Source: Pirellula staleyi DSM 6068 (GTDB lineage: Bacteria; Planctomycetota; Planctomycetia; Pirellulales; Pirellulaceae). Taken from it: a stretch of DNA of 32,000 nt. Below the pieces are notes generated by a model. That model did no database searches. It was given only the letters and a program-made list of their open reading frames with translations, and was not told the DNA's origin. The stretch's first letter is position 1. The number at the start of each line of letters is the position of its first letter. The stretch spans positions 5,790,001-5,822,000 of the forward strand of contig CP001848.1 of assembly GCA_000025185.1 (NCBI GenBank). The letters are read 5' to 3'. Below are positions 1 through 32,000 of this stretch, in pieces. The translations under genes and the position numbers were made by a program.

Positions 1-94
1 CAATCGCGGAAAGCGGATTGGAAATGCCGCCAGACCAGAATCGGTCCCACAGCTTAGCGATCAGAGCCTTGAGCTTGGCGTTGATTTGCAGCAT
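1..94 (-). CDS. hsdM: Type I R-M methyltransferase subunit (HsdM-like), first 31 codons only; gene runs off the window start
   Basis: Hand translation of the minus strand from ATG at 94-92 gives MLQINAKLKALIAKLWDRFWSGGISNPLSAI, with the frame open to position 1. The LW..FWSGGISNPL stretch matches my recollection of HsdM N-terminal domains. The ATG lies 3 nt after the hsdR stop (98-100). It is too short to appear in the ORF track. Confidence 0.6.
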   Translation of the reverse strand, partial: MLQINAKLKALIAKLWDRFWSGGISNPLSAI

Positions 95-97
95 GAG

Positions 98-2896
98 TTA
101 GGCAACCAGACTTTCGGTAAGGGCGAGGATTTCATTGATTTCTTTGGGCGAGAAGATGCCGCGAATCCCGCTGGGATGAATGACGGTAAACGGGGCTTGG
201 ATCAGGTCTCGCTTCTCGATGCCACCCCGTTCAATCAGAAAATCACGCAGCAACCGCAGGAACTGAAGCTGATGGCTGTTGAGTGTGGGGTGCTCGGCAA
301 TGAACTGATCGATCGACTTGGAAACCGTATCCGGGAAGCTCTCCAGGATTTCAATTCCCAGAATATGGCGGATGAACCGAATGAACGAAGCCCGCTGATG
401 GTGATAGACTCGGCGAAGCAACTGCAACGTGATGTGCGGGTGCTCTTCGTGCAGTTGCGTGGCCAGGTCTTCGGCCTCGTCATCGGTGACGTTCTGGCCG
501 TCGCGAATCTTCTGCAAGATGGGATTGCTGGCGGTCAGTTCGTTGACCTTCTCTTCGACCAGCTTGCGGTACTGGGCAATGCTGAGCGACTCGTGCTCCG
601 GGCCGAACTCCACGTACTCCTTGGCTGTCAGGACGTCGGCAAAGTTGAACTTGGCGGGGCCATCGCTGGAACCTCGCCCATCCCGGTAGTGCATCAGGGG
701 ACCAAGTCGCTTCACGAGATCGTCGAACCCTAGATCGGTGATTGTCGCCCAATAGTGATTGGTCTGAGCTTTCTGAATCAGCCCCGCTTCCTGTGCGACG
801 ACATTAACAGAAAGGGGCAATTCACTGACCTGTGCGGTTAGGCTTTCCGTCAGGGCGGCGTACTTCTCCTTTTCGCCCTTGAGCTGTGCGAGAGAGGCTT
901 CGAGCACGTCTTTCTCGAATCGCATCGCTTTGAAATCGACCTGCGAAACAACACGGAACAGCGGTTGGACTGCGTGGCGAAGGAACGCGATGCCATCCGC
1001 TGTCAACGGCAGCCAGAAAGCATCGGCCTCGCATTTCGCCAGATTGGCTTTCGATTCCATGATGGAGACTGATTTGCCCGGCAAAGCTGCGATTTGGCCA
1101 CGAAGGGCGGCGATCTCTTTGTCCGCTACTGACGACTGACCAAGAACCTGAGCGGCTTCAATCTTGTCGATGCGAGCGCCAACCAGTCGAACCGGCAGCG
1201 GAACCTGAGGCTTGGGTTCTTTCCCTTTCGGGGTGAGCTGGAAGTAATCGAAGTTGTCCCAGCAATCGATGATCTGGAAGACATCCTTCTCGGGACACCA
1301 TGCCTTGATTTTGTTGGATTCCAGGAGTCGCGTGCCGCGACCAATCATCTGCCAAAACTTGGTGTACGAGAAAACCGGCTTCGCAAAGACGAGGTTGACG
1401 ATTTCACGAACGTCGATGCCGGTATCGAGCATGTCGACGCTGATCGCCACTCGGGGCATGTCGCTGCGAGTGAACTGGTCCAGCAATCCGCCCTTGCCAT
1501 AGACGCGAGGATCGTCAGAAACCATGACCTTGGCGAGTTCGCCTTTGTATTCCGGATAGAGTGAATCAAAGATGCGTTCGATGCGTCGAGCGTGGGCGAC
1601 CGACATGCAGAAGAAAATCGTCTTGCCGGGAAGAACGCCATTCGGGTCCTTGATGGATTCCTCCATGAACTCCTTCACGATGAGGGCGTTCGTGGCGTGG
1701 TTCGTGACCTTCTTTTCGAGGTCGGTCCCTTCGTAGACGATTTCCTCGATGTCCTTACCTTCGAGGATGAGCCGTTTCTGATCCTCCAGGCTGATGGTGC
1801 GTTTGCTGATGCCTTCGTCCTGGAACTTGGTTTTGATCTTCAGGACACGGAAGTCGCAGAGGTACGGTGGGACGTGATTGATGGCTTCATCGTAGGAAAA
1901 CGCGAAGCTGGGGAGACCGTCCTCGCAGTGGAATACGGCAAACGTGTTGTGGTCGATGACATCGCGAGGCGTTGCTGTCAGACCTAGTATAATTGAATGA
2001 AAGTAATCGAGCACTTCTCCGTACGTGTTGTAAATCGATCGATGGCTTTCATCGACGATGACCATGTCGAAGAAATGCGGCGACAGTGAGTTCTCTTCGT
2101 CCCGCACGATGTTGAGCATCGTTGGATAGGTTGCAACGTAGATGCGGCGATCCGTGGCGATGGACTTCTCCCCCGGCTCCGGCCACCGTGGTTCGTCAGG
2201 TATGTGTTCCTTGAAGGCGTCGAGGGCCTGGCCACGAAGGGCGATACGGTCGACAAGGAAGAGCACTCTTTGAACGTACCCGGCACGCATCAGAGCATCG
2301 ACCAGAGCGATGCAGGTACGGGTCTTTCCAGTTCCGGTTGCCATGACGAGCAGGAACTGGCGGCGGCACTTTGAAATGCCTTCCATCACCGTTCGGATGG
2401 CTTGGATCTGGTAGTCGCGTCCGGCAATATCCTTATTAATTAGCTCATCGACGAGCGGATTCTTGTTCTTCCGAATGTGAAGTAGTCGTTCCAGATCCTG
2501 CCGCGTTGGGAACCCATGAACTAATTGAGGCGGGGCTTCACCGATACTCCAGAAGTAGATTTCGTGACCGTTGGTGTAGAAGCAGAATGGAAGTTCTCCA
2601 CCGTTCCGCCTCTGAATGTTATTGCAATACTGTTTTGCCTGTTCGCGGCCAAGTTCGGCATCCTTCGACGTCCGCTTTGCCTCAACAACCGCTAAAGGTT
2701 TCCCGTTCTTGCCCAGAAGGACATAATCACTGAGCTCGCGAGTACCGAAGGGAACCGAGTCCTCATTAACCTGCATTTCTGAGGCTTTGGCGAGGGTGAA
2801 TTCCTCCACAACCTGTGTGCGATCACGAACGTTCCAACCCGCTTCTTTCAGCCGGTGGTCGATGATCTGCTGTCGGGTTGCGGATTCGTTTGACAT
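98..2896 (-). CDS. hsdR: Type I restriction enzyme R subunit (HsdR-family nuclease/DEAD-DEAH helicase) with EcoEI-R-type C-terminal region
   Basis: 932-aa ORF. The N-terminus QQIIDHRLKEAGWNVRD is typical of the HsdR_N nuclease domain. Helicase motif I is MATGTGKTRT, motif II VIVDESHRS and motif III LGLTATP. A long helical C-terminus follows. It is followed directly by the hsdM start. Confidence 0.9.
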   Translation of the reverse strand: MSNESATRQQIIDHRLKEAGWNVRDRTQVVEEFTLAKASEMQVNEDSVPFGTRELSDYVLLGKNGKPLAVVEAKRTSKDAELGREQAKQYCNNIQRRNGGELPFCFYTNGHEIYFWSIGEAPPQLVHGFPTRQDLERLLHIRKNKNPLVDELINKDIAGRDYQIQAIRTVMEGISKCRRQFLLVMATGTGKTRTCIALVDALMRAGYVQRVLFLVDRIALRGQALDAFKEHIPDEPRWPEPGEKSIATDRRIYVATYPTMLNIVRDEENSLSPHFFDMVIVDESHRSIYNTYGEVLDYFHSIILGLTATPRDVIDHNTFAVFHCEDGLPSFAFSYDEAINHVPPYLCDFRVLKIKTKFQDEGISKRTISLEDQKRLILEGKDIEEIVYEGTDLEKKVTNHATNALIVKEFMEESIKDPNGVLPGKTIFFCMSVAHARRIERIFDSLYPEYKGELAKVMVSDDPRVYGKGGLLDQFTRSDMPRVAISVDMLDTGIDVREIVNLVFAKPVFSYTKFWQMIGRGTRLLESNKIKAWCPEKDVFQIIDCWDNFDYFQLTPKGKEPKPQVPLPVRLVGARIDKIEAAQVLGQSSVADKEIAALRGQIAALPGKSVSIMESKANLAKCEADAFWLPLTADGIAFLRHAVQPLFRVVSQVDFKAMRFEKDVLEASLAQLKGEKEKYAALTESLTAQVSELPLSVNVVAQEAGLIQKAQTNHYWATITDLGFDDLVKRLGPLMHYRDGRGSSDGPAKFNFADVLTAKEYVEFGPEHESLSIAQYRKLVEEKVNELTASNPILQKIRDGQNVTDDEAEDLATQLHEEHPHITLQLLRRVYHHQRASFIRFIRHILGIEILESFPDTVSKSIDQFIAEHPTLNSHQLQFLRLLRDFLIERGGIEKRDLIQAPFTVIHPSGIRGIFSPKEINEILALTESLVA

Positions 2897-2974
2897 TGTT
2901 GTTAATCAGCACTGTCAGGGAACTGAAAATTTCAGGGACACATGGAACAGACTTAGCGTTCGGATTCAGGTGTG

Positions 2975-3157
2975 TCATCTGTTGGCGTGACGCAGAAGTC
3001 GAGTCAGATCCTCTTTCTTGTACAGACGGTAATTGTTGACGGGATGTCGGTGTTCAATGATCCTTCCGTCGCGGCCCCAGTTGCGGAGTGTGTTCGGTGA
3101 AACGCCGAGGTATTCGGAGGCTTCCTTGATTCGCAGGTACTCGTCGAGTTTTTCCAT
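2975..3157 (-). CDS. Small MerR/excisionase-type helix-turn-helix DNA-binding protein
   Basis: 60-aa ORF. LRIKEASEYLGVSPNTLRNWGRDGRI..YRLYKKEDL is the classic HTH_17/excisionase-family pattern. It sits 78 nt upstream of hsdR on the same strand. Confidence 0.75.
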   Translation of the reverse strand: MEKLDEYLRIKEASEYLGVSPNTLRNWGRDGRIIEHRHPVNNYRLYKKEDLTRLLRHANR

Positions 3158-3776
3158 CGACAGTCCTCCCCGGACGGTTGGGTGTTGCGACAGAGGCCAT
3201 AACCTTCGTCAACCTTACCAAATACCCCTTTAGGTACAATCGGCCGGGGCATCTGTTTCTGCGGAAAAAGTGAATCCAGTTGGTTTTTAGTCTCGAAGTC
3301 CAACGCAATCGACTGGGCAGCAGGGAAACTCTGGCACGAGCGCCATCGTAGCCAGTGACGACGCACTCGAAATTCAGCCATTCACTTCGAATCACGTCGG
3401 CTTGATCTTGTCTGTTCGCGAAGAGTGGACATTCGAAGAGAACGATTCGCGAACGGAGTTCACTGCTGGGGCAGACCGGCTACCATTCGGCGCATGGAAT
3501 GGGCGATTGATTCAGTGATCCTCGGGGCATCTGCCACTTTCGTTGAATGCCCGAACTTGGGGAATCGAGTTCCGTGTCATGTTGTGGCAAGGTGCGGTCG
3601 CGAGATGAAGTAGACGCAGGCCACTGCGGGGACGCGAACTCTGTAAGTGACGATCTTCGGTTTGAGCGATGCGATTAGCTCCATGATCAAGTCTACTCTA
3701 GCCCAGCTCATTCGACGCTTTGCGGGGTAGAGGGAGCAGTGGTGGCTGTTTCTTTCTGCTGCTTAGGAGCCTACGA

Positions 3777-4322
3777 ATGTTGCGTGCGAATGTTGGACTT
3801 TCGCGAAAAGTTTCGCGTGATTTTCAGTCGACCGGTTACTCGATCAATCTCGATGGGGAAATTCTCTTCTCGGTCGATGATCCCGAAGCAGTGCTCGGGA
3901 AAGTGCAAGAGTTGTTCGGACTCGCTCAGGAAGCACTCGATCGGGAAGTGGATCGTGACCAAAGCGAATCTGCGATCGGCAGACGCGATGAAGAGCGTCA
4001 ACCTCTCCCACCACCGGAAGCTCCACCTCGGCTTCCACCAAGTGCTGTCAGCAGTTCCAAAGCGAACCATTCGTCGGCTGCTAGTTCGACCCGTGAGGCA
4101 GCACCTCAGGCTTCACGAACAACGGACGAACCGGCAACCAACAAACAGATCCAGTTCATTTTGAACATGGGGAAGCGATTCAAGCTTTCGATGCTGCAGC
4201 TGGAAGCTCGTGTGGGTGACATCGTTGGTCGCAAATGCACCGTTTACGAGCTCACCAAGAAGGAAGCAGGACGCGTGCTCAATCAACTTACGCACTCGCA
4301 GCCCGTTTCGCAATCTGCCTAA
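3777..4322 (+). CDS. Hypothetical protein with Pro/Ser-rich central linker
   Basis: The ORF track frame runs 3720-4322. I prefer ATG 3777 because AGGAG (3765-3769) lies 7 nt upstream. The C-terminal ATNKQIQFILNMGK...ELTKKEAGRVLNQL resembles short helical DNA-associated modules, but I cannot name a family. Confidence 0.5.
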   Translation: MLRANVGLSRKVSRDFQSTGYSINLDGEILFSVDDPEAVLGKVQELFGLAQEALDREVDRDQSESAIGRRDEERQPLPPPEAPPRLPPSAVSSSKANHSSAASSTREAAPQASRTTDEPATNKQIQFILNMGKRFKLSMLQLEARVGDIVGRKCTVYELTKKEAGRVLNQLTHSQPVSQSA

Positions 4323-4502
4323 CTGACTGACAGTGATTTCTCGCGTCAGCTCGTTCACCTCGCAGTGTCTTCCAAGGTCGCTAACCTATCGATCGGTAGC
4401 GACCACTTTCTTCGATTGCTCCTTGCTTTCCGATCGCTGGGCAACTTGTGTTTGTTGCTCAAGTAGCGGGGAATCTTGCACATCTAACTTAAGGGGAGCT
4501 TC

Positions 4503-5333
4503 ATGCATTGGCGTCCTCACTGGAGCTATAGCGCGATCAGCCAGTATTTGACTTGTCCGCTACGCTACTACTTTCAGCGAATCCTTTGCCTTCCGCAGCC
4601 TTCCATCAGTGCCAGCCTTATTTTTGGCTCCACGGTGCACGAAGTTCTGGCGGATTACCATCGATCGATTGTGAAGACCGAAACGAACTCGGTGGAATTC
4701 TATCGTGATCGATTTCGAAAAGCTTGGATTCGCCGAGAAAATGAGTCCGAAGTGACCTACAAAGCTGGCGAAAACACAAGCGATCTCATGGACCAGGGAA
4801 TTGCGTTGGTCGAACTCTATCTGCAGGAAAAACCTCCCGAAGGAATTGTTGCCATCGAGGAAGAAATTCTCTGCCCAGTGCACAACAGTAAGGGTGAGTA
4901 TCTGGAAAAACCTCTGCTCGCCGTTGCTGATCTGATTACTCGAAAGCAAGATGAACTAACGATTCAGGAATTCAAGACTTCGGGACGTGCTTACTAGGAA
5001 AGTGAAACCGAATCATCGCTTCAGCCCACCTGTTACGTGAATGCAGTGCAAGAGCGGTACGGAATCCTGGCGAAGGTGCAGTACACGGTCCTGGTCAAAA
5101 CCAAGACTCCTAAACTTCAGCACCTGCACACCACGCGTGGTGTGGAAGATCTGGGACGACTGGGCGACATTGTGGAGAATGTCCAGCGAGCCATCGAAGC
5201 GAGTGTGTTCTATCCGGTCGAATCGGCTCTCAACTGCTCAACGTGCCCTTATCGCAGGCAGTGCCGAGCCTGGGGACGAACAGATGCAGCCCACCTCCCT
5301 GAAGTGCTGGAGGCTGAGGCTGTTTCATGCTAG
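4503..5333 (+). pseudogene. Cas4/RecB-like PD-(D/E)XK nuclease with Cys cluster, interrupted by a single in-frame TAG at 4995-4997
   Basis: ORFs 4503-4997 and 5037-5333 are in the same frame (both coordinates are divisible by 3), separated by only one stop. Motifs span the break: YLTCPLRYYF (N-terminal Cys), ADLI...IQEFKTS (D...ExK), then TAG, then QPTCY (QxxxY) and CSTCPYRRQC (CxxCx5C). AAGGGGAG lies 4 nt upstream of ATG 4503. Confidence 0.7.
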
Positions 5334-6142
5334 CCGAACTGCATCGCAAGGGTGGATGTCTCTGCCAGCCAGCTCGCGAAGGCGCCCTGCACTGTCCACT
5401 CATCATTCGCCCTACGAGCGAAGATGTGATTACGGACCATCTGGTGCAGGTGATGCGAACCATCAATCCACGCTGGTGGCTACCTGACTTCTTGAATTCG
5501 GCGCTCGGAGCCCCAGCCGTTCACCCCCAGCAGTTTCGTAACCTTCGCATCGAGCCGTGGGTGAATAAGCCGACTTTCCCCAGGGACCTATTGCACTGGG
5601 ACGAAGGGAGCACGCAAGTCGACATCGTGATCACGTGGGAGAACCCAGCGACAACCGTGTATGTCGAGATGAAATATTGGAGTGAGTTATCGGCTCGCAC
5701 GGCAGAGAATCGTGGCGAGCATGGATTTGCATCGGACCAATTGGCACGAAACATTCGCGTTGGCTTACTTGAATGTGGCTATTTTGAAGTTCCTCAACTG
5801 TTCGAATTTTCGAAACGAGATTTTCTCCAGCTGGTGATTTCACCGGGAGGAAATCAGAAACTGGTTCAAAAATATCGAGATCCCAGCGAAGTCCGCCAGG
5901 CGATTCCCTATAGCCATCTCATCAAAAAGCTACCGAAATTACCGTTTGTGGGAGAATTGAATTACTTCGATCTGATGAACTTGTTTCAACTTCATCGTCG
6001 CATGTTTTCGCGTGCAGAACGTGTGGTGGCCGACCAGTTCGTGAAGTATCTGGCGATGAAATCAACTCAGAATCCCCGGCGAAAGAATTTGGGGAAATCG
6101 AGTTTCGAACAACTTCCGCTGGTGGAAGACTCGCCAGGGTAG
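5327..6142 (+). CDS. Hypothetical protein, possible PD-(D/E)XK-fold nuclease
   Basis: 271-aa ORF. Its ATG overlaps the upstream stop (ATGCTAG at 5327-5333). QVDIVITWENPATTVYVEMKYW fits a D-x(n)-E-x-K restriction-endonuclease-like core, which is inference only. Confidence 0.5.
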   Translation: MLAELHRKGGCLCQPAREGALHCPLIIRPTSEDVITDHLVQVMRTINPRWWLPDFLNSALGAPAVHPQQFRNLRIEPWVNKPTFPRDLLHWDEGSTQVDIVITWENPATTVYVEMKYWSELSARTAENRGEHGFASDQLARNIRVGLLECGYFEVPQLFEFSKRDFLQLVISPGGNQKLVQKYRDPSEVRQAIPYSHLIKKLPKLPFVGELNYFDLMNLFQLHRRMFSRAERVVADQFVKYLAMKSTQNPRRKNLGKSSFEQLPLVEDSPG

Positions 6143-6184
6143 AGAAGCTGTTGACCACCTTCACACTTTCTCGAGGAACAGCCC

Positions 6185-6451
6185 ATGCCCAAACCGATGA
6201 CCAAGCAATCGCCCCCACCAGCGCCCACTAAAGCGCAACCCATTCATGAGATCCGACTAGGATCTGTCAAAGCAGCCATCTGGGAGAACCGATCCGAGCA
6301 TGGCACTCGCTTCAACGTCACTCTCGTTCGACTCTACAAGGATGAAGATCAGTGGAAGTCGTCCGACAGTTTTGGACGCGATGATCTGCTCCTGCTGGCC
6401 AAGGTAGCCGATCAAGTTCACAGCTGGATTTGTAACCAATTTCAAGCATGA
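6185..6451 (+). CDS. Hypothetical small protein (88 aa)
   Basis: ATG 6185 is preceded by GAGGAA about 6 nt upstream, and codon usage resembles the neighbouring genes. No family recognised. Confidence 0.45.
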   Translation: MPKPMTKQSPPPAPTKAQPIHEIRLGSVKAAIWENRSEHGTRFNVTLVRLYKDEDQWKSSDSFGRDDLLLLAKVADQVHSWICNQFQA

Positions 6452-6569
6452 AAAATCTTGCTGGAGAATCAAAGAATTCCTGGCTCGTGAATTTTGAATT
6501 TCGAGCCAAAAAGATTTGGAATCCAATTTCACAAGAGTGACGACGTGAAATCACGGGAGACCAAAGAAG

Positions 6570-6785
6570 ATGAAGCGACGTCGCTGGCGTGCGATCGAAA
6601 TCAGGCTGCTGTGTGAACGCTACACGATCGAAGGACCAAGGCTACTCGCCGCTCAGTTCGGCCGATCGGTCGACTCGGTAACGAGTTTTGCTCGCCGGAT
6701 CAGGCTCACCACTCCCCGGCAATCGTACCAGCGACGCTCTCGCCGAAAGTCAGCCCGCTGCCATCCTGCGGACGATCTTCACTGA
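6570..6785 (+). CDS. Hypothetical small basic protein, possible helix-turn-helix
   Basis: 71-aa ORF. RWRAIEIRLLCERYTIEGPRLLAAQFGRSVDSVTSFARRIRL follows the W..E..L...Y...G...A..LGRS..SV..RA..L pattern seen in small phage/island HTH proteins. GGGAG lies upstream. Confidence 0.4.
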   Translation: MKRRRWRAIEIRLLCERYTIEGPRLLAAQFGRSVDSVTSFARRIRLTTPRQSYQRRSRRKSARCHPADDLH

Positions 6786-6918
6786 CCCACTGCTGCCAGT
6801 GTGGCTTGCTACGGTGCACCCTTTCACTTGGAATTGAGAAGTCACGACGCGAATCGTGGCGCTCTTGTTTCGAGTGTATTTAGCCTGGTCGCACTTTGAA
6901 GCCACTTGCTCGCAGCTC

Positions 6919-7962
6919 ATGAAAAAGTCTTTGTCCCGCCCGAAACGAGCAGTCCCCTCCGAAGCACCCCAGGGACGCTCGGAGACCGATCGGCGATTAC
7001 GACAGGCTGATCGTTTGGCTCGTATCCTGCGACTTTTGCAGCTACTGCTCAGTCGCGGGCGATGGACTCGCAAGGATCTCGCTTTGGCACAAGAGTGTTC
7101 GGAGCGAACGGTCTATCGAGATCTTCAAGTGCTCGAACTGGCAGGCATTCCGATCCAGCTTGAGCCAGCCGGTTTGTATCGCATTCGGCATGACTTTCGG
7201 TTCCCATCACTTCCGCTGTCAGACGACGAAGCACTTGGACAAGCAGTTGCTTCGGTGATTGCTGCGGGACCAGGGCTCGATGTCACTGCCGGTGCAGCTC
7301 CGGTGACGAAGAAGATCGTAGCTACGGCTGGCGACGAACTCGCGCGGGTGATGCACGATGCCCAACAACTGATTCTTGTCCTCGATCTCAAGCTGGCCGA
7401 TCACTCTCGGCATCGAGAAATTCTCCGAACGATCCAGTGGGGACTCATTCACCGCAAACAATTGTCGGGAAGCTATCGCAGTCCCCACGAAGAACATGCT
7501 GTAACACTGCAACTTCATCCCTATCGACTTTGTCTTATCAAGCAGGCGTGGTACTTGATCGCAGCTAATCGGGATGATGCCACACCTCGCACCTATCGAG
7601 TAGCTCGGTTTCGGACGCTTCGCCAGCTCGAAACATCGGCCCAAGTTCCCGATGGTTTTGATTTGAAAGCCTATTTGGGAAATGCTTGGAGTGTATTTCG
7701 AGGGGATACGTCCTACAAAATCGAAGTTCATTTTGCCAAAGCAGCAGCCCGGCTCGTTACCGAAGGAGTTTGGCACTCGACGCAGAAAATTCAAAAGCAT
7801 CCCAATGGAACGGTTACGCTTAGATTTACAGTCGACGGACTACAAGAGATCCTTCGCTGGATACTCGGCTGGGGAGCCCACGCAGCGGTGATCCAGCCTC
7901 CTGAACTTCGTCAACTGGTGCGCGAGCAGTTAGAGCACACTCTACGCATCTACCAGCCATGA
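6919..7962 (+). CDS. WYL-domain transcriptional regulator (HTH + WYL + C-terminal extension)
   Basis: The HTH is RLARILRLLQLLLSRGRWTRKDLALAQECSERTVYRDLQVLELAGIPI. The WYL-like core is WYLIAANRDDATPRTYRVARFRTL. The track ORF starts at GTG 6856; ATG 6919 is my preferred start and the choice is uncertain. The stop overlaps the next gene's ATG (ATGA at 7959-7962). Confidence 0.85.
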   Translation: MKKSLSRPKRAVPSEAPQGRSETDRRLRQADRLARILRLLQLLLSRGRWTRKDLALAQECSERTVYRDLQVLELAGIPIQLEPAGLYRIRHDFRFPSLPLSDDEALGQAVASVIAAGPGLDVTAGAAPVTKKIVATAGDELARVMHDAQQLILVLDLKLADHSRHREILRTIQWGLIHRKQLSGSYRSPHEEHAVTLQLHPYRLCLIKQAWYLIAANRDDATPRTYRVARFRTLRQLETSAQVPDGFDLKAYLGNAWSVFRGDTSYKIEVHFAKAAARLVTEGVWHSTQKIQKHPNGTVTLRFTVDGLQEILRWILGWGAHAAVIQPPELRQLVREQLEHTLRIYQP

Positions 7963-8798
7963 TCGCCGACCGAGATGCCAATCTGGTGTGTGTTTCCGGT
8001 TATCTACCCACACGCCATCCGCAGCTCTTCGCAGAGTTGTCGGCGATCCTCAGGCGTCATGGCGTGCCTCTGCGAATACTCGCCGGCACGAGAGACATTT
8101 GGGCCAAGGACTACGCTCCCCTGCAAGTCGCAGCTGAGCGATTTGTGCAGTTCACCTATGCCCCCGATTATCTTCAACACCATCCGGAGCTTCGTACCGA
8201 ATTTGATTCTGAGCGAGAACTTCCCGAATGTCTTTCGCTTCAACAGTCCCCCGTCATCATCGATGGTGGGAATGTGGTTAGTTCAGGTTTGAAAGCAATT
8301 CTTACGGACAAGATTTATCGTGAGAATCAAAATTGGAATCGAGATGCACTTCGAAACTATCTTCGAACAATCTTGGAGCTCGACCAGCTTATCATCGTTC
8401 CCAAAGAACCCTACGATCCGATTGGTCACGCGGATGGCATGGTCCGATTCATCGATCGCGATCACGTGCTGATGGCAGACTATGCTGGCATCGACCAACC
8501 TTTCGAGCAGAGACTGCTCAAGGTTTTGGAGCGACATCAACTACAGGTCACCAAGCTCCCAGCGTTGCATGTTCAGGAAGCCACAAGAGGCATTCCTTCG
8601 GCTGTCGGCTGCTATATCAACTTCCTGGTGACATCGCAGGTGCTCGTGGCTCCTGTGTTTGACCATGCGCTAGATACGGTCGCATTCACGACCCTGCAGC
8701 AGGTTTTTCCCGACCTGCCAATCGCTCCCCTCTGCTGCACCGAGCTCGCCCGCGAAGGTGGTGTTTTGAACTGCATCGCGGCATCTTATCGCGTCTGA
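7959..8798 (+). CDS. Agmatine deiminase / Porphyromonas-type peptidylarginine deiminase family protein (guanidino-group modifying enzyme), short form
   Basis: 279 aa. The family landmarks appear in order: IWAKDYAPLQV, IIDGGNVV, DPIGHADGMVRF, GCYINFLV..VLVAPVFD, and C-terminal GGVLNC (catalytic Cys position). Confidence 0.75.
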   Translation: MIADRDANLVCVSGYLPTRHPQLFAELSAILRRHGVPLRILAGTRDIWAKDYAPLQVAAERFVQFTYAPDYLQHHPELRTEFDSERELPECLSLQQSPVIIDGGNVVSSGLKAILTDKIYRENQNWNRDALRNYLRTILELDQLIIVPKEPYDPIGHADGMVRFIDRDHVLMADYAGIDQPFEQRLLKVLERHQLQVTKLPALHVQEATRGIPSAVGCYINFLVTSQVLVAPVFDHALDTVAFTTLQQVFPDLPIAPLCCTELAREGGVLNCIAASYRV

Positions 8799-8986
8799 AT
8801 CTCTTCGGACCGATGCTCTGACGCAATTATGCACCAGTTGAACAATTGCGCGAGTCACGTTCGCGAAACTACTAGGGTGGTGCATCCACGTCCAAAATTT
8901 CGCCCCAGAGAGATAGATAACCACGCGGTATTGAAAGGAGACGAGCCAAATGGTTCCAACCTTCATTAACGGCAGAATCTATTTCA

Positions 8987-9883
8987 ATGGGCAAACCAAT
9001 GGACAATGAATTGAACGAACAGGATTTGAGCGGCAGCGGAATGATAGCTCAAACTACAACTAGCACATTCAATGGCAAGGGCCCAGATGCTCCCGTGGCT
9101 TGGTATGGCGGCAAGTACTATCTCGCCCGCTGGATCATCGAACTCCTGCCCGATCATCGTGTCTACGTCGAACCGTATGGCGGCATGGCCAATGTGTTGC
9201 TCAAGAAACACCCCAGTGAGGTCGAGATTTTCAACGATCTGGATGGTCGCGTGGTCAACTTGTTCCGTGTACTAAGGGATCAAGATAAGTTTGAAGAACT
9301 GAAGCGACTTGCAGAACTCACCCCCTATAGCCGTCAGCAGTTCGCGGAATTGTGCGAGATACCTGAGCCGACTGATCCGGTTGAGAAGGCGTATTGGTTT
9401 TTCGTCCGCTGCCGACAGGCTCGGGGCGGCATCGGCATGTCGAATATCACTGCCAATGCTTGGGCGACGAGTACCCGAACCAGGCGTGGCATGCCGGAGC
9501 CAATTTCAAAATACCTCTCTGCATTGGATGGACTCTCCGACGTTGCGGATCGGTTCCGCCGAGTCATGGTGGAATCGCTCCCTGCCATCGAGCTCATCAA
9601 AAAATACGATGGTCCAGAAGTGCTGTTCTATTGTGATCCTCCCTATCTCAGTTCAACTCGACACGATGGCAAAGCAGCAACCTACCACGTGGAGATGACC
9701 GATGCCGATCACGAAGCACTCCTGCTTCAACTTCAGAAGTGTGTCGGCAAGGTCGTACTCAGTGGCTATCCGTCACCACTCTACGACCGACTACTGAGCA
9801 ATTGGCGACGCGTCGAACGGCCAATGAAGGTCCAGTTTTCAAATTCTGGTGCCGATCGTGTGGAAGTTCTTTGGATTGGGTAG
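8987..9883 (+). CDS. D12-class (Dam-like) N6-adenine DNA methyltransferase, no partner endonuclease recognised
   Basis: 298 aa. WYGGKYYLARWIIELLPDHRVYVEPYGGMANVLL is the SAM-binding region, followed by NDLDGRVVNLF and the catalytic FYCDPPYL. Confidence 0.9.
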   Translation: MGKPMDNELNEQDLSGSGMIAQTTTSTFNGKGPDAPVAWYGGKYYLARWIIELLPDHRVYVEPYGGMANVLLKKHPSEVEIFNDLDGRVVNLFRVLRDQDKFEELKRLAELTPYSRQQFAELCEIPEPTDPVEKAYWFFVRCRQARGGIGMSNITANAWATSTRTRRGMPEPISKYLSALDGLSDVADRFRRVMVESLPAIELIKKYDGPEVLFYCDPPYLSSTRHDGKAATYHVEMTDADHEALLLQLQKCVGKVVLSGYPSPLYDRLLSNWRRVERPMKVQFSNSGADRVEVLWIG

Positions 9884-9934
9884 TAAAGTTCCACTGGCAG
9901 GTAGTATTTAGTTTACATATCAACTTGTGTTCAA

Positions 9935-10468
9935 ATGGGAATGGCAGTGAAGGCAGGGAAAATGACGATGAATACTGAAAACGCACAAAAAGATCAGGTT
10001 ACCAAAGCGGCAGCGACAGAAAGCGAAATCCCATCGCAGGAAACGCGTCCCACTCCACCACCTGGAATTCAAGGAGCAGAAATAGAGCGATGGCGGACGT
10101 TTGAGCAAGATAAGTTGTTCCCTGTCACTCAAGCCGCATTCACAACCCAGCGTTTAGCTGTCTATTCCTACAAGATTAGAATAAGAAGTGACAATCTTCC
10201 ACGAACCGTCTTTTTGGGATTTGACATAGATTGCGAATTTCCTCTACTGATTGTTTCCGCGACTGTGTGGTTAAAATCGCCCTATATCGGGAACAACGTG
10301 GAGTGGATTGAAGTGATTGAGTCACACAAGCGTGCCGGTTTCGCAACCGAGTTCTGGCATGGTCTCAAGGAACACCTTGGCGGAGAGTTGACTGGTACAC
10401 CTGTCACCGAGTCGGGACATGGATTCCACAGCTCGTTGCAAGAGCAGAAATCACCAGTTTCAGCGTAG
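9935..10468 (+). CDS. Hypothetical protein, possibly GNAT-like in the C-terminal half
   Basis: 177-aa ORF 52 nt downstream of the methyltransferase. VEWIEVIESHKRAGFATEFWHGLKEHLG loosely resembles GNAT motif A. This is weak, and the start is uncertain (ATG 9935 or 9962). Confidence 0.4.
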   Translation: MGMAVKAGKMTMNTENAQKDQVTKAAATESEIPSQETRPTPPPGIQGAEIERWRTFEQDKLFPVTQAAFTTQRLAVYSYKIRIRSDNLPRTVFLGFDIDCEFPLLIVSATVWLKSPYIGNNVEWIEVIESHKRAGFATEFWHGLKEHLGGELTGTPVTESGHGFHSSLQEQKSPVSA

Positions 10469-10724
10469 GGAACTCGCTAGCCCTCTGGCGATTAACGAGC
10501 GTGTCGCCAGGGTGGAGCATTGCCTCCAAAGCAAAAAAATTCCCGCCCGAATGCCAAGGCAGCAAGGCGGGCGTAGTCCGTAGTACTTGCGACTGCACAT
10601 TCTTTGCTGACAGCCGAAGGCCAATCCTGGCAACGATGACATGCCGATCATTGAAAGTCGTCATTGCCCGGTTTCTACGCCATTCAGTTCAATCGTTAAG
10701 ATGCTTCTTTCAGAAGAGCAGCTC

Positions 10725-11195
10725 GAAAGCCATTCTTGCGGACAAGACTTACCGTGAGTATCAAAAATGAAATCGAGATGTACTTCGAAACTATCTTCGA
10801 GCAATCTTAGAGCTCGTCGAAATTCTCATCGCTTCCCAAGAGCCCTTCGATCCGACTAGTCAACTCGGATCACGTGCTAATAGCTGACGATGGAGGTATC
10901 GACGAACCTTTCGAGCGGCGGCTGCTCAAGGTTTTGGAGCGACATCGACTCCAGGTCACCAAGCTCCCAGCCTTTCATGTTCAGGAAGCCACTAGTGGCA
11001 TTCCTTCGGTGGTCGACCGTTACGTCTACCATCTGGCGACATCGCAGGTGCTCGTGGCGTTGTTTAACCATGCTCTAGATATGGTCGCATTCATGACCCT
11101 GCAGCAGGTTTCTCATGATCTGCCACCTTTGCCGCACTGCGTTGGCAAGTGCAGGAGGCGTTTTGGACTGCATCGGGGCATCCTATCGCGTCTAA
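10725..11195 (+). pseudogene. Decayed copy of the 3' half of the deiminase-family gene (paralogue of 8291-8798)
   Basis: The nucleotide alignment to 8291-8798 is visible by eye. TGG is changed to TGA (source NQNWNRD, copy YQK*NRD). The segment encoding GHADGMVRFIDR is largely deleted and the frame is broken. The remnant ORF 10874-11203 reads DEPFERRLLKVLERHRLQVTKLPAFHVQEAT against the intact DQPFEQRLLKVLERHQLQVTKLPALHVQEAT. Confidence 0.8.
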
Positions 11196-11639
11196 ATCAC
11201 TAGGGCTCGATGCCCTCAAGCAATCGCCTTGGAGACTGCTCGCATCTCCGCTCTCGCCCTTTGCGACGGGTAGTTCGGTGGTCCCCCTTCGAGCAAACCC
11301 ATGGCCAAAAAAAAGCTACCGAAGAACATTTTGCAGTACCTGATCCAAGAGGTTTGGCAGATTCCATCTGTTATGCGAGATCATTCGCATGTCGACACGT
11401 GTAACTGGCTCGACCATCCCGCTAAAGACGGTCAGATTCGAACCACCTGTCGCCAATGTGGCTGTTTCCTCGGCTACCGCCCCCGCAAGAGTGCCGAGCG
11501 GGGCTGGCGAACGATCAGTGCAAGACCACCAAAACCAAGTATCATATTCTCATGACCAAAGGAGTTGAACCCAATTGCTATCTCGCCGTAGACTCGACAC
11601 GATGATGGAACTATGAGATGAGTGCATTATGTCCCTTGC

Positions 11640-11915
11640 ACCAGTCGAACCGCCGGTAAGACTCCGAAAACGCGAGCAAAGCTATCTCGGGATTCAGCGA
11701 GACAAAGCACTGTGTGTCATCAACATCGATGAACTCACAAGACCTGAAACCCCAAGACCTTGCCGCCCCAAGGCACATCGACCTGAAGCTCGACTCGGAC
11801 TCGTAAGCCAACTTGCTGGCGAGCACCTAGGACAAAGCTGCTTTCCTGGTGAAGGTCGACTTGAAGAGAGATGAAAGCTCAGAAACGAAGCGATTTCAAA
11901 CGCTGGCGCGAAGAA
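11640..11915 (-). pseudogene. Fragment of a class-3 lipase gene (paralogue of about 25640-25915), lacking start and catalytic Ser
   Basis: ORF 11611-11826 reads LASKLAYESESSFRSMCLGAARSWGFRSCEFIDVDDTQCFVSLNPEIALLAF. The intact lipase reads LASKLAYESEQSVKSTCLGSARSWGFSSCEFIDVDETQCFVALTPEIALVAF. Nucleotide similarity continues to about 11915, and no GHSLG region is present. Confidence 0.7.
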
Positions 11916-12285
11916 GTCGATTAACCTTGCAACATAGCCCCATACAAGCCATACGAAGCTGCCCGGCTTTCACAAGGTAAAACCACTGAGGGAATCGGCG
12001 ACCCGATGGAAATTGACACATGCAGTGGATTAGTCCATGCGTATGCCGGAAGAATTGTGTTGTTGGCCATTTTCCACGCCTCTTATATTTACTATGGACT
12101 GACACCTGGACGTTAATTCCTTAGCTGCTCAGGACTCGCCAGTGCGTCACCACAAACTTTCGCTGCCTAGGTTGTCTTCAGGCTGGCACAAGGTATCTTG
12201 AGCCTACGATGACGCCCCCCACACATGAGCAAATGGCCAACTTGCCCCTTGGCCGCTTCTTCAGCCATCTTCGGAATAACCAAAA

Positions 12286-12900
12286 ATGTGGTTCTACGAC
12301 GCAAACAAACTGGCAGGCGCAATTCTTAGGCTTTATTGCCCAGTCACTCTCTCGTATACGTCTGGAACAACTCTTCCGGACGGAGGCTTCATCCTGGCAT
12401 GCAATCATGAGTCATACCTTGACCCTTGGTTTCTAGGGACTGTGTTTCCTCGCCGAATCCGTTTCCTCATTACGCATGAATGGTATTTCCGAAGCCGATG
12501 GTGGACTAACTTCTTTAGCGCACTGGGCACGATTCCTGTCAACCCCGCAAAACCGCTCTCAGCAATAAAGAGGGCCCGAGACCACTTGAAAAATGGTGAT
12601 GTCGTCGGCATCTTTCCTGAAGGACAGATTTCATGGACGGGGGAGTTGCTGCCCTTCCAACCGGGATTGGATTTGCTGTCGAAAACTGCGGACAGTCCAG
12701 TTGTGCCTGTCGCCCTCGTAGGAGCGAGAAATGTTTTGCCTGCCAACTGCCGACTACCGAGACCAAGGAAAGTGAGTGTACTCATTGGCAACCCATTTCG
12801 TCGCACGGAGATTGCGCATAGCTACACCGAAACCTTCTTAAACGACTTCATTCGAAACGAGGTGTCGCGACTGCGCCTTTGTCTCTCGACGGTTTGCTGA
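12286..12900 (+). CDS. plsC: 1-acyl-sn-glycerol-3-phosphate acyltransferase family (PlsC-like)
   Basis: 204 aa. It has the H-x4-D acyltransferase motif CNHESYLDP, FPEGQIS, and a PVVPVAL block. Confidence 0.85.
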   Translation: MWFYDANKLAGAILRLYCPVTLSYTSGTTLPDGGFILACNHESYLDPWFLGTVFPRRIRFLITHEWYFRSRWWTNFFSALGTIPVNPAKPLSAIKRARDHLKNGDVVGIFPEGQISWTGELLPFQPGLDLLSKTADSPVVPVALVGARNVLPANCRLPRPRKVSVLIGNPFRRTEIAHSYTETFLNDFIRNEVSRLRLCLSTVC

Positions 12901-12954
12901 TTGGTTACTGAAGTAGAAACTTAACGAACCACGCTATCTGGAGCGAACAGTTCA

Positions 12955-14088
12955 ATGGCATCATCACTCAAGTCGGCGGTCGCTCGGTCGCTCGCAGATG
13001 CCGACATCATCATCGGCGGATCGCGCGCGTGGGACATCACTGTGCACGACACCCGTATGTACACAGCCTTGGCGACATCAGGCTCTCTGGGGGCAGGCGA
13101 GTCTTACATGAACGGATGGTGGGACTGTGATGCACTTGACCAGATGGCAGAGCGGTATCTCCGCAGCATCTCAACATCGAAAATTGCCGGTGGTCGCTTT
13201 TATGGCCTTCTTGAGCGCATCCGCGCGAAATACATCGACCTGCAAGTCGGCCTTGGTGGGCGAGAAATCGCCCGAGTTCACTACGACCTTCCGTCCGATC
13301 TGTTCGAGTCAATGCTCGGTCCAACCATGAATTATTCGTGCGGATATTGGCGCGAAGCCAATGATCTGACGACAGCTCAAAATGCGAAAATGCATTTAAT
13401 CTGCCGAAAGCTTGGACTTCGGCCTGGAATGCGCGTCCTTGACGTTGGTTGTGGTTGGGGCGGTCTGATTCAGTTTGTGGTACGTGAATACTCATGCAGC
13501 GTGGTAGGAATAACGGTGTCGGCCGAGCAAGCACGCTACGCGTCGAAGAAATGCAACGCCTCTTCAAGCGAAGTTTATTTACTCGACTACCGTGACCTTC
13601 GGCCTGAGACTCACGGCACCTTTGATGCTATCACATCCGTTGGGATGCTTGAGCATGTCGGTCCCCGAAACTACGCTCGCTATTTCGACATTATGCGCCG
13701 ACTCCTCAAGCCATCTGGATTGCTCCTTGTGCAATCGTTTGGGAGAGAACGGAGCGAACCGGTGGACCGATGGATAAACCGATACATATTCCCCAACAGC
13801 TATGTACCAAATGGCACAGAACTGCTCACAGCCACGCGAGGCCGATTCATCGTCGAGGATTGGCACAATTTCGGAGCGGATTATGACCGCACACTATTGG
13901 CGTGGCACACCAACTTCGAGAATTGGGCAATAGACAAATGGAAAGTGACAGCCCCAAAACGATACCGAATGTGGCGCTACTATTTGTTGACATTCGCAGC
14001 TGGTTTTCGAGTAAGGGACCGCGTGCAATTGTGGCAAATCGTGTTGTCTCCCGAAGGTGTCCCCAAAGGCTACGTCTCACTGCGATAG
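12955..14088 (+). CDS. cfa: Cyclopropane-fatty-acyl-phospholipid synthase family SAM-dependent methyltransferase
   Basis: 377 aa. The SAM motif is VLDVGCGWGGL, and YSCGYW, SVGMLEHVG and FPNSYVP are typical CMAS-family blocks. Confidence 0.9.
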   Translation: MASSLKSAVARSLADADIIIGGSRAWDITVHDTRMYTALATSGSLGAGESYMNGWWDCDALDQMAERYLRSISTSKIAGGRFYGLLERIRAKYIDLQVGLGGREIARVHYDLPSDLFESMLGPTMNYSCGYWREANDLTTAQNAKMHLICRKLGLRPGMRVLDVGCGWGGLIQFVVREYSCSVVGITVSAEQARYASKKCNASSSEVYLLDYRDLRPETHGTFDAITSVGMLEHVGPRNYARYFDIMRRLLKPSGLLLVQSFGRERSEPVDRWINRYIFPNSYVPNGTELLTATRGRFIVEDWHNFGADYDRTLLAWHTNFENWAIDKWKVTAPKRYRMWRYYLLTFAAGFRVRDRVQLWQIVLSPEGVPKGYVSLR

Positions 14089-14109
14089 TGGCGAACTTGA
14101 TTGTCAATA

Positions 14110-15330
14110 CTACACAACACCACGGTTCCGTTTTGCGACAGATACTATAGCACGTTCAGCACCCCGAAACACTGGGTTTGCATGCCACACAACGGTTCCA
14201 GCTTCAAAACTGATGTTATCAATATTGTCAAGCATCCAATCGCACGCGGTGATGGCAATAATTCTTGCAAGTGGTGCTCCAAGGCAATAATGCACACCCC
14301 ACCCAAAACCCAGATGGCCCGACACATCTCTTTTAACGTCCATTGTCCCAGGCGATGAAAATGCATTTTCGTCACGATTTCCACTACCGAACAATAGAAC
14401 GACATTGTTGCCCTGAGGAATGATTGTTCCAGACAACAGGGAATCACGTGTGGCTTGCCTTGCTGACATTTGAATAGGTGACTCTAATCTGGCAGTCTCC
14501 TCGATAGCATTCGGTAACAATGCTCTCTCGTCCTGCAGCAATGAGTACTGCGACTTGTTGCTACTAAAGAGTAACATTGCATTGAACAAAAGGTCTGTGG
14601 TTGTTTGAAGCCCAGCGCTAACCACCCCGACAACATTGGAGACAATCTCCGTCTCACTAAGTCCTCCGCCTGAAGCTCTGTGAAATATCCATTCACCAAG
14701 TATCGAATCTCGCGGAACTACACCATTGTGACGATGAATTAGCGGTGTCAAGTATTCGTCAACCTTCTGTGCCGCATCTACCGCGCAAATTAGACGCTGA
14801 TCGAGCGGAACGAATGAGAATCCGAGAAACTCATAAATATCACTCGTCCATTGGCGAAGCTTACTAAAGTCTGCGGGGGGGAGTCCGAGCACTTGTGCGA
14901 ACACGTTTGTTGACAGCTTGGTGCAAAAACATTCAACTGCGTTCCATGAATCATTTAGGTCGATGTGGTCGACAACCTTCTTAAGCTCGGATATCACTAC
15001 ACTCTGAGCCATTCGCATCCGGGCAGGCAGGAATGCAGCACCAAGAGCTGTCTTCAGTCTTCGTCTACGATCACCATCTGTAAATAAAAGTCGATGGCCA
15101 AGGAGTCGAAACAGACTAGCAGCGCTTTCGCGTACTGAGGAATCCAATTGGTTGTAGTAGTGAGTTAATCGGTTGGACGCGAAATCTTCAGACGCAAGTA
15201 CCGTGCGAATGTCGTCATATCGGGCAACAAGCCAATACCCCATCTCGTCGTTATAGGCGATACCTGGCGTCGCTCTCAGTTGCGAGTACAACGCATAACG
15301 ATCGATTGCAAGTGCGTGTAAAATGGACAT
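14110..15330 (-). CDS. Cytochrome P450
   Basis: 406 aa. The ExxR motif is EETARLE and the heme-binding loop is FGWGVHYCLGAPLAR. Its ATG at 15330 lies 2 nt after the stop of the upstream 1358-aa gene (TAA 15335-15333). Confidence 0.9.
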   Translation of the reverse strand: MSILHALAIDRYALYSQLRATPGIAYNDEMGYWLVARYDDIRTVLASEDFASNRLTHYYNQLDSSVRESAASLFRLLGHRLLFTDGDRRRRLKTALGAAFLPARMRMAQSVVISELKKVVDHIDLNDSWNAVECFCTKLSTNVFAQVLGLPPADFSKLRQWTSDIYEFLGFSFVPLDQRLICAVDAAQKVDEYLTPLIHRHNGVVPRDSILGEWIFHRASGGGLSETEIVSNVVGVVSAGLQTTTDLLFNAMLLFSSNKSQYSLLQDERALLPNAIEETARLESPIQMSARQATRDSLLSGTIIPQGNNVVLLFGSGNRDENAFSSPGTMDVKRDVSGHLGFGWGVHYCLGAPLARIIAITACDWMLDNIDNISFEAGTVVWHANPVFRGAERAIVSVAKRNRGVV

Positions 15331-15332
15331 GG

Positions 15333-18300
15333 TTAGTCGCCTTGGACGACTTTACTAGGAGTAGCGCGACAATGTGAAATGTCACGACATTGTGTGAGTA
15401 TATCGATTAGCTTTTTAACTCCATACGCCTTAATCCGAGAGAATACAGCTGAGCCCTCGGACAACAACTCAATAAGCTTCGGACGAACAAACTCTGCATC
15501 GCCTTTGCTATAAACTGCCACTGACAATGCATACAAATAGTGAGCGAATGTGATTTCACGATGAACCTCGTCGATCGCGCTGTTCTGAATTTCAATGAAT
15601 GCGCGCTGTAAGGTTCGGTTCATTGGTGAGATGTTCGTTCTTCCATGCTCCTTTTGACACATCAGAGCGACAACGAATGGATCTGGTGCCTTACCAATAG
15701 CTGGCCAGAGAGATGGATACGGAATATCACCCTCGGCATTGAGCTTCTTCAAGTAGCACCATGCCACACTTTTTACAATCGCTGATATTTCGGCTCCCGC
15801 TGGGATATTCTCCCCCTTGATCCAATCCTGAAAGCGAGTGATGACTAGATTGCGATAGAAGTTGTCGTCATTCCGTAGTGCGTTTCGCCCTACGCCAGTC
15901 GCAAGAACCAATTGGGTAATGCCAGTCAGTGGGGTAGCAGATGTGAACAATGCATCGAGTGCGGGACCGTCAAATCGAATGTTTGCGATGCTACACATTG
16001 CCAAGAAGTTTCCAAGCACATACGGAGCTGTCGAAGCGGCCTCCATGAACGTTGCGAGTGTTTCGAGACTGACGGTAAACTCCTTGAGTCGTTCCCCAGC
16101 CATGCGGAACATAAGCTCGGTGCACGCCCCAAACGACAACTCATCAGGCTGGCTCCCTCGTGTGCAGCTCGCCAAGTAGAGTGCGGCCAATTGTTGCACC
16201 CAGTTGTCATGTGGAATTCGGTAAGTACGGCCGCGATACTCTGGCTCGCCAGGAATAGGATCATCTCCAAGTCGGGCGAAGACAGTCCTGTTAAGCAATG
16301 ACCTAAGGATGGAATCGTCAGCAAACAGGGGGAGCAACCGGGAGAGACGTGCGCGCTGAGACCGCACCTCCGGCGATTCAACGCCAGTCGGCGTATGTGA
16401 CCAGGCCTGGACGCGGGCAATCGCTTGAGACTGAATGTTGCGAAAGGACTGGCTACCTGGGTTGCTGCGAAAGAACTCCCAAGCCACAACAGAGCCCATG
16501 TCCCTCCACTGTTCTTCTGAGATCGCGGGAAAGGATTCGTTCAACCTTGAATCCCGTATCAACCATGAAAATGCTTCGTCGTAGATCGCTGTGACGGACT
16601 GCATTTGTTCATCTGGTATCGATTCAATATGAGGTCCGAGAATGGGCAGTATCAACGGTGATCGCACAAGTGGCTGTAGGGCCGGAGGCACTCGCTGCAA
16701 CTCTGATCTCAGGCGAGGATAGACGGTAAAAGCCTCTTCTTCGTTCGGCGCGCGAACAGTAAACCGCATCTGAGCCGAAGCAAGAGACTCACATTCGGGC
16801 AAGGTGGATCGAACGAAACTCACTAGGCGTGTCGCATTATTCAGCCCTGCTCCAGCAGGGTGCAGAACAACGCTCTGTATTACCCGCCTGATATCCGCCA
16901 CTTCAATCACGTTATGGTGACGGTCCAAAAACTCATCGACGGACTCAAGAAGCAGCAAACACTGTCCGTTATGCATCCAACGATAAACCCATTCGATCGA
17001 AATAGTGATGGGTGGTAGTCCGAATCGTTCTTTACTCTGATTCACTAGCAAGGACGCCATCTCGCACCAGGATCGAATGAGAAGATCCCACGCATGATTT
17101 GCATTCGCCTTAGGGCCGGAAAAGAGCGTCGCAACGTCTGTTGACGATATGTTCAACTGAGGTAGCAGCAGAAACATTGGCAAATGTTCTGGTTCAGTTG
17201 ACAATTGGCAGTATCGCAGGCACACGTCGCGGGCAAAGAAGCGAGCTAATACTGACTTTCCAACGTTTGCCTCGCCCTTCACTACCGCAATTGCCGGGCC
17301 ATTGCTGGCTTGTCGGGCAAATGCATTAAGCGTACTGAGTACTGCTACCTGTGGTCCGTCTTTACCCTGATTGTCCACTCCAAAAGGCTGAACACATCGG
17401 AAAGAAACCAGGAAGTCGTCCGCGCGACAAAGGGTCTCCCATGCAACGGCCAATGCAACTCCATCAAGCCAGCCCGAGAGGTGCCGTCGCAGGTGACTCT
17501 TCACGATATCGAAGTATGACTTGTTGACCTGCCGTATCGACGTGTGAGTCCGGCGAAAAGTGGCCGTTTCGGCATCCGTCCTCACCCAGAGTGTCTTGCC
17601 GTCCACTTCGCTCCGGTCTGCATAGTCTGTGACATGCGGCGCAATGACATTATCTGCCGCCGCAAGGTACTCAATTGCCAACGGGCGCGGCAGTCGAACC
17701 GCATCAAGGTCATTGATCAAGGAGACATACCGTTCCTCCAGTTTCCGAACATAGTCCCCGTGGTACTCCAATTGCCGGACAATCCGGTTATAACCGAAGT
17801 TCATGCCAAGCACGTTCAGCGAACGTAAGAGCGGCCAAAGCACCCACTCATAGACTCCGCCCCAGAAACGTGTCTTCCATTGATCACCACCAAAGTGGGG
17901 CACATCAAAATTGATGATTTGCCGCACAGCGAGAACTGCCAATCTCATGTCGCGGACAGGGGTCAATTCATCGTCGCTACGCCGCCCGGAAAGTTGACGT
18001 CGAAGCGAGATCTGAGAGTGCAACGCCTCTTCGTCAACGTCATTGCAAAGCCACTCCTTGACGACAAGTCCACCTGCGCTATGCGCGAGGACCAGGAGGT
18101 GCTGGTACCGGTCGAGTTCGGGCTTTATCAGGCTATGCAGTTGCCTGCCAGCCGCCGACAAGTCTGCCTCTTCAGTTAGCCCCGCCGGATAATTGAACAG
18201 CAGCGCATCGCATTCCAGCTTTAGGTGTTGTTGCACGGACAGATGGAGTTCGTCCCACGTTAAGCAATTGCTCCGAAAGCCATGCACCATGATCATCAAC

Positions 18301-19409
18301 AGGTCGGCGCGGTACCGTGGGCTATCCTGATTAGGGTAGTACCACCAGCCGTCCACTCCTGCGGATCGGGTGCATCCTGGTGGTGCGCCTGGAGTAGCCG
18401 TCCGTTCCGGTCTCTCTGGCTTCTCGTCAACATTTCCTACTCGGCTTTCCTTTCGGCTACTTCGAGTCGCACGAGGTAACTTCGGGAGATTGAGAGTGCC
18501 ATTCGTTGTTGCCGAGATGTGACGGGATATTGCGGGGAAGAACACACCTTGATTAGCATCGACCTCAGCTCCGCAATGCAGTGCAAGAAGTCGACCGTCC
18601 CGTTGAATACAGGGAGATCCTGAGGACCCGCCTTCCGTATCGACTGCATAGAGAACCCGATTCTGGTCTTGCAGCACGTAGCGACTCGCGATGGGCCCAT
18701 CGGCAATCTCAACGGGACGGCCATCTGGGCATTGGATTATGCATGCATAGTCGCATACATCGAGGTTTATCGACAGTGAGTCGTCGACCGCGAACCACCC
18801 GCGAACATCTCCGATGGGAACGGATAAGCGTACCAGCGCGTAGTCTAGTTCGTTTACTACACTGAATGAAACAAGGGCTTCTACTGCTGCCGGCAGAACA
18901 ACCTCACCATCTTCCTCACGAACAGAATGCTCCTTGAAGTCGAAGCGAAAAGCTATGCGGTGGTCGTCACGAAGTGTGCCATCGTCGATCTGTGATCTTA
19001 GTACGTGATAGTTGGTGATGATTAAATCGGAACCGACGAGAAACCCACTGCCAATCGCAGATCCGTCAATTTCGACTCGACAGACCTGAGGAATTCCTTT
19101 TTGGTAGATGGAACCGGGAATGAATCGATTCCGTTTGGTGAGCCGATTTTGCAGAACGTTACGGTATGCGCCCTTTGCCTCCGCCCGCAATACTTCAAGC
19201 TTTCCCGCGTGTTTGGTCAGGAGTCGCGATACCACCCAGACTTCGCCAACCAGCCCTTGGGCCTGCGCTCGCTGAAGGATGTGTGTTCCATCACAGGGTG
19301 AAACGACCTCGCCAAAAACGTACTCAGATAGGTGTCGCAGTTGATGATCTTCAAGTGTCTCATCAATTGCTACAATCAACTTGGACACGAAATTGTGTGA
19401 GCTGGTCAC
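15333..19409 (-). CDS. STAND (NACHT-type) NTPase fused to an N-terminal helical domain, a trypsin-like serine protease and an alpha/beta-hydrolase (esterase/lipase-like) domain
   Basis: 1358 aa, with a GTG start overlapping the upstream stop (GTGA at 19406-19409). Residues 1-95 form a helical domain. Residues about 100-300 (nt about 18510-19112) are a trypsin-like fold with H in ITNYHVL, D in LDYALV and S in GGSSGSP. Residues about 365-640 (nt about 17490-18317) are an alpha/beta hydrolase with MVHGF and the nucleophile elbow AHSAG. Residues about 695-900 (nt about 16710-17327) are a P-loop NTPase with Walker A GEANVGKS and NACHT-like Walker B LLLLESVDE. The C-terminal region of about 450 aa is helical. 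Confidence 0.85.
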   Translation of the reverse strand: MTSSHNFVSKLIVAIDETLEDHQLRHLSEYVFGEVVSPCDGTHILQRAQAQGLVGEVWVVSRLLTKHAGKLEVLRAEAKGAYRNVLQNRLTKRNRFIPGSIYQKGIPQVCRVEIDGSAIGSGFLVGSDLIITNYHVLRSQIDDGTLRDDHRIAFRFDFKEHSVREEDGEVVLPAAVEALVSFSVVNELDYALVRLSVPIGDVRGWFAVDDSLSINLDVCDYACIIQCPDGRPVEIADGPIASRYVLQDQNRVLYAVDTEGGSSGSPCIQRDGRLLALHCGAEVDANQGVFFPAISRHISATTNGTLNLPKLPRATRSSRKESRVGNVDEKPERPERTATPGAPPGCTRSAGVDGWWYYPNQDSPRYRADLLMIMVHGFRSNCLTWDELHLSVQQHLKLECDALLFNYPAGLTEEADLSAAGRQLHSLIKPELDRYQHLLVLAHSAGGLVVKEWLCNDVDEEALHSQISLRRQLSGRRSDDELTPVRDMRLAVLAVRQIINFDVPHFGGDQWKTRFWGGVYEWVLWPLLRSLNVLGMNFGYNRIVRQLEYHGDYVRKLEERYVSLINDLDAVRLPRPLAIEYLAAADNVIAPHVTDYADRSEVDGKTLWVRTDAETATFRRTHTSIRQVNKSYFDIVKSHLRRHLSGWLDGVALAVAWETLCRADDFLVSFRCVQPFGVDNQGKDGPQVAVLSTLNAFARQASNGPAIAVVKGEANVGKSVLARFFARDVCLRYCQLSTEPEHLPMFLLLPQLNISSTDVATLFSGPKANANHAWDLLIRSWCEMASLLVNQSKERFGLPPITISIEWVYRWMHNGQCLLLLESVDEFLDRHHNVIEVADIRRVIQSVVLHPAGAGLNNATRLVSFVRSTLPECESLASAQMRFTVRAPNEEEAFTVYPRLRSELQRVPPALQPLVRSPLILPILGPHIESIPDEQMQSVTAIYDEAFSWLIRDSRLNESFPAISEEQWRDMGSVVAWEFFRSNPGSQSFRNIQSQAIARVQAWSHTPTGVESPEVRSQRARLSRLLPLFADDSILRSLLNRTVFARLGDDPIPGEPEYRGRTYRIPHDNWVQQLAALYLASCTRGSQPDELSFGACTELMFRMAGERLKEFTVSLETLATFMEAASTAPYVLGNFLAMCSIANIRFDGPALDALFTSATPLTGITQLVLATGVGRNALRNDDNFYRNLVITRFQDWIKGENIPAGAEISAIVKSVAWCYLKKLNAEGDIPYPSLWPAIGKAPDPFVVALMCQKEHGRTNISPMNRTLQRAFIEIQNSAIDEVHREITFAHYLYALSVAVYSKGDAEFVRPKLIELLSEGSAVFSRIKAYGVKKLIDILTQCRDISHCRATPSKVVQGD

Positions 19410-20464
19410 TGCAGACCTCGTTCAAAGGCGATGTGTGCGGCCAAGTCTGGATGATCAACTAGCGGATTCCTATTTCCTTGCGCGGCAAAGATCGCTTGAT
19501 TGCGGTGGCGTTCGTATTCACTGACTGGATGGTCCTGGTGCCATTGAAGGAGCGTCTCAAGTCGATCTGGAGTGTACTCAGAAGTCGACGAATTGATTTC
19601 ACCGGGGTAGCGGAGGAGAAAGTAGAGCGTTGCTCGGGCAACCGTTCCTTTTCCAGCGTTCGGTTCGAACTTGTTGGTCTCGCTCTTGCCGCAGTCAGAG
19701 CGGATGGCCTCGCCAAAGTTGGTGAAGTCGAAATAGGGGGTGTTGCTACGAAAACTGTTGCACTTGGATTCGCAAGCAAACAAATGATGCAAGTCTCCTC
19801 GCATCGGTTGTCGCTTGTTGAACCATGACTGCGGCACCACGTGTTCACAGTTGTAAGGAAGATCGGCTTCCAACGATTCCAAGAATGCTGCTTCCAAAAC
19901 TGGGTTTGCGGCTGCTTCCGATCTTCGGAAGCGATTCATACGCTCACGACGGAGTCGAGCAACTTCGAGGTCACGAGCAATGAACTCAGTCGGCTCAAAC
20001 ATCTGGGTCGAGTAGATGCTGCGAATTTTATGATTCGGCTGCAGGTCCACCCACGGGTACAGATGAATCGCTGGTTTGTATCCCAGTACCTTTATGTGCG
20101 TGTTACGCACGAGTTTGCTCAATGCATCAAATAGCTGCGAAGGGTTGAGAGTTGAAGAGATGCCGGAATAGTACGCTTTTCGTTCAGCGGCATCGGTGTT
20201 TTCGTCGTAATAGGGGCGACTGCGGGACTCTTCGAAGATCTTCCTCGCTGCTTCGAAGTCCGCATCTTCCGGTTCCTCGGATGAGCGACTGGCTGCAAGA
20301 GACGGCGTAGCTGGAGGAGGGCTGGATGTGACAACTGGCGTTGCGACGCTCGGCGCTCCCCCAGTAGGAGTTCCCAATGTGACTGACACGGTTAGCGGGA
20401 TCGTCCAGGTAGCCGTTCTTGAGGTTTGGCGAGCTGAATCTGAAGGAGGTTCGTTTGGAAACAT
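19406..20464 (-). CDS. Endonuclease I family nuclease with N-terminal junction motif and Pro/Ser/Thr-rich linker
   Basis: The Endonuclease I landmarks are NCEHVVPQSWF and GDLHHLF...NSFRSN. The track ORF starts at TTG 20485. I prefer ATG 20464 because AGGAG lies 7 nt upstream on the minus strand. No signal-peptide-like N-terminus is present. Confidence 0.85.
   Translation of the reverse strand: MFPNEPPSDSARQTSRTATWTIPLTVSVTLGTPTGGAPSVATPVVTSSPPPATPSLAASRSSEEPEDADFEAARKIFEESRSRPYYDENTDAAERKAYYSGISSTLNPSQLFDALSKLVRNTHIKVLGYKPAIHLYPWVDLQPNHKIRSIYSTQMFEPTEFIARDLEVARLRRERMNRFRRSEAAANPVLEAAFLESLEADLPYNCEHVVPQSWFNKRQPMRGDLHHLFACESKCNSFRSNTPYFDFTNFGEAIRSDCGKSETNKFEPNAGKGTVARATLYFLLRYPGEINSSTSEYTPDRLETLLQWHQDHPVSEYERHRNQAIFAAQGNRNPLVDHPDLAAHIAFERGLQ
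19446..20417. repeat. 972-bp perfect direct repeat, copy 1 (Endonuclease I module plus linker plus junction motif)
   Basis: A row-by-row comparison with 29851-30822 (offset 10405) found no mismatch. The ORF track also gives identical antisense ORF translations in both copies. Confidence 0.9.
20366..20416 (-). other. Junction motif instance TATWTIPLTVSVTLGTP (N-terminus of the stand-alone Endonuclease I)
   Basis: Read directly from the translation of ORF 19406-20485, residues 24-40. Confidence 0.8.
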
Positions 20465-20544
20465 TAAGCAACTCCTAGAAGACAATCAAAGAGTCCAATT
20501 TTGCAATCAACCGACATCCGACACCAACTACAAGTTTTAAGCGA

Positions 20545-23500
20545 TCACTTCATCGCCTCAAAGAATCGCTCTATATCTAGAATTCCATAACCAAAGCTGT
20601 TATTATGCCGTCCATTGTAATGCTTTGTAGTCTGCCAAAGTGCCTTCTTGACCTGAATCGCATTTGGCATTGATGTGCCATTCTTGCGATGAAATGAGAA
20701 GACGAGTGCAATGGCACCTGTCACGTGCGGGGCAGCCGTACTGGTTCCTGACATTGAAATACATTTAGAAAATGTCCCTGCTTTAGCGGCCTCAATTGAA
20801 GCACCAGGTGCAACTAGATCTGGCTTTGGATTAGCGGCATCATCTAGTCTTAGCGGCCCAAATGACGAAGAAGGCTCATTTTGTCCATTCTCGTCAATGC
20901 CGCCCACAGTGATTACGGAACGAGCAGTTCCAGGGATTGATAATGTGTATGATTGAGAGATGTTATTTAGAAATCTCGTCGGTCGCACGCCAGATCGCTC
21001 GAACCACGCATGTATCCATCCCTCAGATTTCACATCAATACCTCGCACTTTAAGTTTCCATTCTCCTCCAGCGATCCTTCCATATCGATTCGGACGCACG
21101 GTAATTTGAAGTCTGCTATCTCCATTGTCATGGTGACGGTAAGAAAGGTCAATTATTGACTTGGTTCCATCTTCGCAAGTTAGGACTTGTCGCGGTGAGT
21201 ATCTGGATACAATACGTGACTCCTGTCCGGTAGGACTAAAGAGAACAAACTCGCAGATATCAGAAGAATTAAACCAGAGTTCCAAATAGTCTTCTGGTCG
21301 GTGAATTTCTGGATCAGAAAGCCACTCCAGAAGATCGGTCCGACCGTTGGCGATCTGAATCAACGCGTGACCGCCAGCTGCACGTTCATTTCCTGCGGAC
21401 TTAACGATCGCAAGCCCTGGTGCTGTGCCACCGTTTGTGTAAGCATCGAATGCCGCCTCAAGTAGCGATGATCCATCATGAGCACCGGCATTCATTCCAA
21501 GGCTGACATTCACGACCAGCGGCAACCCAAACGAAGCAGCACGTGATTTGAGATACGCCAGGGCTTCCACATGACTTGCAGAGTATCCGAGGCTGTATGG
21601 ATCACTGGACATGACAGAAAGTTTTGGTATCACCAGAACGATTTTAGCGTCAGGTGCGACTCCACCTAGATAATCCCCTTCGGCCTTGCCAGCTGCAATG
21701 CTTGAAACATGAGTGCCATGACCGAGGTCGTCTCGCCCCAATTTTGCCGGAACCCTGCCTTCCCTCACGAAACTTCTAATCCGTTCCATCGAGAACACTG
21801 TTCCATAATTGAGAGAGGCCAAATTTGGAAACTCCTGAGCTGGGGTCCTCCCGTACTCGGCTCGCTGATCCCAAATTTCCAAGACGCGACTTTCGCCAGT
21901 TCCATCGCTGGTCAGGAATGCTTTATGTAAAATATCAATTCCAGTATCAATAATGCCACAAATACAATGACAACCAGTTTCGCCTGCCGGCGAGGAGTGA
22001 ACTGCCGGAGCTCCAACATACGATGACGAGCTCCATTCAAGTATCCCTGCAGGCCGACTGGCTTCAATGCTCAGTACATTCTGGTCCTGGTTCAGACTAC
22101 TTAGGGAGGCGGCTGTTCCAGAGCCTGTTATAATTGTTCCAATTACCGATCTCTCGATGAAACCGATCGGACAGGTCCAATCCTCAATTGAACGAACCTT
22201 TACCAACATTGGAAACACTGGATCATTCACTGTAGGCGATCCTCGCTCAGGTTCTGCACTCTTTAATGTAGTGGTGAGGCAGGACTCCTGTACCTGGATC
22301 ATATTTTCTTGTCTTCGCAAAGCCGCCTTTGATTCAAATGCCCCGATATGGTCCAAATATGTATCGTGCTTAACTGTCGTTAACTCCGGACTTACTACAG
22401 TTCGTGCTGGTTTACTCTTTGCCTCAGTCGGTTTCGGTAAGTTGCGATTGAGCGGGACTAGCTCGCTGGAACAAGTTTTCAAATCATTCTGGAGCGGACT
22501 CCCAATTGTGACTGACACGGTTAGCGGGATCGTCCAAGTAGCCGTTGATCCTGCGGATGCCTCTAACGGAGTTTCAGGAGCTACCGTGCTAGGGAAACTT
22601 ACCTGAACCGGGGGATTTCCAGGGACGGGCTCTGACTCATGCGGAATCGGCTGTGGGTTCAACACCACATCTCGCAGCGTTCCTTGCGTGGATGTCAGGC
22701 CTCCCAGTCCTGAAAGGTGCTCGCGAATCGCCACAACGCGACTCCCTTCGTTGGCGAATGCATCATGGCTCTTGCACCAGTCGAGAGTCGCCAATCCGAA
22801 GAGTAAGTCTTCGATTTCCTGAATTGAGACCTGATAGGGCTCCCAGTCTTCGGGCACTGCAAATTCCAGCGGAACCCCCGTAAGCTTTTGCTTGAGCACG
22901 AACCCAAACGCCTTCGGGCCGTCTTCGGTTTTTGCGATGACGATTTTCCAGAACTGTCGCGGAATTTGGATTTTTAGCGGGCCGCTGGAGTCTACGCCAT
23001 TGAATCGCTTATCGGAGGGATCGAGAACAGGACCTGCAAATACAATTACCCGCTCTGCAGTCGTTTCATCCTCGATTAGGTTTTCAAGATCGCCCCAGTT
23101 ATCGACCCCTTTAGATGCCTGATTAAACTTGGCTACCTGCGGAGAACAATTCGTTGTATGAAAAGTGTCACCGTTCCCCTTTTGCATGTCTAAGAAGGAG
23201 TCGCCCCATGCGACATCGTCGCGACGGACGAGATGCCCACGGTCGAAGGCCCCTTGGTCATTGATGAGGAACTTGTCGTGGAGTTGTTCCTCAAGCGGAA
23301 TACGATCGTCAGTGGCCCAGCTTTCAATGGTGTAGTCGTTATCAAATCCATTGAGTTCCTTCCGGGTCGGCTTGTGGCCATTCGACAGCATCTTGTCAGC
23401 TGATTGCCAGCTGACGTTTGCAGCAGAGAATAATGCCAGTCGACGCTGTTTATGCATGACGACAGAAAACTTGTGATACTTAAGCTCGTGGCTGCCATCG

Positions 23501-24945
23501 GCCAGAACCGAAGTGATGTCTCTTCCATCGGAGGTGAGTTCTGGCATTGGAACCAACTCGCCACCATCGAGTTCCAGAAAGTTGGGGTCGTATCCAGTGC
23601 GTTGTTCAAGGTTGGGATGAATCACTGGGACTTGAAACGTAGCTTCGCGCGCCGCATGGACGGGTGCTGTTGCAGGGGCAACAGTCGCGATGGATAACGG
23701 TTGTCCGATGGAGATCGACACTTGGATGGGAATCGTCCAGGTGCCCGTCTGGGAACTACCTGTGCCGCTCACGAACGGAGTGGATGGTATAGGTGCGGAT
23801 ACAGCACCACCACCCAGCGACTCAACGCCGCGCCACGCGCGGTCCCATTCATCGGTGGGCGGAACGCTGCCCACAAAGTTGATGCCTGAATCCACAACCC
23901 GAGGATCACGTGCCAGCTCAAATAGTGGCACTGAGTAATTTGCTTTGAGTGTTATGCCAGCAAAATGCAATCCTACAACCTCACCAGTTTCCACATCGAT
24001 GATCGCCGAACCCGAATTTCCGGCCAATGTCGAGCTATCGTGTGTCATAGCTGGAACGACATAATCGAAGCTCTCAACACGCTCTCGTACTTCGATCTCG
24101 CCAGGAGCCAGCCTCTTGACCCCAAACGTTGTCCCAAAAACCTTTCGTTCTAGTTGTACAGCACGTCGCGACCGGTCATTTCCGCGCCCTGGGTAGCCAA
24201 TTGCCACGATATTGCGTCCGACCAAATCTTCGGGAGCTCTCACCGATAGTTGGAGAGCTTTGTGCGCTGCCGAAAGCCCTTCGACGCGGAAGATCGCCAT
24301 ATCCCAGTAGGGATGCACCATGACCACATCCGTAAGGTGCAAGCTGGTGGACAGATCGCTCGGGTCTAGACCGCTCTCACGCCTGAAATCGATCGCAGAC
24401 TCAATTCCTGGAACGAATGAAAGTTGGTCGCGGAATCGCCCTACTCCACGCACGAAGGCCTCCGCGACGTGACGGTTCGTCATCATCAGATTCGGGCCAA
24501 CGATAAAGCCAGTGCCGATATGTTGTGGGATGCCGCCAGAAATGTCTTCAATACGACCAATCGACGGAATTAACGCATTGATCCTTGACCGAACAGGGGC
24601 TGCGTTGAATTGCGTCCACGGCTCCGGGAGCGTGTCAAACTGATCATCGATGACGAAAACTACTGGTCGGCCATCTTCCTCGACGATCGCCTCGAGATGC
24701 ATCCGCTCGCGAGGCGAGACGTCGTCAAAATCGCCGTTCTGGAGCTTACGTAATGCCACTGTTTCTAAATCGAAGCTCCGCAGAACAAGATCTTCGCGTC
24801 CACTAGAACCGCTGGCTAGGCTCTCTCGAGTCCCATCGCGAGTTGGCGCAGAGGCTCTCTCTTTGGCGAGAGATTCCAGATTGCCAGTGCCAGCAACCTT
24901 GGACAATTTTCTGCGAAGGGCTTGGAGAGAGGCATCTCGCGGCAT
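20545..24945 (-). CDS. Three-enzyme polyprotein: trypsin-like serine protease + DNA/RNA non-specific (NUC/Endonuclease_NS) nuclease + subtilisin-like S8 peptidase
   Basis: 1466 aa. Residues about 125-345 (nt about 23911-24573) are the trypsin-like domain: GTGFIVGPNLMMTNRHV, DMAIFRV, AGNSGSAI. Residues about 440-720 (nt about 22786-23628) are the NUC nuclease: FDRGHLVRRDD...NCSPQ...NWGDLE. Residues about 990-1466 (nt about 20548-21978) are the S8 peptidase: GIIDTGID (Asp), HGTHVSS (His), SAGNE (oxyanion Asn), SGTSTAAPHVTG (Ser). Two junction motifs separate the modules. Confidence 0.9.
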   Translation of the reverse strand: MPRDASLQALRRKLSKVAGTGNLESLAKERASAPTRDGTRESLASGSSGREDLVLRSFDLETVALRKLQNGDFDDVSPRERMHLEAIVEEDGRPVVFVIDDQFDTLPEPWTQFNAAPVRSRINALIPSIGRIEDISGGIPQHIGTGFIVGPNLMMTNRHVAEAFVRGVGRFRDQLSFVPGIESAIDFRRESGLDPSDLSTSLHLTDVVMVHPYWDMAIFRVEGLSAAHKALQLSVRAPEDLVGRNIVAIGYPGRGNDRSRRAVQLERKVFGTTFGVKRLAPGEIEVRERVESFDYVVPAMTHDSSTLAGNSGSAIIDVETGEVVGLHFAGITLKANYSVPLFELARDPRVVDSGINFVGSVPPTDEWDRAWRGVESLGGGAVSAPIPSTPFVSGTGSSQTGTWTIPIQVSISIGQPLSIATVAPATAPVHAAREATFQVPVIHPNLEQRTGYDPNFLELDGGELVPMPELTSDGRDITSVLADGSHELKYHKFSVVMHKQRRLALFSAANVSWQSADKMLSNGHKPTRKELNGFDNDYTIESWATDDRIPLEEQLHDKFLINDQGAFDRGHLVRRDDVAWGDSFLDMQKGNGDTFHTTNCSPQVAKFNQASKGVDNWGDLENLIEDETTAERVIVFAGPVLDPSDKRFNGVDSSGPLKIQIPRQFWKIVIAKTEDGPKAFGFVLKQKLTGVPLEFAVPEDWEPYQVSIQEIEDLLFGLATLDWCKSHDAFANEGSRVVAIREHLSGLGGLTSTQGTLRDVVLNPQPIPHESEPVPGNPPVQVSFPSTVAPETPLEASAGSTATWTIPLTVSVTIGSPLQNDLKTCSSELVPLNRNLPKPTEAKSKPARTVVSPELTTVKHDTYLDHIGAFESKAALRRQENMIQVQESCLTTTLKSAEPERGSPTVNDPVFPMLVKVRSIEDWTCPIGFIERSVIGTIITGSGTAASLSSLNQDQNVLSIEASRPAGILEWSSSSYVGAPAVHSSPAGETGCHCICGIIDTGIDILHKAFLTSDGTGESRVLEIWDQRAEYGRTPAQEFPNLASLNYGTVFSMERIRSFVREGRVPAKLGRDDLGHGTHVSSIAAGKAEGDYLGGVAPDAKIVLVIPKLSVMSSDPYSLGYSASHVEALAYLKSRAASFGLPLVVNVSLGMNAGAHDGSSLLEAAFDAYTNGGTAPGLAIVKSAGNERAAGGHALIQIANGRTDLLEWLSDPEIHRPEDYLELWFNSSDICEFVLFSPTGQESRIVSRYSPRQVLTCEDGTKSIIDLSYRHHDNGDSRLQITVRPNRYGRIAGGEWKLKVRGIDVKSEGWIHAWFERSGVRPTRFLNNISQSYTLSIPGTARSVITVGGIDENGQNEPSSSFGPLRLDDAANPKPDLVAPGASIEAAKAGTFSKCISMSGTSTAAPHVTGAIALVFSFHRKNGTSMPNAIQVKKALWQTTKHYNGRHNNSFGYGILDIERFFEAMK
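22495..22545 (-). other. Junction motif instance TATWTIPLTVSVTIGSP (between the NUC and S8 modules)
   Basis: Codon-by-codon reverse-complement check of 22495-22545; residues 801-817 of the 1466-aa ORF. Confidence 0.8.
22495..22755. repeat. 261-bp diverged repeat, copy A (protease C-terminal helix + linker + junction motif), located after the NUC domain
   Basis: It encodes ANEGSRVVAIREHLSGLGGLTSTQGTLRDVVLNPQPIPHESEPVPGNPPVQVSFPSTVAPETPLEASAGSTATWTIPLTVSVTIGSP. By hand alignment, 72 of 87 residues are identical to copy B. Confidence 0.85.
23698..23748 (-). other. Junction motif instance TGTWTIPIQVSISIGQP (between the trypsin-like and NUC modules)
   Basis: Residues 400-416 of the 1466-aa ORF. 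Confidence 0.8.
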
Positions 24946-24992
24946 GGCATGGATCCTATAAATCCAGAGGGAAAGACGTGTGTGGAATTTGG

Positions 24993-26093
24993 TCAGAGAT
25001 TGGCTTTCGCGGCAATCTTGGCGATGTATTTGTCCAGACTATGATCGCTGACGCTCGGGATGAGTCCTTCGGTTTGCGGCATTGTGTGTGACTCAGTCAA
25101 GGGACGATTGACGCTGACAACTTCCTGACCAATCCGAGATTGCAGTCCCTGATACTCAGCTTCGGTGAGCATGGGCGGACCGGGTTTGAACGCCTCATCG
25201 TTTATCGATTCAGCGAATGCTCGCTCGGTGTTCGGCAAGGATTGGCCGTTCTGTAAACGACCTTGGGCATCAAAGTGTAGCAACCGACCGACATGCTCAT
25301 AGCCAGGAGGGACACGTGGCACGATGTCATCGTCGTTAACGAACCGGAAGAACTTTCCGGAGTAGTTTTGCGAGAAGAACATTCGGAAAGAGCCACGCCC
25401 GACAGCCGGTTGCCCAAATGTGACACCCCAGGAAGCAGGCATGAAGTGCTGCCACTCTGCTGCCATTACGGTTGCGAGTGCTCCACCCAGGCTGTGGCCA
25501 GTTAGGATGAGCGTTTGCCCGGCAATTCCCGAAAGCGCCGACCTCAACCGCGACTCCACAGCCTGAAACGCGCCAAGAAATCCCCTGTGCGTAACTCCGT
25601 ACTCGCGCGTTCGTCCCGCAACATTGATGTTTCGGAGCCAATCGCCACGACTCTCAGTTCCGCGAAACGCGACCAAAGCTATCTCGGGAGTCAGCGCGAC
25701 AAAGCATTGTGTTTCATCAACATCGATGAACTCACAAGAACTGAATCCCCAAGACCTTGCCGACCCAAGGCACGTCGACTTAACGCTCTGCTCGGACTCG
25801 TAAGCCAACTTGCTGGCGAGCGCCAACGATAAAGCCGCTTTCCAGGTGAAGGTCGACTTGGAAAGAGATGAAAGATCAAACGATGCTGTGTCAATCGCTG
25901 GCGGTGACGTCGAGATCTGGCCTTCTTGAAGGCCCAATGGAGTATTCACAGGAGCCGACACTCCCGTGCCGACCAGCATCGGCCGACCGATCTCAACGGT
26001 AACGCGCAAGTCGAGTGGAAACGTTGCTATCGATTCAGGCACGACGCAATGTTCTTTGTCTTGCCTAGTGCATTCTCGCAAGTTGTTCGACAT
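24993..26093 (-). CDS. Class-3 (fungal-type) lipase family protein with N-terminal junction motif
   Basis: The lipase_3 landmarks are the nucleophile elbow GHSLGGALA, NDDDIVPRVP (Asp) and SDHSLDKY (His). The track ORF starts at GTG 26174, which would overlap the upstream gene by 35 nt. ATG 26093 has GGAG 8 nt upstream and is my preferred start. Confidence 0.85.
   Translation of the reverse strand: MSNNLRECTRQDKEHCVVPESIATFPLDLRVTVEIGRPMLVGTGVSAPVNTPLGLQEGQISTSPPAIDTASFDLSSLSKSTFTWKAALSLALASKLAYESEQSVKSTCLGSARSWGFSSCEFIDVDETQCFVALTPEIALVAFRGTESRGDWLRNINVAGRTREYGVTHRGFLGAFQAVESRLRSALSGIAGQTLILTGHSLGGALATVMAAEWQHFMPASWGVTFGQPAVGRGSFRMFFSQNYSGKFFRFVNDDDIVPRVPPGYEHVGRLLHFDAQGRLQNGQSLPNTERAFAESINDEAFKPGPPMLTEAEYQGLQSRIGQEVVSVNRPLTESHTMPQTEGLIPSVSDHSLDKYIAKIAAKANL
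25980..26030 (-). other. Divergent junction motif instance IATFPLDLRVTVEIGRP (N-terminus of the lipase)
   Basis: Residues 49-65 of ORF 24993-26174. It aligns without gaps to the other copies, keeping A-T-aromatic, the alternating hydrophobic positions and the terminal G-x-P. Confidence 0.6.
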
Positions 26094-26139
26094 TCTCGTC
26101 GCTCCAAGTGTTACAGAAGACTCATCTACGGAAATTGCT

Positions 26140-29100
26140 CTACTCCGTGCTGGATCGGTTCCAAAAGTGCTCACAGAACCCCTGATTCTGTGTTTGGCTC
26201 AATAGGTCGAAGTACAGTTTCGTCGGGTCAAACCCAATCATTCCCTCGCGAACAATTCTGAGCAATACAAATGCAAGCTGGCAGAAATAGCTCACTTTGT
26301 GATCTTTGCTCCAACTCTTGCTGAATCGGCGGATCGACTCCCAAAGGCACCCCTCCGCTTCCTTCATCTCCCCACTTGCAATGTGCACCATAGATAGAGC
26401 ACAGAAATACTCAGCCGCGACCTCCAGCGAGTACGTTGCTAATAATGGGAAATGAACAAGCACTACTGACTTGGTACGCATGTCTTTTAGGCAATCAAGT
26501 CTCTCGTGTTGCCAAGCCAACCTGATTCGACGAGCTGCCGCCCGCACTCCGAGTGAGCCCTTTTTAAGCTGTCGTTCCAACTCTACCTGGAAGGACTTTG
26601 GTGACCATTGGCTATACTTCCACCAATCAGCGCGACATGCCAGCGTTCTCGGATCGTCAATTTCAACGGTTTTCTCCAGAATGTCGAGTGCGCGTCTAAG
26701 ATCAAAACGATTCTGACAGAAGATGTCGTCTAACTGGTGCTGTGAAACGGCGTCGGAAGAAGCACGAGCTTCCGCTACGTGCCGAAGAACCTCGGTAGCA
26801 GACTGGTGCAAGATTACAGCAGCTTCGGGCAAGAATGGTGCAAGGTCGGGGCTGTCCGCGATTTCCTGGATGGCCGTATCGCGGTTTTGACAACGCTTTA
26901 AACATTCAACAAGCTGAGGTTCCAGTTTGGGTAGATTCCTAAACGCTTCAACCTCAAAGAGGGCGGCGGGCAAACTCTGCAAGAGTTCCTCGGCAGATTT
27001 CTCGCCTTGATTCATCCGGAACATCAGATAATTATCAATGACATTTTTAGTGGCTCCAGACCAGTGAGCATTGTCGCCCGAAAACTTTGCCAATGTTTCG
27101 GTAGCGCTGGCATAGAGTCGTTCGGCTTCCTCCGGCTCGAGTGTTTCCAGCGCCTTCGCAAGTTTCGCGGCGGCTACAGCGTATTGCGGATGCAAGGTGT
27201 CGTAAACTTTCCGAGTCACTTCCAGTACCTCTCGTCGCAAGTCTAACGCCTCAGCACCTCGCTTCTGTTCCTCGATTGCGGATGCCAGAAGGCTCGTCAG
27301 CACACTTACTCGCTGGAGGTCGTCTGGAAAAAGCTTCAAAATGGTCTTTAGGCTTTCTCGTATTTGCTTCTCGGCTTCTGCAGGTCGTTTCAGATCAATG
27401 AGCTCTTGGCCGAGGCACATCAGAGTAACCGCAACTTCGTGGCTCTCACGGCCATGAGCTTGCTCCAAAGCGATCAGCGTTCGCTCCAAAATCGGCATCC
27501 AATTGCACTGCTTGGCGAGCCCACTTTCATCATCAACGCCCCAGTACTTCGCAAACTGGTAAATTTGCAATTGCTGTTCATGGGCTTGCGGCGAGTCAGC
27601 ACCAAACTTATCAGATTGAATGCTCCAGGCACGAAGGTATAGCTGCGCGGCGTCCCTGTTACGTGACGTGTCCCGAAGCAATTCGGCAAGACGCGACAAT
27701 GTCTCGGCTACTTCAGACGAGTTCGGTCCAAATTCCTGTTCACGGCGAGCTAACGCTTCTCGGAGAAGCGGTTCTGCTACCTTCATCTCACCAATAGCTG
27801 TGAGGTAGGTTCCATAAGAAGTGAGTAATCGTGAAAGTGGTCCAGGATTCGGAAACTTGGGAAGATGCGAAAGAACTGATTCGACATGTGGACGAAGTCT
27901 CCTGCATAGCGGCCACTCAGAAACGTATCTGGAATTCGCTGGAAACGATTTGGCAAGCATTCCAACTGCCAAGCGAAACGTTTCTGAAAGATGATCTGGC
28001 GAGTCGTGTTGGGCTCGCAAACGTGTGAATTCCTGAACCAAAGAATGAACGCTTATAGCTTTAGTCTCGTTTGCTTCAAAAGCAAACGAACATCTCTTGA
28101 GAGCCTTTAGCGCGACTCCGACATCGAGACCCGAAGATGCCAGGCAATCCAGGTTTTCAAGTTGAATGACGACCCGTCGATCAAGCTCAGTCGAGGCACA
28201 CCACGAAAGAACCTCCAAAAGTACCTTGGCACTATCAGCAAGTGTCTCCCAGCTTGTGTCCCAAGCAGTTGCAAGAGTTCGATGCCAGTCGTCACGAATG
28301 CCATGCATGCCCCAACCTCGAACCGACTGGTTGCGCTCACGGTAGAATCGCAGGCACTCGTCCAGAGGCTTGGCCTGACCGTCGATCCAATTTGCGACGA
28401 TTTTCAGTGCCAGCGGCAAGCCACCGAGGAGCCGACTGAATTCTGCCGCAGAGGCATCATCATCTTGCAACGACTTCGTTCGGCGCGGGGTGGCATCAAG
28501 TATAAATTGTGCTGTCTCCGACTCGCTCAAACCTCGCAATGCAATTGGCGTGGTAGGTGTGCTCCAGAAAGACTGGTCAAGACGAGAGGTAATCAGGAAA
28601 CGCCTATTTTCCCCGAATTTCCGAACGAACACACACACGGCGTCGCGAGATTGGATTGTGTCTGCACCGTCGATCACAAGCAACCAATTCGAGTTGTTTC
28701 GCAGCCATCTCTCTACAACTTCCTTCCTTCGCAATTCCGACGCCGAGGGATCGCAATCACATTCGCTAGAACTGATTTCGTTGCCGACAAAGGCCGCCAA
28801 TCCGGCTTGAATTGAGCTGTCAAGTGACACATTGACGTACAGAAGTTTGTCATAATCACACTTGTTGTCGCAACCAAATCGTCGAGCTACCGTGGATTTG
28901 CCGACACCTCCGATCCCGGTTAATACAACTGCCGCCGATTTCACAAAGTGATTGCTAATCTGCTCAAACACTTCTTTTTGAAGGACGAAGTGCTCCTCGC
29001 GAACCGTATCTAAAAACCAATCGCTCATCACAGTCGAGTCTTCCGACCTCAGAGCAACTGGTTCATAACCCAACTCCTCCAGGCGAAGCAAAATGCTCTT

Positions 29101-29814
29101 GAACGACACTGCCTTAAGTTGCAGCCTCTCGTCATATCGTGCTCGATGAAGGCCACACAGCGAATAATTCTTGCCTTCCTTGAGAAAAACTCCACCGCCA
29201 CTCATACCCGCTCTTGAACCAGTACCATCGAACGTCACTAGGCCGTTGGCGGTCTTCTCGACCTTCTGAAGGTTGTAACCTGGCTTCGGGCGGACGTTAT
29301 TGTCATTTCCATTGACATAGCCACTGAAGCCTTTGTGGCCTTCTGGATACCCAGAGATCACGCATTCGTTGCCTGCGGCCAATTCCTGATTAATCCAGTT
29401 TCCGGCGATCAACTTCTTATCTTGGCAGTTGCGCCACGCCCTATCGTCGAAACTCAAGAGTGCCCAGTCCGCATTTTCAACATCGGCGATCGGCTGATCG
29501 TAAAAGTGTGAACCGGCATAGGTGGTCAGCGGTTTCACCGCCGTTTCCAACTTGACTGGAATTCCCTTGATTGGGTCGTAACCATACCCGGCTGGCGCAA
29601 CCCAAATATTTTCGTGTTGGGGGCCAAGCTGCTGGGGGGTACTCCCCAAACGCCGAATTACATGGGCACATGTAAGAATGAATGTCTCTTCAGTGCCGGG
29701 CTGTCCCTTCTTTCTTAATCGGATACCAACCCCGGAACCTTGTCCAATCTCGCCTTTCGATGATGCTTGGATGTACCACACAGTACTGCTCGGGTAAGGA
29801 ATCATCTCGCTCAT
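26140..29814 (-). CDS. STAND NTPase (NB-ARC/AP-ATPase type) with N-terminal trypsin-like protease and C-terminal TPR repeats
   Basis: 1224 aa, with an ATG overlapping the upstream stop (ATGA at 29811-29814). Residues 1-250 (nt about 29065-29814) are the protease: H in LTCAHV, D in ADWALL, S in GMSGGGV. Residues about 275-560 (nt about 28135-28992) are the NB-ARC: Walker A GIGGVGKST, Walker B LLVIDGAD, RFLITSR, and the GLPL motif GGLPLAL. Residues about 640-900 are TPR-like repeats (e.g. AETLSRLAELLRDTSRNRDAAQLYLRAW). A helical tail follows. Confidence 0.9.
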   Translation of the reverse strand: MSEMIPYPSSTVWYIQASSKGEIGQGSGVGIRLRKKGQPGTEETFILTCAHVIRRLGSTPQQLGPQHENIWVAPAGYGYDPIKGIPVKLETAVKPLTTYAGSHFYDQPIADVENADWALLSFDDRAWRNCQDKKLIAGNWINQELAAGNECVISGYPEGHKGFSGYVNGNDNNVRPKPGYNLQKVEKTANGLVTFDGTGSRAGMSGGGVFLKEGKNYSLCGLHRARYDERLQLKAVSFKSILLRLEELGYEPVALRSEDSTVMSDWFLDTVREEHFVLQKEVFEQISNHFVKSAAVVLTGIGGVGKSTVARRFGCDNKCDYDKLLYVNVSLDSSIQAGLAAFVGNEISSSECDCDPSASELRRKEVVERWLRNNSNWLLVIDGADTIQSRDAVCVFVRKFGENRRFLITSRLDQSFWSTPTTPIALRGLSESETAQFILDATPRRTKSLQDDDASAAEFSRLLGGLPLALKIVANWIDGQAKPLDECLRFYRERNQSVRGWGMHGIRDDWHRTLATAWDTSWETLADSAKVLLEVLSWCASTELDRRVVIQLENLDCLASSGLDVGVALKALKRCSFAFEANETKAISVHSLVQEFTRLRAQHDSPDHLSETFRLAVGMLAKSFPANSRYVSEWPLCRRLRPHVESVLSHLPKFPNPGPLSRLLTSYGTYLTAIGEMKVAEPLLREALARREQEFGPNSSEVAETLSRLAELLRDTSRNRDAAQLYLRAWSIQSDKFGADSPQAHEQQLQIYQFAKYWGVDDESGLAKQCNWMPILERTLIALEQAHGRESHEVAVTLMCLGQELIDLKRPAEAEKQIRESLKTILKLFPDDLQRVSVLTSLLASAIEEQKRGAEALDLRREVLEVTRKVYDTLHPQYAVAAAKLAKALETLEPEEAERLYASATETLAKFSGDNAHWSGATKNVIDNYLMFRMNQGEKSAEELLQSLPAALFEVEAFRNLPKLEPQLVECLKRCQNRDTAIQEIADSPDLAPFLPEAAVILHQSATEVLRHVAEARASSDAVSQHQLDDIFCQNRFDLRRALDILEKTVEIDDPRTLACRADWWKYSQWSPKSFQVELERQLKKGSLGVRAAARRIRLAWQHERLDCLKDMRTKSVVLVHFPLLATYSLEVAAEYFCALSMVHIASGEMKEAEGCLWESIRRFSKSWSKDHKVSYFCQLAFVLLRIVREGMIGFDPTKLYFDLLSQTQNQGFCEHFWNRSSTE

Positions 29815-31940
29815 CCCAGTCCCTTTTCAAAATCAAGATGCTGGGCCCAATCTGGATGATCAACTAGCGGATTCCTATTTCCTTGCGCGGCAAAGATCGC
29901 TTGATTGCGGTGGCGTTCGTATTCACTGACTGGATGGTCCTGGTGCCATTGAAGGAGCGTCTCAAGTCGATCTGGAGTGTACTCAGAAGTCGACGAATTG
30001 ATTTCACCGGGGTAGCGGAGGAGAAAGTAGAGCGTTGCTCGGGCAACCGTTCCTTTTCCAGCGTTCGGTTCGAACTTGTTGGTCTCGCTCTTGCCGCAGT
30101 CAGAGCGGATGGCCTCGCCAAAGTTGGTGAAGTCGAAATAGGGGGTGTTGCTACGAAAACTGTTGCACTTGGATTCGCAAGCAAACAAATGATGCAAGTC
30201 TCCTCGCATCGGTTGTCGCTTGTTGAACCATGACTGCGGCACCACGTGTTCACAGTTGTAAGGAAGATCGGCTTCCAACGATTCCAAGAATGCTGCTTCC
30301 AAAACTGGGTTTGCGGCTGCTTCCGATCTTCGGAAGCGATTCATACGCTCACGACGGAGTCGAGCAACTTCGAGGTCACGAGCAATGAACTCAGTCGGCT
30401 CAAACATCTGGGTCGAGTAGATGCTGCGAATTTTATGATTCGGCTGCAGGTCCACCCACGGGTACAGATGAATCGCTGGTTTGTATCCCAGTACCTTTAT
30501 GTGCGTGTTACGCACGAGTTTGCTCAATGCATCAAATAGCTGCGAAGGGTTGAGAGTTGAAGAGATGCCGGAATAGTACGCTTTTCGTTCAGCGGCATCG
30601 GTGTTTTCGTCGTAATAGGGGCGACTGCGGGACTCTTCGAAGATCTTCCTCGCTGCTTCGAAGTCCGCATCTTCCGGTTCCTCGGATGAGCGACTGGCTG
30701 CAAGAGACGGCGTAGCTGGAGGAGGGCTGGATGTGACAACTGGCGTTGCGACGCTCGGCGCTCCCCCAGTAGGAGTTCCCAATGTGACTGACACGGTTAG
30801 CGGGATCGTCCAGGTAGCCGTTGATCCGGCGGCGGCGACCGGCGAAGTTGCAGGAACTACCGTGCTAGGAACACTGACCTGAACCGGGCGCTGTCCAGGG
30901 ACGGGCTCCGACTCTGGGTGAATCGGCTGTGGGTTCAACGCCACGTCTCGCAATGTCCCTTGCGTGGACGTCAGGCCTCCCAGTCCTGAAAGGTGCTCCC
31001 GGATTGCCACAACGCGAATCCCTTCGTTGGCGATCCAGTGAATTCGCTCGTCCCCCATCTCTTCTCGCCAAAGCAGGCCGTCAGTCGTCAGGAGGCGTCC
31101 AAGGTTGTCCCTCTCAGGAAAACCCGAGTGATGTAGAGCCACCACCTCCCATTGATCGTTGAAGACTGGAGCACCGGATGAGCCCGGAGTTGTGTCGGTC
31201 TCGTAGTACAAAAACCTGTCTTCGGTGTTGGGGAATCGCAATACGCGATTTTCTCGCAACGCAATCTGCTTCAGGTCTCCGCCTGGGTGTTGAATCACCG
31301 TGACGCTTTCACCAGCCAGGATTTCCCCTTCGCTAGCGGAAAGTGGATTGAACCCAAAAGTCGACAATTGAGTACTTGAGTCCCCTTCGGCGGCTTCAGA
31401 CACCGTGACAACCGTCAGGTCGAGTTCTTCTTCTGGACTCGTCGTAAAGAAAAGGTCGGGACGCAAACGAAATCGCGCGACGGGCAGTTCGCGGCCATCT
31501 AGCCCAAGTTGAAAATTGAACTCCACGACCGCGTTTCCGGCCCGGGCAGCGGAATCCAAGACATGACTGTTCGTCATGAAGAGGGACGGAGAGATCATCG
31601 AGCCTGTCCCGTAGCCCAACACGGATCCCGAGCTCGACCGAATGACCACTCGGGCTACAGCACGACCGGCCATTCTGCCCGCGTCGAGATACCGAACCGA
31701 CAGTAGTTCGTTTCTGCCGATGATGCGTTCAAGGCCAATTCGACGCGAGTCGAATTTCCCCTCCAGTGCTGGACCCGAGCCCGTCGCACTGCGGATGATG
31801 TCGGTAGAAAATCCCAGCCTTCGAAGTCGCCGTTCTATAGCGTCTGACGGATTACCTCTCAAAAGCTCGAACTGAGTTCGCGACTCAAGTCGTGCTCGGA
31901 ACGATTCATGGCGAATAGCAGGAGCGGCCTCTAGTGGCAC
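29811..31940 (-). CDS. Trypsin-like serine protease fused to Endonuclease I family nuclease (possibly 5'-truncated by the window)
   Basis: 709 aa from GTG 31940. The frame stays open to position 32000, so the true start may lie outside the window. Residues about 75-305 (nt about 31026-31718) are the protease: GTGSMISPSLFMTNSHVL, DLTVVTV, TPGSSGAPVF. The junction motif and a P/S/T linker follow, then Endonuclease I (nt about 29814-30668): NCEHVVPQSWF, GDLHHLF...NSFRSN. Confidence 0.85.
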   Translation of the reverse strand: MPLEAAPAIRHESFRARLESRTQFELLRGNPSDAIERRLRRLGFSTDIIRSATGSGPALEGKFDSRRIGLERIIGRNELLSVRYLDAGRMAGRAVARVVIRSSSGSVLGYGTGSMISPSLFMTNSHVLDSAARAGNAVVEFNFQLGLDGRELPVARFRLRPDLFFTTSPEEELDLTVVTVSEAAEGDSSTQLSTFGFNPLSASEGEILAGESVTVIQHPGGDLKQIALRENRVLRFPNTEDRFLYYETDTTPGSSGAPVFNDQWEVVALHHSGFPERDNLGRLLTTDGLLWREEMGDERIHWIANEGIRVVAIREHLSGLGGLTSTQGTLRDVALNPQPIHPESEPVPGQRPVQVSVPSTVVPATSPVAAAGSTATWTIPLTVSVTLGTPTGGAPSVATPVVTSSPPPATPSLAASRSSEEPEDADFEAARKIFEESRSRPYYDENTDAAERKAYYSGISSTLNPSQLFDALSKLVRNTHIKVLGYKPAIHLYPWVDLQPNHKIRSIYSTQMFEPTEFIARDLEVARLRRERMNRFRRSEAAANPVLEAAFLESLEADLPYNCEHVVPQSWFNKRQPMRGDLHHLFACESKCNSFRSNTPYFDFTNFGEAIRSDCGKSETNKFEPNAGKGTVARATLYFLLRYPGEINSSTSEYTPDRLETLLQWHQDHPVSEYERHRNQAIFAAQGNRNPLVDHPDWAQHLDFEKGLG
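29851..30822. repeat. 972-bp perfect direct repeat, copy 2
   Basis: It is identical to 19446-20417, and similarity falls off sharply on both flanks. Confidence 0.9.
30771..30821 (-). other. Junction motif instance TATWTIPLTVSVTLGTP (between the trypsin-like and Endonuclease I modules)
   Basis: Residues 374-390 of the 709-aa ORF. Confidence 0.8.
30771..31031. repeat. 261-bp diverged repeat, copy B, located directly after the trypsin-like domain
   Basis: It encodes ANEGIRVVAIREHLSGLGGLTSTQGTLRDVALNPQPIHPESEPVPGQRPVQVSVPSTVVPATSPVAAAGSTATWTIPLTVSVTLGTP. Its 3' end overlaps the 972-bp repeat. Confidence 0.85.
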
Positions 31941-32000
31941 CGTCGACTCTGTCCGAGTTGCCGACTCACCAAAAACTCGGCGAAAACGGTCAGCCGTGGC

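Follow-up and report, generated by a model that had tools for sequence, protein, structure and literature searches.

Related systems and comparison with the P. staleyi locus

The NucA-peptidase conflict system (System 3 of Kaur, Burroughs, Iyer and Aravind, eLife 2020, PMC7159879) was described, in the accessible part of that paper, mainly from 45 organisms, mostly alphaproteobacteria. It comprises a trypsin-like peptidase fused to NucA/Endonuclease_NS, several trypsin paralogues per operon, trypsin-NucA-S8 as one polypeptide and a STAND NTPase with an N-terminal helical domain plus trypsin, and a proteolytic cascade freeing the nuclease is predicted. CARD-NLR (Wein et al., bioRxiv 2023, PMC10312443; Nature 2025) and LypABC systems follow the same logic of an NLR-like ATPase, one or more trypsins and a death effector. 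Their effectors can be endonucleases or phospholipases, often fused to trypsin (PMC10312443, PMC13236601), and the CARD-NLR systems of Pedobacter and Lysobacter protect against phage. LypC of Caulobacter consists of a trypsin, a flexible linker and a NucA-type endonuclease; its protease serine is needed for lysis, alongside a CARD-trypsin and an NLR ATPase, and its nuclease residues are dispensable (Banks et al., Nat Microbiol 2026, PMC13236601). In protease-effector zymogen modules, site-specific cleavage activates latent nucleases, alpha/beta hydrolases and pore formers (Evans et al., bioRxiv 2025, PMC12642450; Tuck et al., Science 2025, PMC12799240). Action by proteolysis has been shown experimentally for such related systems (PMC10312443, PMC13236601, PMC12642450, PMC12799240).

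The window analyzed here, a stretch of 32,000 nucleotides from Pirellula staleyi DSM 6068 (contig CP001848.1, positions 5,790,001 to 5,822,000), contains seven tightly packed, co-directional minus-strand genes of about 18 kb in total (Psta_4458-4464, here g1 to g7). The features listed above for the NucA-peptidase system are shared by this cluster, and g4 is a clear homologue of the canonical members (38-44% identity, E ~1e-150). Judged by this homology and by the accessible part of Kaur et al., the cluster belongs to the NucA-peptidase system as a planctomycete variant; a preliminary description, which had matched it to no named system, was wrong in this respect. Compared with that part of the published account, P. 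staleyi differs in its planctomycete host, in the spread of trypsin-NucA-S8 relatives (at least 575 species genomes vs. 45 organisms) and in additional effectors, namely two Endonuclease I copies and a Lipase_3. Its STAND NTPase g2 carries trypsin and an alpha/beta hydrolase on the same polypeptide and belongs to another NACHT family, whereas the published STAND is an AAA_16-type partner from a separate gene. Furthermore, a second STAND (NB-ARC-TPR) is present and bDLD2 is not demonstrable.

Compared by its genes alone, the locus is also related to CARD-NLR and LypABC. LypC resembles the first two thirds of g4 (PMC13236601), and alphaproteobacterial relatives of g4 share operons with bDLD2/CARD-trypsin and STAND genes, as in CARD-NLR and LypABC. 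Unlike these systems, the P. staleyi locus has a hydrolase-NACHT fusion and an NB-ARC-TPR protein as sensors, no gasdermin and many more effectors. LypA-type (CARD-trypsin-pseudoATPase) and LypB-type NLR genes were not recognizable in P. staleyi, nor are g2 and g6 orthologous to such components. With the zymogen modules, the locus would share the site-specific activation of latent effectors and the swapping between sensors. In those modules the effector stands as a protein of its own and its gating linkers are internal (PMC12642450, PMC12799240), whereas most P. staleyi effectors are fused behind the protease via a shared tag, one tag serving several effector folds. In our preferred reading, to which we assign a probability of about 0.6, the cluster is a variant of the trypsin-NucA (CARD-NLR-like) proteolytic cell-suicide systems, with three tandem modules and a protease cascade that would free tagged effectors.

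Gene content and layout

The start/stop overlaps ATGA (29811-29814) and GTGA (19406-19409) and the gap of 2 nt at 15331-15332 were confirmed on the sequence, in keeping with the dense packing given in the preliminary description. Terminators between the genes had been reported as missing, and this held: the 18 terminator-like sites found are about as many as chance would give (19), and the intergenic gaps contain none of them.

All gene coordinates refer to the minus strand of the window. The gene g7 (29811-31940, Psta_4464 by position) encodes an N-terminal region, a Trypsin_2 domain (aa 111-269, catalytic H125, D175 and S255), a disordered linker with the motif described below and Endonuclease I (Pfam Endonuclease_1, aa 556-696). 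Its start is uncertain because the frame is open up to base 32000; metagenome homologues match g7 over the full length at 78-81%. The product of g6 (Psta_4463, 26140-29814) combines Trypsin_2 (aa 41-215, S205), NB-ARC (Walker A GIGGVGKS at aa 300) and a TPR sensor (Pfam), matches NCBIfam FxSxx_TPR (3e-49) and is a candidate sensor/initiator protease. A stand-alone Lipase_3 effector (Pfam) with the lipase signature GHSLGG and an N-terminal motif variant is encoded by g5 (Psta_4462). In g4 (Psta_4461, 20545-24945), Trypsin_2 (S311), a motif, NucA/Endonuclease_NS (DRGH at aa 568), a g7-like linker with a second motif and Peptidase_S8 follow each other (Pfam); the S8 domain has its D/H/S residues and is a Csp-like subtilase (NCBIfam CspBA-like). 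The gene g3 (Psta_4460) encodes a stand-alone effector of motif and Endonuclease I (Pfam Endonuclease_1). For g5 and g3 the ORFs called earlier (24993-26174 and 19406-20485) stand, but the true starts are likely ATG 26093 and ATG 20464, each with a GGAG-type site upstream, which places the genes at 24993-26093 and 19406-20464.

The product of g2 (Psta_4459, 15333-19409) opens with a domain of six helices (aa 1-100) that may be Death-like, followed by Trypsin_2 (S263), an alpha/beta hydrolase (motif AHSAGG, weak Pfam match to DUF676/alpha-beta hydrolase), a divergent NACHT-type NTPase (lysine K718) and a helical C-terminal sensor. The last gene, g1 (Psta_4458, 14110-15330), encodes a cytochrome P450 with intact Cys-ligand loop (Pfam). 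Protease, nuclease and lipase signatures are all present. The signature check bears out the intact catalytic motifs proposed earlier, and Pfam the domains other than the NACHT of g2.

Divergent NACHT-type NTPase of g2

A NACHT domain in g2 had been proposed from the letters alone, and it gave no direct match with Pfam, NCBIfam or PDB sequence profiles. For the C-terminal 698 residues, 148 relatives were found among 1.84 billion representative proteins, and 38 of the 45 sequences scanned (g2 and 44 relatives) matched Pfam NACHT. Walker A (GEANVGKS, aa 712) and Walker B (LLLLESVDEF, aa 818) are present. By transitive homology, g2 can be assigned as a divergent NACHT-type STAND, which bears out the proposal.

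A linear motif preceding the effector domains

Every effector domain in the cluster is preceded by an 18-residue linear motif, GxxT[WF]TIPLx[IV][TS][VI]xLG, here called the tag, which stands before four different effector folds within the window. In g7 (TATWTIPLTVSVTLG, 30777-30818, 23.5 bits) it precedes Endonuclease I. The first copy in g4 (TGTWTIPIQVSISIG, 23704-23745) lies between trypsin and NucA, the family-wide position, and the second (TATWTIPLTVSVTIG, 22501-22542) before S8, at the end of an 87% repeat common to g7. The N-terminal copy of g3 is located at 20372-20413 (24.6 bits). The divergent copy of g5 (TFPLDLRVTVEIGRP, 25980-26024; all on the minus strand) reaches only 3.7 bits by HMM and was assigned by position and pattern, which are as in the lipases of four related loci (L007, L008, L010, L076). 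No tag was found in the two STAND proteins, g2 and g6. As an effector-linker motif the tag is new here; the accessible part of Kaur et al. (PMC7159879) makes no mention of it.

The tag proline is invariant (79 of 79 instances) and the glycine nearly so (76 of 79). At least 10 bits were reached in 69 of the 85 trypsin-NucA ORFs across phyla, each time between trypsin and NucA, and by no unrelated ORF among about 5,900 searched. In an AlphaFold model based on a 55-sequence alignment, the tag region, including copy 1 of g4, has a pLDDT below 50 and no secondary structure, whereas the trypsin domain exceeds 90. By this model the tag looks like a linear motif in a disordered linker; the model ends before the NucA domain, so the tag could pack on an effector.

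Judged from its conservation and position, the tag probably marks the site of protease action. Stand-alone lipases that adjoin trypsin-NucA genes in three phyla also carry it at the N-terminus, and a stand-alone trypsin (L007:12320-13519) at the C-terminus; such split-gene tags are as compatible with docking or an adaptor function as with cleavage. The tag might then be a small beta-strand that pairs with itself or docks on trypsin and gathers tagged effectors and proteases into one complex, like the homotypic effector-associated domains (EADs) or the amyloid-type motifs known from other NLR systems. Both partners are tagged in the split genes, the alternating hydrophobic/polar pattern suits beta strands, disorder in the monomer is expected of a segment that folds on binding, and EAD coupling is described for such systems in the accessible part of PMC7159879. 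However, a direct link between sensor and effector by the tag is impossible with untagged g2 and g6, and a recruiting adaptor seems redundant between domains that are already fused; we regard this role as rather unlikely.

Repeats and exchange of effector cassettes

The gene g3 arose recently by duplication of the 3′ half of g7. The two copies of the 979-bp repeat (19439-20417 and 29844-30822) are 99.8% identical, and the tag of g3 lies at the 5′ edge. This duplication had been overlooked in the preliminary description. A 258-bp repeat at 22500-22757 (partner 30777-31033, 86.8% identity) spans the g7-type trypsin tail, linker and motif. The breakpoints of both repeats fall exactly at the tag, and we propose that the tag-coding DNA doubles as a joint for the exchange of effector cassettes. 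These breakpoints and the three-module build are new here.

Among the 256 relatives of g4 found by protein search (E<=1e-10), the trypsin-NucA part is constant and the downstream domains are swapped (S8, M12, S41, metallophosphatase, PLC, hydrolase, TIR); some carry extra N-terminal domains, e.g., STAND. Outside the interval 14110-32000, at 11611-12070 on the minus strand, lie the decayed remains of a lipase cassette, which include a motif copy (WTNPLHVSISIG, 12002-12043, 15.7 bits).

A constant N-terminal part with a variable C-terminal enzyme at a short conserved junction, breakpoints at the junction and orphan cassettes or fragments close by are also known from polymorphic toxin loci such as those of CdiA and Rhs. 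Moreover, enzymes of the EndoI and NucA families are typically found in the periplasm or secreted. The proteins might then be secreted digestive enzymes or toxins against other cells, with the proteases as maturation domains. This is very improbable, as none of the seven proteins has a signal peptide, hydrophobic N-terminus or TM-like segment and the locus holds neither immunity-type small ORFs nor secretion-system genes, in line with what had been noted before on N-termini and small ORFs. In contrast to polymorphic toxins, the proteins lack export or trafficking domains, are cytoplasmic, with STAND NTPases of the cytoplasm fused or linked to them, and have intracellular conflict proteins as family neighbours; the likeness would be an analogy of evolutionary mechanism only.

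Modules, related loci and proposed mode of action

The cluster had been described as one seven-gene machine, but it looks like three tandem two-gene modules, in each of which one or more tagged effectors are joined by a trypsin protease. The modules are g7 (trypsin-tag-EndoI) plus g6 (trypsin-NB-ARC-TPR), g5 (tag-lipase) plus g4 (trypsin-tag-NucA-tag-S8) and g3 (tag-EndoI) plus g2 (helical-trypsin-hydrolase-NACHT). Conservation of the neighbourhood, a check suggested earlier, was found for all three pairs, which recur separately in other loci. The pair g7+g6 is kept in L093, where the g7 homologue is followed by a gene to which the trypsin part of g6 is 62% identical. A lipase with the N-terminal motif lies directly upstream of trypsin-NucA, corresponding to g5+g4, in L007, L008, L010 and L076. 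L001 and L003 keep g3+g2, with an EndoI remnant at the place of g3 in L001, which retains g4-g3-g2 together.

The canonical alphaproteobacterial operon [trypsin-tag-NucA-X][trypsin][bDLD2-trypsin][STAND] is present in L005, L024, L028, L033 and L078, in agreement with Kaur et al. (PMC7159879), and other phyla share the parts list of trypsin-NucA-S8, extra trypsins, trypsin fused to STAND and trypsin-STAND-TPR. Neighbours at related loci include the conflict-system genes TIR-SLOG-CHAT, nSTAND1-WD40 and FGE-sulfatase. On comparative grounds, the recurring parts, these neighbours and the experimental precedents fit the earlier proposal of an intracellular conflict system with protease-gated effectors.

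In the cascade that we prefer, the two STAND NTPases would sense an invader or stress signal through their C-termini (TPR in g6, helical in g2), and NTP-dependent oligomerization would gather the fused trypsins and switch them on. These initiators would activate the effector-fused trypsins as executioners, and the proteases would cleave within or beside the tag in the disordered linkers. Two DNase types, lipases and a subtilase would thereby be freed and may destroy DNA, membrane and protein of the infected cell.

At the sensitivity of phmmer, a recognizable STAND lies within 10 kb in only 15-17 of 80 related loci, so that the trypsins fused to effectors may act independently of STAND sensors; homologues of g7 have no STAND neighbour in L088, L091 and L095. 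Together with the occurrence of every pair on its own elsewhere, this would suit three adjacent systems that arose by local duplication, work without cross-talk and fire from effector-fused trypsins that are self-contained suicide modules of one or two genes, with no need of the STAND proteins. We consider this possible but clearly less probable than a joint cascade: near-identical tags in the three modules and gene conversion between them suggest that substrates stay interchangeable, the genes run the same way, overlapping or with short gaps and no terminators in between, and g4-g3-g2 stay together in L001.

The genes adjoining the cluster (HsdR, PD-(D/E)XK, WYL and Dam methylase) fit a defence island. 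A different purpose is conceivable, namely regulated lysis or DNA clearance for release of prophage or gene-transfer agents (GTA), or developmental death in a rosette-forming planctomycete. LypABC of Caulobacter, the nearest relative studied by experiment, is located outside a defence island and serves GTA release, not defence (PMC13236601), and the accessible part of Kaur et al. (PMC7159879) ties such systems to a multicellular habit. Against this stand the restriction-type and other defence-type neighbours, the phage defence by the Pedobacter and Lysobacter systems and a window without visible phage or GTA genes, which makes a non-defensive role improbable.

The P450 gene g1 had been counted as a cluster member. 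It is probably co-transcribed with the cluster and probably a neighbour rather than a system component. A P450 adjoins the g2 homologue in L001 and is absent in L003. The gene g1 lies beside conserved CMAS and acyltransferase genes and was grouped with these flanking lipid genes.

Gene Content and Organization of the Cluster

In the Pirellula staleyi DSM 6068 window, seven ORFs were found on the minus strand between positions 14110 and 31940 (Psta_4464 to Psta_4458, here g7 to g1 in the order of transcription). Their dense, co-directional packing, as given in the preliminary description, was verified on the sequence, including the start/stop overlaps ATGA at 29811-29814 and GTGA at 19406-19409 and the 2-nt gap at 15331-15332. 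As also stated there, the intergenic gaps contain no terminators; in the whole window, 18 terminator-like sites were found where 19.0 are expected by chance. Promoter-like sites occur in the window at chance level only, and no tRNA genes were found in it. The gaps between the cluster genes amount to only 2-80 nt and leave no space for small immunity ORFs, of which none had been seen before. The reading frame of g7 is without a stop codon through 31941-32000 up to the window edge, and its start and any genes upstream of it may lie outside the window. In L093, one of the related loci fetched from other genomes, the cluster begins with the g7 homologue, and the genes upstream of it are divergent and unrelated. 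The true start codons of g5 and g3 are likely the ATG at 26093 and the ATG at 20464, both with a GGAG-type site upstream.

By Pfam search, g7 was assigned Trypsin_2 and Endonuclease I (EndoI), g6 (Psta_4463) Trypsin_2, NB-ARC and TPR, g5 Lipase_3, g4 Trypsin_2 (2.1e-15), Endonuclease_NS (NucA, 3e-34) and, after NucA in the same polypeptide, Peptidase_S8 (1.9e-32), g3 EndoI, g2 (Psta_4459) Trypsin_2, a weak DUF676/alpha-beta hydrolase match and a P-loop region, and g1 a P450. The cluster thus comprises four Trypsin_2 domains (g7, g6, g4, and g2) and, as effectors, EndoI twice, NucA, Lipase_3, S8 and an alpha/beta hydrolase. This agrees with the domains read earlier from the sequence, except that the NTPase of g2 is seen via its relatives only. 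All catalytic signatures are intact, namely four trypsin H/D/S sets, the S8 D/H/S, DRGH, GHSLGG, AHSAGG and two Walker A/B pairs. A hydrophobic N-terminus or TM-like segment is absent from all seven proteins, in line with the earlier lack of signal-peptide-like N-termini, and a reading of the effectors as secreted enzymes was rejected for this reason.

The P450 is unlikely to be a component of the system and is treated as a neighbour, as its gene, which comes after the g2 homologue in L001, is absent from L003 and adjoins conserved CMAS/acyltransferase genes. The G + C content drops to 0.48 at 14001-16000, compared to 0.51-0.56 elsewhere, a dip that covers the P450 gene and the 3′ end of g2.

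Relation to Known Systems

In recent years, the gating of death effectors by proteases has come to be seen as a major principle of immunity in bacteria. In the trypsin-NucA branch, LypC of Caulobacter is, to our knowledge, the only experimentally studied member. The locus described here belongs to a known, mostly computationally defined kind of system; new is the association of three modules in tandem with uncommon sensor fusions and additional effectors, to which the analysis adds a family-wide effector tag and evidence of cassette exchange at this tag.

NucA-peptidase System 3 (Kaur et al., 2020; PMC7159879) is defined by a trypsin-like peptidase and NucA, fused or adjacent, and by several trypsin paralogues per operon. 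It can include a trypsin-NucA-S8 polypeptide and a STAND protein with a Death-like domain plus trypsin, a proteolytic cascade is predicted for it, and STAND proteins with an N-terminal bDLD2 and a trypsin are ascribed to "certain operons". With System 3, the P. staleyi cluster shares a trypsin fused to NucA (g4, with DRGH and the catalytic triad present), the multiple trypsins of the operon (four) and the trypsin-NucA-S8 chain of g4. In g2, a trypsin is combined with a NACHT-type NTPase, and the Pfam family bDLD2 was not matched. Furthermore, g4 is homologous to core proteins of the canonical operons, such as P0045 of Mesorhizobium amorphae (E 1.7e-154), the operon of which encodes trypsin-NucA-S8, a trypsin, a bDLD2-trypsin and an AAA_16 STAND.

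[quoted passage not shown] Compared to CARD-NLR and LypABC systems, the P. staleyi cluster is without recognisable LypA-type or LypB-type genes and instead carries two different STANDs in direct fusion with trypsins. No significant BLASTP similarity was found between g2 and the LypB-like STAND of Mesorhizobium. In phmmer searches over the related loci, the NB-ARC and TPR queries of g6 gave zero matches and the STAND query of g2 matched its own homologues only (three loci), not the LypB-like STAND ORFs.

The CARD-NLR systems (Wein et al.; a DefenseFinder type) protect against phage by abortive infection. Their adjacent death effector is a gasdermin, a phospholipase or an endonuclease and in many cases is fused to a trypsin. 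Adjacent death effectors are common to the cluster and these systems, but no gasdermin was matched by Pfam in any of the seven proteins, which also distinguishes the cluster from bacterial gasdermin systems. Although g6 has the same general layout as Avs/AVAST proteins (N-terminal effector, STAND, TPR-like sensor), no Avs model was returned by PADLOC, a run of which had been proposed as a check. Its matches concern protease regions (LmuA-like, 1.4e-10, and RT-Protease) and generic protease/subtilase models only, and those of g4 named "subtilase" and "nacht" lie on protease domains only. The cluster recalls polymorphic toxins by its junction motifs and orphan cassettes, whereas export and immunity genes are absent.

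The general reading as a protease-gated multi-effector conflict system agrees with the literature. The accompanying statement that no named system matches was wrong in view of System 3 and LypABC.

Distribution of the Trypsin-NucA Family

A search with g4 yielded 256 relatives at E ≤ 1e-10, in which the trypsin-NucA part is constant. The domains downstream of it comprise S8, astacin, S41, metallophosphatase, phospholipase C, DUF1353, alpha/beta hydrolase and TIR, and some relatives carry extra upstream domains instead, for example Lipase_3 or STAND. With one genome scanned per species, a g4 relative was found in at least 575 species, among them Planctomycetota, Acidobacteriota, Actinomycetota, Verrucomicrobiota, Pseudomonadota (including Alphaproteobacteria) and others, a range that greatly exceeds the one originally described. 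In the genomes of Mesorhizobium, Roseibium, Labrenzia and their relatives, the trypsin-NucA-X gene is the first of an operon and is followed by genes for a trypsin of ~386 aa, a bDLD2-trypsin of ~720 aa and a STAND of ~1130 aa; in M. amorphae, a convergent trypsin-STAND-TPR gene adjoins this operon. At the sensitivity of phmmer, a recognisable STAND is located nearby in only 15-17 of 80 related loci.

A close relative with 77% identity to g4 (L004:10001-15334) has a STAND (AAA_16/NPHP3_N) N-terminal to trypsin-tag-NucA; sensor, protease, tag and nuclease are therefore contained in one chain of 1777 aa. In three planctomycete loci (L009:15188-18922, L012:3257-6622, L019:2356-6009), the trypsin-NucA genes are neighboured by TIR-SLOG-CHAT, nSTAND1-WD40 and FGE-sulfatase-domain proteins, which are characteristic components of other conflict systems in multicellular bacteria. 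Distant family members with ~30% identity were found in 114 plasmid records, mostly rhizobial (e.g., NZ_CP013578.1, 35635-37404), where they are annotated merely as "DNA/RNA non-specific endonuclease".

Three Separately Conserved Gene Pairs

By comparison with the relatives, the cluster divides into three pairs of genes that are conserved independently of one another. Of the neighbourhood conservation proposed for checking, the separate recurrence of these pairs was found; no recognisable orthology of g2 and g6 to proteins of the LypA or LypB type was seen. The pair g7 and g6 recurs in L093, where the gene after a g7 homologue (78% identity) encodes a protein with a trypsin 62% identical to that of g6 and a C-terminal region unrelated to its NB-ARC-TPR part. 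For g5 and g4, a lipase gene lies directly upstream of trypsin-NucA in Pirellula (L007), Planctomycetaceae (L008), Verrucomicrobium (L010) and Bryobacteraceae (L076). For g3 and g2, an EndoI remnant, itself preceded by trypsin-NucA, lies ahead of the g2 homologue in L001, and in L003 the g2 homologue stands behind a trypsin-lipase and a remnant of a g7-type trypsin. These two are the only full-length g2 homologues in 5.8 billion proteins, each located behind an effector.

DDE transposases were observed directly beside g7 homologues (L093:14418-15188, L095:3530-7553); the one in L093 comes after the g6-type trypsin gene. Upstream of the trypsin-lipase gene of L003, there is an 83-aa ORF without family match (360-611), unlike the 83-aa gene called in L001, which is the EndoI remnant.

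The STAND Proteins g6 and g2

The protein g6 is a member of the NB-ARC-TPR group. No direct match to the g2 NTPase was found with Pfam, NCBIfam or a PDB sequence profile, and its class was settled solely via exhaustive HMMER searches and Pfam scans of relatives. With g2 aa 661-1358, 148 relatives were retrieved among 1.84 billion representatives, the match spanning the whole 650-residue unit. In 45 scanned sequences (g2 and 44 relatives), NACHT was matched in 38, AAA_16 in 33 and nSTAND5 in 17. Because most of the scanned relatives match NACHT, g2 is classified by homology as a divergent NACHT-type STAND. The N-termini of these relatives vary (kinase, DUF676 hydrolase, TIR, trypsin, EAD1, EAD11, Mrr); the hydrolase-NACHT fusion is usual in the family, and in g2, with a DUF676-like hydrolase (E 0.0016-0.0077, Pfam), it is preceded by an additional helical domain and a trypsin.

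The N-terminus of g2 was modelled by AlphaFold as a six-helix bundle (pLDDT 81). Foldseek against the PDB gave nothing significant; the match of highest probability is a Lysobacter death-like domain (8srz, probability 0.28, TM 0.42-0.47, E >3), by which a Death-like fold is only suggested. With regard to membership in bDLD2 (PF20707)/CARD, hhalign against bDLD2 sequences gave a probability of 11%.

A Conserved Tag Ahead of the Effector Domains

The peptide TWTIPLxVSVxxG or a variant of it was found ahead of every effector domain in the window: before EndoI in g7, before NucA and again before S8 in g4, at the N-terminus of g3 and, as a divergent copy, at the N-terminus of g5. In g4, the ~140 residues from the second tag to the catalytic Asp of the Csp-like S8 domain might be a pro-domain. 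An HMM of the tag (18 residues) scored at least 10 bits in 69 of the 85 trypsin-NucA ORFs of the fetched loci, always between both domains; among ~5,900 ORFs, the only other matches at this threshold are lipases and trypsins of the same loci. The consensus over 79 distinct instances is GGxxT[WF]TIPLx[IV][TS][VI]xLGxP, with the Pro present in 79 and the Gly in 76 of them. All five stand-alone lipases adjoining trypsin-NucA genes have an N-terminal tag variant, and in one stand-alone trypsin the tag forms the C-terminal end.

No family for the tag or the N-terminal regions was found by Pfam at E up to 5 in all inter-domain segments. In an AlphaFold model of g4 aa 63-480 (55-sequence alignment), the trypsin reached a pLDDT >90, and residues 330-378 including the tag remained <50 and without secondary structure. 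On account of this low pLDDT, the idea that the tag is docked in cis, as an ordered part that prolongs the trypsin fold at its C-terminal side, was rejected. Its conservation together with the modelled disorder identifies the tag as a predicted linear motif in a flexible linker.

Because the tag precedes four unrelated folds, its recognition by a trypsin, the partner that they share, is more likely than recognition by the effectors. It may be a universal, portable "pro-effector" signal of trypsin-NucA/CARD-NLR-like systems, i.e., a common recognition and cleavage site, the coding DNA of which doubles as a recombination joint for effector cassettes; this reading is tentative, with a probability of roughly 0.4. 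The presence of the tag on both parts where genes are split is equally compatible with an adaptor function. If the tag is a cleavage signal, any protease of the system could release any tagged effector, fused or separately encoded, one sensor-protease pair could set off a variable set of DNases, lipases and proteases, and the tag would be an intracellular counterpart of polymorphic-toxin junction motifs.

Exchange of Effector Cassettes at the Tag

The gene g3 and the 3′ half of g7 are 99.8% identical over 979 bp. The identity sets in with the first tag codons and breaks off ~30 nt short of the stop codons, in the region of overlap between either gene and the gene that follows it. A 258-bp segment located in g4 between the NucA and S8 domains shares 87% identity with the trypsin tail and linker of g7 and ends at the tag; the trypsin-NucA of L001 is without this segment and without the S8 domain. 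The tag-coding DNA is 96-100% identical among three copies. Effector cassettes were thus copied and grafted at the tag, and trypsin-NucA loci evolve through cassette exchange there.

Proposed Mechanism

By analogy with CARD-NLR, LypABC and protease-zymogen modules, such as that of Evans et al. (2025; PMC12642450) with a hydrolase of the LcHydrolase family and two R|G cleavage sites, we infer five steps. The STAND sensors g6 and g2 would bind a trigger and oligomerise, and the trypsins fused to them would be switched on by proximity. These could activate the trypsins joined to effectors in g7 and g4, and cutting in or next to the tag would free EndoI, NucA and S8 together with the pro-forms of the stand-alone lipase and EndoI. 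DNA, membrane and protein would finally be degraded, and the cell would die before the invader spreads. The locus and the family-wide tag provide a concrete hypothesis on the site of protease action and on multi-effector systems.

Genes and Remnants Upstream of the Cluster

The genes at 98-9883, upstream of the cluster, fit a defence island. They include HsdR (98-2896, minus strand, no HsdM/S in view), a PD-(D/E)XK nuclease (4503-4997), a WYL-WCX regulator (6856-7962), which has a 4-nt overlap with the following peptidyl-arginine/agmatine deiminase-like gene (7959-8798), and a Dam-type methyltransferase (8987-9883). In a gene-poor stretch 2 kb outside the cluster, a decayed lipase cassette was found at 11611-12070 on the minus strand, which is 87.6% identical to 25665-25903 and has its own tag at 12002-12043. 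The segment 10725-11224 is 77% identical to the 3′ part of the PAD_porph-like gene (8291-8827) and resembles a pseudogene, which would be the second one in the 10.5-12.2 kb stretch.

Follow-up and report, generated by a model that had tools for sequence, protein, structure and literature searches.

A NACHT protein with EAD1, trypsin-like and lipase-like modules in a Pirellula staleyi operon: a rare variant of a predicted suicide/immunity system

Results

Gene content of the locus

We analyzed a window of 32,000 nt from Pirellula staleyi DSM 6068, in which a seven-gene operon, genes A to G, runs along one strand, each gene overlapping the next or standing a short gap away from it (Table 1). The window also encodes HsdR, a PD-(D/E)XK nuclease, a WYL regulator and a Dam-like methyltransferase, and is defence-island-like. 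The gene E stop overlaps the gene F start by 4 nt. This overlap is kept in a related locus (L001), where an 83-aa remnant of the gene E module precedes the F homologue and the order of F and then the P450 gene G is retained. The product of gene B is a further protease-headed STAND protein, the second of the operon, and its trypsin triad is intact.

Table 1. Coordinates of genes, gene F domains and repeats in the window
Feature	Position	Strand	Description	Basis
Gene A	29811..31940	-	Trypsin, Pro/Ser/Thr-rich linker, junction motif at residue 377, Endonuclease I	Pfam
Junction motif copy	30772..30822	-	Coding DNA TATWTIPLTVSVTLG; direct-repeat family D3	Peptide scan
Gene B	26140..29814	-	Trypsin, NB-ARC, TPR	Pfam NB-ARC, TPR_12, Trypsin_2
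Gene C	24993..26174	-	Degenerate motif and class-3 lipase, without trypsin	Pfam Lipase_3, E 1.5e-21
Gene D	20545..24945	-	1466 aa; trypsin, motif, NucA (Endonuclease_NS), motif, S8 subtilase	Pfam
Further junction motif copies	20367-20417, 22496-22546, 23699-23749; degenerate ~25983-26021		Direct-repeat family D3	
Gene E	19406..20485	-	Junction motif and Endonuclease I, without trypsin	Pfam Endonuclease_1, E 1.8e-35
Gene F	15333..19409	-	1358 aa; EAD1-trypsin-alpha/beta-hydrolase-NACHT-helical	ORF list
F, residues 7-77	19179..19391	-	Divergent Effector-associated domain 1 (EAD1), predicted homotypic adaptor	hhalign, HMM, BLASTP
F, residues 106-300	18510..19094	-	Trypsin-like (PA clan, Trypsin_2) serine protease; H135, D189, S263	Pfam PF13365
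F, residues 301-360	18330..18509	-	Basic, Pro-rich linker; fusion joint of head and core	Sequence
F, residues 361-640	17490..18329	-	Predicted PlaB- or DUF676-like alpha/beta-hydrolase, lipase/phospholipase type	Oxyanion H376-G377, S444, D586, H622
F, residues 690-1090	16140..17342	-	NACHT-clade STAND module (NBD, helical domain, winged helix)	Motifs, homologues, Foldseek
F, residues 1091-1358	15336..16139	-	All-helical repeat-like domain, presumed sensor	AF2 model
Gene G	14110..15330	-	Cytochrome P450; starts 2 nt past gene F stop	Pfam p450
Cyclopropane-fatty-acyl-phospholipid synthase (Cfa)	12955..14088	+	Convergent with F and G	NCBIfam PRK11705 equivalog
PlsC- or Aas-type phospholipid acyltransferase	12286..12900	+	Conserved in L001	Pfam Acyltransferase

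The junction motif, with the conserved peptide TWTIPLxVSVxLG, precedes the effector-like modules and lies at residues 403 and 804 of gene D. The copies of repeat family D3 share 63-100% identity with the reference copy. Gene E is a 979-nt DNA copy (99.8%) of the 3' part of gene A, and the motif bounds the duplication. The L001 homologue of gene D stops exactly at the junction preceding the second module, and in another related locus (L003) a lipase module of the gene C type is fused behind trypsin and motif. If the locus encoded secreted polymorphic toxins, with exchangeable C-terminal cassettes directed against competitors and gene F in an accessory role, this would be in keeping with a conserved motif ahead of each toxin-like module, with the orphan modules C and E that have no N-terminal part, and with a recent duplication ending exactly at the motif. 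We regard this as highly improbable, however, as inspection by eye found no signal peptide or secretion domain at the N-termini of A, D, E and F, the ORF list contains no small immunity-like genes behind the modules, and two STAND NTPases together with an EAD1 point to an intracellular, regulated system.

Domain architecture of gene F

Gene F is a single, uninterrupted reading frame with a GTG start and a stop codon at 15333-15335 (ORF list), conserved over its full length in two metagenomic homologues, P0002 (73% identity) and P0003 (45% identity). A sequence-only reading had described it as a NACHT-type NTPase with trypsin-like and alpha/beta-hydrolase heads behind a helical, adaptor-like N-terminus. 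The gene is indeed one real ORF with its domains in that order, and every landmark quoted was found in the sequence. Both catalytic triads are complete and unchanged down to 45% identity, and their residues fall in the active-site columns of the trypsin and hydrolase alignments, which bears out the two hydrolase heads.

The adaptor-like character of residues 1-95, originally put forward with caution, can now be stated more firmly. Comparison with an 89-sequence EAD1 alignment using hhalign gave a probability of 86.6% (E 4.4e-6), with a score of 32.5 as against 13.5 for the reversed control and at most 14.7 for 60 column shuffles. Homologue P0003 scored 16.6 bits on the EAD1 HMM versus at most 8.6 for 900 shuffles, and BLASTP placed the gene F head collinear with EAD1-trypsin proteins from residue 3. 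The gene F protein itself did not reach the EAD1 threshold in the Pfam scan. By these comparisons the N-terminus is a divergent EAD1 and a predicted homotypic adaptor. An EAD1 search confirmed the earlier remark that the window holds no second copy, and two related contigs likewise gave no partner.

Residues 120-277 match Trypsin_2 (E 5.6e-19; 69.7 bits, cut-off 27.6), with the landmarks TNYH(135), D189 and GGSS(263)GSP, and all 120 relatives of the head keep the His, Asp and Ser unchanged. The closest of these relatives are EAD1-trypsin proteins (PF19955 and PF13365) of vWA-MoxR, GAP1 and related ternary systems, which have the same domain order and a similar size (330-375 aa, compared with the 345-aa gene F head). 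Those proteins are free-standing, whereas the gene F head is joined to an entire NLR-like protein and has an EAD1 too divergent for Pfam to detect. The linker that follows is the least conserved segment of gene F (29% identity to P0003), and typical family members start about 20 aa ahead of the position equivalent to residue 360; it marks the joint at which head and core were fused.

The hydrolase contains the motifs MVH(376)GF and AHS(444)AG. In the gene F model S444 sits between a strand and a helix, which is the nucleophile-elbow position. PlaB has an xHSxG nucleophile elbow and a Ser-Asp-His triad. Among 45 aligned family sequences the S444 column is Ser in 34 (the other 11 include kinase-fused variants), the Asp586 column is D in 27 and E in four, and the His622 column is H in 34. 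Pfam DUF676 and Abhydrolase_6 remained sub-threshold for the gene F protein; DUF676 is above threshold in homologue P0027. Legionella pneumophila phospholipase PlaB (6zth, 6zti) shares the alpha/beta-hydrolase fold and is the best solved-structure relative by both family profile (best PDB match 6zth, E 5.8e-5) and fold, with Foldseek matching the model to PlaB and to lipase BlEst2. The identity to PlaB is low (about 15% across some 210 aligned positions), and PlaB, unlike this domain, stands alone as a virulence phospholipase and has a regulatory domain of its own at the C-terminus. From profile and model, we predict a PlaB-like enzyme of the lipase/phospholipase type.

The assignment to NACHT-type NTPases, rather than to a non-STAND ATPase, is upheld by motifs, homologues and fold. 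Gene F has Walker A at 712-719 (GEANVGK(718)S), Walker B at 818-826 (LLLLE(822)SVDE), a sensor-1 R867, P918 and H1067, and the family consensus carries the NACHT signature D[GAS]hDE, the sensor-1 Arg, the TPL motif and the winged-helix His. Where 42 of 45 aligned sequences have the canonical Walker B Asp, gene F has Glu. Gene F alone is sub-threshold on Pfam NACHT (18 bits, cut-off 26.7); at least 10 homologues exceed the gathering score. The gene F model (pLDDT 88) matched NLRP7, NLRC4, NAIP, NLRP3, Apaf-1, Dark and plant NB-ARC proteins in Foldseek with probability 1.0, and this bacterial protein is related to the NLR immune receptors of animals and plants. The C-terminal 450 aa, previously taken as one helical region, are mostly helical, but the first ~200 aa belong to the NACHT module, as its helical and winged-helix parts, and form no separate domain. 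The remainder comprises about 14 helices at high confidence in the AF2 model and has no Pfam match. Along with the linker, EAD1 and this C-terminal domain are the most divergent regions (32-33% identity to P0003 each, versus 60% for the trypsin domain), a pattern of divergence expected of a receptor.

The hydrolase-NACHT family and its neighbours

The order hydrolase-NACHT-helical, without trypsin, occurs in about 200 clusters of proteins roughly 1000 aa long, and only two further full-length EAD1-trypsin-hydrolase-NACHT examples were found besides gene F. Gene F is one such complete hydrolase-NACHT-helical unit with an added EAD1-trypsin head. The idea that the hydrolase is a variable insert is contradicted: in this NACHT family the hydrolase is the head that is both ancestral and constant, and EAD1-trypsin is the rare addition. 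Other dual-head members combine TIR or SEFIR with the hydrolase, or a kinase with a degenerate hydrolase. Genes of the trypsin-motif-effector type lie directly upstream in all three trypsin-headed members (the window, L001 and L003); none is annotated beside trypsin-less relatives in the neighbourhoods read. PADLOC models, including the 'nacht' models, gave no match to the hydrolase-NACHT core of gene F.

Fatty-acid-modifying genes unexpectedly adjoin several deep branches of the family. The window's Cfa scored 496 bits on NCBIfam PRK11705 (cut-off 400), and the best NCBIfam match of the neighbouring acyltransferase, sub-threshold, is the acyltransferase part of acyl-ACP--phospholipid O-acyltransferase. 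A CMAS-family gene adjoins the F-family gene in the window, in L001, L003, L018, L019, L020, L021, L053 and L057, and on the P0011 contig.

Because many family members lie beside fatty-acid-modifying genes or in housekeeping-like neighbourhoods, a non-immune role in lipids has to be weighed. The hydrolase-NACHT core might be a regulated lipid remodeller, in which phospholipase A-type activity under NACHT control turns over or releases modified acyl chains during stress, in partnership with Cfa, desaturases, P450, hydroxylases and a lysophospholipid-type acyltransferase; immunity would not be its main role, and the protease head would be a lineage-specific regulatory add-on. Such genes flank the family in many deep branches in varying order (Cfa/CMAS, FA_desaturase, FA_hydroxylase, P450, 4HBT thioesterase, acyl-CoA dehydrogenase, acyltransferase and, read from sequence, a flavin monooxygenase-like ORF), CMAS divergence tracks that of the NACHT proteins, several members have N-terminal membrane helices, and synteny around a large derived clade is housekeeping-like. 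We nevertheless consider this role quite unlikely. The family also bears heads of the kind typically seen in conflict systems (TIR/SEFIR, protein kinase and EAD1-trypsin), mobile or defence-type DNA with relaxase, TrwB, transposase, RT and PIN genes carries several of the loci, about 25 loci have no lipid-gene link, and gene F is translationally coupled to a nuclease gene in the window.

Discussion

By its domain content, operon A-G matches the NucA-trypsin ('System 3') conflict system, a computational prediction of Kaur, Burroughs, Iyer and Aravind (eLife 2020, PMC7159879) whose account places trypsin-NucA(-S8) proteins, EAD1-fused trypsin paralogues and trypsin-fused STANDs in one system activated by a proteolytic cascade. 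As in that account, gene D joins trypsin, NucA/Endonuclease_NS and S8 subtilase in one polypeptide, the operon holds several trypsin paralogues, one of them EAD1-fused (the gene F head), and STAND NTPases (genes B and F) have an N-terminal trypsin. The STAND described there is bDLD2+trypsin+STAND, whereas gene B has trypsin alone and gene F has EAD1 and trypsin on an alpha/beta-hydrolase-NACHT unit. The passages on NucA-trypsin make no mention of Endonuclease I or class-3 lipase modules, the junction motif, or adjoining Cfa, P450 and acyltransferase genes. As a single NACHT switch that bears an adaptor together with protease and lipase-like enzymes, within an operon of protease-tagged nucleases, gene F is a rare variant of this predicted suicide/immunity system.

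We consider it slightly better than an even chance (about 0.55) that the gene F product is an NLR-like switch of the cytoplasm and the operon's last regulatory component, in which sensing leads through oligomerisation to activation of protease and lipase and to suicide or growth arrest. We infer the following course of events. The fast-evolving C-terminal helical domain would sense a trigger, and the NACHT module would exchange nucleotide and then oligomerise, clustering the three N-terminal modules. Switched on by proximity, the trypsin-like protease may cut the upstream-encoded pro-effectors A and D, and perhaps C and E, in the Pro/Ser/Thr-rich linkers around the TWTIPLxVSVxLG junction, freeing Endonuclease I, NucA, lipase and subtilase modules. 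The EAD1 could recruit further EAD1-tagged proteins encoded elsewhere in the genome, and the PlaB-like hydrolase might attack membrane or other acyl lipids. The likely outcome would be cell suicide or growth arrest that blocks an invader. The Walker B Glu of gene F, the lone EAD1 and the negative PADLOC result count against this reading. The gene A and D effectors, whose own trypsin domains are intact, could also process themselves without F, and gene B, as the second trypsin-STAND, could be the real activator.

Gene F might instead be a recruited or amplifying effector, with gene B or an EAD1 core elsewhere as the sensor; either the EAD1 of F would bring it in or another trypsin would cleave it, and F would add lipase and protease activities downstream. 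Kaur et al. call the STAND component of NucA-trypsin a 'coupled effector' and treat EAD1 as a means of drawing extra effectors to a core (PMC7159879), gene B has the architecture of a classical NB-ARC-TPR receptor, and the EAD1 of gene F has no partner nearby. Yet gene F has a full NOD module of its own, its C-terminal domain is large and diverges rapidly, as is typical of sensors, about 200 stand-alone hydrolase-NACHT relatives have no B-like partner listed among the neighbours read, and L001 and L003, as far as their contigs extend, show an F homologue without an adjoining B homologue. An effector role is unlikely on this balance.

The switch proposed for gene F resembles several other systems in part. 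Experiments on Avs1 (AVAST type 1)/Hachiman showed that Avs1b, through the trypsin on its STAND, cleaves a pro-nuclease encoded by a separate gene and so activates it (Tuck et al., Science 2025, PMC12799240). The N-terminal trypsin-like protease on a STAND sensor is alike, as would be, on the course proposed here, a neighbour-encoded nuclease that is inactive until cleaved. Their nuclease is a gated metallo-beta-lactamase fold with no protease of its own, whereas here Endonuclease I and NucA lie behind their own trypsin domains and gene F adds a lipase-like domain and EAD1. PADLOC did not place any window protein in Avs1/Hachiman pairs by sequence. Bacterial NACHT proteins (Kibby et al., bioRxiv 10.1101/2022.07.19.500537) share the D[GAS]hDE NACHT, variable N-terminal effectors and a C-terminus that diverges rapidly; the relevant passages name no alpha/beta-hydrolase head among the effectors. 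Fungal NLRs with SesB-like heads (Sordariales survey, PMC12258605) are eukaryotic and, unlike gene F, have no added protease or EAD1, and their likeness rests on domain architecture: a predicted lipase-type domain directly N-terminal to NACHT/NB-ARC, followed by helical repeats.

We have found that F, the gene under study, encodes a rare predicted fusion in which one NLR-like switch carries an adaptor, a protease and a lipase as output modules, and that it adjoins pro-effectors which its protease is expected to switch on. The finding stands up, and the interpretation given in the sequence-only reading, a dual-effector NLR-like protein with an adaptor-like N-terminus, is supported by the analyses below. 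Its reading of F is right, yet three of the four domains needed deeper evidence.

Domain architecture of F

F is a single unbroken open reading frame that starts with GTG and encodes 1358 aa; residue numbers refer to this protein. Two metagenomic homologues, P0002 (73% identity) and P0003 (45%), match it over its whole length, and they were the only full-length relatives in an index of 5.8 billion proteins. Pfam recognized Trypsin_2 at residues 120-277 (E 5.6e-19) and scored F below threshold for DUF676/Abhydrolase_6 (~369-455) and NACHT (~700-840). PADLOC and NCBIfam gave no family for F apart from its trypsin. Every landmark quoted in the sequence-only reading was located, and in the order it had described.

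The trypsin domain scores 69.7 bits against a Trypsin_2 cut-off of 27.6, and its triad (H135, D189, S263) aligns with columns that are invariant in 120 relatives, which bears out the claim of a trypsin head with an intact active site. The triad is also intact in the F homologues and in genes A, B and D of the same operon.

With residues 1-345 as the query, 158 proteins were retrieved, the majority 330-375 aa long and annotated as Trypsin_2 plus EAD1 (PF19955). Genome contigs gave the same picture for relatives of this head, and BLASTP alignments to several EAD1-trypsin proteins were collinear from residue 3 of F. The Pfam EAD1 model did not detect the domain in F, the 107-aa N-terminus had no match in a word-index search, and an earlier hhalign comparison with a four-sequence EAD1 alignment was weak (probability 10%). 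On an HMM of 89 EAD1 domains the N-terminus of P0003 scored 16.6 bits, with 900 shuffles scoring at most 8.6. Profile-profile comparison (hhalign) of the three F-type N-termini with the 89-sequence EAD1 alignment gave a probability of 86.6% and an E value of 4.4e-6 over 71 of about 90 columns; the real profile scored 32.5, its reversal 13.5 and 60 column shuffles at most 14.7. By sequence profiles, with the controls far lower, residues ~7-77 are therefore a divergent EAD1, which gives substance to the adaptor-like N-terminal domain proposed earlier. Kaur et al. put EAD1 forward as a homotypic adaptor. A second EAD1 copy, as the 'EAD principle' would have it, was absent from all six frames of the 32-kb window, as the earlier reading had noted, and from eight related or family loci including L001 and L003, the contigs of P0002 and P0003. 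The closest relative of the F head is P0158 (475 aa, metagenome), which resembles F at its N-terminus (…CAEFVLG…), continues into a trypsin and then ends in an unrelated C-terminal region of ~140 aa in place of the hydrolase-NACHT part.

For the second head, the best solved relative of the family profile was the Legionella phospholipase PlaB (E 5.8e-5), and in Foldseek searches the hydrolase of the F core model matched PlaB and the Bacillus lipase BlEst2. In the model the motif AHS444AG is flanked by strand 98-104 and helix 107-119, the nucleophile-elbow position, and the HG oxyanion motif (H376-G377) occupies conserved columns in the family. In the 45-sequence alignment the S444 column is Ser in 34 sequences, the other 11 including kinase-fused variants, the D586 column holds D in 27 and E in 4, and the H622 column holds H in 34. 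The alpha/beta-hydrolase head that had been read from the sequence is thereby confirmed, with nucleophile, oxyanion, acid and His all found and family-conserved. F itself lies below the Pfam cut-offs (DUF676, 16.2-19.3 against 20.3 bits; Abhydrolase_6, 21.7 against 26.3), the homologue P0027 passes DUF676 at 24.0 bits, and phmmer of the hydrolase region alone against PDB sequences gave no match. The general alpha/beta-hydrolase fold is secure; the subfamily assignment is not.

Conservation of the NTPase was read from the same family alignment. Walker A (GxxxxGK[ST]) is GEANVGKS at residues 712-719, its G, G and K being invariant (45/45). The Walker B signature of NACHT is D[GAS]hDE as defined by Kibby et al.; the corresponding family columns hold D in 42 and E in 3, G in 27, S in 15 and A in 3, D in 45, and E in 40 and D in 5. 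F reads E822-S-V-D-E, with Glu for the first Asp, a conservative change, and P0003 has the Asp. Sensor-1 Arg is R867 (45/45), the GxP/TPL Pro of the helical domain is P918 (44/45) and the winged-helix His is H1067 (44/45), each at its expected strand or helix position in the core model. Alone, F scores 18 bits on Pfam NACHT (PF05729) against a cut-off of 26.7, which at least ten homologues pass, among them P0014 (37.3), P0075 (39.5), P0035 (38.3), P0128 (35.9) and P0031 (31.9). AlphaFold2 on residues 340-1358 with three close homologues was unusable (pLDDT 38.8) and was redone with the 45 sequences, giving pLDDT 88.1 and pTM 0.88. The best PDB matches of this model in Foldseek were SAMD9, NLRP7, Dark, NAIP/NLRC4, NLRP14, Apaf-1, NLRC4, the NRC1 NB-ARC and NLRP3, with probabilities of 1.0 or 0.99 and E values from 6e-6 to 1e-3. 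Motifs and the predicted NBD-HD-WHD fold support placing the F ATPase in the NACHT clade of STAND NTPases; the searches led to NLR and apoptosome folds and not to a non-STAND ATPase, as the NACHT assignment made from sequence had anticipated.

The hydrolase-NACHT core as a recurring protein

An exhaustive HMMER search of 1.84 billion proteins (E <= 0.001) yielded 207 cluster representatives that match residues 340-1358 of F. A typical match is ~1000 aa long; only its first ~20 residues fall outside the alignment, and it has the nucleophile of the hydrolase at about residue 100 and Walker A at about residue 370. From this layout it follows that alpha/beta-hydrolase, NTPase and helical tail make up a complete, recurring protein, and F is such a protein with 340 additional N-terminal residues.

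Several family members have nothing or membrane helices at the N-terminus. P0063 and P0128 carry a TIR or SEFIR domain and an apparently active hydrolase. A Ser/Thr kinase is found in P0035, P0054, P0075 and P0080, in which the hydrolase Ser has been lost (the aligned column is not Ser), and in P0066, where it precedes a hydrolase-like stretch with the nucleophile changed from Ser to Gly. These seven proteins are further 'double-headed' members of the family. Family variation thus lies N-terminal to the hydrolase, which does not have the character of a variable insert that the sequence-only reading had considered. Both heads and the NACHT module of the dual-headed protein stand, with one correction: the hydrolase is the ancestral head of the family and EAD1-trypsin the addition in F. 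F shows how NLRs gain heads, here by fusion of a complete EAD1-trypsin gene onto an already complete hydrolase-NACHT gene.

Operon structure and exchange of effector modules

Genes A to G form an operon of seven minus-strand genes that overlap or lie at most 59 nt apart. The NB-ARC/TPR part of B resembles, below threshold, the NCBIfam TPR protein of the FxSxx-COOH system.

Features of the window and of the two contigs with F homologues
Feature	Position	Strand	Content
Type I restriction R subunit (HsdR)	98-2896	-	
PD-(D/E)XK nuclease	4503-4997		
HTH-WYL-WCX regulator	6856-7962		
PAD_porph-family protein	7959-8798		
D12-class adenine methyltransferase (Dam-like)	8987-9883		
Fatty-acyl-modifying gene block	12286-15330		
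Cfa	12955-14088	+	Cfa equivalog (NCBIfam, 496 bits)
G	14110-15330	-	cytochrome P450 (Pfam)
F	15333-19409	-	EAD1, trypsin, alpha/beta-hydrolase, NACHT, helical tail
E	19406-20485	-	Endonuclease I (Pfam); 'orphan' module without trypsin part
D	20545-24945	-	trypsin, NucA, S8 subtilase in a single 1466-aa polypeptide
C	24993-26174	-	class-3 lipase (Pfam); 'orphan' module without trypsin part
B	26140-29814	-	trypsin, NB-ARC, TPR; 1224 aa; second STAND protein of the operon
A	29811-31940	-	trypsin, Endonuclease I (Pfam)
Junction motif	30772-30822	-	
Junction motif	about 25983-26021	-	
Junction motif	23699-23749	-	
Junction motif	22496-22546	-	
Junction motif	20367-20417	-	
Junction motif, contig L001	near 1057		
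Junction motif, contig L003	near 1863		

Ahead of each effector module (Endonuclease I twice, NucA, S8 and lipase) come a Pro/Ser/Thr-rich linker and a conserved short peptide, [ST]xTWTIP[LI]xV[SA][VIM][ST][LIF]G. Three sites encode this peptide with DNA that is 96-100% identical, and no described family was found for it. A 979-nt duplication (19439-20417 and 29844-30822, 99.8%) repeats the 3' part of A as E, and its boundary is exactly the junction motif. In L001 the D homologue ends at the junction preceding the S8 module, and what is left of the Endonuclease I gene, 83 aa, still runs into the start of the F homologue; in L003 a lipase module is fused behind trypsin and motif. The duplication boundary and these arrangements therefore indicate that effector modules have been shuffled between genes at the junction, and the motif itself has the look of a joint for recombination, or of an element at which a protease docks or cleaves. 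The DNA at the join to the second half of D is 86% identical to A (22500-22757 and 30777-31033), and this half is absent from the L001 homologue. All three trypsin-headed F-type proteins (window, L001, L003) lie directly downstream of trypsin-motif-effector genes. The operon was also considered as a secreted polymorphic toxin, which is unlikely, no signal peptides or immunity genes having been seen in it.

Relation to described systems and proposed mechanism

Kaur et al. 2020 (PMC7159879) predict a 'NucA-trypsin' system of trypsin-NucA fusions, sometimes S8-flanked, with several trypsin paralogues and a STAND NTPase that has an N-terminal Death-like domain and trypsin; some of its operons have an EAD1-fused trypsin, and a proteolytic cascade is proposed to deploy the nuclease. 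Here the core is present in D (Trypsin_2, Endonuclease_NS and Peptidase_S8) and the optional parts in the further trypsins of A and B and in the EAD1-trypsin on the STAND protein F. The operon fits this description, itself a computational prediction. Whereas the STAND protein of that system has a bDLD2 Death-like domain, the same position holds EAD1 in F and nothing in B. The operon differs from the described system in the complete hydrolase-NACHT protein that follows EAD1-trypsin, in its Endonuclease I and lipase modules, in the junction motif and in the lipid genes.

Tuck et al. 2025 (PMC12799240) have shown experimentally that the STAND-fused trypsin of Avs1b cuts, and in this way activates, a pro-nuclease from a separate gene, which is a mechanistic precedent for F rather than a sign of membership. 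The Avs1 pro-nuclease has a metallo-beta-lactamase (MBL) fold, whereas the operon nucleases here are Endonuclease I and NucA. Since Pfam found no MBL domain in the operon, and hence no gated pro-nuclease of the Avs1 type, F is not an Avs1 member and would resemble Avs1 in its working at most. Lipase-type heads are common in fungal NACHT proteins, as SesB-like domains (PMC12258605). No alpha/beta-hydrolase-NACHT family with such neighbors was found in searches of the bNACHT preprint, a 2026 STAND survey and two Aravind-lab papers. F is a rare form of an already predicted system type, and very rare in its exact architecture. Most worth following are the association with lipid genes and the cassette-junction motif.

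In the mechanism we propose, the best supported of the readings considered, the C-terminal domain of F would sense a trigger and the NACHT module would then oligomerize, so that the trypsin would become active by proximity and cut neighboring pro-effectors near the junction motif; the lipase head would act on lipids, and EAD1 would recruit further partners. The proposal draws on the domain architecture, active sites that are all intact, the tight coupling of the genes, the co-occurrence in three of three loci, the published precedents and a receptor-like divergence: identity to P0003 is 32-33% in EAD1 and the C-terminus against 60% in the trypsin, a pattern that, in terms of sequence, reads as receptor-like. 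Cutting could instead be done by the effectors' own trypsins or by protein B, whose triads are likewise intact. Mutating the nucleophile Ser of the protease or of the lipase, or the Lys of Walker A, would be predicted to pull the two outputs apart, so that F allows a direct test of the proteolytic-cascade model for bacterial NLR systems.

Fatty-acyl-modifying neighbors of the family

A Cfa-type methyltransferase adjoins the family gene at ten loci (the window, L001, L003, L018, L019, L020, L021, L053, L057 and the P0011 contig), among which gene order and orientation differ; the methyltransferase identities follow those of the NACHT proteins. Other family members are flanked by a fatty acid desaturase, fatty acid hydroxylase, 4HBT thioesterase, FAD oxidase, acyl-CoA dehydrogenase or a flavin monooxygenase-like ORF, the last identified by reading the sequence, and the window and L001 additionally have a P450 and an Aas-like acyltransferase. 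Fatty-acyl-modifying neighbors occur at L001, L003, L018-L022, L025-L027, L053, L057 and L088, several of these loci lying on mobile-element-like DNA.

A lipid-related function of the core family is compatible with these neighborhoods, in that such genes adjoin family genes in many deep branches, and it stands as a rival to the mechanism proposed above. Not every locus shows the link: in one large clade, as placed by a rough neighbor-joining tree, ~25 loci have no fatty-acyl-modifying gene within 6 kb and show housekeeping-like synteny. A CMAS gene as universal family neighbor was rejected after a scan of 60 metagenome loci, being absent from the large clade. Over its SAM-binding domain the window Cfa is also hit by a PADLOC model for MADS defence, 'mad2' (E 3.6e-22), probably through the common methyltransferase fold.

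A further reading, which we consider unlikely at perhaps one chance in five, is that the hydrolase-NACHT family constitutes an undescribed lipid-centred NLR system in which the switch controls a phospholipase-type enzyme, and that F bridges it to a protease-nuclease cascade. The enzyme would act with Cfa, desaturase, hydroxylase, P450, monooxygenase, thioesterase and acyltransferase; these could mark self membranes, or a modified fatty acid could be released as a signal or toxin. The acquired EAD1-trypsin head would couple the lipid module to the cascade, whose effector cassettes would be exchanged by recombination at the conserved junction motif. If the link to fatty acid genes is functional, NLR-type switches would be tied to lipid chemistry in bacteria, of which no description was found in the literature searched.

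Remaining genes of the window

The remainder of the window resembles a defence island, its restriction subunit, PD-(D/E)XK nuclease, regulator, PAD_porph-family protein and adenine methyltransferase all falling within 98-9883. Between 10500 and 12200 lies gene debris without long ORFs, in which 10725-11224 resembles the PAD_porph gene region at 8291-8827 (77%) and 11668-11908 resembles part of the lipase gene C at 25665-25903 (87.6%). A fragment of the lipase module is thus present beyond the block of F, G, cfa and acyltransferase, on its far side.

Follow-up and report, generated by a model that had tools for sequence, protein, structure and literature searches.

In the conflict systems described as "System 3" by Kaur et al. 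(2020, PMC7159879), trypsin-like peptidases are found together with the nuclease NucA, a trypsin and an S8 peptidase sometimes flanking NucA in one polypeptide; these systems also include STAND NTPases that begin with a trypsin domain, and firing through a proteolytic cascade has been proposed for them. Experiments have established the activation of pro-nucleases by proteases in the case of MBL modules, which associate an MBL nuclease with a trypsin-fused Avs or Hachiman protein and in which the zymogen is activated by site-specific cleavage (Tuck et al. 2025, PMC12799240; Evans et al. 2025, PMC12642450). Effectors fused to trypsin-like proteases have also been reported from CARD/NLR-like operons in a defense-island context (Wein et al. 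2023, PMC10312443).

The locus analyzed here lies in a window of 32,000 nucleotides from Pirellula staleyi DSM 6068 (CP001848.1, positions 5,790,001 to 5,822,000; coordinates below are those of the window), in which six tightly packed minus-strand genes, hereafter A to F, extend from 31.9 to 15.3 kb (table 1). Its content matches the NucA–peptidase conflict system of Kaur et al. [quoted passage not shown] Unlike System 3, however, the duplicated effector is Endonuclease I (EndoI, PF04231) rather than NucA, the host is a planctomycete rather than an alphaproteobacterium, and the array features a linker motif and motif-led stand-alone effectors, neither of which is mentioned in PMC7159879. As in the MBL modules, a nuclease gene (E) directly precedes a putative trypsin–STAND gene (F), and we propose the same logic of activation; in contrast with these modules, the nuclease has the EndoI fold, and A carries its protease in cis, on the same polypeptide as the effector.

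A Six-Gene Array in a Defense Island

Like the operons of Wein et al. (2023), the array has a defense-island setting: upstream in the window are encoded a Dam-type methyltransferase, a WYL regulator, a PD-(D/E)XK nuclease, and the R subunit of a type I restriction system. With regard to a possible CARD, the AlphaFold2 model of A displays a few N-terminal helices of moderate confidence at residues 10–126 (mean pLDDT per 10-residue block of 51–91, mostly 51–88), and a fold search with the whole model of A returned trypsin-fold proteins only; in the N-terminal regions searched, Pfam gave no match to EAD1 or Death-like (bDLD2) domains at E ≤ 10. PADLOC yielded generic protease, NACHT-associated, and subtilase matches only.

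Both A and E are members of the Endonuclease I family, with scores of 121 and 123 bits, respectively, for a cut-off of 25, and the EndoI blocks NCEH..PQSW and HHLF..CNS.R are invariant across 50 relatives. In D, Pfam recognizes Trypsin_2 (E = 2.1e-15), Endonuclease_NS (E = 3e-34), and Peptidase_S8 (E = 1.9e-32); in B, an NB-ARC domain (E = 3e-11) and TPR repeats are accompanied by a Trypsin_2 match (E = 6e-6) that, at 27.4 bits, stands just under the 27.6-bit cut-off. The protein encoded by F, a protease–NTPase of 1358 aa, has a Trypsin_2 domain (E = 6e-19) followed by the Walker motifs GEANVGKS (A) and LLLLESVDE (B) and a NACHT match below the Pfam cut-off (E = 0.005), which tentatively suggest its assignment as an NTPase. 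Its 719 C-terminal residues had no match in a PDB sequence search, and only two true homologues of F were retrieved among 5.8 billion protein clusters. As for gene starts, that of A lies past the end of the window, and that of C is probably the ATG at 26093.

The best relatives of A are planctomycete proteins, with 81% identity in a Pirellula MAG and 80% in Allorhodopirellula; no conspecific of the source was found when genome-collection contigs were searched with A, the best match being the 81% Pirellula MAG, on a 4-kb contig. Exact look-ups of the proteins of A, B, and D, of full-length A (P0001), and of the related protein P0009 likewise retrieved no record. More broadly, the trypsin–EndoI fusion family is present in planctomycetes, cyanobacteria, Acidobacteria, and Methylobacterium (1162 matches at E ≤ 1e-5 among 8000 candidates scored). 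Stand-alone, motif-led EndoI proteins similar to E are also encountered in unrelated metagenomes (P0267, P0130, P0157), which argues that the architecture of E is a recurrent natural form and not a broken gene.

Table 1. Features of the array, of its linker motif, and of the 972-bp repeat (positions in the window).
Feature	Position	Strand	Support or remark
A: helical N-terminal region, Trypsin_2, long linker with motif, EndoI; ATGA stop/start overlap with B	29811..32000 and beyond	-	Full-length protein P0001 of 743 aa
B: weak trypsin domain, NB-ARC, TPR; STAND partner of A	26140..29814	-	Pfam; orthologous pair in L001
C: short leader, degenerate motif, Lipase_3 effector	24993..26174	-	ORF and Pfam
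D: Trypsin_2, motif, Endonuclease_NS (NucA), A-type patch with second motif, Peptidase_S8	20545..24945	-	Pfam
E: 16-residue leader, motif, linker, EndoI, without protease domain; GTGA overlap with the GTG start of F	19406..20464	-	Pfam
F: Trypsin_2, alpha/beta-hydrolase (DUF676-like), putative P-loop NTPase, C-terminal region; predicted sensor/protease partner of E	15333..19409	-	Pfam and motifs
Repeat copy 1, in E: EndoI domain preceded by motif and disordered linker	19446..20417	-	972/972 identical to 29851-30822; Pfam Endonuclease_1 E = 1.8e-35
Repeat copy 2: same module within A (trypsin–EndoI fusion), likely donor	29851..30822	-	Identity and Pfam
Tail of E (LAAHIAFERGLQ, then stop), probably resident and unconverted; holds the translational-coupling junction with F	19406..19445	-	Aligns with the remnant tail of L006, not with the tail of A
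Tail of A (WAQHLDFEKGLG, then stop); holds the junction with B	29811..29850	-	Within the range of tails among A orthologues
Junction motif in E (TATWTIPLTVSVTLGTP)	20367..20417	-	Its first base is the start of the repeat
Junction motif in A	30772..30822	-	In 50 family members, W411 and P414 are invariant and L415 and G422 almost invariant
Motif copy 1 of D (TGTWTIPIQVSISIGQP), separating its trypsin and NucA domains	23699..23749	-	Sequence comparison
Degenerate motif (IATFPLDLRVTVEIGRP), N-terminus of the stand-alone lipase gene C	25980..26030	-	Fused Trypsin-motif-Lipase_3 form in L008
Older A-type patch in D: A-type trypsin end (ANEG.RVVAIREHL), linker, second motif copy	22496..22757	-	86% identical to 30772-31033

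A Linker Motif at the Module Boundary

Across the trypsin–EndoI family, a junction motif of 17 residues (TATWTIPLTVSVTLGTP in E) separates the protease from the effector. Twenty-six inspected sequences and a 50-sequence alignment yield the consensus G.ATWTIPL.VSV.LG, set in an otherwise variable linker and conserved from planctomycetes to cyanobacteria, with degenerate versions in 2 of the 26 sequences (P0015 and P0016). In the array and its relatives, this motif heads four types of module, namely EndoI (A and E), NucA (D and its orthologue in the metagenomic contig L006), S8 (second copy in D), and Lipase_3 (C and the fusion found in contig L008). In the AlphaFold2 model of A, both enzymatic domains are modeled with confidence, and the motif appears as a β-hairpin (residues 407–412 and 416–421, pLDDT <50) that lies within a disordered stretch (375–453) and is docked on neither domain. 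The motif is followed by a conserved acidic stretch, EEPEDADFE, and the nearest neighbors of the protease domain of A in a fold search are Glu-specific proteases of the V8/Esp/Spl type.

Pfam returned nothing meaningful at E ≤ 10 for the linker/motif region or for the N-termini of A and F. That the motif could be an EAD1, EACC1, or Trypco domain was ruled out by its sequence (no meaningful Pfam match at E ≤ 10). It has no Pfam model, it is mentioned neither in Kaur et al. (2020, PMC7159879) nor elsewhere in the literature searched, and as far as we could find it is undescribed.

On the basis of its domains, we propose that the locus may function as a protease-gated, NLR-like abortive-infection array. 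The STAND proteins B and F would sense the invader, upon which their N-terminal trypsin domains would turn active and cleave the disordered linker near the motif, thereby releasing or unmasking the EndoI, NucA, and lipase effectors; for E, which has no protease domain, the processing would be done in trans by F. The motif could thus be part of an effector pro-region and act as a recognition or docking element for a trypsin domain, in cis or in trans, which makes it a candidate protease recognition or cleavage determinant. We count the association of a Glu-specific-like protease with an acidic stretch after the motif toward this cleavage proposal, and the low-confidence, undocked placement of the motif in the AlphaFold2 model against it. 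If this candidate role were genuine, the activation of the abundant and uncharacterized trypsin–EndoI family would become directly testable.

Rhs and CDI polymorphic toxin loci are known to harbor orphan toxin cassettes, with a conserved motif marking the exchangeable C-terminal module. The array is reminiscent of these loci in that a short conserved motif stands where homology blocks switch and in that E and C are promoter-distal, N-terminally truncated effector copies. Unlike orphan cassettes, however, E and C each possess a start codon and a ribosome-binding site, and the genes to which they are coupled or that come after them encode putative sensors, E overlapping the gene of the 1358-aa protease–NTPase rather than a small immunity gene; moreover, the copy is here identical to the module of the full-length gene, and the proteins are intracellular, not secreted. 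We accordingly rejected E as a silent orphan cassette of the polymorphic-toxin type, given that it has an ATG and an AGGAG and that the gene it overlaps is not a small immunity gene.

An Exact Repeat of 972 bp

When the window is compared with itself by BLASTN, its strongest internal match, by a wide margin, is a pair of 972-nt segments located 10.4 kb apart on the same strand, one in E and the other in A. A first-pass annotation, made from the letters of the window, had reported the two segments as identical base for base, and exact comparison bears this out, since all 972 positions are equal, with no scattered mismatches, and since the match cannot be extended by even one base at either end. 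A chance origin of such an identity is out of the question, and 0 differences over 972 sites place the 95% upper bound of the divergence between the copies at ~0.3%. The same annotation had counted four pairs of antisense ORFs at a constant offset of 10405; the offset is correct, but the ORF list contains three such pairs.

The two edges of the repeat differ in nature. On the gene-5′ side, the homology between A and E ceases at the tract edge, which is not inside the junction motif, as initially annotated, but at its 5′ limit, on the first base of the initial Thr codon of TATWTIPL. Upstream of the motif, nothing in E resembles A, only a leader and a spacer being present; as had been noticed at first pass, this short copy has a new N-terminus (MFPNEPPSDSARQTSR, from the ATG at 20464) and its own AGGAG, 7 nt upstream. 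On the gene-3′ side, the repeat ends 36 nt short of the stop codon, and a homologous but diverged tail of 12 codons continues beyond it, likewise in agreement with the earlier reading: the adjoining 40 nt, stop codon included, are identical at 23 positions and translate as DLAAHIAFERGLQ in E and DWAQHLDFEKGLG in A, each followed by a stop. The overlap of 4 nt with the downstream gene start, also seen at first pass, is a GTGA for E/F and an ATGA for A/B. Past these tails, the gene-3′ flanks are unrelated, with 3–12 matches per 30-nt block, so that the homology ends at the stop codon.

Exact repeats of ~1 kb being a classic problem of short-read assembly, one may wonder whether a single genomic copy was placed twice. 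On indirect grounds, we consider this very unlikely: both copies are in frame and within different genes, the repeat is bounded on one side by the edge of a codon and module and on the other by a homologous but diverged tail, the source contig spans 6.2 Mb, and the flanks are independently supported by orthologues, A–B in contig L001 and the E-type tail followed by F in L006 and L007. Besides, a mis-assembly across a repeat requires that a repeat exists.

Nor can the identity be ascribed to purifying selection, which is ruled out by the fact that all synonymous sites and a fast-evolving linker are identical too. Indeed, this linker is 52–80% conserved among the closer (planctomycete) A orthologues, and less in distant ones, whereas it is 100% conserved between A and E, which indicates that the identity reflects recency and not constraint.

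Origin and Direction of the Repeat

Taken together with the comparison of related contigs, these features lead us to consider it probable that the repeat was left by a homologous recombination that was both recent and non-reciprocal (a gene conversion, or a double crossover with the same outcome), in which the module of A overwrote that of a resident E. A first line of evidence comes from L006, a syntenic metagenomic contig that bears the closer of the two F homologues (73% identity), with P450, CMAS, and acyltransferase genes after it as in the window, and with which a separate assembly (L007) agrees. The start of this F orthologue is overlapped through an ATGA by an ORF of 83 aa that corresponds to a decayed EndoI C-terminus (ending in REINATDNENTFDRVNALLHGHKDHSVNVYECRLYLAMFAVQQKRNQLVDQPVLAPCIAFERGLR, then stop), showing that the recipient site held a homologous EndoI gene earlier. 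The last residues of this remnant, CIAFERGLR, compare with IAFERGLQ at the end of E, and when nucleotides are compared, the remnant tail together with the adjoining start of F matches the tail of E and F, not the tail of A. An EndoI-type gene with an E-type tail therefore preceded F before the lineages split, from which it follows that the 12 diverged codons are old resident sequence and that the identical core is probably a later overwrite. The first-pass annotation had suggested a recent homogenization between older paralogues, or a cassette replacement bounded by the motif, and this outgroup tail, combined with the identical core, supports it.

That the paralogue overwritten was a diverged one is suggested by the 12 codons and the decayed 83-aa remnant. 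The remnant is 73% identical to the shared core over 127 nt, with orthologous flanks at 76%, and we did not retain it as proof that the old core of E differed from A, the signal being too small. In metagenome scans, intact E-type tails (NPL.D...IAFERGL) had no match, and the pattern IAFERGL followed by a stop with an RTGA overlap had 28, among which only the L006 contig is real and the others are due to chance; no intact E-type orthologue was thus retrieved by these scans.

In contig L001, a gene orthologous to B comes directly after one orthologous to A (78%), which shows that the A–B pairing is conserved and old. As regards direction, across 13 A orthologues the EndoI core tracks the trypsin domain of A with the same ranking (90/90, 84/86, 90/86, and 88/81% for trypsin/EndoI), hence the core is native to A, and A is likely the donor. 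The identity by itself gives no direction, and one could imagine that the core of E was original and overwrote the EndoI module of A; however, a foreign core in A would show a drop in identity to the orthologues, whereas the core of A is as similar to theirs as its trypsin domain is, which makes this reverse transfer very unlikely. The conservation of A–B in L001 and of the tail with F in L006 also agrees with the idea, put forward at first pass, of two nuclease-plus-sensor units, although these are not isolated pairs but belong to one larger multi-effector array.

Under a conversion from A to E, the tract would cover essentially the whole segment common to both genes, from the first codon of the motif until 36 nt remain ahead of the stop. 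These final 36 nt, left unconverted, would contain both the overlap of the stop with the start of F and the region where the ribosome presumably binds for F, and it is plausible that such F-coupling sequences made conversion stop at this point or kept longer tracts from persisting.

Intragenomic gene conversion between bacterial paralogues is known from tufA/tufB and from the transfer of pilS sequences to pilE in Neisseria. The present case shares with these the signature of a non-reciprocal transfer, with an identical tract and diverged flanks within a homologous region; unlike them, it consists of one recent tract and one older patch of 86% identity, with no sign of a programmed or recurrent mechanism. 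If our reading is correct, the array would offer a clean and datable case of NLR-like, protease-gated immune loci copying whole effector modules between neighboring sensor units. Intragenomic gene conversion is a textbook process, found here in a known kind of system (a trypsin/NucA–STAND conflict locus). More original, as a lead, is the linker motif, which runs through the whole family and stands at the module boundary over four effector types.

Other Rearrangements of the Locus

The 972-bp repeat is not the only A-type sequence of the array, since D contains, between NucA and S8, an older patch whose homology to A stops just after the motif, the alignment extending to position 22496, the last base of the motif. 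The homologues P0281 and P0288 share the trypsin–NucA–S8 architecture of D without any motif block between NucA and S8, which indicates that the A-type block in D is a graft. Two homology blocks of different age thus abut the motif, one from its first base and the other ending a few bases past its last, and a contiguous stretch of 1183 nt in A corresponds in D and E to these two blocks, each with a motif and separated by a gap of 2078 nt that comprises S8, the stop codon, a spacer, and the leader of E.

This geometry is the one expected if an insertion had taken place at the motif, and it raises the alternative of a cassette insertion, in which the motif–EndoI module of A would have been copied into a slot upstream of F that was devoid of an intact EndoI gene and held, for example, a decayed remnant; the 51-nt motif and the conserved patch coding for NPLVDHPD would have served as short homology arms. 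Such an insertion would fit with the variability of the slot upstream of F-type genes, which is occupied by EndoI here, by an EndoI remnant in L006, and by a Trypsin-motif-Lipase_3 gene in L008, and with the other patches and relics, according to which the locus rearranges often. Nevertheless, the retained homologous tail means that EndoI sequence was already at the site, the leader of E and its ribosome-binding site would have to pre-exist or to arise separately, and the event would be mechanistically near-identical to a conversion, resident homology being still needed at both ends. We therefore regard the insertion as unlikely and favor the overwriting of a resident E by the module of A.

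Be that as it may, the locus has clearly been rearranged repeatedly, with the motif edge recurring as a breakpoint. The simplest reason for this recurrence is selection for in-frame recombinants that preserve modules, and a mechanistic role of the 51-nt motif sequence as a homology arm is possible. A further speculation, to which we give little credence, is that the 51-nt sequence that encodes the TWTIPLxVSVxLG hairpin would double as a DNA joint for effector exchange among the protease-gated NLR-like units of one genome and that the 972-bp direct repeats could delete the 10.4 kb that separate them. Were this true, the deletion would re-pair the protease–EndoI of A with the sensor F, giving rise to a switching of sensor–effector wiring at the population level.

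The history of D can also be approached from its orthologue in L006, which terminates directly after NucA (ending in LDWCKANDALVS, then stop) and is associated with a possible but weak trace of an A-type block (14 of 17 nt). In the window itself, positions 11620-11908 hold a pseudogene relic in which a lipase fragment, 88% identical to C and interrupted by an internal stop, is joined to a sequence ending in FDWCKGHNALIS and a stop; this relic suggests that D formerly ended at the FDWCKGHNALIS point in the lineage of P. staleyi too.

Gene D as a composite of an S8 module and a grafted linker

Within gene D, the block at 22496-22757, which is 86% identical to 30772-31033, lies between the NucA and S8 domains; in it, the terminal portion of a trypsin domain of A type is joined to the linker and to the short conserved motif that separates protease from effector in the trypsin-EndoI family. 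This block is a graft, and conserved Trypsin-NucA-S8 homologs carry no equivalent of it. As for the S8 part, comparison with homologous proteins (P0276-P0395) indicated that this subtilase family is found either alone (~600 aa) or as a C-terminal fusion partner, behind N-terminal effector domains as varied as NucA, Lipase_3, EEP nuclease, TIR, adenylate cyclase, and kinase, so that it behaves as a constant protease module and not as an effector.

Features discussed in this section (window positions)
Feature	Position	Strand	Remark
Type I restriction R subunit	98-2896	minus	
PD-(D/E)XK nuclease	4503-4997		
WYL/WCX transcription regulator	6856-7962		
PAD_porph (agmatine deiminase-like) gene	7959-8798		
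D12-class adenine methyltransferase	8987-9883		
Pseudogene relic	11620-11908	minus	Lipase_3 fragment and NucA-like ending
Gene F	15333-19409		F-type relatives in loci L006 and L008
S8 part of gene D	20548-22773		Compared with P0276-P0395

The Lipase_3 fragment of the relic is N-terminal, shares 88% nucleotide identity with gene C (25665-25903), is interrupted by an internal stop, and runs into ...FDWCKGHNALIS*, an ending similar to that of the NucA gene of L006, the locus of a relative (...LDWCKANDALVS*). The relic has the appearance of a degenerate, incomplete duplicate of the C-D region in which ~2.9 kb would have been deleted internally.

Gene F and the loci of relatives

The gene F protein successively comprises a trypsin domain, an alpha/beta-hydrolase, a P-loop NTPase, and ~540 uncharacterized C-terminal residues. 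Only two true homologs of the F-type protein were found among 5.8 billion protein clusters, and no PDB sequence match was found for it; F-type proteins may form a rare, undescribed clade of STAND-like sensors. Near the F-type gene, L006 (2033-2284) and L008 (360-611) each contain an 83-aa ORF; the two are unrelated. That of L006 is the EndoI remnant, and that of L008 encodes a distinct small protein and sits between an S8 gene and the Trypsin-Lipase gene. In L001 (12228-15293), also from a relative, the ortholog of gene B spans just 633 aa, and fragments of IS elements (DUF4096, DDE_Tnp_1) come after it; this sensor gene was probably cut short by a transposon.

Genomic surroundings

Positions 98-10468 provide a defense-island context, made up of the type I restriction R subunit, the PD-(D/E)XK nuclease, the WYL/WCX transcription regulator, and the D12-class adenine methyltransferase listed in the table. 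The 3′ half of the PAD_porph gene is partially duplicated (8291-8827 vs. 10725-11224, 77% identical), and because the second copy is broken up over several frames, it is probably a pseudogene.

Follow-up and report, generated by a model that had tools for sequence, protein, structure and literature searches.

Gene D, an open reading frame in the 32,000-nucleotide stretch of DNA analysed here (the window), is a real gene carrying three intact hydrolase modules strung on disordered linkers: a trypsin-fold protease, a NucA/EndoG-type nuclease and an S8 subtilase. We consider it reasonably probable that this gene is a multi-effector component of a trypsin-NucA conflict system, or CARD-NLR-type effector class, within a defence island of a planctomycete akin to Pirellula, and that it works by the mechanism proposed below. 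A chain with three hydrolases, and the prediction of a protease cascade, can already be found in the literature, and thus do not constitute a discovery in themselves. The new observation is that a 13-residue element, J (TWTIPLxVSVxLG), marks every module boundary. In the literature, beyond the papers cited here, we found neither an experimental study of trypsin-NucA-S8 proteins or of J, nor any description of J.

Gene D lies within a six-gene operon (A to F), which also contains two trypsin-STAND NTPases as well as further nuclease and lipase genes. The genes and one remnant nearby are as follows.

29811..32000, minus strand: gene A, an A-type trypsin-J-Endonuclease I gene, with J at 30777-30815.
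26140..29814, minus strand: gene B, a trypsin-like domain with an NB-ARC STAND NTPase and TPR (Pfam), a candidate sensor.
24993..26174, minus strand: gene C, a Lipase_3 effector (Pfam), with a degenerate J-like leader, TFPLDLRVTVEIG, at 25986-26024.
20545..24945, minus strand: gene D, a 1466-aa ORF of the layout trypsin-J-NUC-(relic)-J-proS8.
19406..20485, minus strand: gene E, J-Endonuclease I with no protease (Pfam), with J at 20372-20410 (J HMM i-E 6e-6).
15333..19409, minus strand: gene F, a trypsin-like domain, a DUF676-like alpha/beta hydrolase and a NACHT-like P-loop NTPase, a second candidate sensor.
11611..12082, minus strand: a decayed extra cassette, consisting of a J motif, AWTNPLHVSISIG (J HMM E 0.005), and a Lipase_3 fragment.

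The database entry for gene A is 743 aa long, which places the 5' end of the gene about 40 nt outside the window. The cassette genes overlap or are spaced at most 59 nt apart, with no small ORFs between them, and Trypsin_2 is carried by A, B and F in addition to D. Gene E is a near-exact duplicate of the 3' half of gene A (99.8% nucleotide identity over 979 nt). The locus is a defence island, probably of Pirellula staleyi, with STAND NTPases and restriction/methylase genes around it, for which PADLOC assigned no system and returned generic matches only ('subtilase', 'nacht' on the trypsin region, RT-protease and LmuA). Pfam and NCBIfam gave no match to Trypco/Pepco, EACC1, EAD or bDLD2 in the operon proteins, and no bDLD2, EAD1 or CARD was detected by sequence in A, B, D and F, with N-terminal segments followed to E values of up to 1; CARD-like domains share poor sequence similarity (Wein et al. 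2023, PMC10312443).

The first-pass annotation had described gene D as a single uninterrupted ORF with three hydrolases, each with a complete catalytic set, separated by two junction motifs and low-complexity spacers, and this description was borne out in all its parts. The ORF scan found an ATG start and zero internal stops over a 4.4 kb frame of 1466 aa, and exactly this protein is already present in a database record. Translation probably begins at the ATG at 24945, since residues 1-30 ('...NLESL') are conserved across homologues. An assembly chimera at the repeat was also considered, and is unlikely, as the joint sits on the border of the sequence shared with the other copy rather than within it, and the Pirellula staleyi chromosome is a finished sequence (PMC3035237). 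The modules of gene D are arranged, from the N-terminus, in the following order.

23812..24768, minus strand: trypsin-fold protease module, including a conserved N-terminal extension (aa 60-378; Pfam, AlphaFold2, Foldseek).
23650..23811, minus strand: disordered A/P/S/T/G-rich linker 1 (aa 379-432; pLDDT below 50).
23704..23742, minus strand: J1, TWTIPIQVSISIG (aa 402-414; J HMM i-E 5e-5).
22756..23649, minus strand: NucA/EndoG-type beta-beta-alpha-Me nuclease (aa 433-730; Pfam, AlphaFold2, Foldseek).
22576..22755, minus strand: fusion joint, a relic left from the C-terminus and linker of an A-type trypsin gene (aa 731-790).
22501..22539, minus strand: J2, TWTIPLTVSVTIG (aa 803-815; J HMM i-E 9e-5; disordered in AlphaFold2).
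22048..22374, minus strand: N-terminus of the S8 unit, with a long helix (aa 862-889) and a small prodomain (aa 911-962; alignment, AlphaFold2, Foldseek).
20548..22047, minus strand: Csp-like S8 catalytic domain with a jellyroll-type insertion (aa 967-1466).

All three catalytic sets were located on invariant columns of the family alignments. Trypsin_2 matches residues 144-326 (Pfam, E 2e-15), where the triad is H159/D215/S311, and the fold resembles those of V8 protease, HtrA and MarP (AlphaFold2 and Foldseek). Endonuclease_NS matches residues 484-717 (Pfam, E 3e-34), with the residues D568-R-G-H571, N599, N608 and E621 and a fold resembling EndoG and EXOG (AlphaFold2 and Foldseek), and Peptidase_S8 (Pfam, E 2e-32) brings D1000, H1076, N1186 and S1402. 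The trypsin and nuclease domains each fold confidently in AlphaFold2; the model that joins them, in which inter-domain confidence is low (pTM 0.54), gave no evidence of an occluded nuclease site.

The S8 half of the protein (AlphaFold2 pTM 0.77) most closely matches, in both sequence and fold, the Csp germination subtilases CspB, CspA and CspC of Clostridia (phmmer E 1e-40), and the resemblance includes the prodomain (about 590 columns at a TM of about 0.82, range 0.8-0.85; Foldseek), the Foldseek matches being the pro-forms of CspA, CspB and CspC as well as pro-subtilisins. The D/H/S triad, the N-terminal prodomain and the insertion within the catalytic domain are common to both, whereas identity is only about 25%, the host here is not a spore former, there is no germination context, and the unit is fused behind a nuclease. 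[quoted passage not shown] Csp-type prodomains normally self-cleave, and by analogy the prodomain of gene D may do the same. In the same model, the low-confidence connector that follows at aa 967-975 hints at a prodomain junction.

The two junction motifs are copies of J, and each falls within a low-complexity stretch that AlphaFold2 models with a pLDDT below 50. The core pattern occurs four times in the window and in none of 200 shuffles, and when 4943 ORFs were searched with the J HMM, all 66 matches were confined to this system. J is present in 81/81 trypsin-NUC relatives (from 80 loci) and in at least 102 of 120 trypsin-Endonuclease I proteins, whose trypsin family is unrelated to the trypsin-NUC one; it also stands at the head of effector-only genes (J-Lipase, and J-Endonuclease I without a protease), and is kept in the L007 trypsin-J protein, which has no effector. 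J is sharply conserved at every module boundary, in two unrelated trypsin subfamilies and with at least five effector types. The element is a run of Ile, Val and Leu alternating with Ser and Thr. It is absent from the STAND proteins B and F (J HMM and regex), and in gene C the J-like leader is a weak and non-significant resemblance (J HMM score 2.5); lipases orthologous to gene C have a clear J at their N-terminus in both L008 and L010. Solitary trypsin-J-Endonuclease I genes were also found, so that a protease with J can act without adjacently encoded partners.

Two further readings of J were tried and rejected. A DNA- or RNA-level element does not fit, since conservation is at the protein level and extends across phyla. 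In amyloid-type NLR signalling of the HET-s/BASS type, the same short motif is found on the NLR and on the effector, and the NLRs B and F have no J.

Gene D belongs to a widespread family. Its 258 homologues consist of trypsin, J and Endonuclease_NS followed by a variable third domain, which may be S8, S41, astacin, metallophosphatase, DUF1353, PLC, lipase or TIR, and relatives are encoded at 512 loci in species-representative genomes. Homologues with 41-45% identity over trypsin and NUC lie in canonical operons: one in Mesorhizobium adjoins a bDLD2-trypsin gene and a STAND gene, and another, from Azospirillum sp. TSO35-2 (41-44% identity), has J. The System 3 section of Kaur et al. 2020 (eLife, PMC7159879) describes trypsin, NucA and S8 in a single polypeptide and proposes a proteolytic cascade for deploying NucA; J is not mentioned in that section. 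In System 3, as described there, and in gene D alike, a trypsin-like peptidase and a NucA/Endonuclease_NS domain share one chain, sometimes with an S8 after the nuclease, and the operon contains extra trypsin paralogues and a trypsin-bearing STAND NTPase. The assignment of gene D to this class relies on its intact trypsin triad, the NucA domain in the same chain, the trypsin paralogues and trypsin-STAND genes beside it, and its homology to members of canonical operons. By comparison with that section, the S8 here belongs to another subfamily, which is Csp-like and brings a prodomain, and it was gained in a fusion of its own by way of a second J. Neither bDLD2/CARD nor EAD1 was detected, the organism is a planctomycete instead of an alphaproteobacterium, and J-led Endonuclease I and Lipase_3 genes are additional.

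Relatives of gene D are also the effector genes of the CARD-NLR defence operons of Wein et al. 2023 (PMC10312443), whose CARD-like domain was solved from Azospirillum sp. TSO35-2; the J-bearing homologue from that organism belongs to the very operon examined in their work. In those operons and in LypABC, the effector gene is likewise a trypsin-like protease-endonuclease fusion beside protease and NLR-like ATPase genes, whereas no CARD-like domain was found here and the protease domains form part of the sensor proteins themselves. The Caulobacter counterpart, LypC, has been tested genetically: its protease serine is essential, and its nuclease is dispensable for lysis (Nat Microbiol 2026, PMC13236601), so killing need not depend on the nuclease. 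Gene D is likened to C. crescentus LypC (ACL94044.1) by architecture and through the Azospirillum link, and LypC has no S8. The third relevant precedent is provided by Evans et al. 2025 (PMC12642450), who found that trypsin-like proteases fused to STAND proteins switch on latent nucleases and pore formers through site-specific linker cuts with Ile at P1. [quoted passage not shown]

The mechanism that we propose on these grounds begins with B and/or F, which would sense an invader and oligomerise, thereby switching on their protease domains. With the trypsin domains of A and D acting as a relay, these proteases would sever the linkers at J or beside it, cleavage at this candidate site being our best guess, and would so free the nucleases, the lipase and the pro-S8; the S8 would also take off its own prodomain, as Csp subtilases do. 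Once free, the enzymes would destroy the DNA, lipids and proteins of the infected cell and so kill it. J would act as a portable recognition or cleavage tag, allowing any hydrolase to sit behind a trypsin domain. Viral polyproteins offer an analogy, in that a chymotrypsin-fold protease is held in one chain with enzymes and conserved junction sequences lie between them, as does the caspase to CAD/ICAD pathway, in which a nuclease is licensed by proteolysis in programmed death; the likeness is one of analogy only, and the junctions are not homologous.

The idea of a cut polyprotein that frees a nuclease and a second protease had been put forward in the first-pass annotation; it is reasonable and not new, and it is partly supported. 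In its favour are the cascade proposed in the System 3 section (PMC7159879), the Avs precedent, the essential LypC serine, the motif-bearing disordered linkers and the Csp-type prodomain, and what it fails to gain is support from the layout, which is a recent fusion, from the model, which gives no sign of an occluded nuclease, and from LypC, in which the nuclease is dispensable. Linker cleavage has not been reported in the literature for any family member. Further observations sit uneasily with the proposed mechanism: no CARD or bDLD2 was detected in the proteins of the window and the J of gene C is degenerate, and AlphaFold2 neither docks J in the protease cleft nor shows the nuclease site blocked.

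Because J is kept both in an effector-less trypsin-J protein and in effector-only genes, a docking or pairing tag fits it as well as a cleavage site does. On this basis, gene D could remain uncut and serve as a scaffold of several enzymes, its trypsin domain passing the signal on to other proteins, with J as a docking or pairing strand; we judge this unlikely, on balance. J could then be a homotypic adaptor of minimal size, similar in kind to effector-associated domains, or else a beta-strand that inserts into a partner protease, and would gather the J-bearing proteins (A, D, E and perhaps C) on an activated STAND assembly. Such a role is consistent with the persistence of J on both halves of naturally split genes (L007 trypsin-J; J-Lipase and J-Endonuclease I), and with its character as an amphipathic beta-type strand of 12 residues, which exceeds the usual length of a cleavage site. 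In both AlphaFold2 models, J is disordered and does not dock in cis on the protease, the nuclease or the S8, as would be expected of an intermolecular element. In addition, LypC variants were seen by immunoblot as stable proteins (expected size 73 kDa), in a paper that calls the linker a 'flexible linker' and does not mention processing (PMC13236601). Nevertheless, homotypic pairing with the sensors is impossible, since B and F have no J, every trypsin domain keeps its catalytic triad and needs a substrate, and the solitary trypsin-J-nuclease genes have no partner encoded nearby.

The history of the S8 part bears on whether the three hydrolases belong together at all. Residues 731-817 of D match residues 304-390 of A (83% amino acid and 87% nucleotide identity). 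The three orthologues that were checked (P0002, L007 and L008; 77-83% identity to D), two of which are the closest genome relatives, and the more distant L010 end exactly before this relic; the three have no S8 and terminate 2-4 residues past 'DWCK.HD'. These alignments show that gene D formed through loss of the stop codon from a trypsin-J-NUC gene, which was thereby joined to the tail-J-S8 portion of the gene after it, and that its S8 part is a recent, lineage-specific gene fusion. The three-in-one layout is a recent fusion and not an integrated design. It could be argued from this that the ORF is an evolutionary accident, in which a deletion fused neighbours whose parts are decaying or independent, and that the polyprotein logic is over-read; the orthologues without S8, the vestigial trypsin tail at the joint, and the other debris and very recent duplications at the locus all agree with such an origin. 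We regard this as decidedly improbable, as the 4.4 kb frame has stayed open with all catalytic residues intact, and similar fusions recur independently, both in P0003 (trypsin-J-NUC-Lipase-S8) and in alphaproteobacterial trypsin-NUC-S8 proteins, which carry a different S8 type. Moreover, Csp-like S8 and Lipase_3 are regularly encoded beside trypsin-J-NUC genes (L014, L020 and L002).

A polymorphic-toxin-type locus directed against other cells, with J as the pre-toxin junction to exchangeable toxin cassettes and orphan cassettes kept for recombination, would match the constant protease and J followed by varying C-terminal hydrolases, the orphan-like copy (E), the decayed cassette at 11611-12082 and the sequence identity that begins at J, but is scarcely credible, given that A, C, D and E have no trafficking domain (Pfam) and no signal peptide by eye in their translations, that the cassettes are not followed by small immunity genes, that the locus lies among STAND NTPases and restriction/methylase genes, and that published work, including the System 3 section of Kaur et al., places the family in intracellular immunity (PMC7159879, PMC13236601, PMC10312443).

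Tentatively, and with somewhat less than even confidence, J could serve throughout this immune class as a universal and portable address tag: a strand of 13 residues, set in a disordered linker, which trypsin-fold proteases recognise and either cut or dock. Standing behind J would then turn any hydrolase into a death effector under control, effectors would be exchanged between genes by recombination at J, and gene D, with its two J copies and fossil trypsin tail, would be an example caught in the act. The locus shows multi-enzyme effectors built by fusing and copying J-bounded modules, which explains the variety of these effectors. As a candidate processing or docking site, J makes the proteolytic-release idea for trypsin-NucA and CARD-NLR systems simply testable, and the source of gene D is tractable, being probably a cultured and fully sequenced planctomycete.

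Gene D, the fourth of six closely packed minus-strand genes (A to F), is a stop-free frame of 1466 codons beginning with ATG, and the first-pass annotation's reading of it as one uninterrupted ORF with three hydrolases is borne out, since three Pfam domains are recovered and all the catalytic residues can be located. Mis-assembly is unlikely because the exact protein is on record in the finished chromosome of Pirellula staleyi, which comprises 6,196,199 bp (PMC3035237). Protease domains occur in four to five of the six operon genes, and all appear catalytically intact. In the following list, J denotes a 13-residue junction motif (TWTIPLxVSVxLG) found in linkers.

Features of the operon and its surroundings
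98-2896, minus strand: type I restriction R subunit, defence-island neighbour
4503-4997: PD-(D/E)XK nuclease, defence-island neighbour
6856-7962: WYL/WCX-domain regulator, defence-island neighbour
8987-9883: D12 adenine methylase, defence-island neighbour
11611-12082, minus strand: decayed cassette, J (AWTNPLHVSISIG; J HMM E 0.005; J-bearing stretch at 11924-12082), then a Lipase_3 fragment
15333-19409, minus strand: gene F, trypsin, DUF676-like alpha/beta hydrolase and NACHT-like NTPase in one 1358-aa protein
19406-20485, minus strand: gene E, J-Endonuclease I (J at 20372-20410)
20545-24945, minus strand: gene D
D, aa 144-326: Trypsin_2 (Pfam E 2e-15)
D, aa 402-414: J1, TWTIPIQVSISIG
D, aa 484-717: Endonuclease_NS (Pfam E 3e-34)
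D, aa 803-815: J2, TWTIPLTVSVTIG
D, C-terminal half: Peptidase_S8 (Pfam E 2e-32)
24993-26174, minus strand: gene C, Lipase_3
26140-29814, minus strand: gene B, trypsin, NB-ARC and TPR
29811 to window edge, minus strand: gene A, trypsin-J-Endonuclease I (J at 30777-30815)

The catalytic residues of the protease (H159, D215, S311), the nuclease (D568-R-G-H571, N599, N608, E621) and the subtilase (D1000, H1076, N1186, S1402) of D were located in the sequence and occupy invariant columns of the family alignments. The trypsin and nuclease domains have confident AlphaFold2 folds (mean pLDDT 84), resembling in Foldseek V8 protease/HtrA/MarP and EndoG/EXOG, respectively. The C-terminal half (pTM 0.77) superposes on CspA, CspB and CspC, prodomains included, over ~590 columns with a TM-score of ~0.82, and the clostridial Csp germination proteases are also the closest NCBIfam group to the S8 domain. 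The pro-domain-type module proposed at residues 905-965 is supported by a small beta-beta-beta-alpha-beta unit at aa 911-962, followed by a low-confidence connector (aa 967-975) and the catalytic core. The predicted structure gave no sign that the nuclease site is occluded (pTM 0.54). In gene F, the NTPase is recognized by a weak Pfam NACHT match (E 0.011), and NCBIfam gave no match. Gene A encodes 743 aa in the database, and between ~40 nt and ~34 codons of its 5' end, with the start codon, fall beyond the window edge.

A homology search with D retrieved 258 relatives from Planctomycetes, Alpha- and Betaproteobacteria, Actinobacteria and Acidobacteria. All share trypsin and Endonuclease_NS domains, behind which the third domain varies (S8, S41, astacin, metallophosphatase, DUF1353, phospholipase C, alpha/beta hydrolase or TIR). 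When one genome per species was scanned, 512 loci were found to encode relatives. D almost certainly belongs to the trypsin-NucA conflict system, System 3 of Kaur et al. 2020, in whose description NucA may be flanked by trypsin and S8 domains in a single polypeptide and a trypsin-bearing STAND NTPase is an optional component (PMC7159879). Canonical operons contain homologues of D in Mesorhizobium (trypsin-NUC-S8, trypsin, bDLD2-trypsin, STAND), in Anatilimnocola (trypsin-NUC-astacin beside EAD1-trypsin) and in Azospirillum sp. TSO35-2. The D operon differs from the known trypsin-NucA systems in its S8 type, its second J and its extra J-led cassettes, and, compared with these and the CARD-NLR operons, no CARD is detectable in the window's proteins. 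The architecture of D is real and largely explained by published work, and the first-pass suggestion of a processed polyprotein repeats what the System 3 account predicted in 2020 (PMC7159879). What is new here is the J motif, together with a clear history of fusion and duplication. A metagenomic relative of 1648 aa (P0003) carries four hydrolases in one chain, trypsin-J-NUC-Lipase_3-proS8, its S8 being Csp-like as in D.

The two junction motifs noticed earlier in D are real, the core pattern having four matches in the window and none in 200 shuffles. The family consensus is [TS]-hydrophobic-[TQ]-[IV]-P-[LI]-x-[IL]-x-[VI]-x-[LVI]-G, set in Ala/Pro/Gly/Ser-rich sequence, and both J1 and J2 are disordered in the AlphaFold2 models. 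J is present in all 81 trypsin-NUC proteins of 80 loci (68 called by pattern, 13 as obvious variants by eye), and the 66 J HMM matches among the 4943 ORFs of these loci all fall within this system. Among 120 trypsin-Endonuclease I proteins, at least 102 likewise score for J; in this group the trypsin domain is only ~23% identical to that of D, and the nuclease is of a different family. The modules found behind J are NUC, Endonuclease I, Lipase_3 and S8, and J also heads effector-only genes (gene E, J-Lipase in Verrucomicrobium, J-Endonuclease I in Kuenenia); gene C has a weak J-like stretch only. We found no description of J in the literature on these systems, as regards Kaur et al. 2020 in its System 3 section. 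In the closest Pirellula MAG (L007, 12329-13528), a trypsin protein of the D type stops 11 residues past J without an effector, and behind it, in the same frame, lies a 500-aa ORF whose N-terminus is hydrophobic.

In the mechanism that we propose, the STAND sensors B and/or F would oligomerise upon sensing an invader, switching on their protease domains, which would cut the J-containing linkers, the trypsin domains of A and D serving as relays. This would free the nucleases, the lipase and pro-S8, and S8 would shed its prodomain, as subtilases usually do. This cascade is supported by three lines of evidence. The N-terminal trypsin-like proteases of Avs2 and Avs4 cleave latent effectors at linker sites that follow an Ile (PMC12642450). 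Caulobacter LypC, which resembles the D family in architecture, joins trypsin to an endonuclease via a "flexible linker", and LypABC-driven lysis requires its protease serine, its nuclease residues being dispensable (PMC13236601). Lastly, trypsin-J-Endonuclease I genes occur alone, so that protease and J can act without adjacently encoded partners. One such gene, in Fischerella sp. PCC 9605 (L087, 7001-9130), has toxin-antitoxin, AIPR, transposase and integrase neighbours and no STAND gene nearby. We found no report of linker cleavage for any family member, and the LypC study reports no processing of LypC (PMC13236601). System membership combined with STAND-triggered proteolytic release is, in our judgment, moderately probable, and for J as the candidate cleavage site the balance is about even. 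The distribution of J is nearly as compatible with a strand for docking or pairing as with a cleavage site. D as an uncut scaffold with J as adaptor is unlikely, though the foremost alternative.

As to its history, D residues ~858-1466 reproduce in full a subtilase of ~590-600 aa that is widespread as a stand-alone protein (919 matches), retaining its N-terminus ('K.D.YL...') and prodomain. This subtilase is often fused behind Lipase_3, and its neighbours are trypsin-J-NUC genes or other defence proteases (L002, L014, L020). All three orthologues of D checked, P0002 (77% identical) and those of the closest genome relatives, L007 (82%) and L008 (a Planctomycetaceae MAG; 83%), lack S8 and end 2-4 residues past '...DWCK.HD', where D runs on with 'ANEGSRVVAIREHLSGLGG...'. 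D aa 731-817 are 83% identical to gene A residues 304-390, that is, the last helix of the trypsin domain, the linker and J, and in several relatives (L017, L018, L021) the gene immediately after trypsin-J-NUC is an A-type trypsin gene. The S8 part is a recent addition; in the simplest history, a deletion would have taken out the stop codon of D together with most of an A-type trypsin domain downstream, joining trypsin-J-NUC in frame to tail-J-S8. Alphaproteobacterial trypsin-NUC-S8 proteins carry an S8 of a different, shorter type, so this layout has at least two origins. We consider it improbable that D is an accidental fusion without integrated logic. Genes A and E share 979 nt at 99.8% identity (19439-20417 and 29844-30822), from ~10 codons before J to ~30 nt before the stop codon, and gene E stems from the 3' half of gene A by very recent copying or by gene conversion.

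The restriction, nuclease, regulator and methylase genes upstream of the operon mark the locus as a defence island, and the window's G+C of ~52%, against 57.5% for the genome, would fit an acquired one. An export system of the polymorphic-toxin kind, contradicted by this context, by the STAND genes and by the absence of trafficking domains and immunity genes, is very improbable. The decayed cassette lies ~3 kb beyond the operon, its Lipase_3 fragment having 87.5% DNA identity to part of gene C. A cytochrome P450 gene (14110-15330), on the minus strand like gene F, starts 2 nt past the gene F stop codon and may share a transcript with the operon; adjoining it on the opposite strand are genes for a CMAS-like methyltransferase and an acyltransferase. 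A PAD_porph (peptidyl-arginine/agmatine deiminase-like) gene at 7959-8798 has a second, broken copy, with 77% nucleotide identity between 8291-8827 and 10725-11224.
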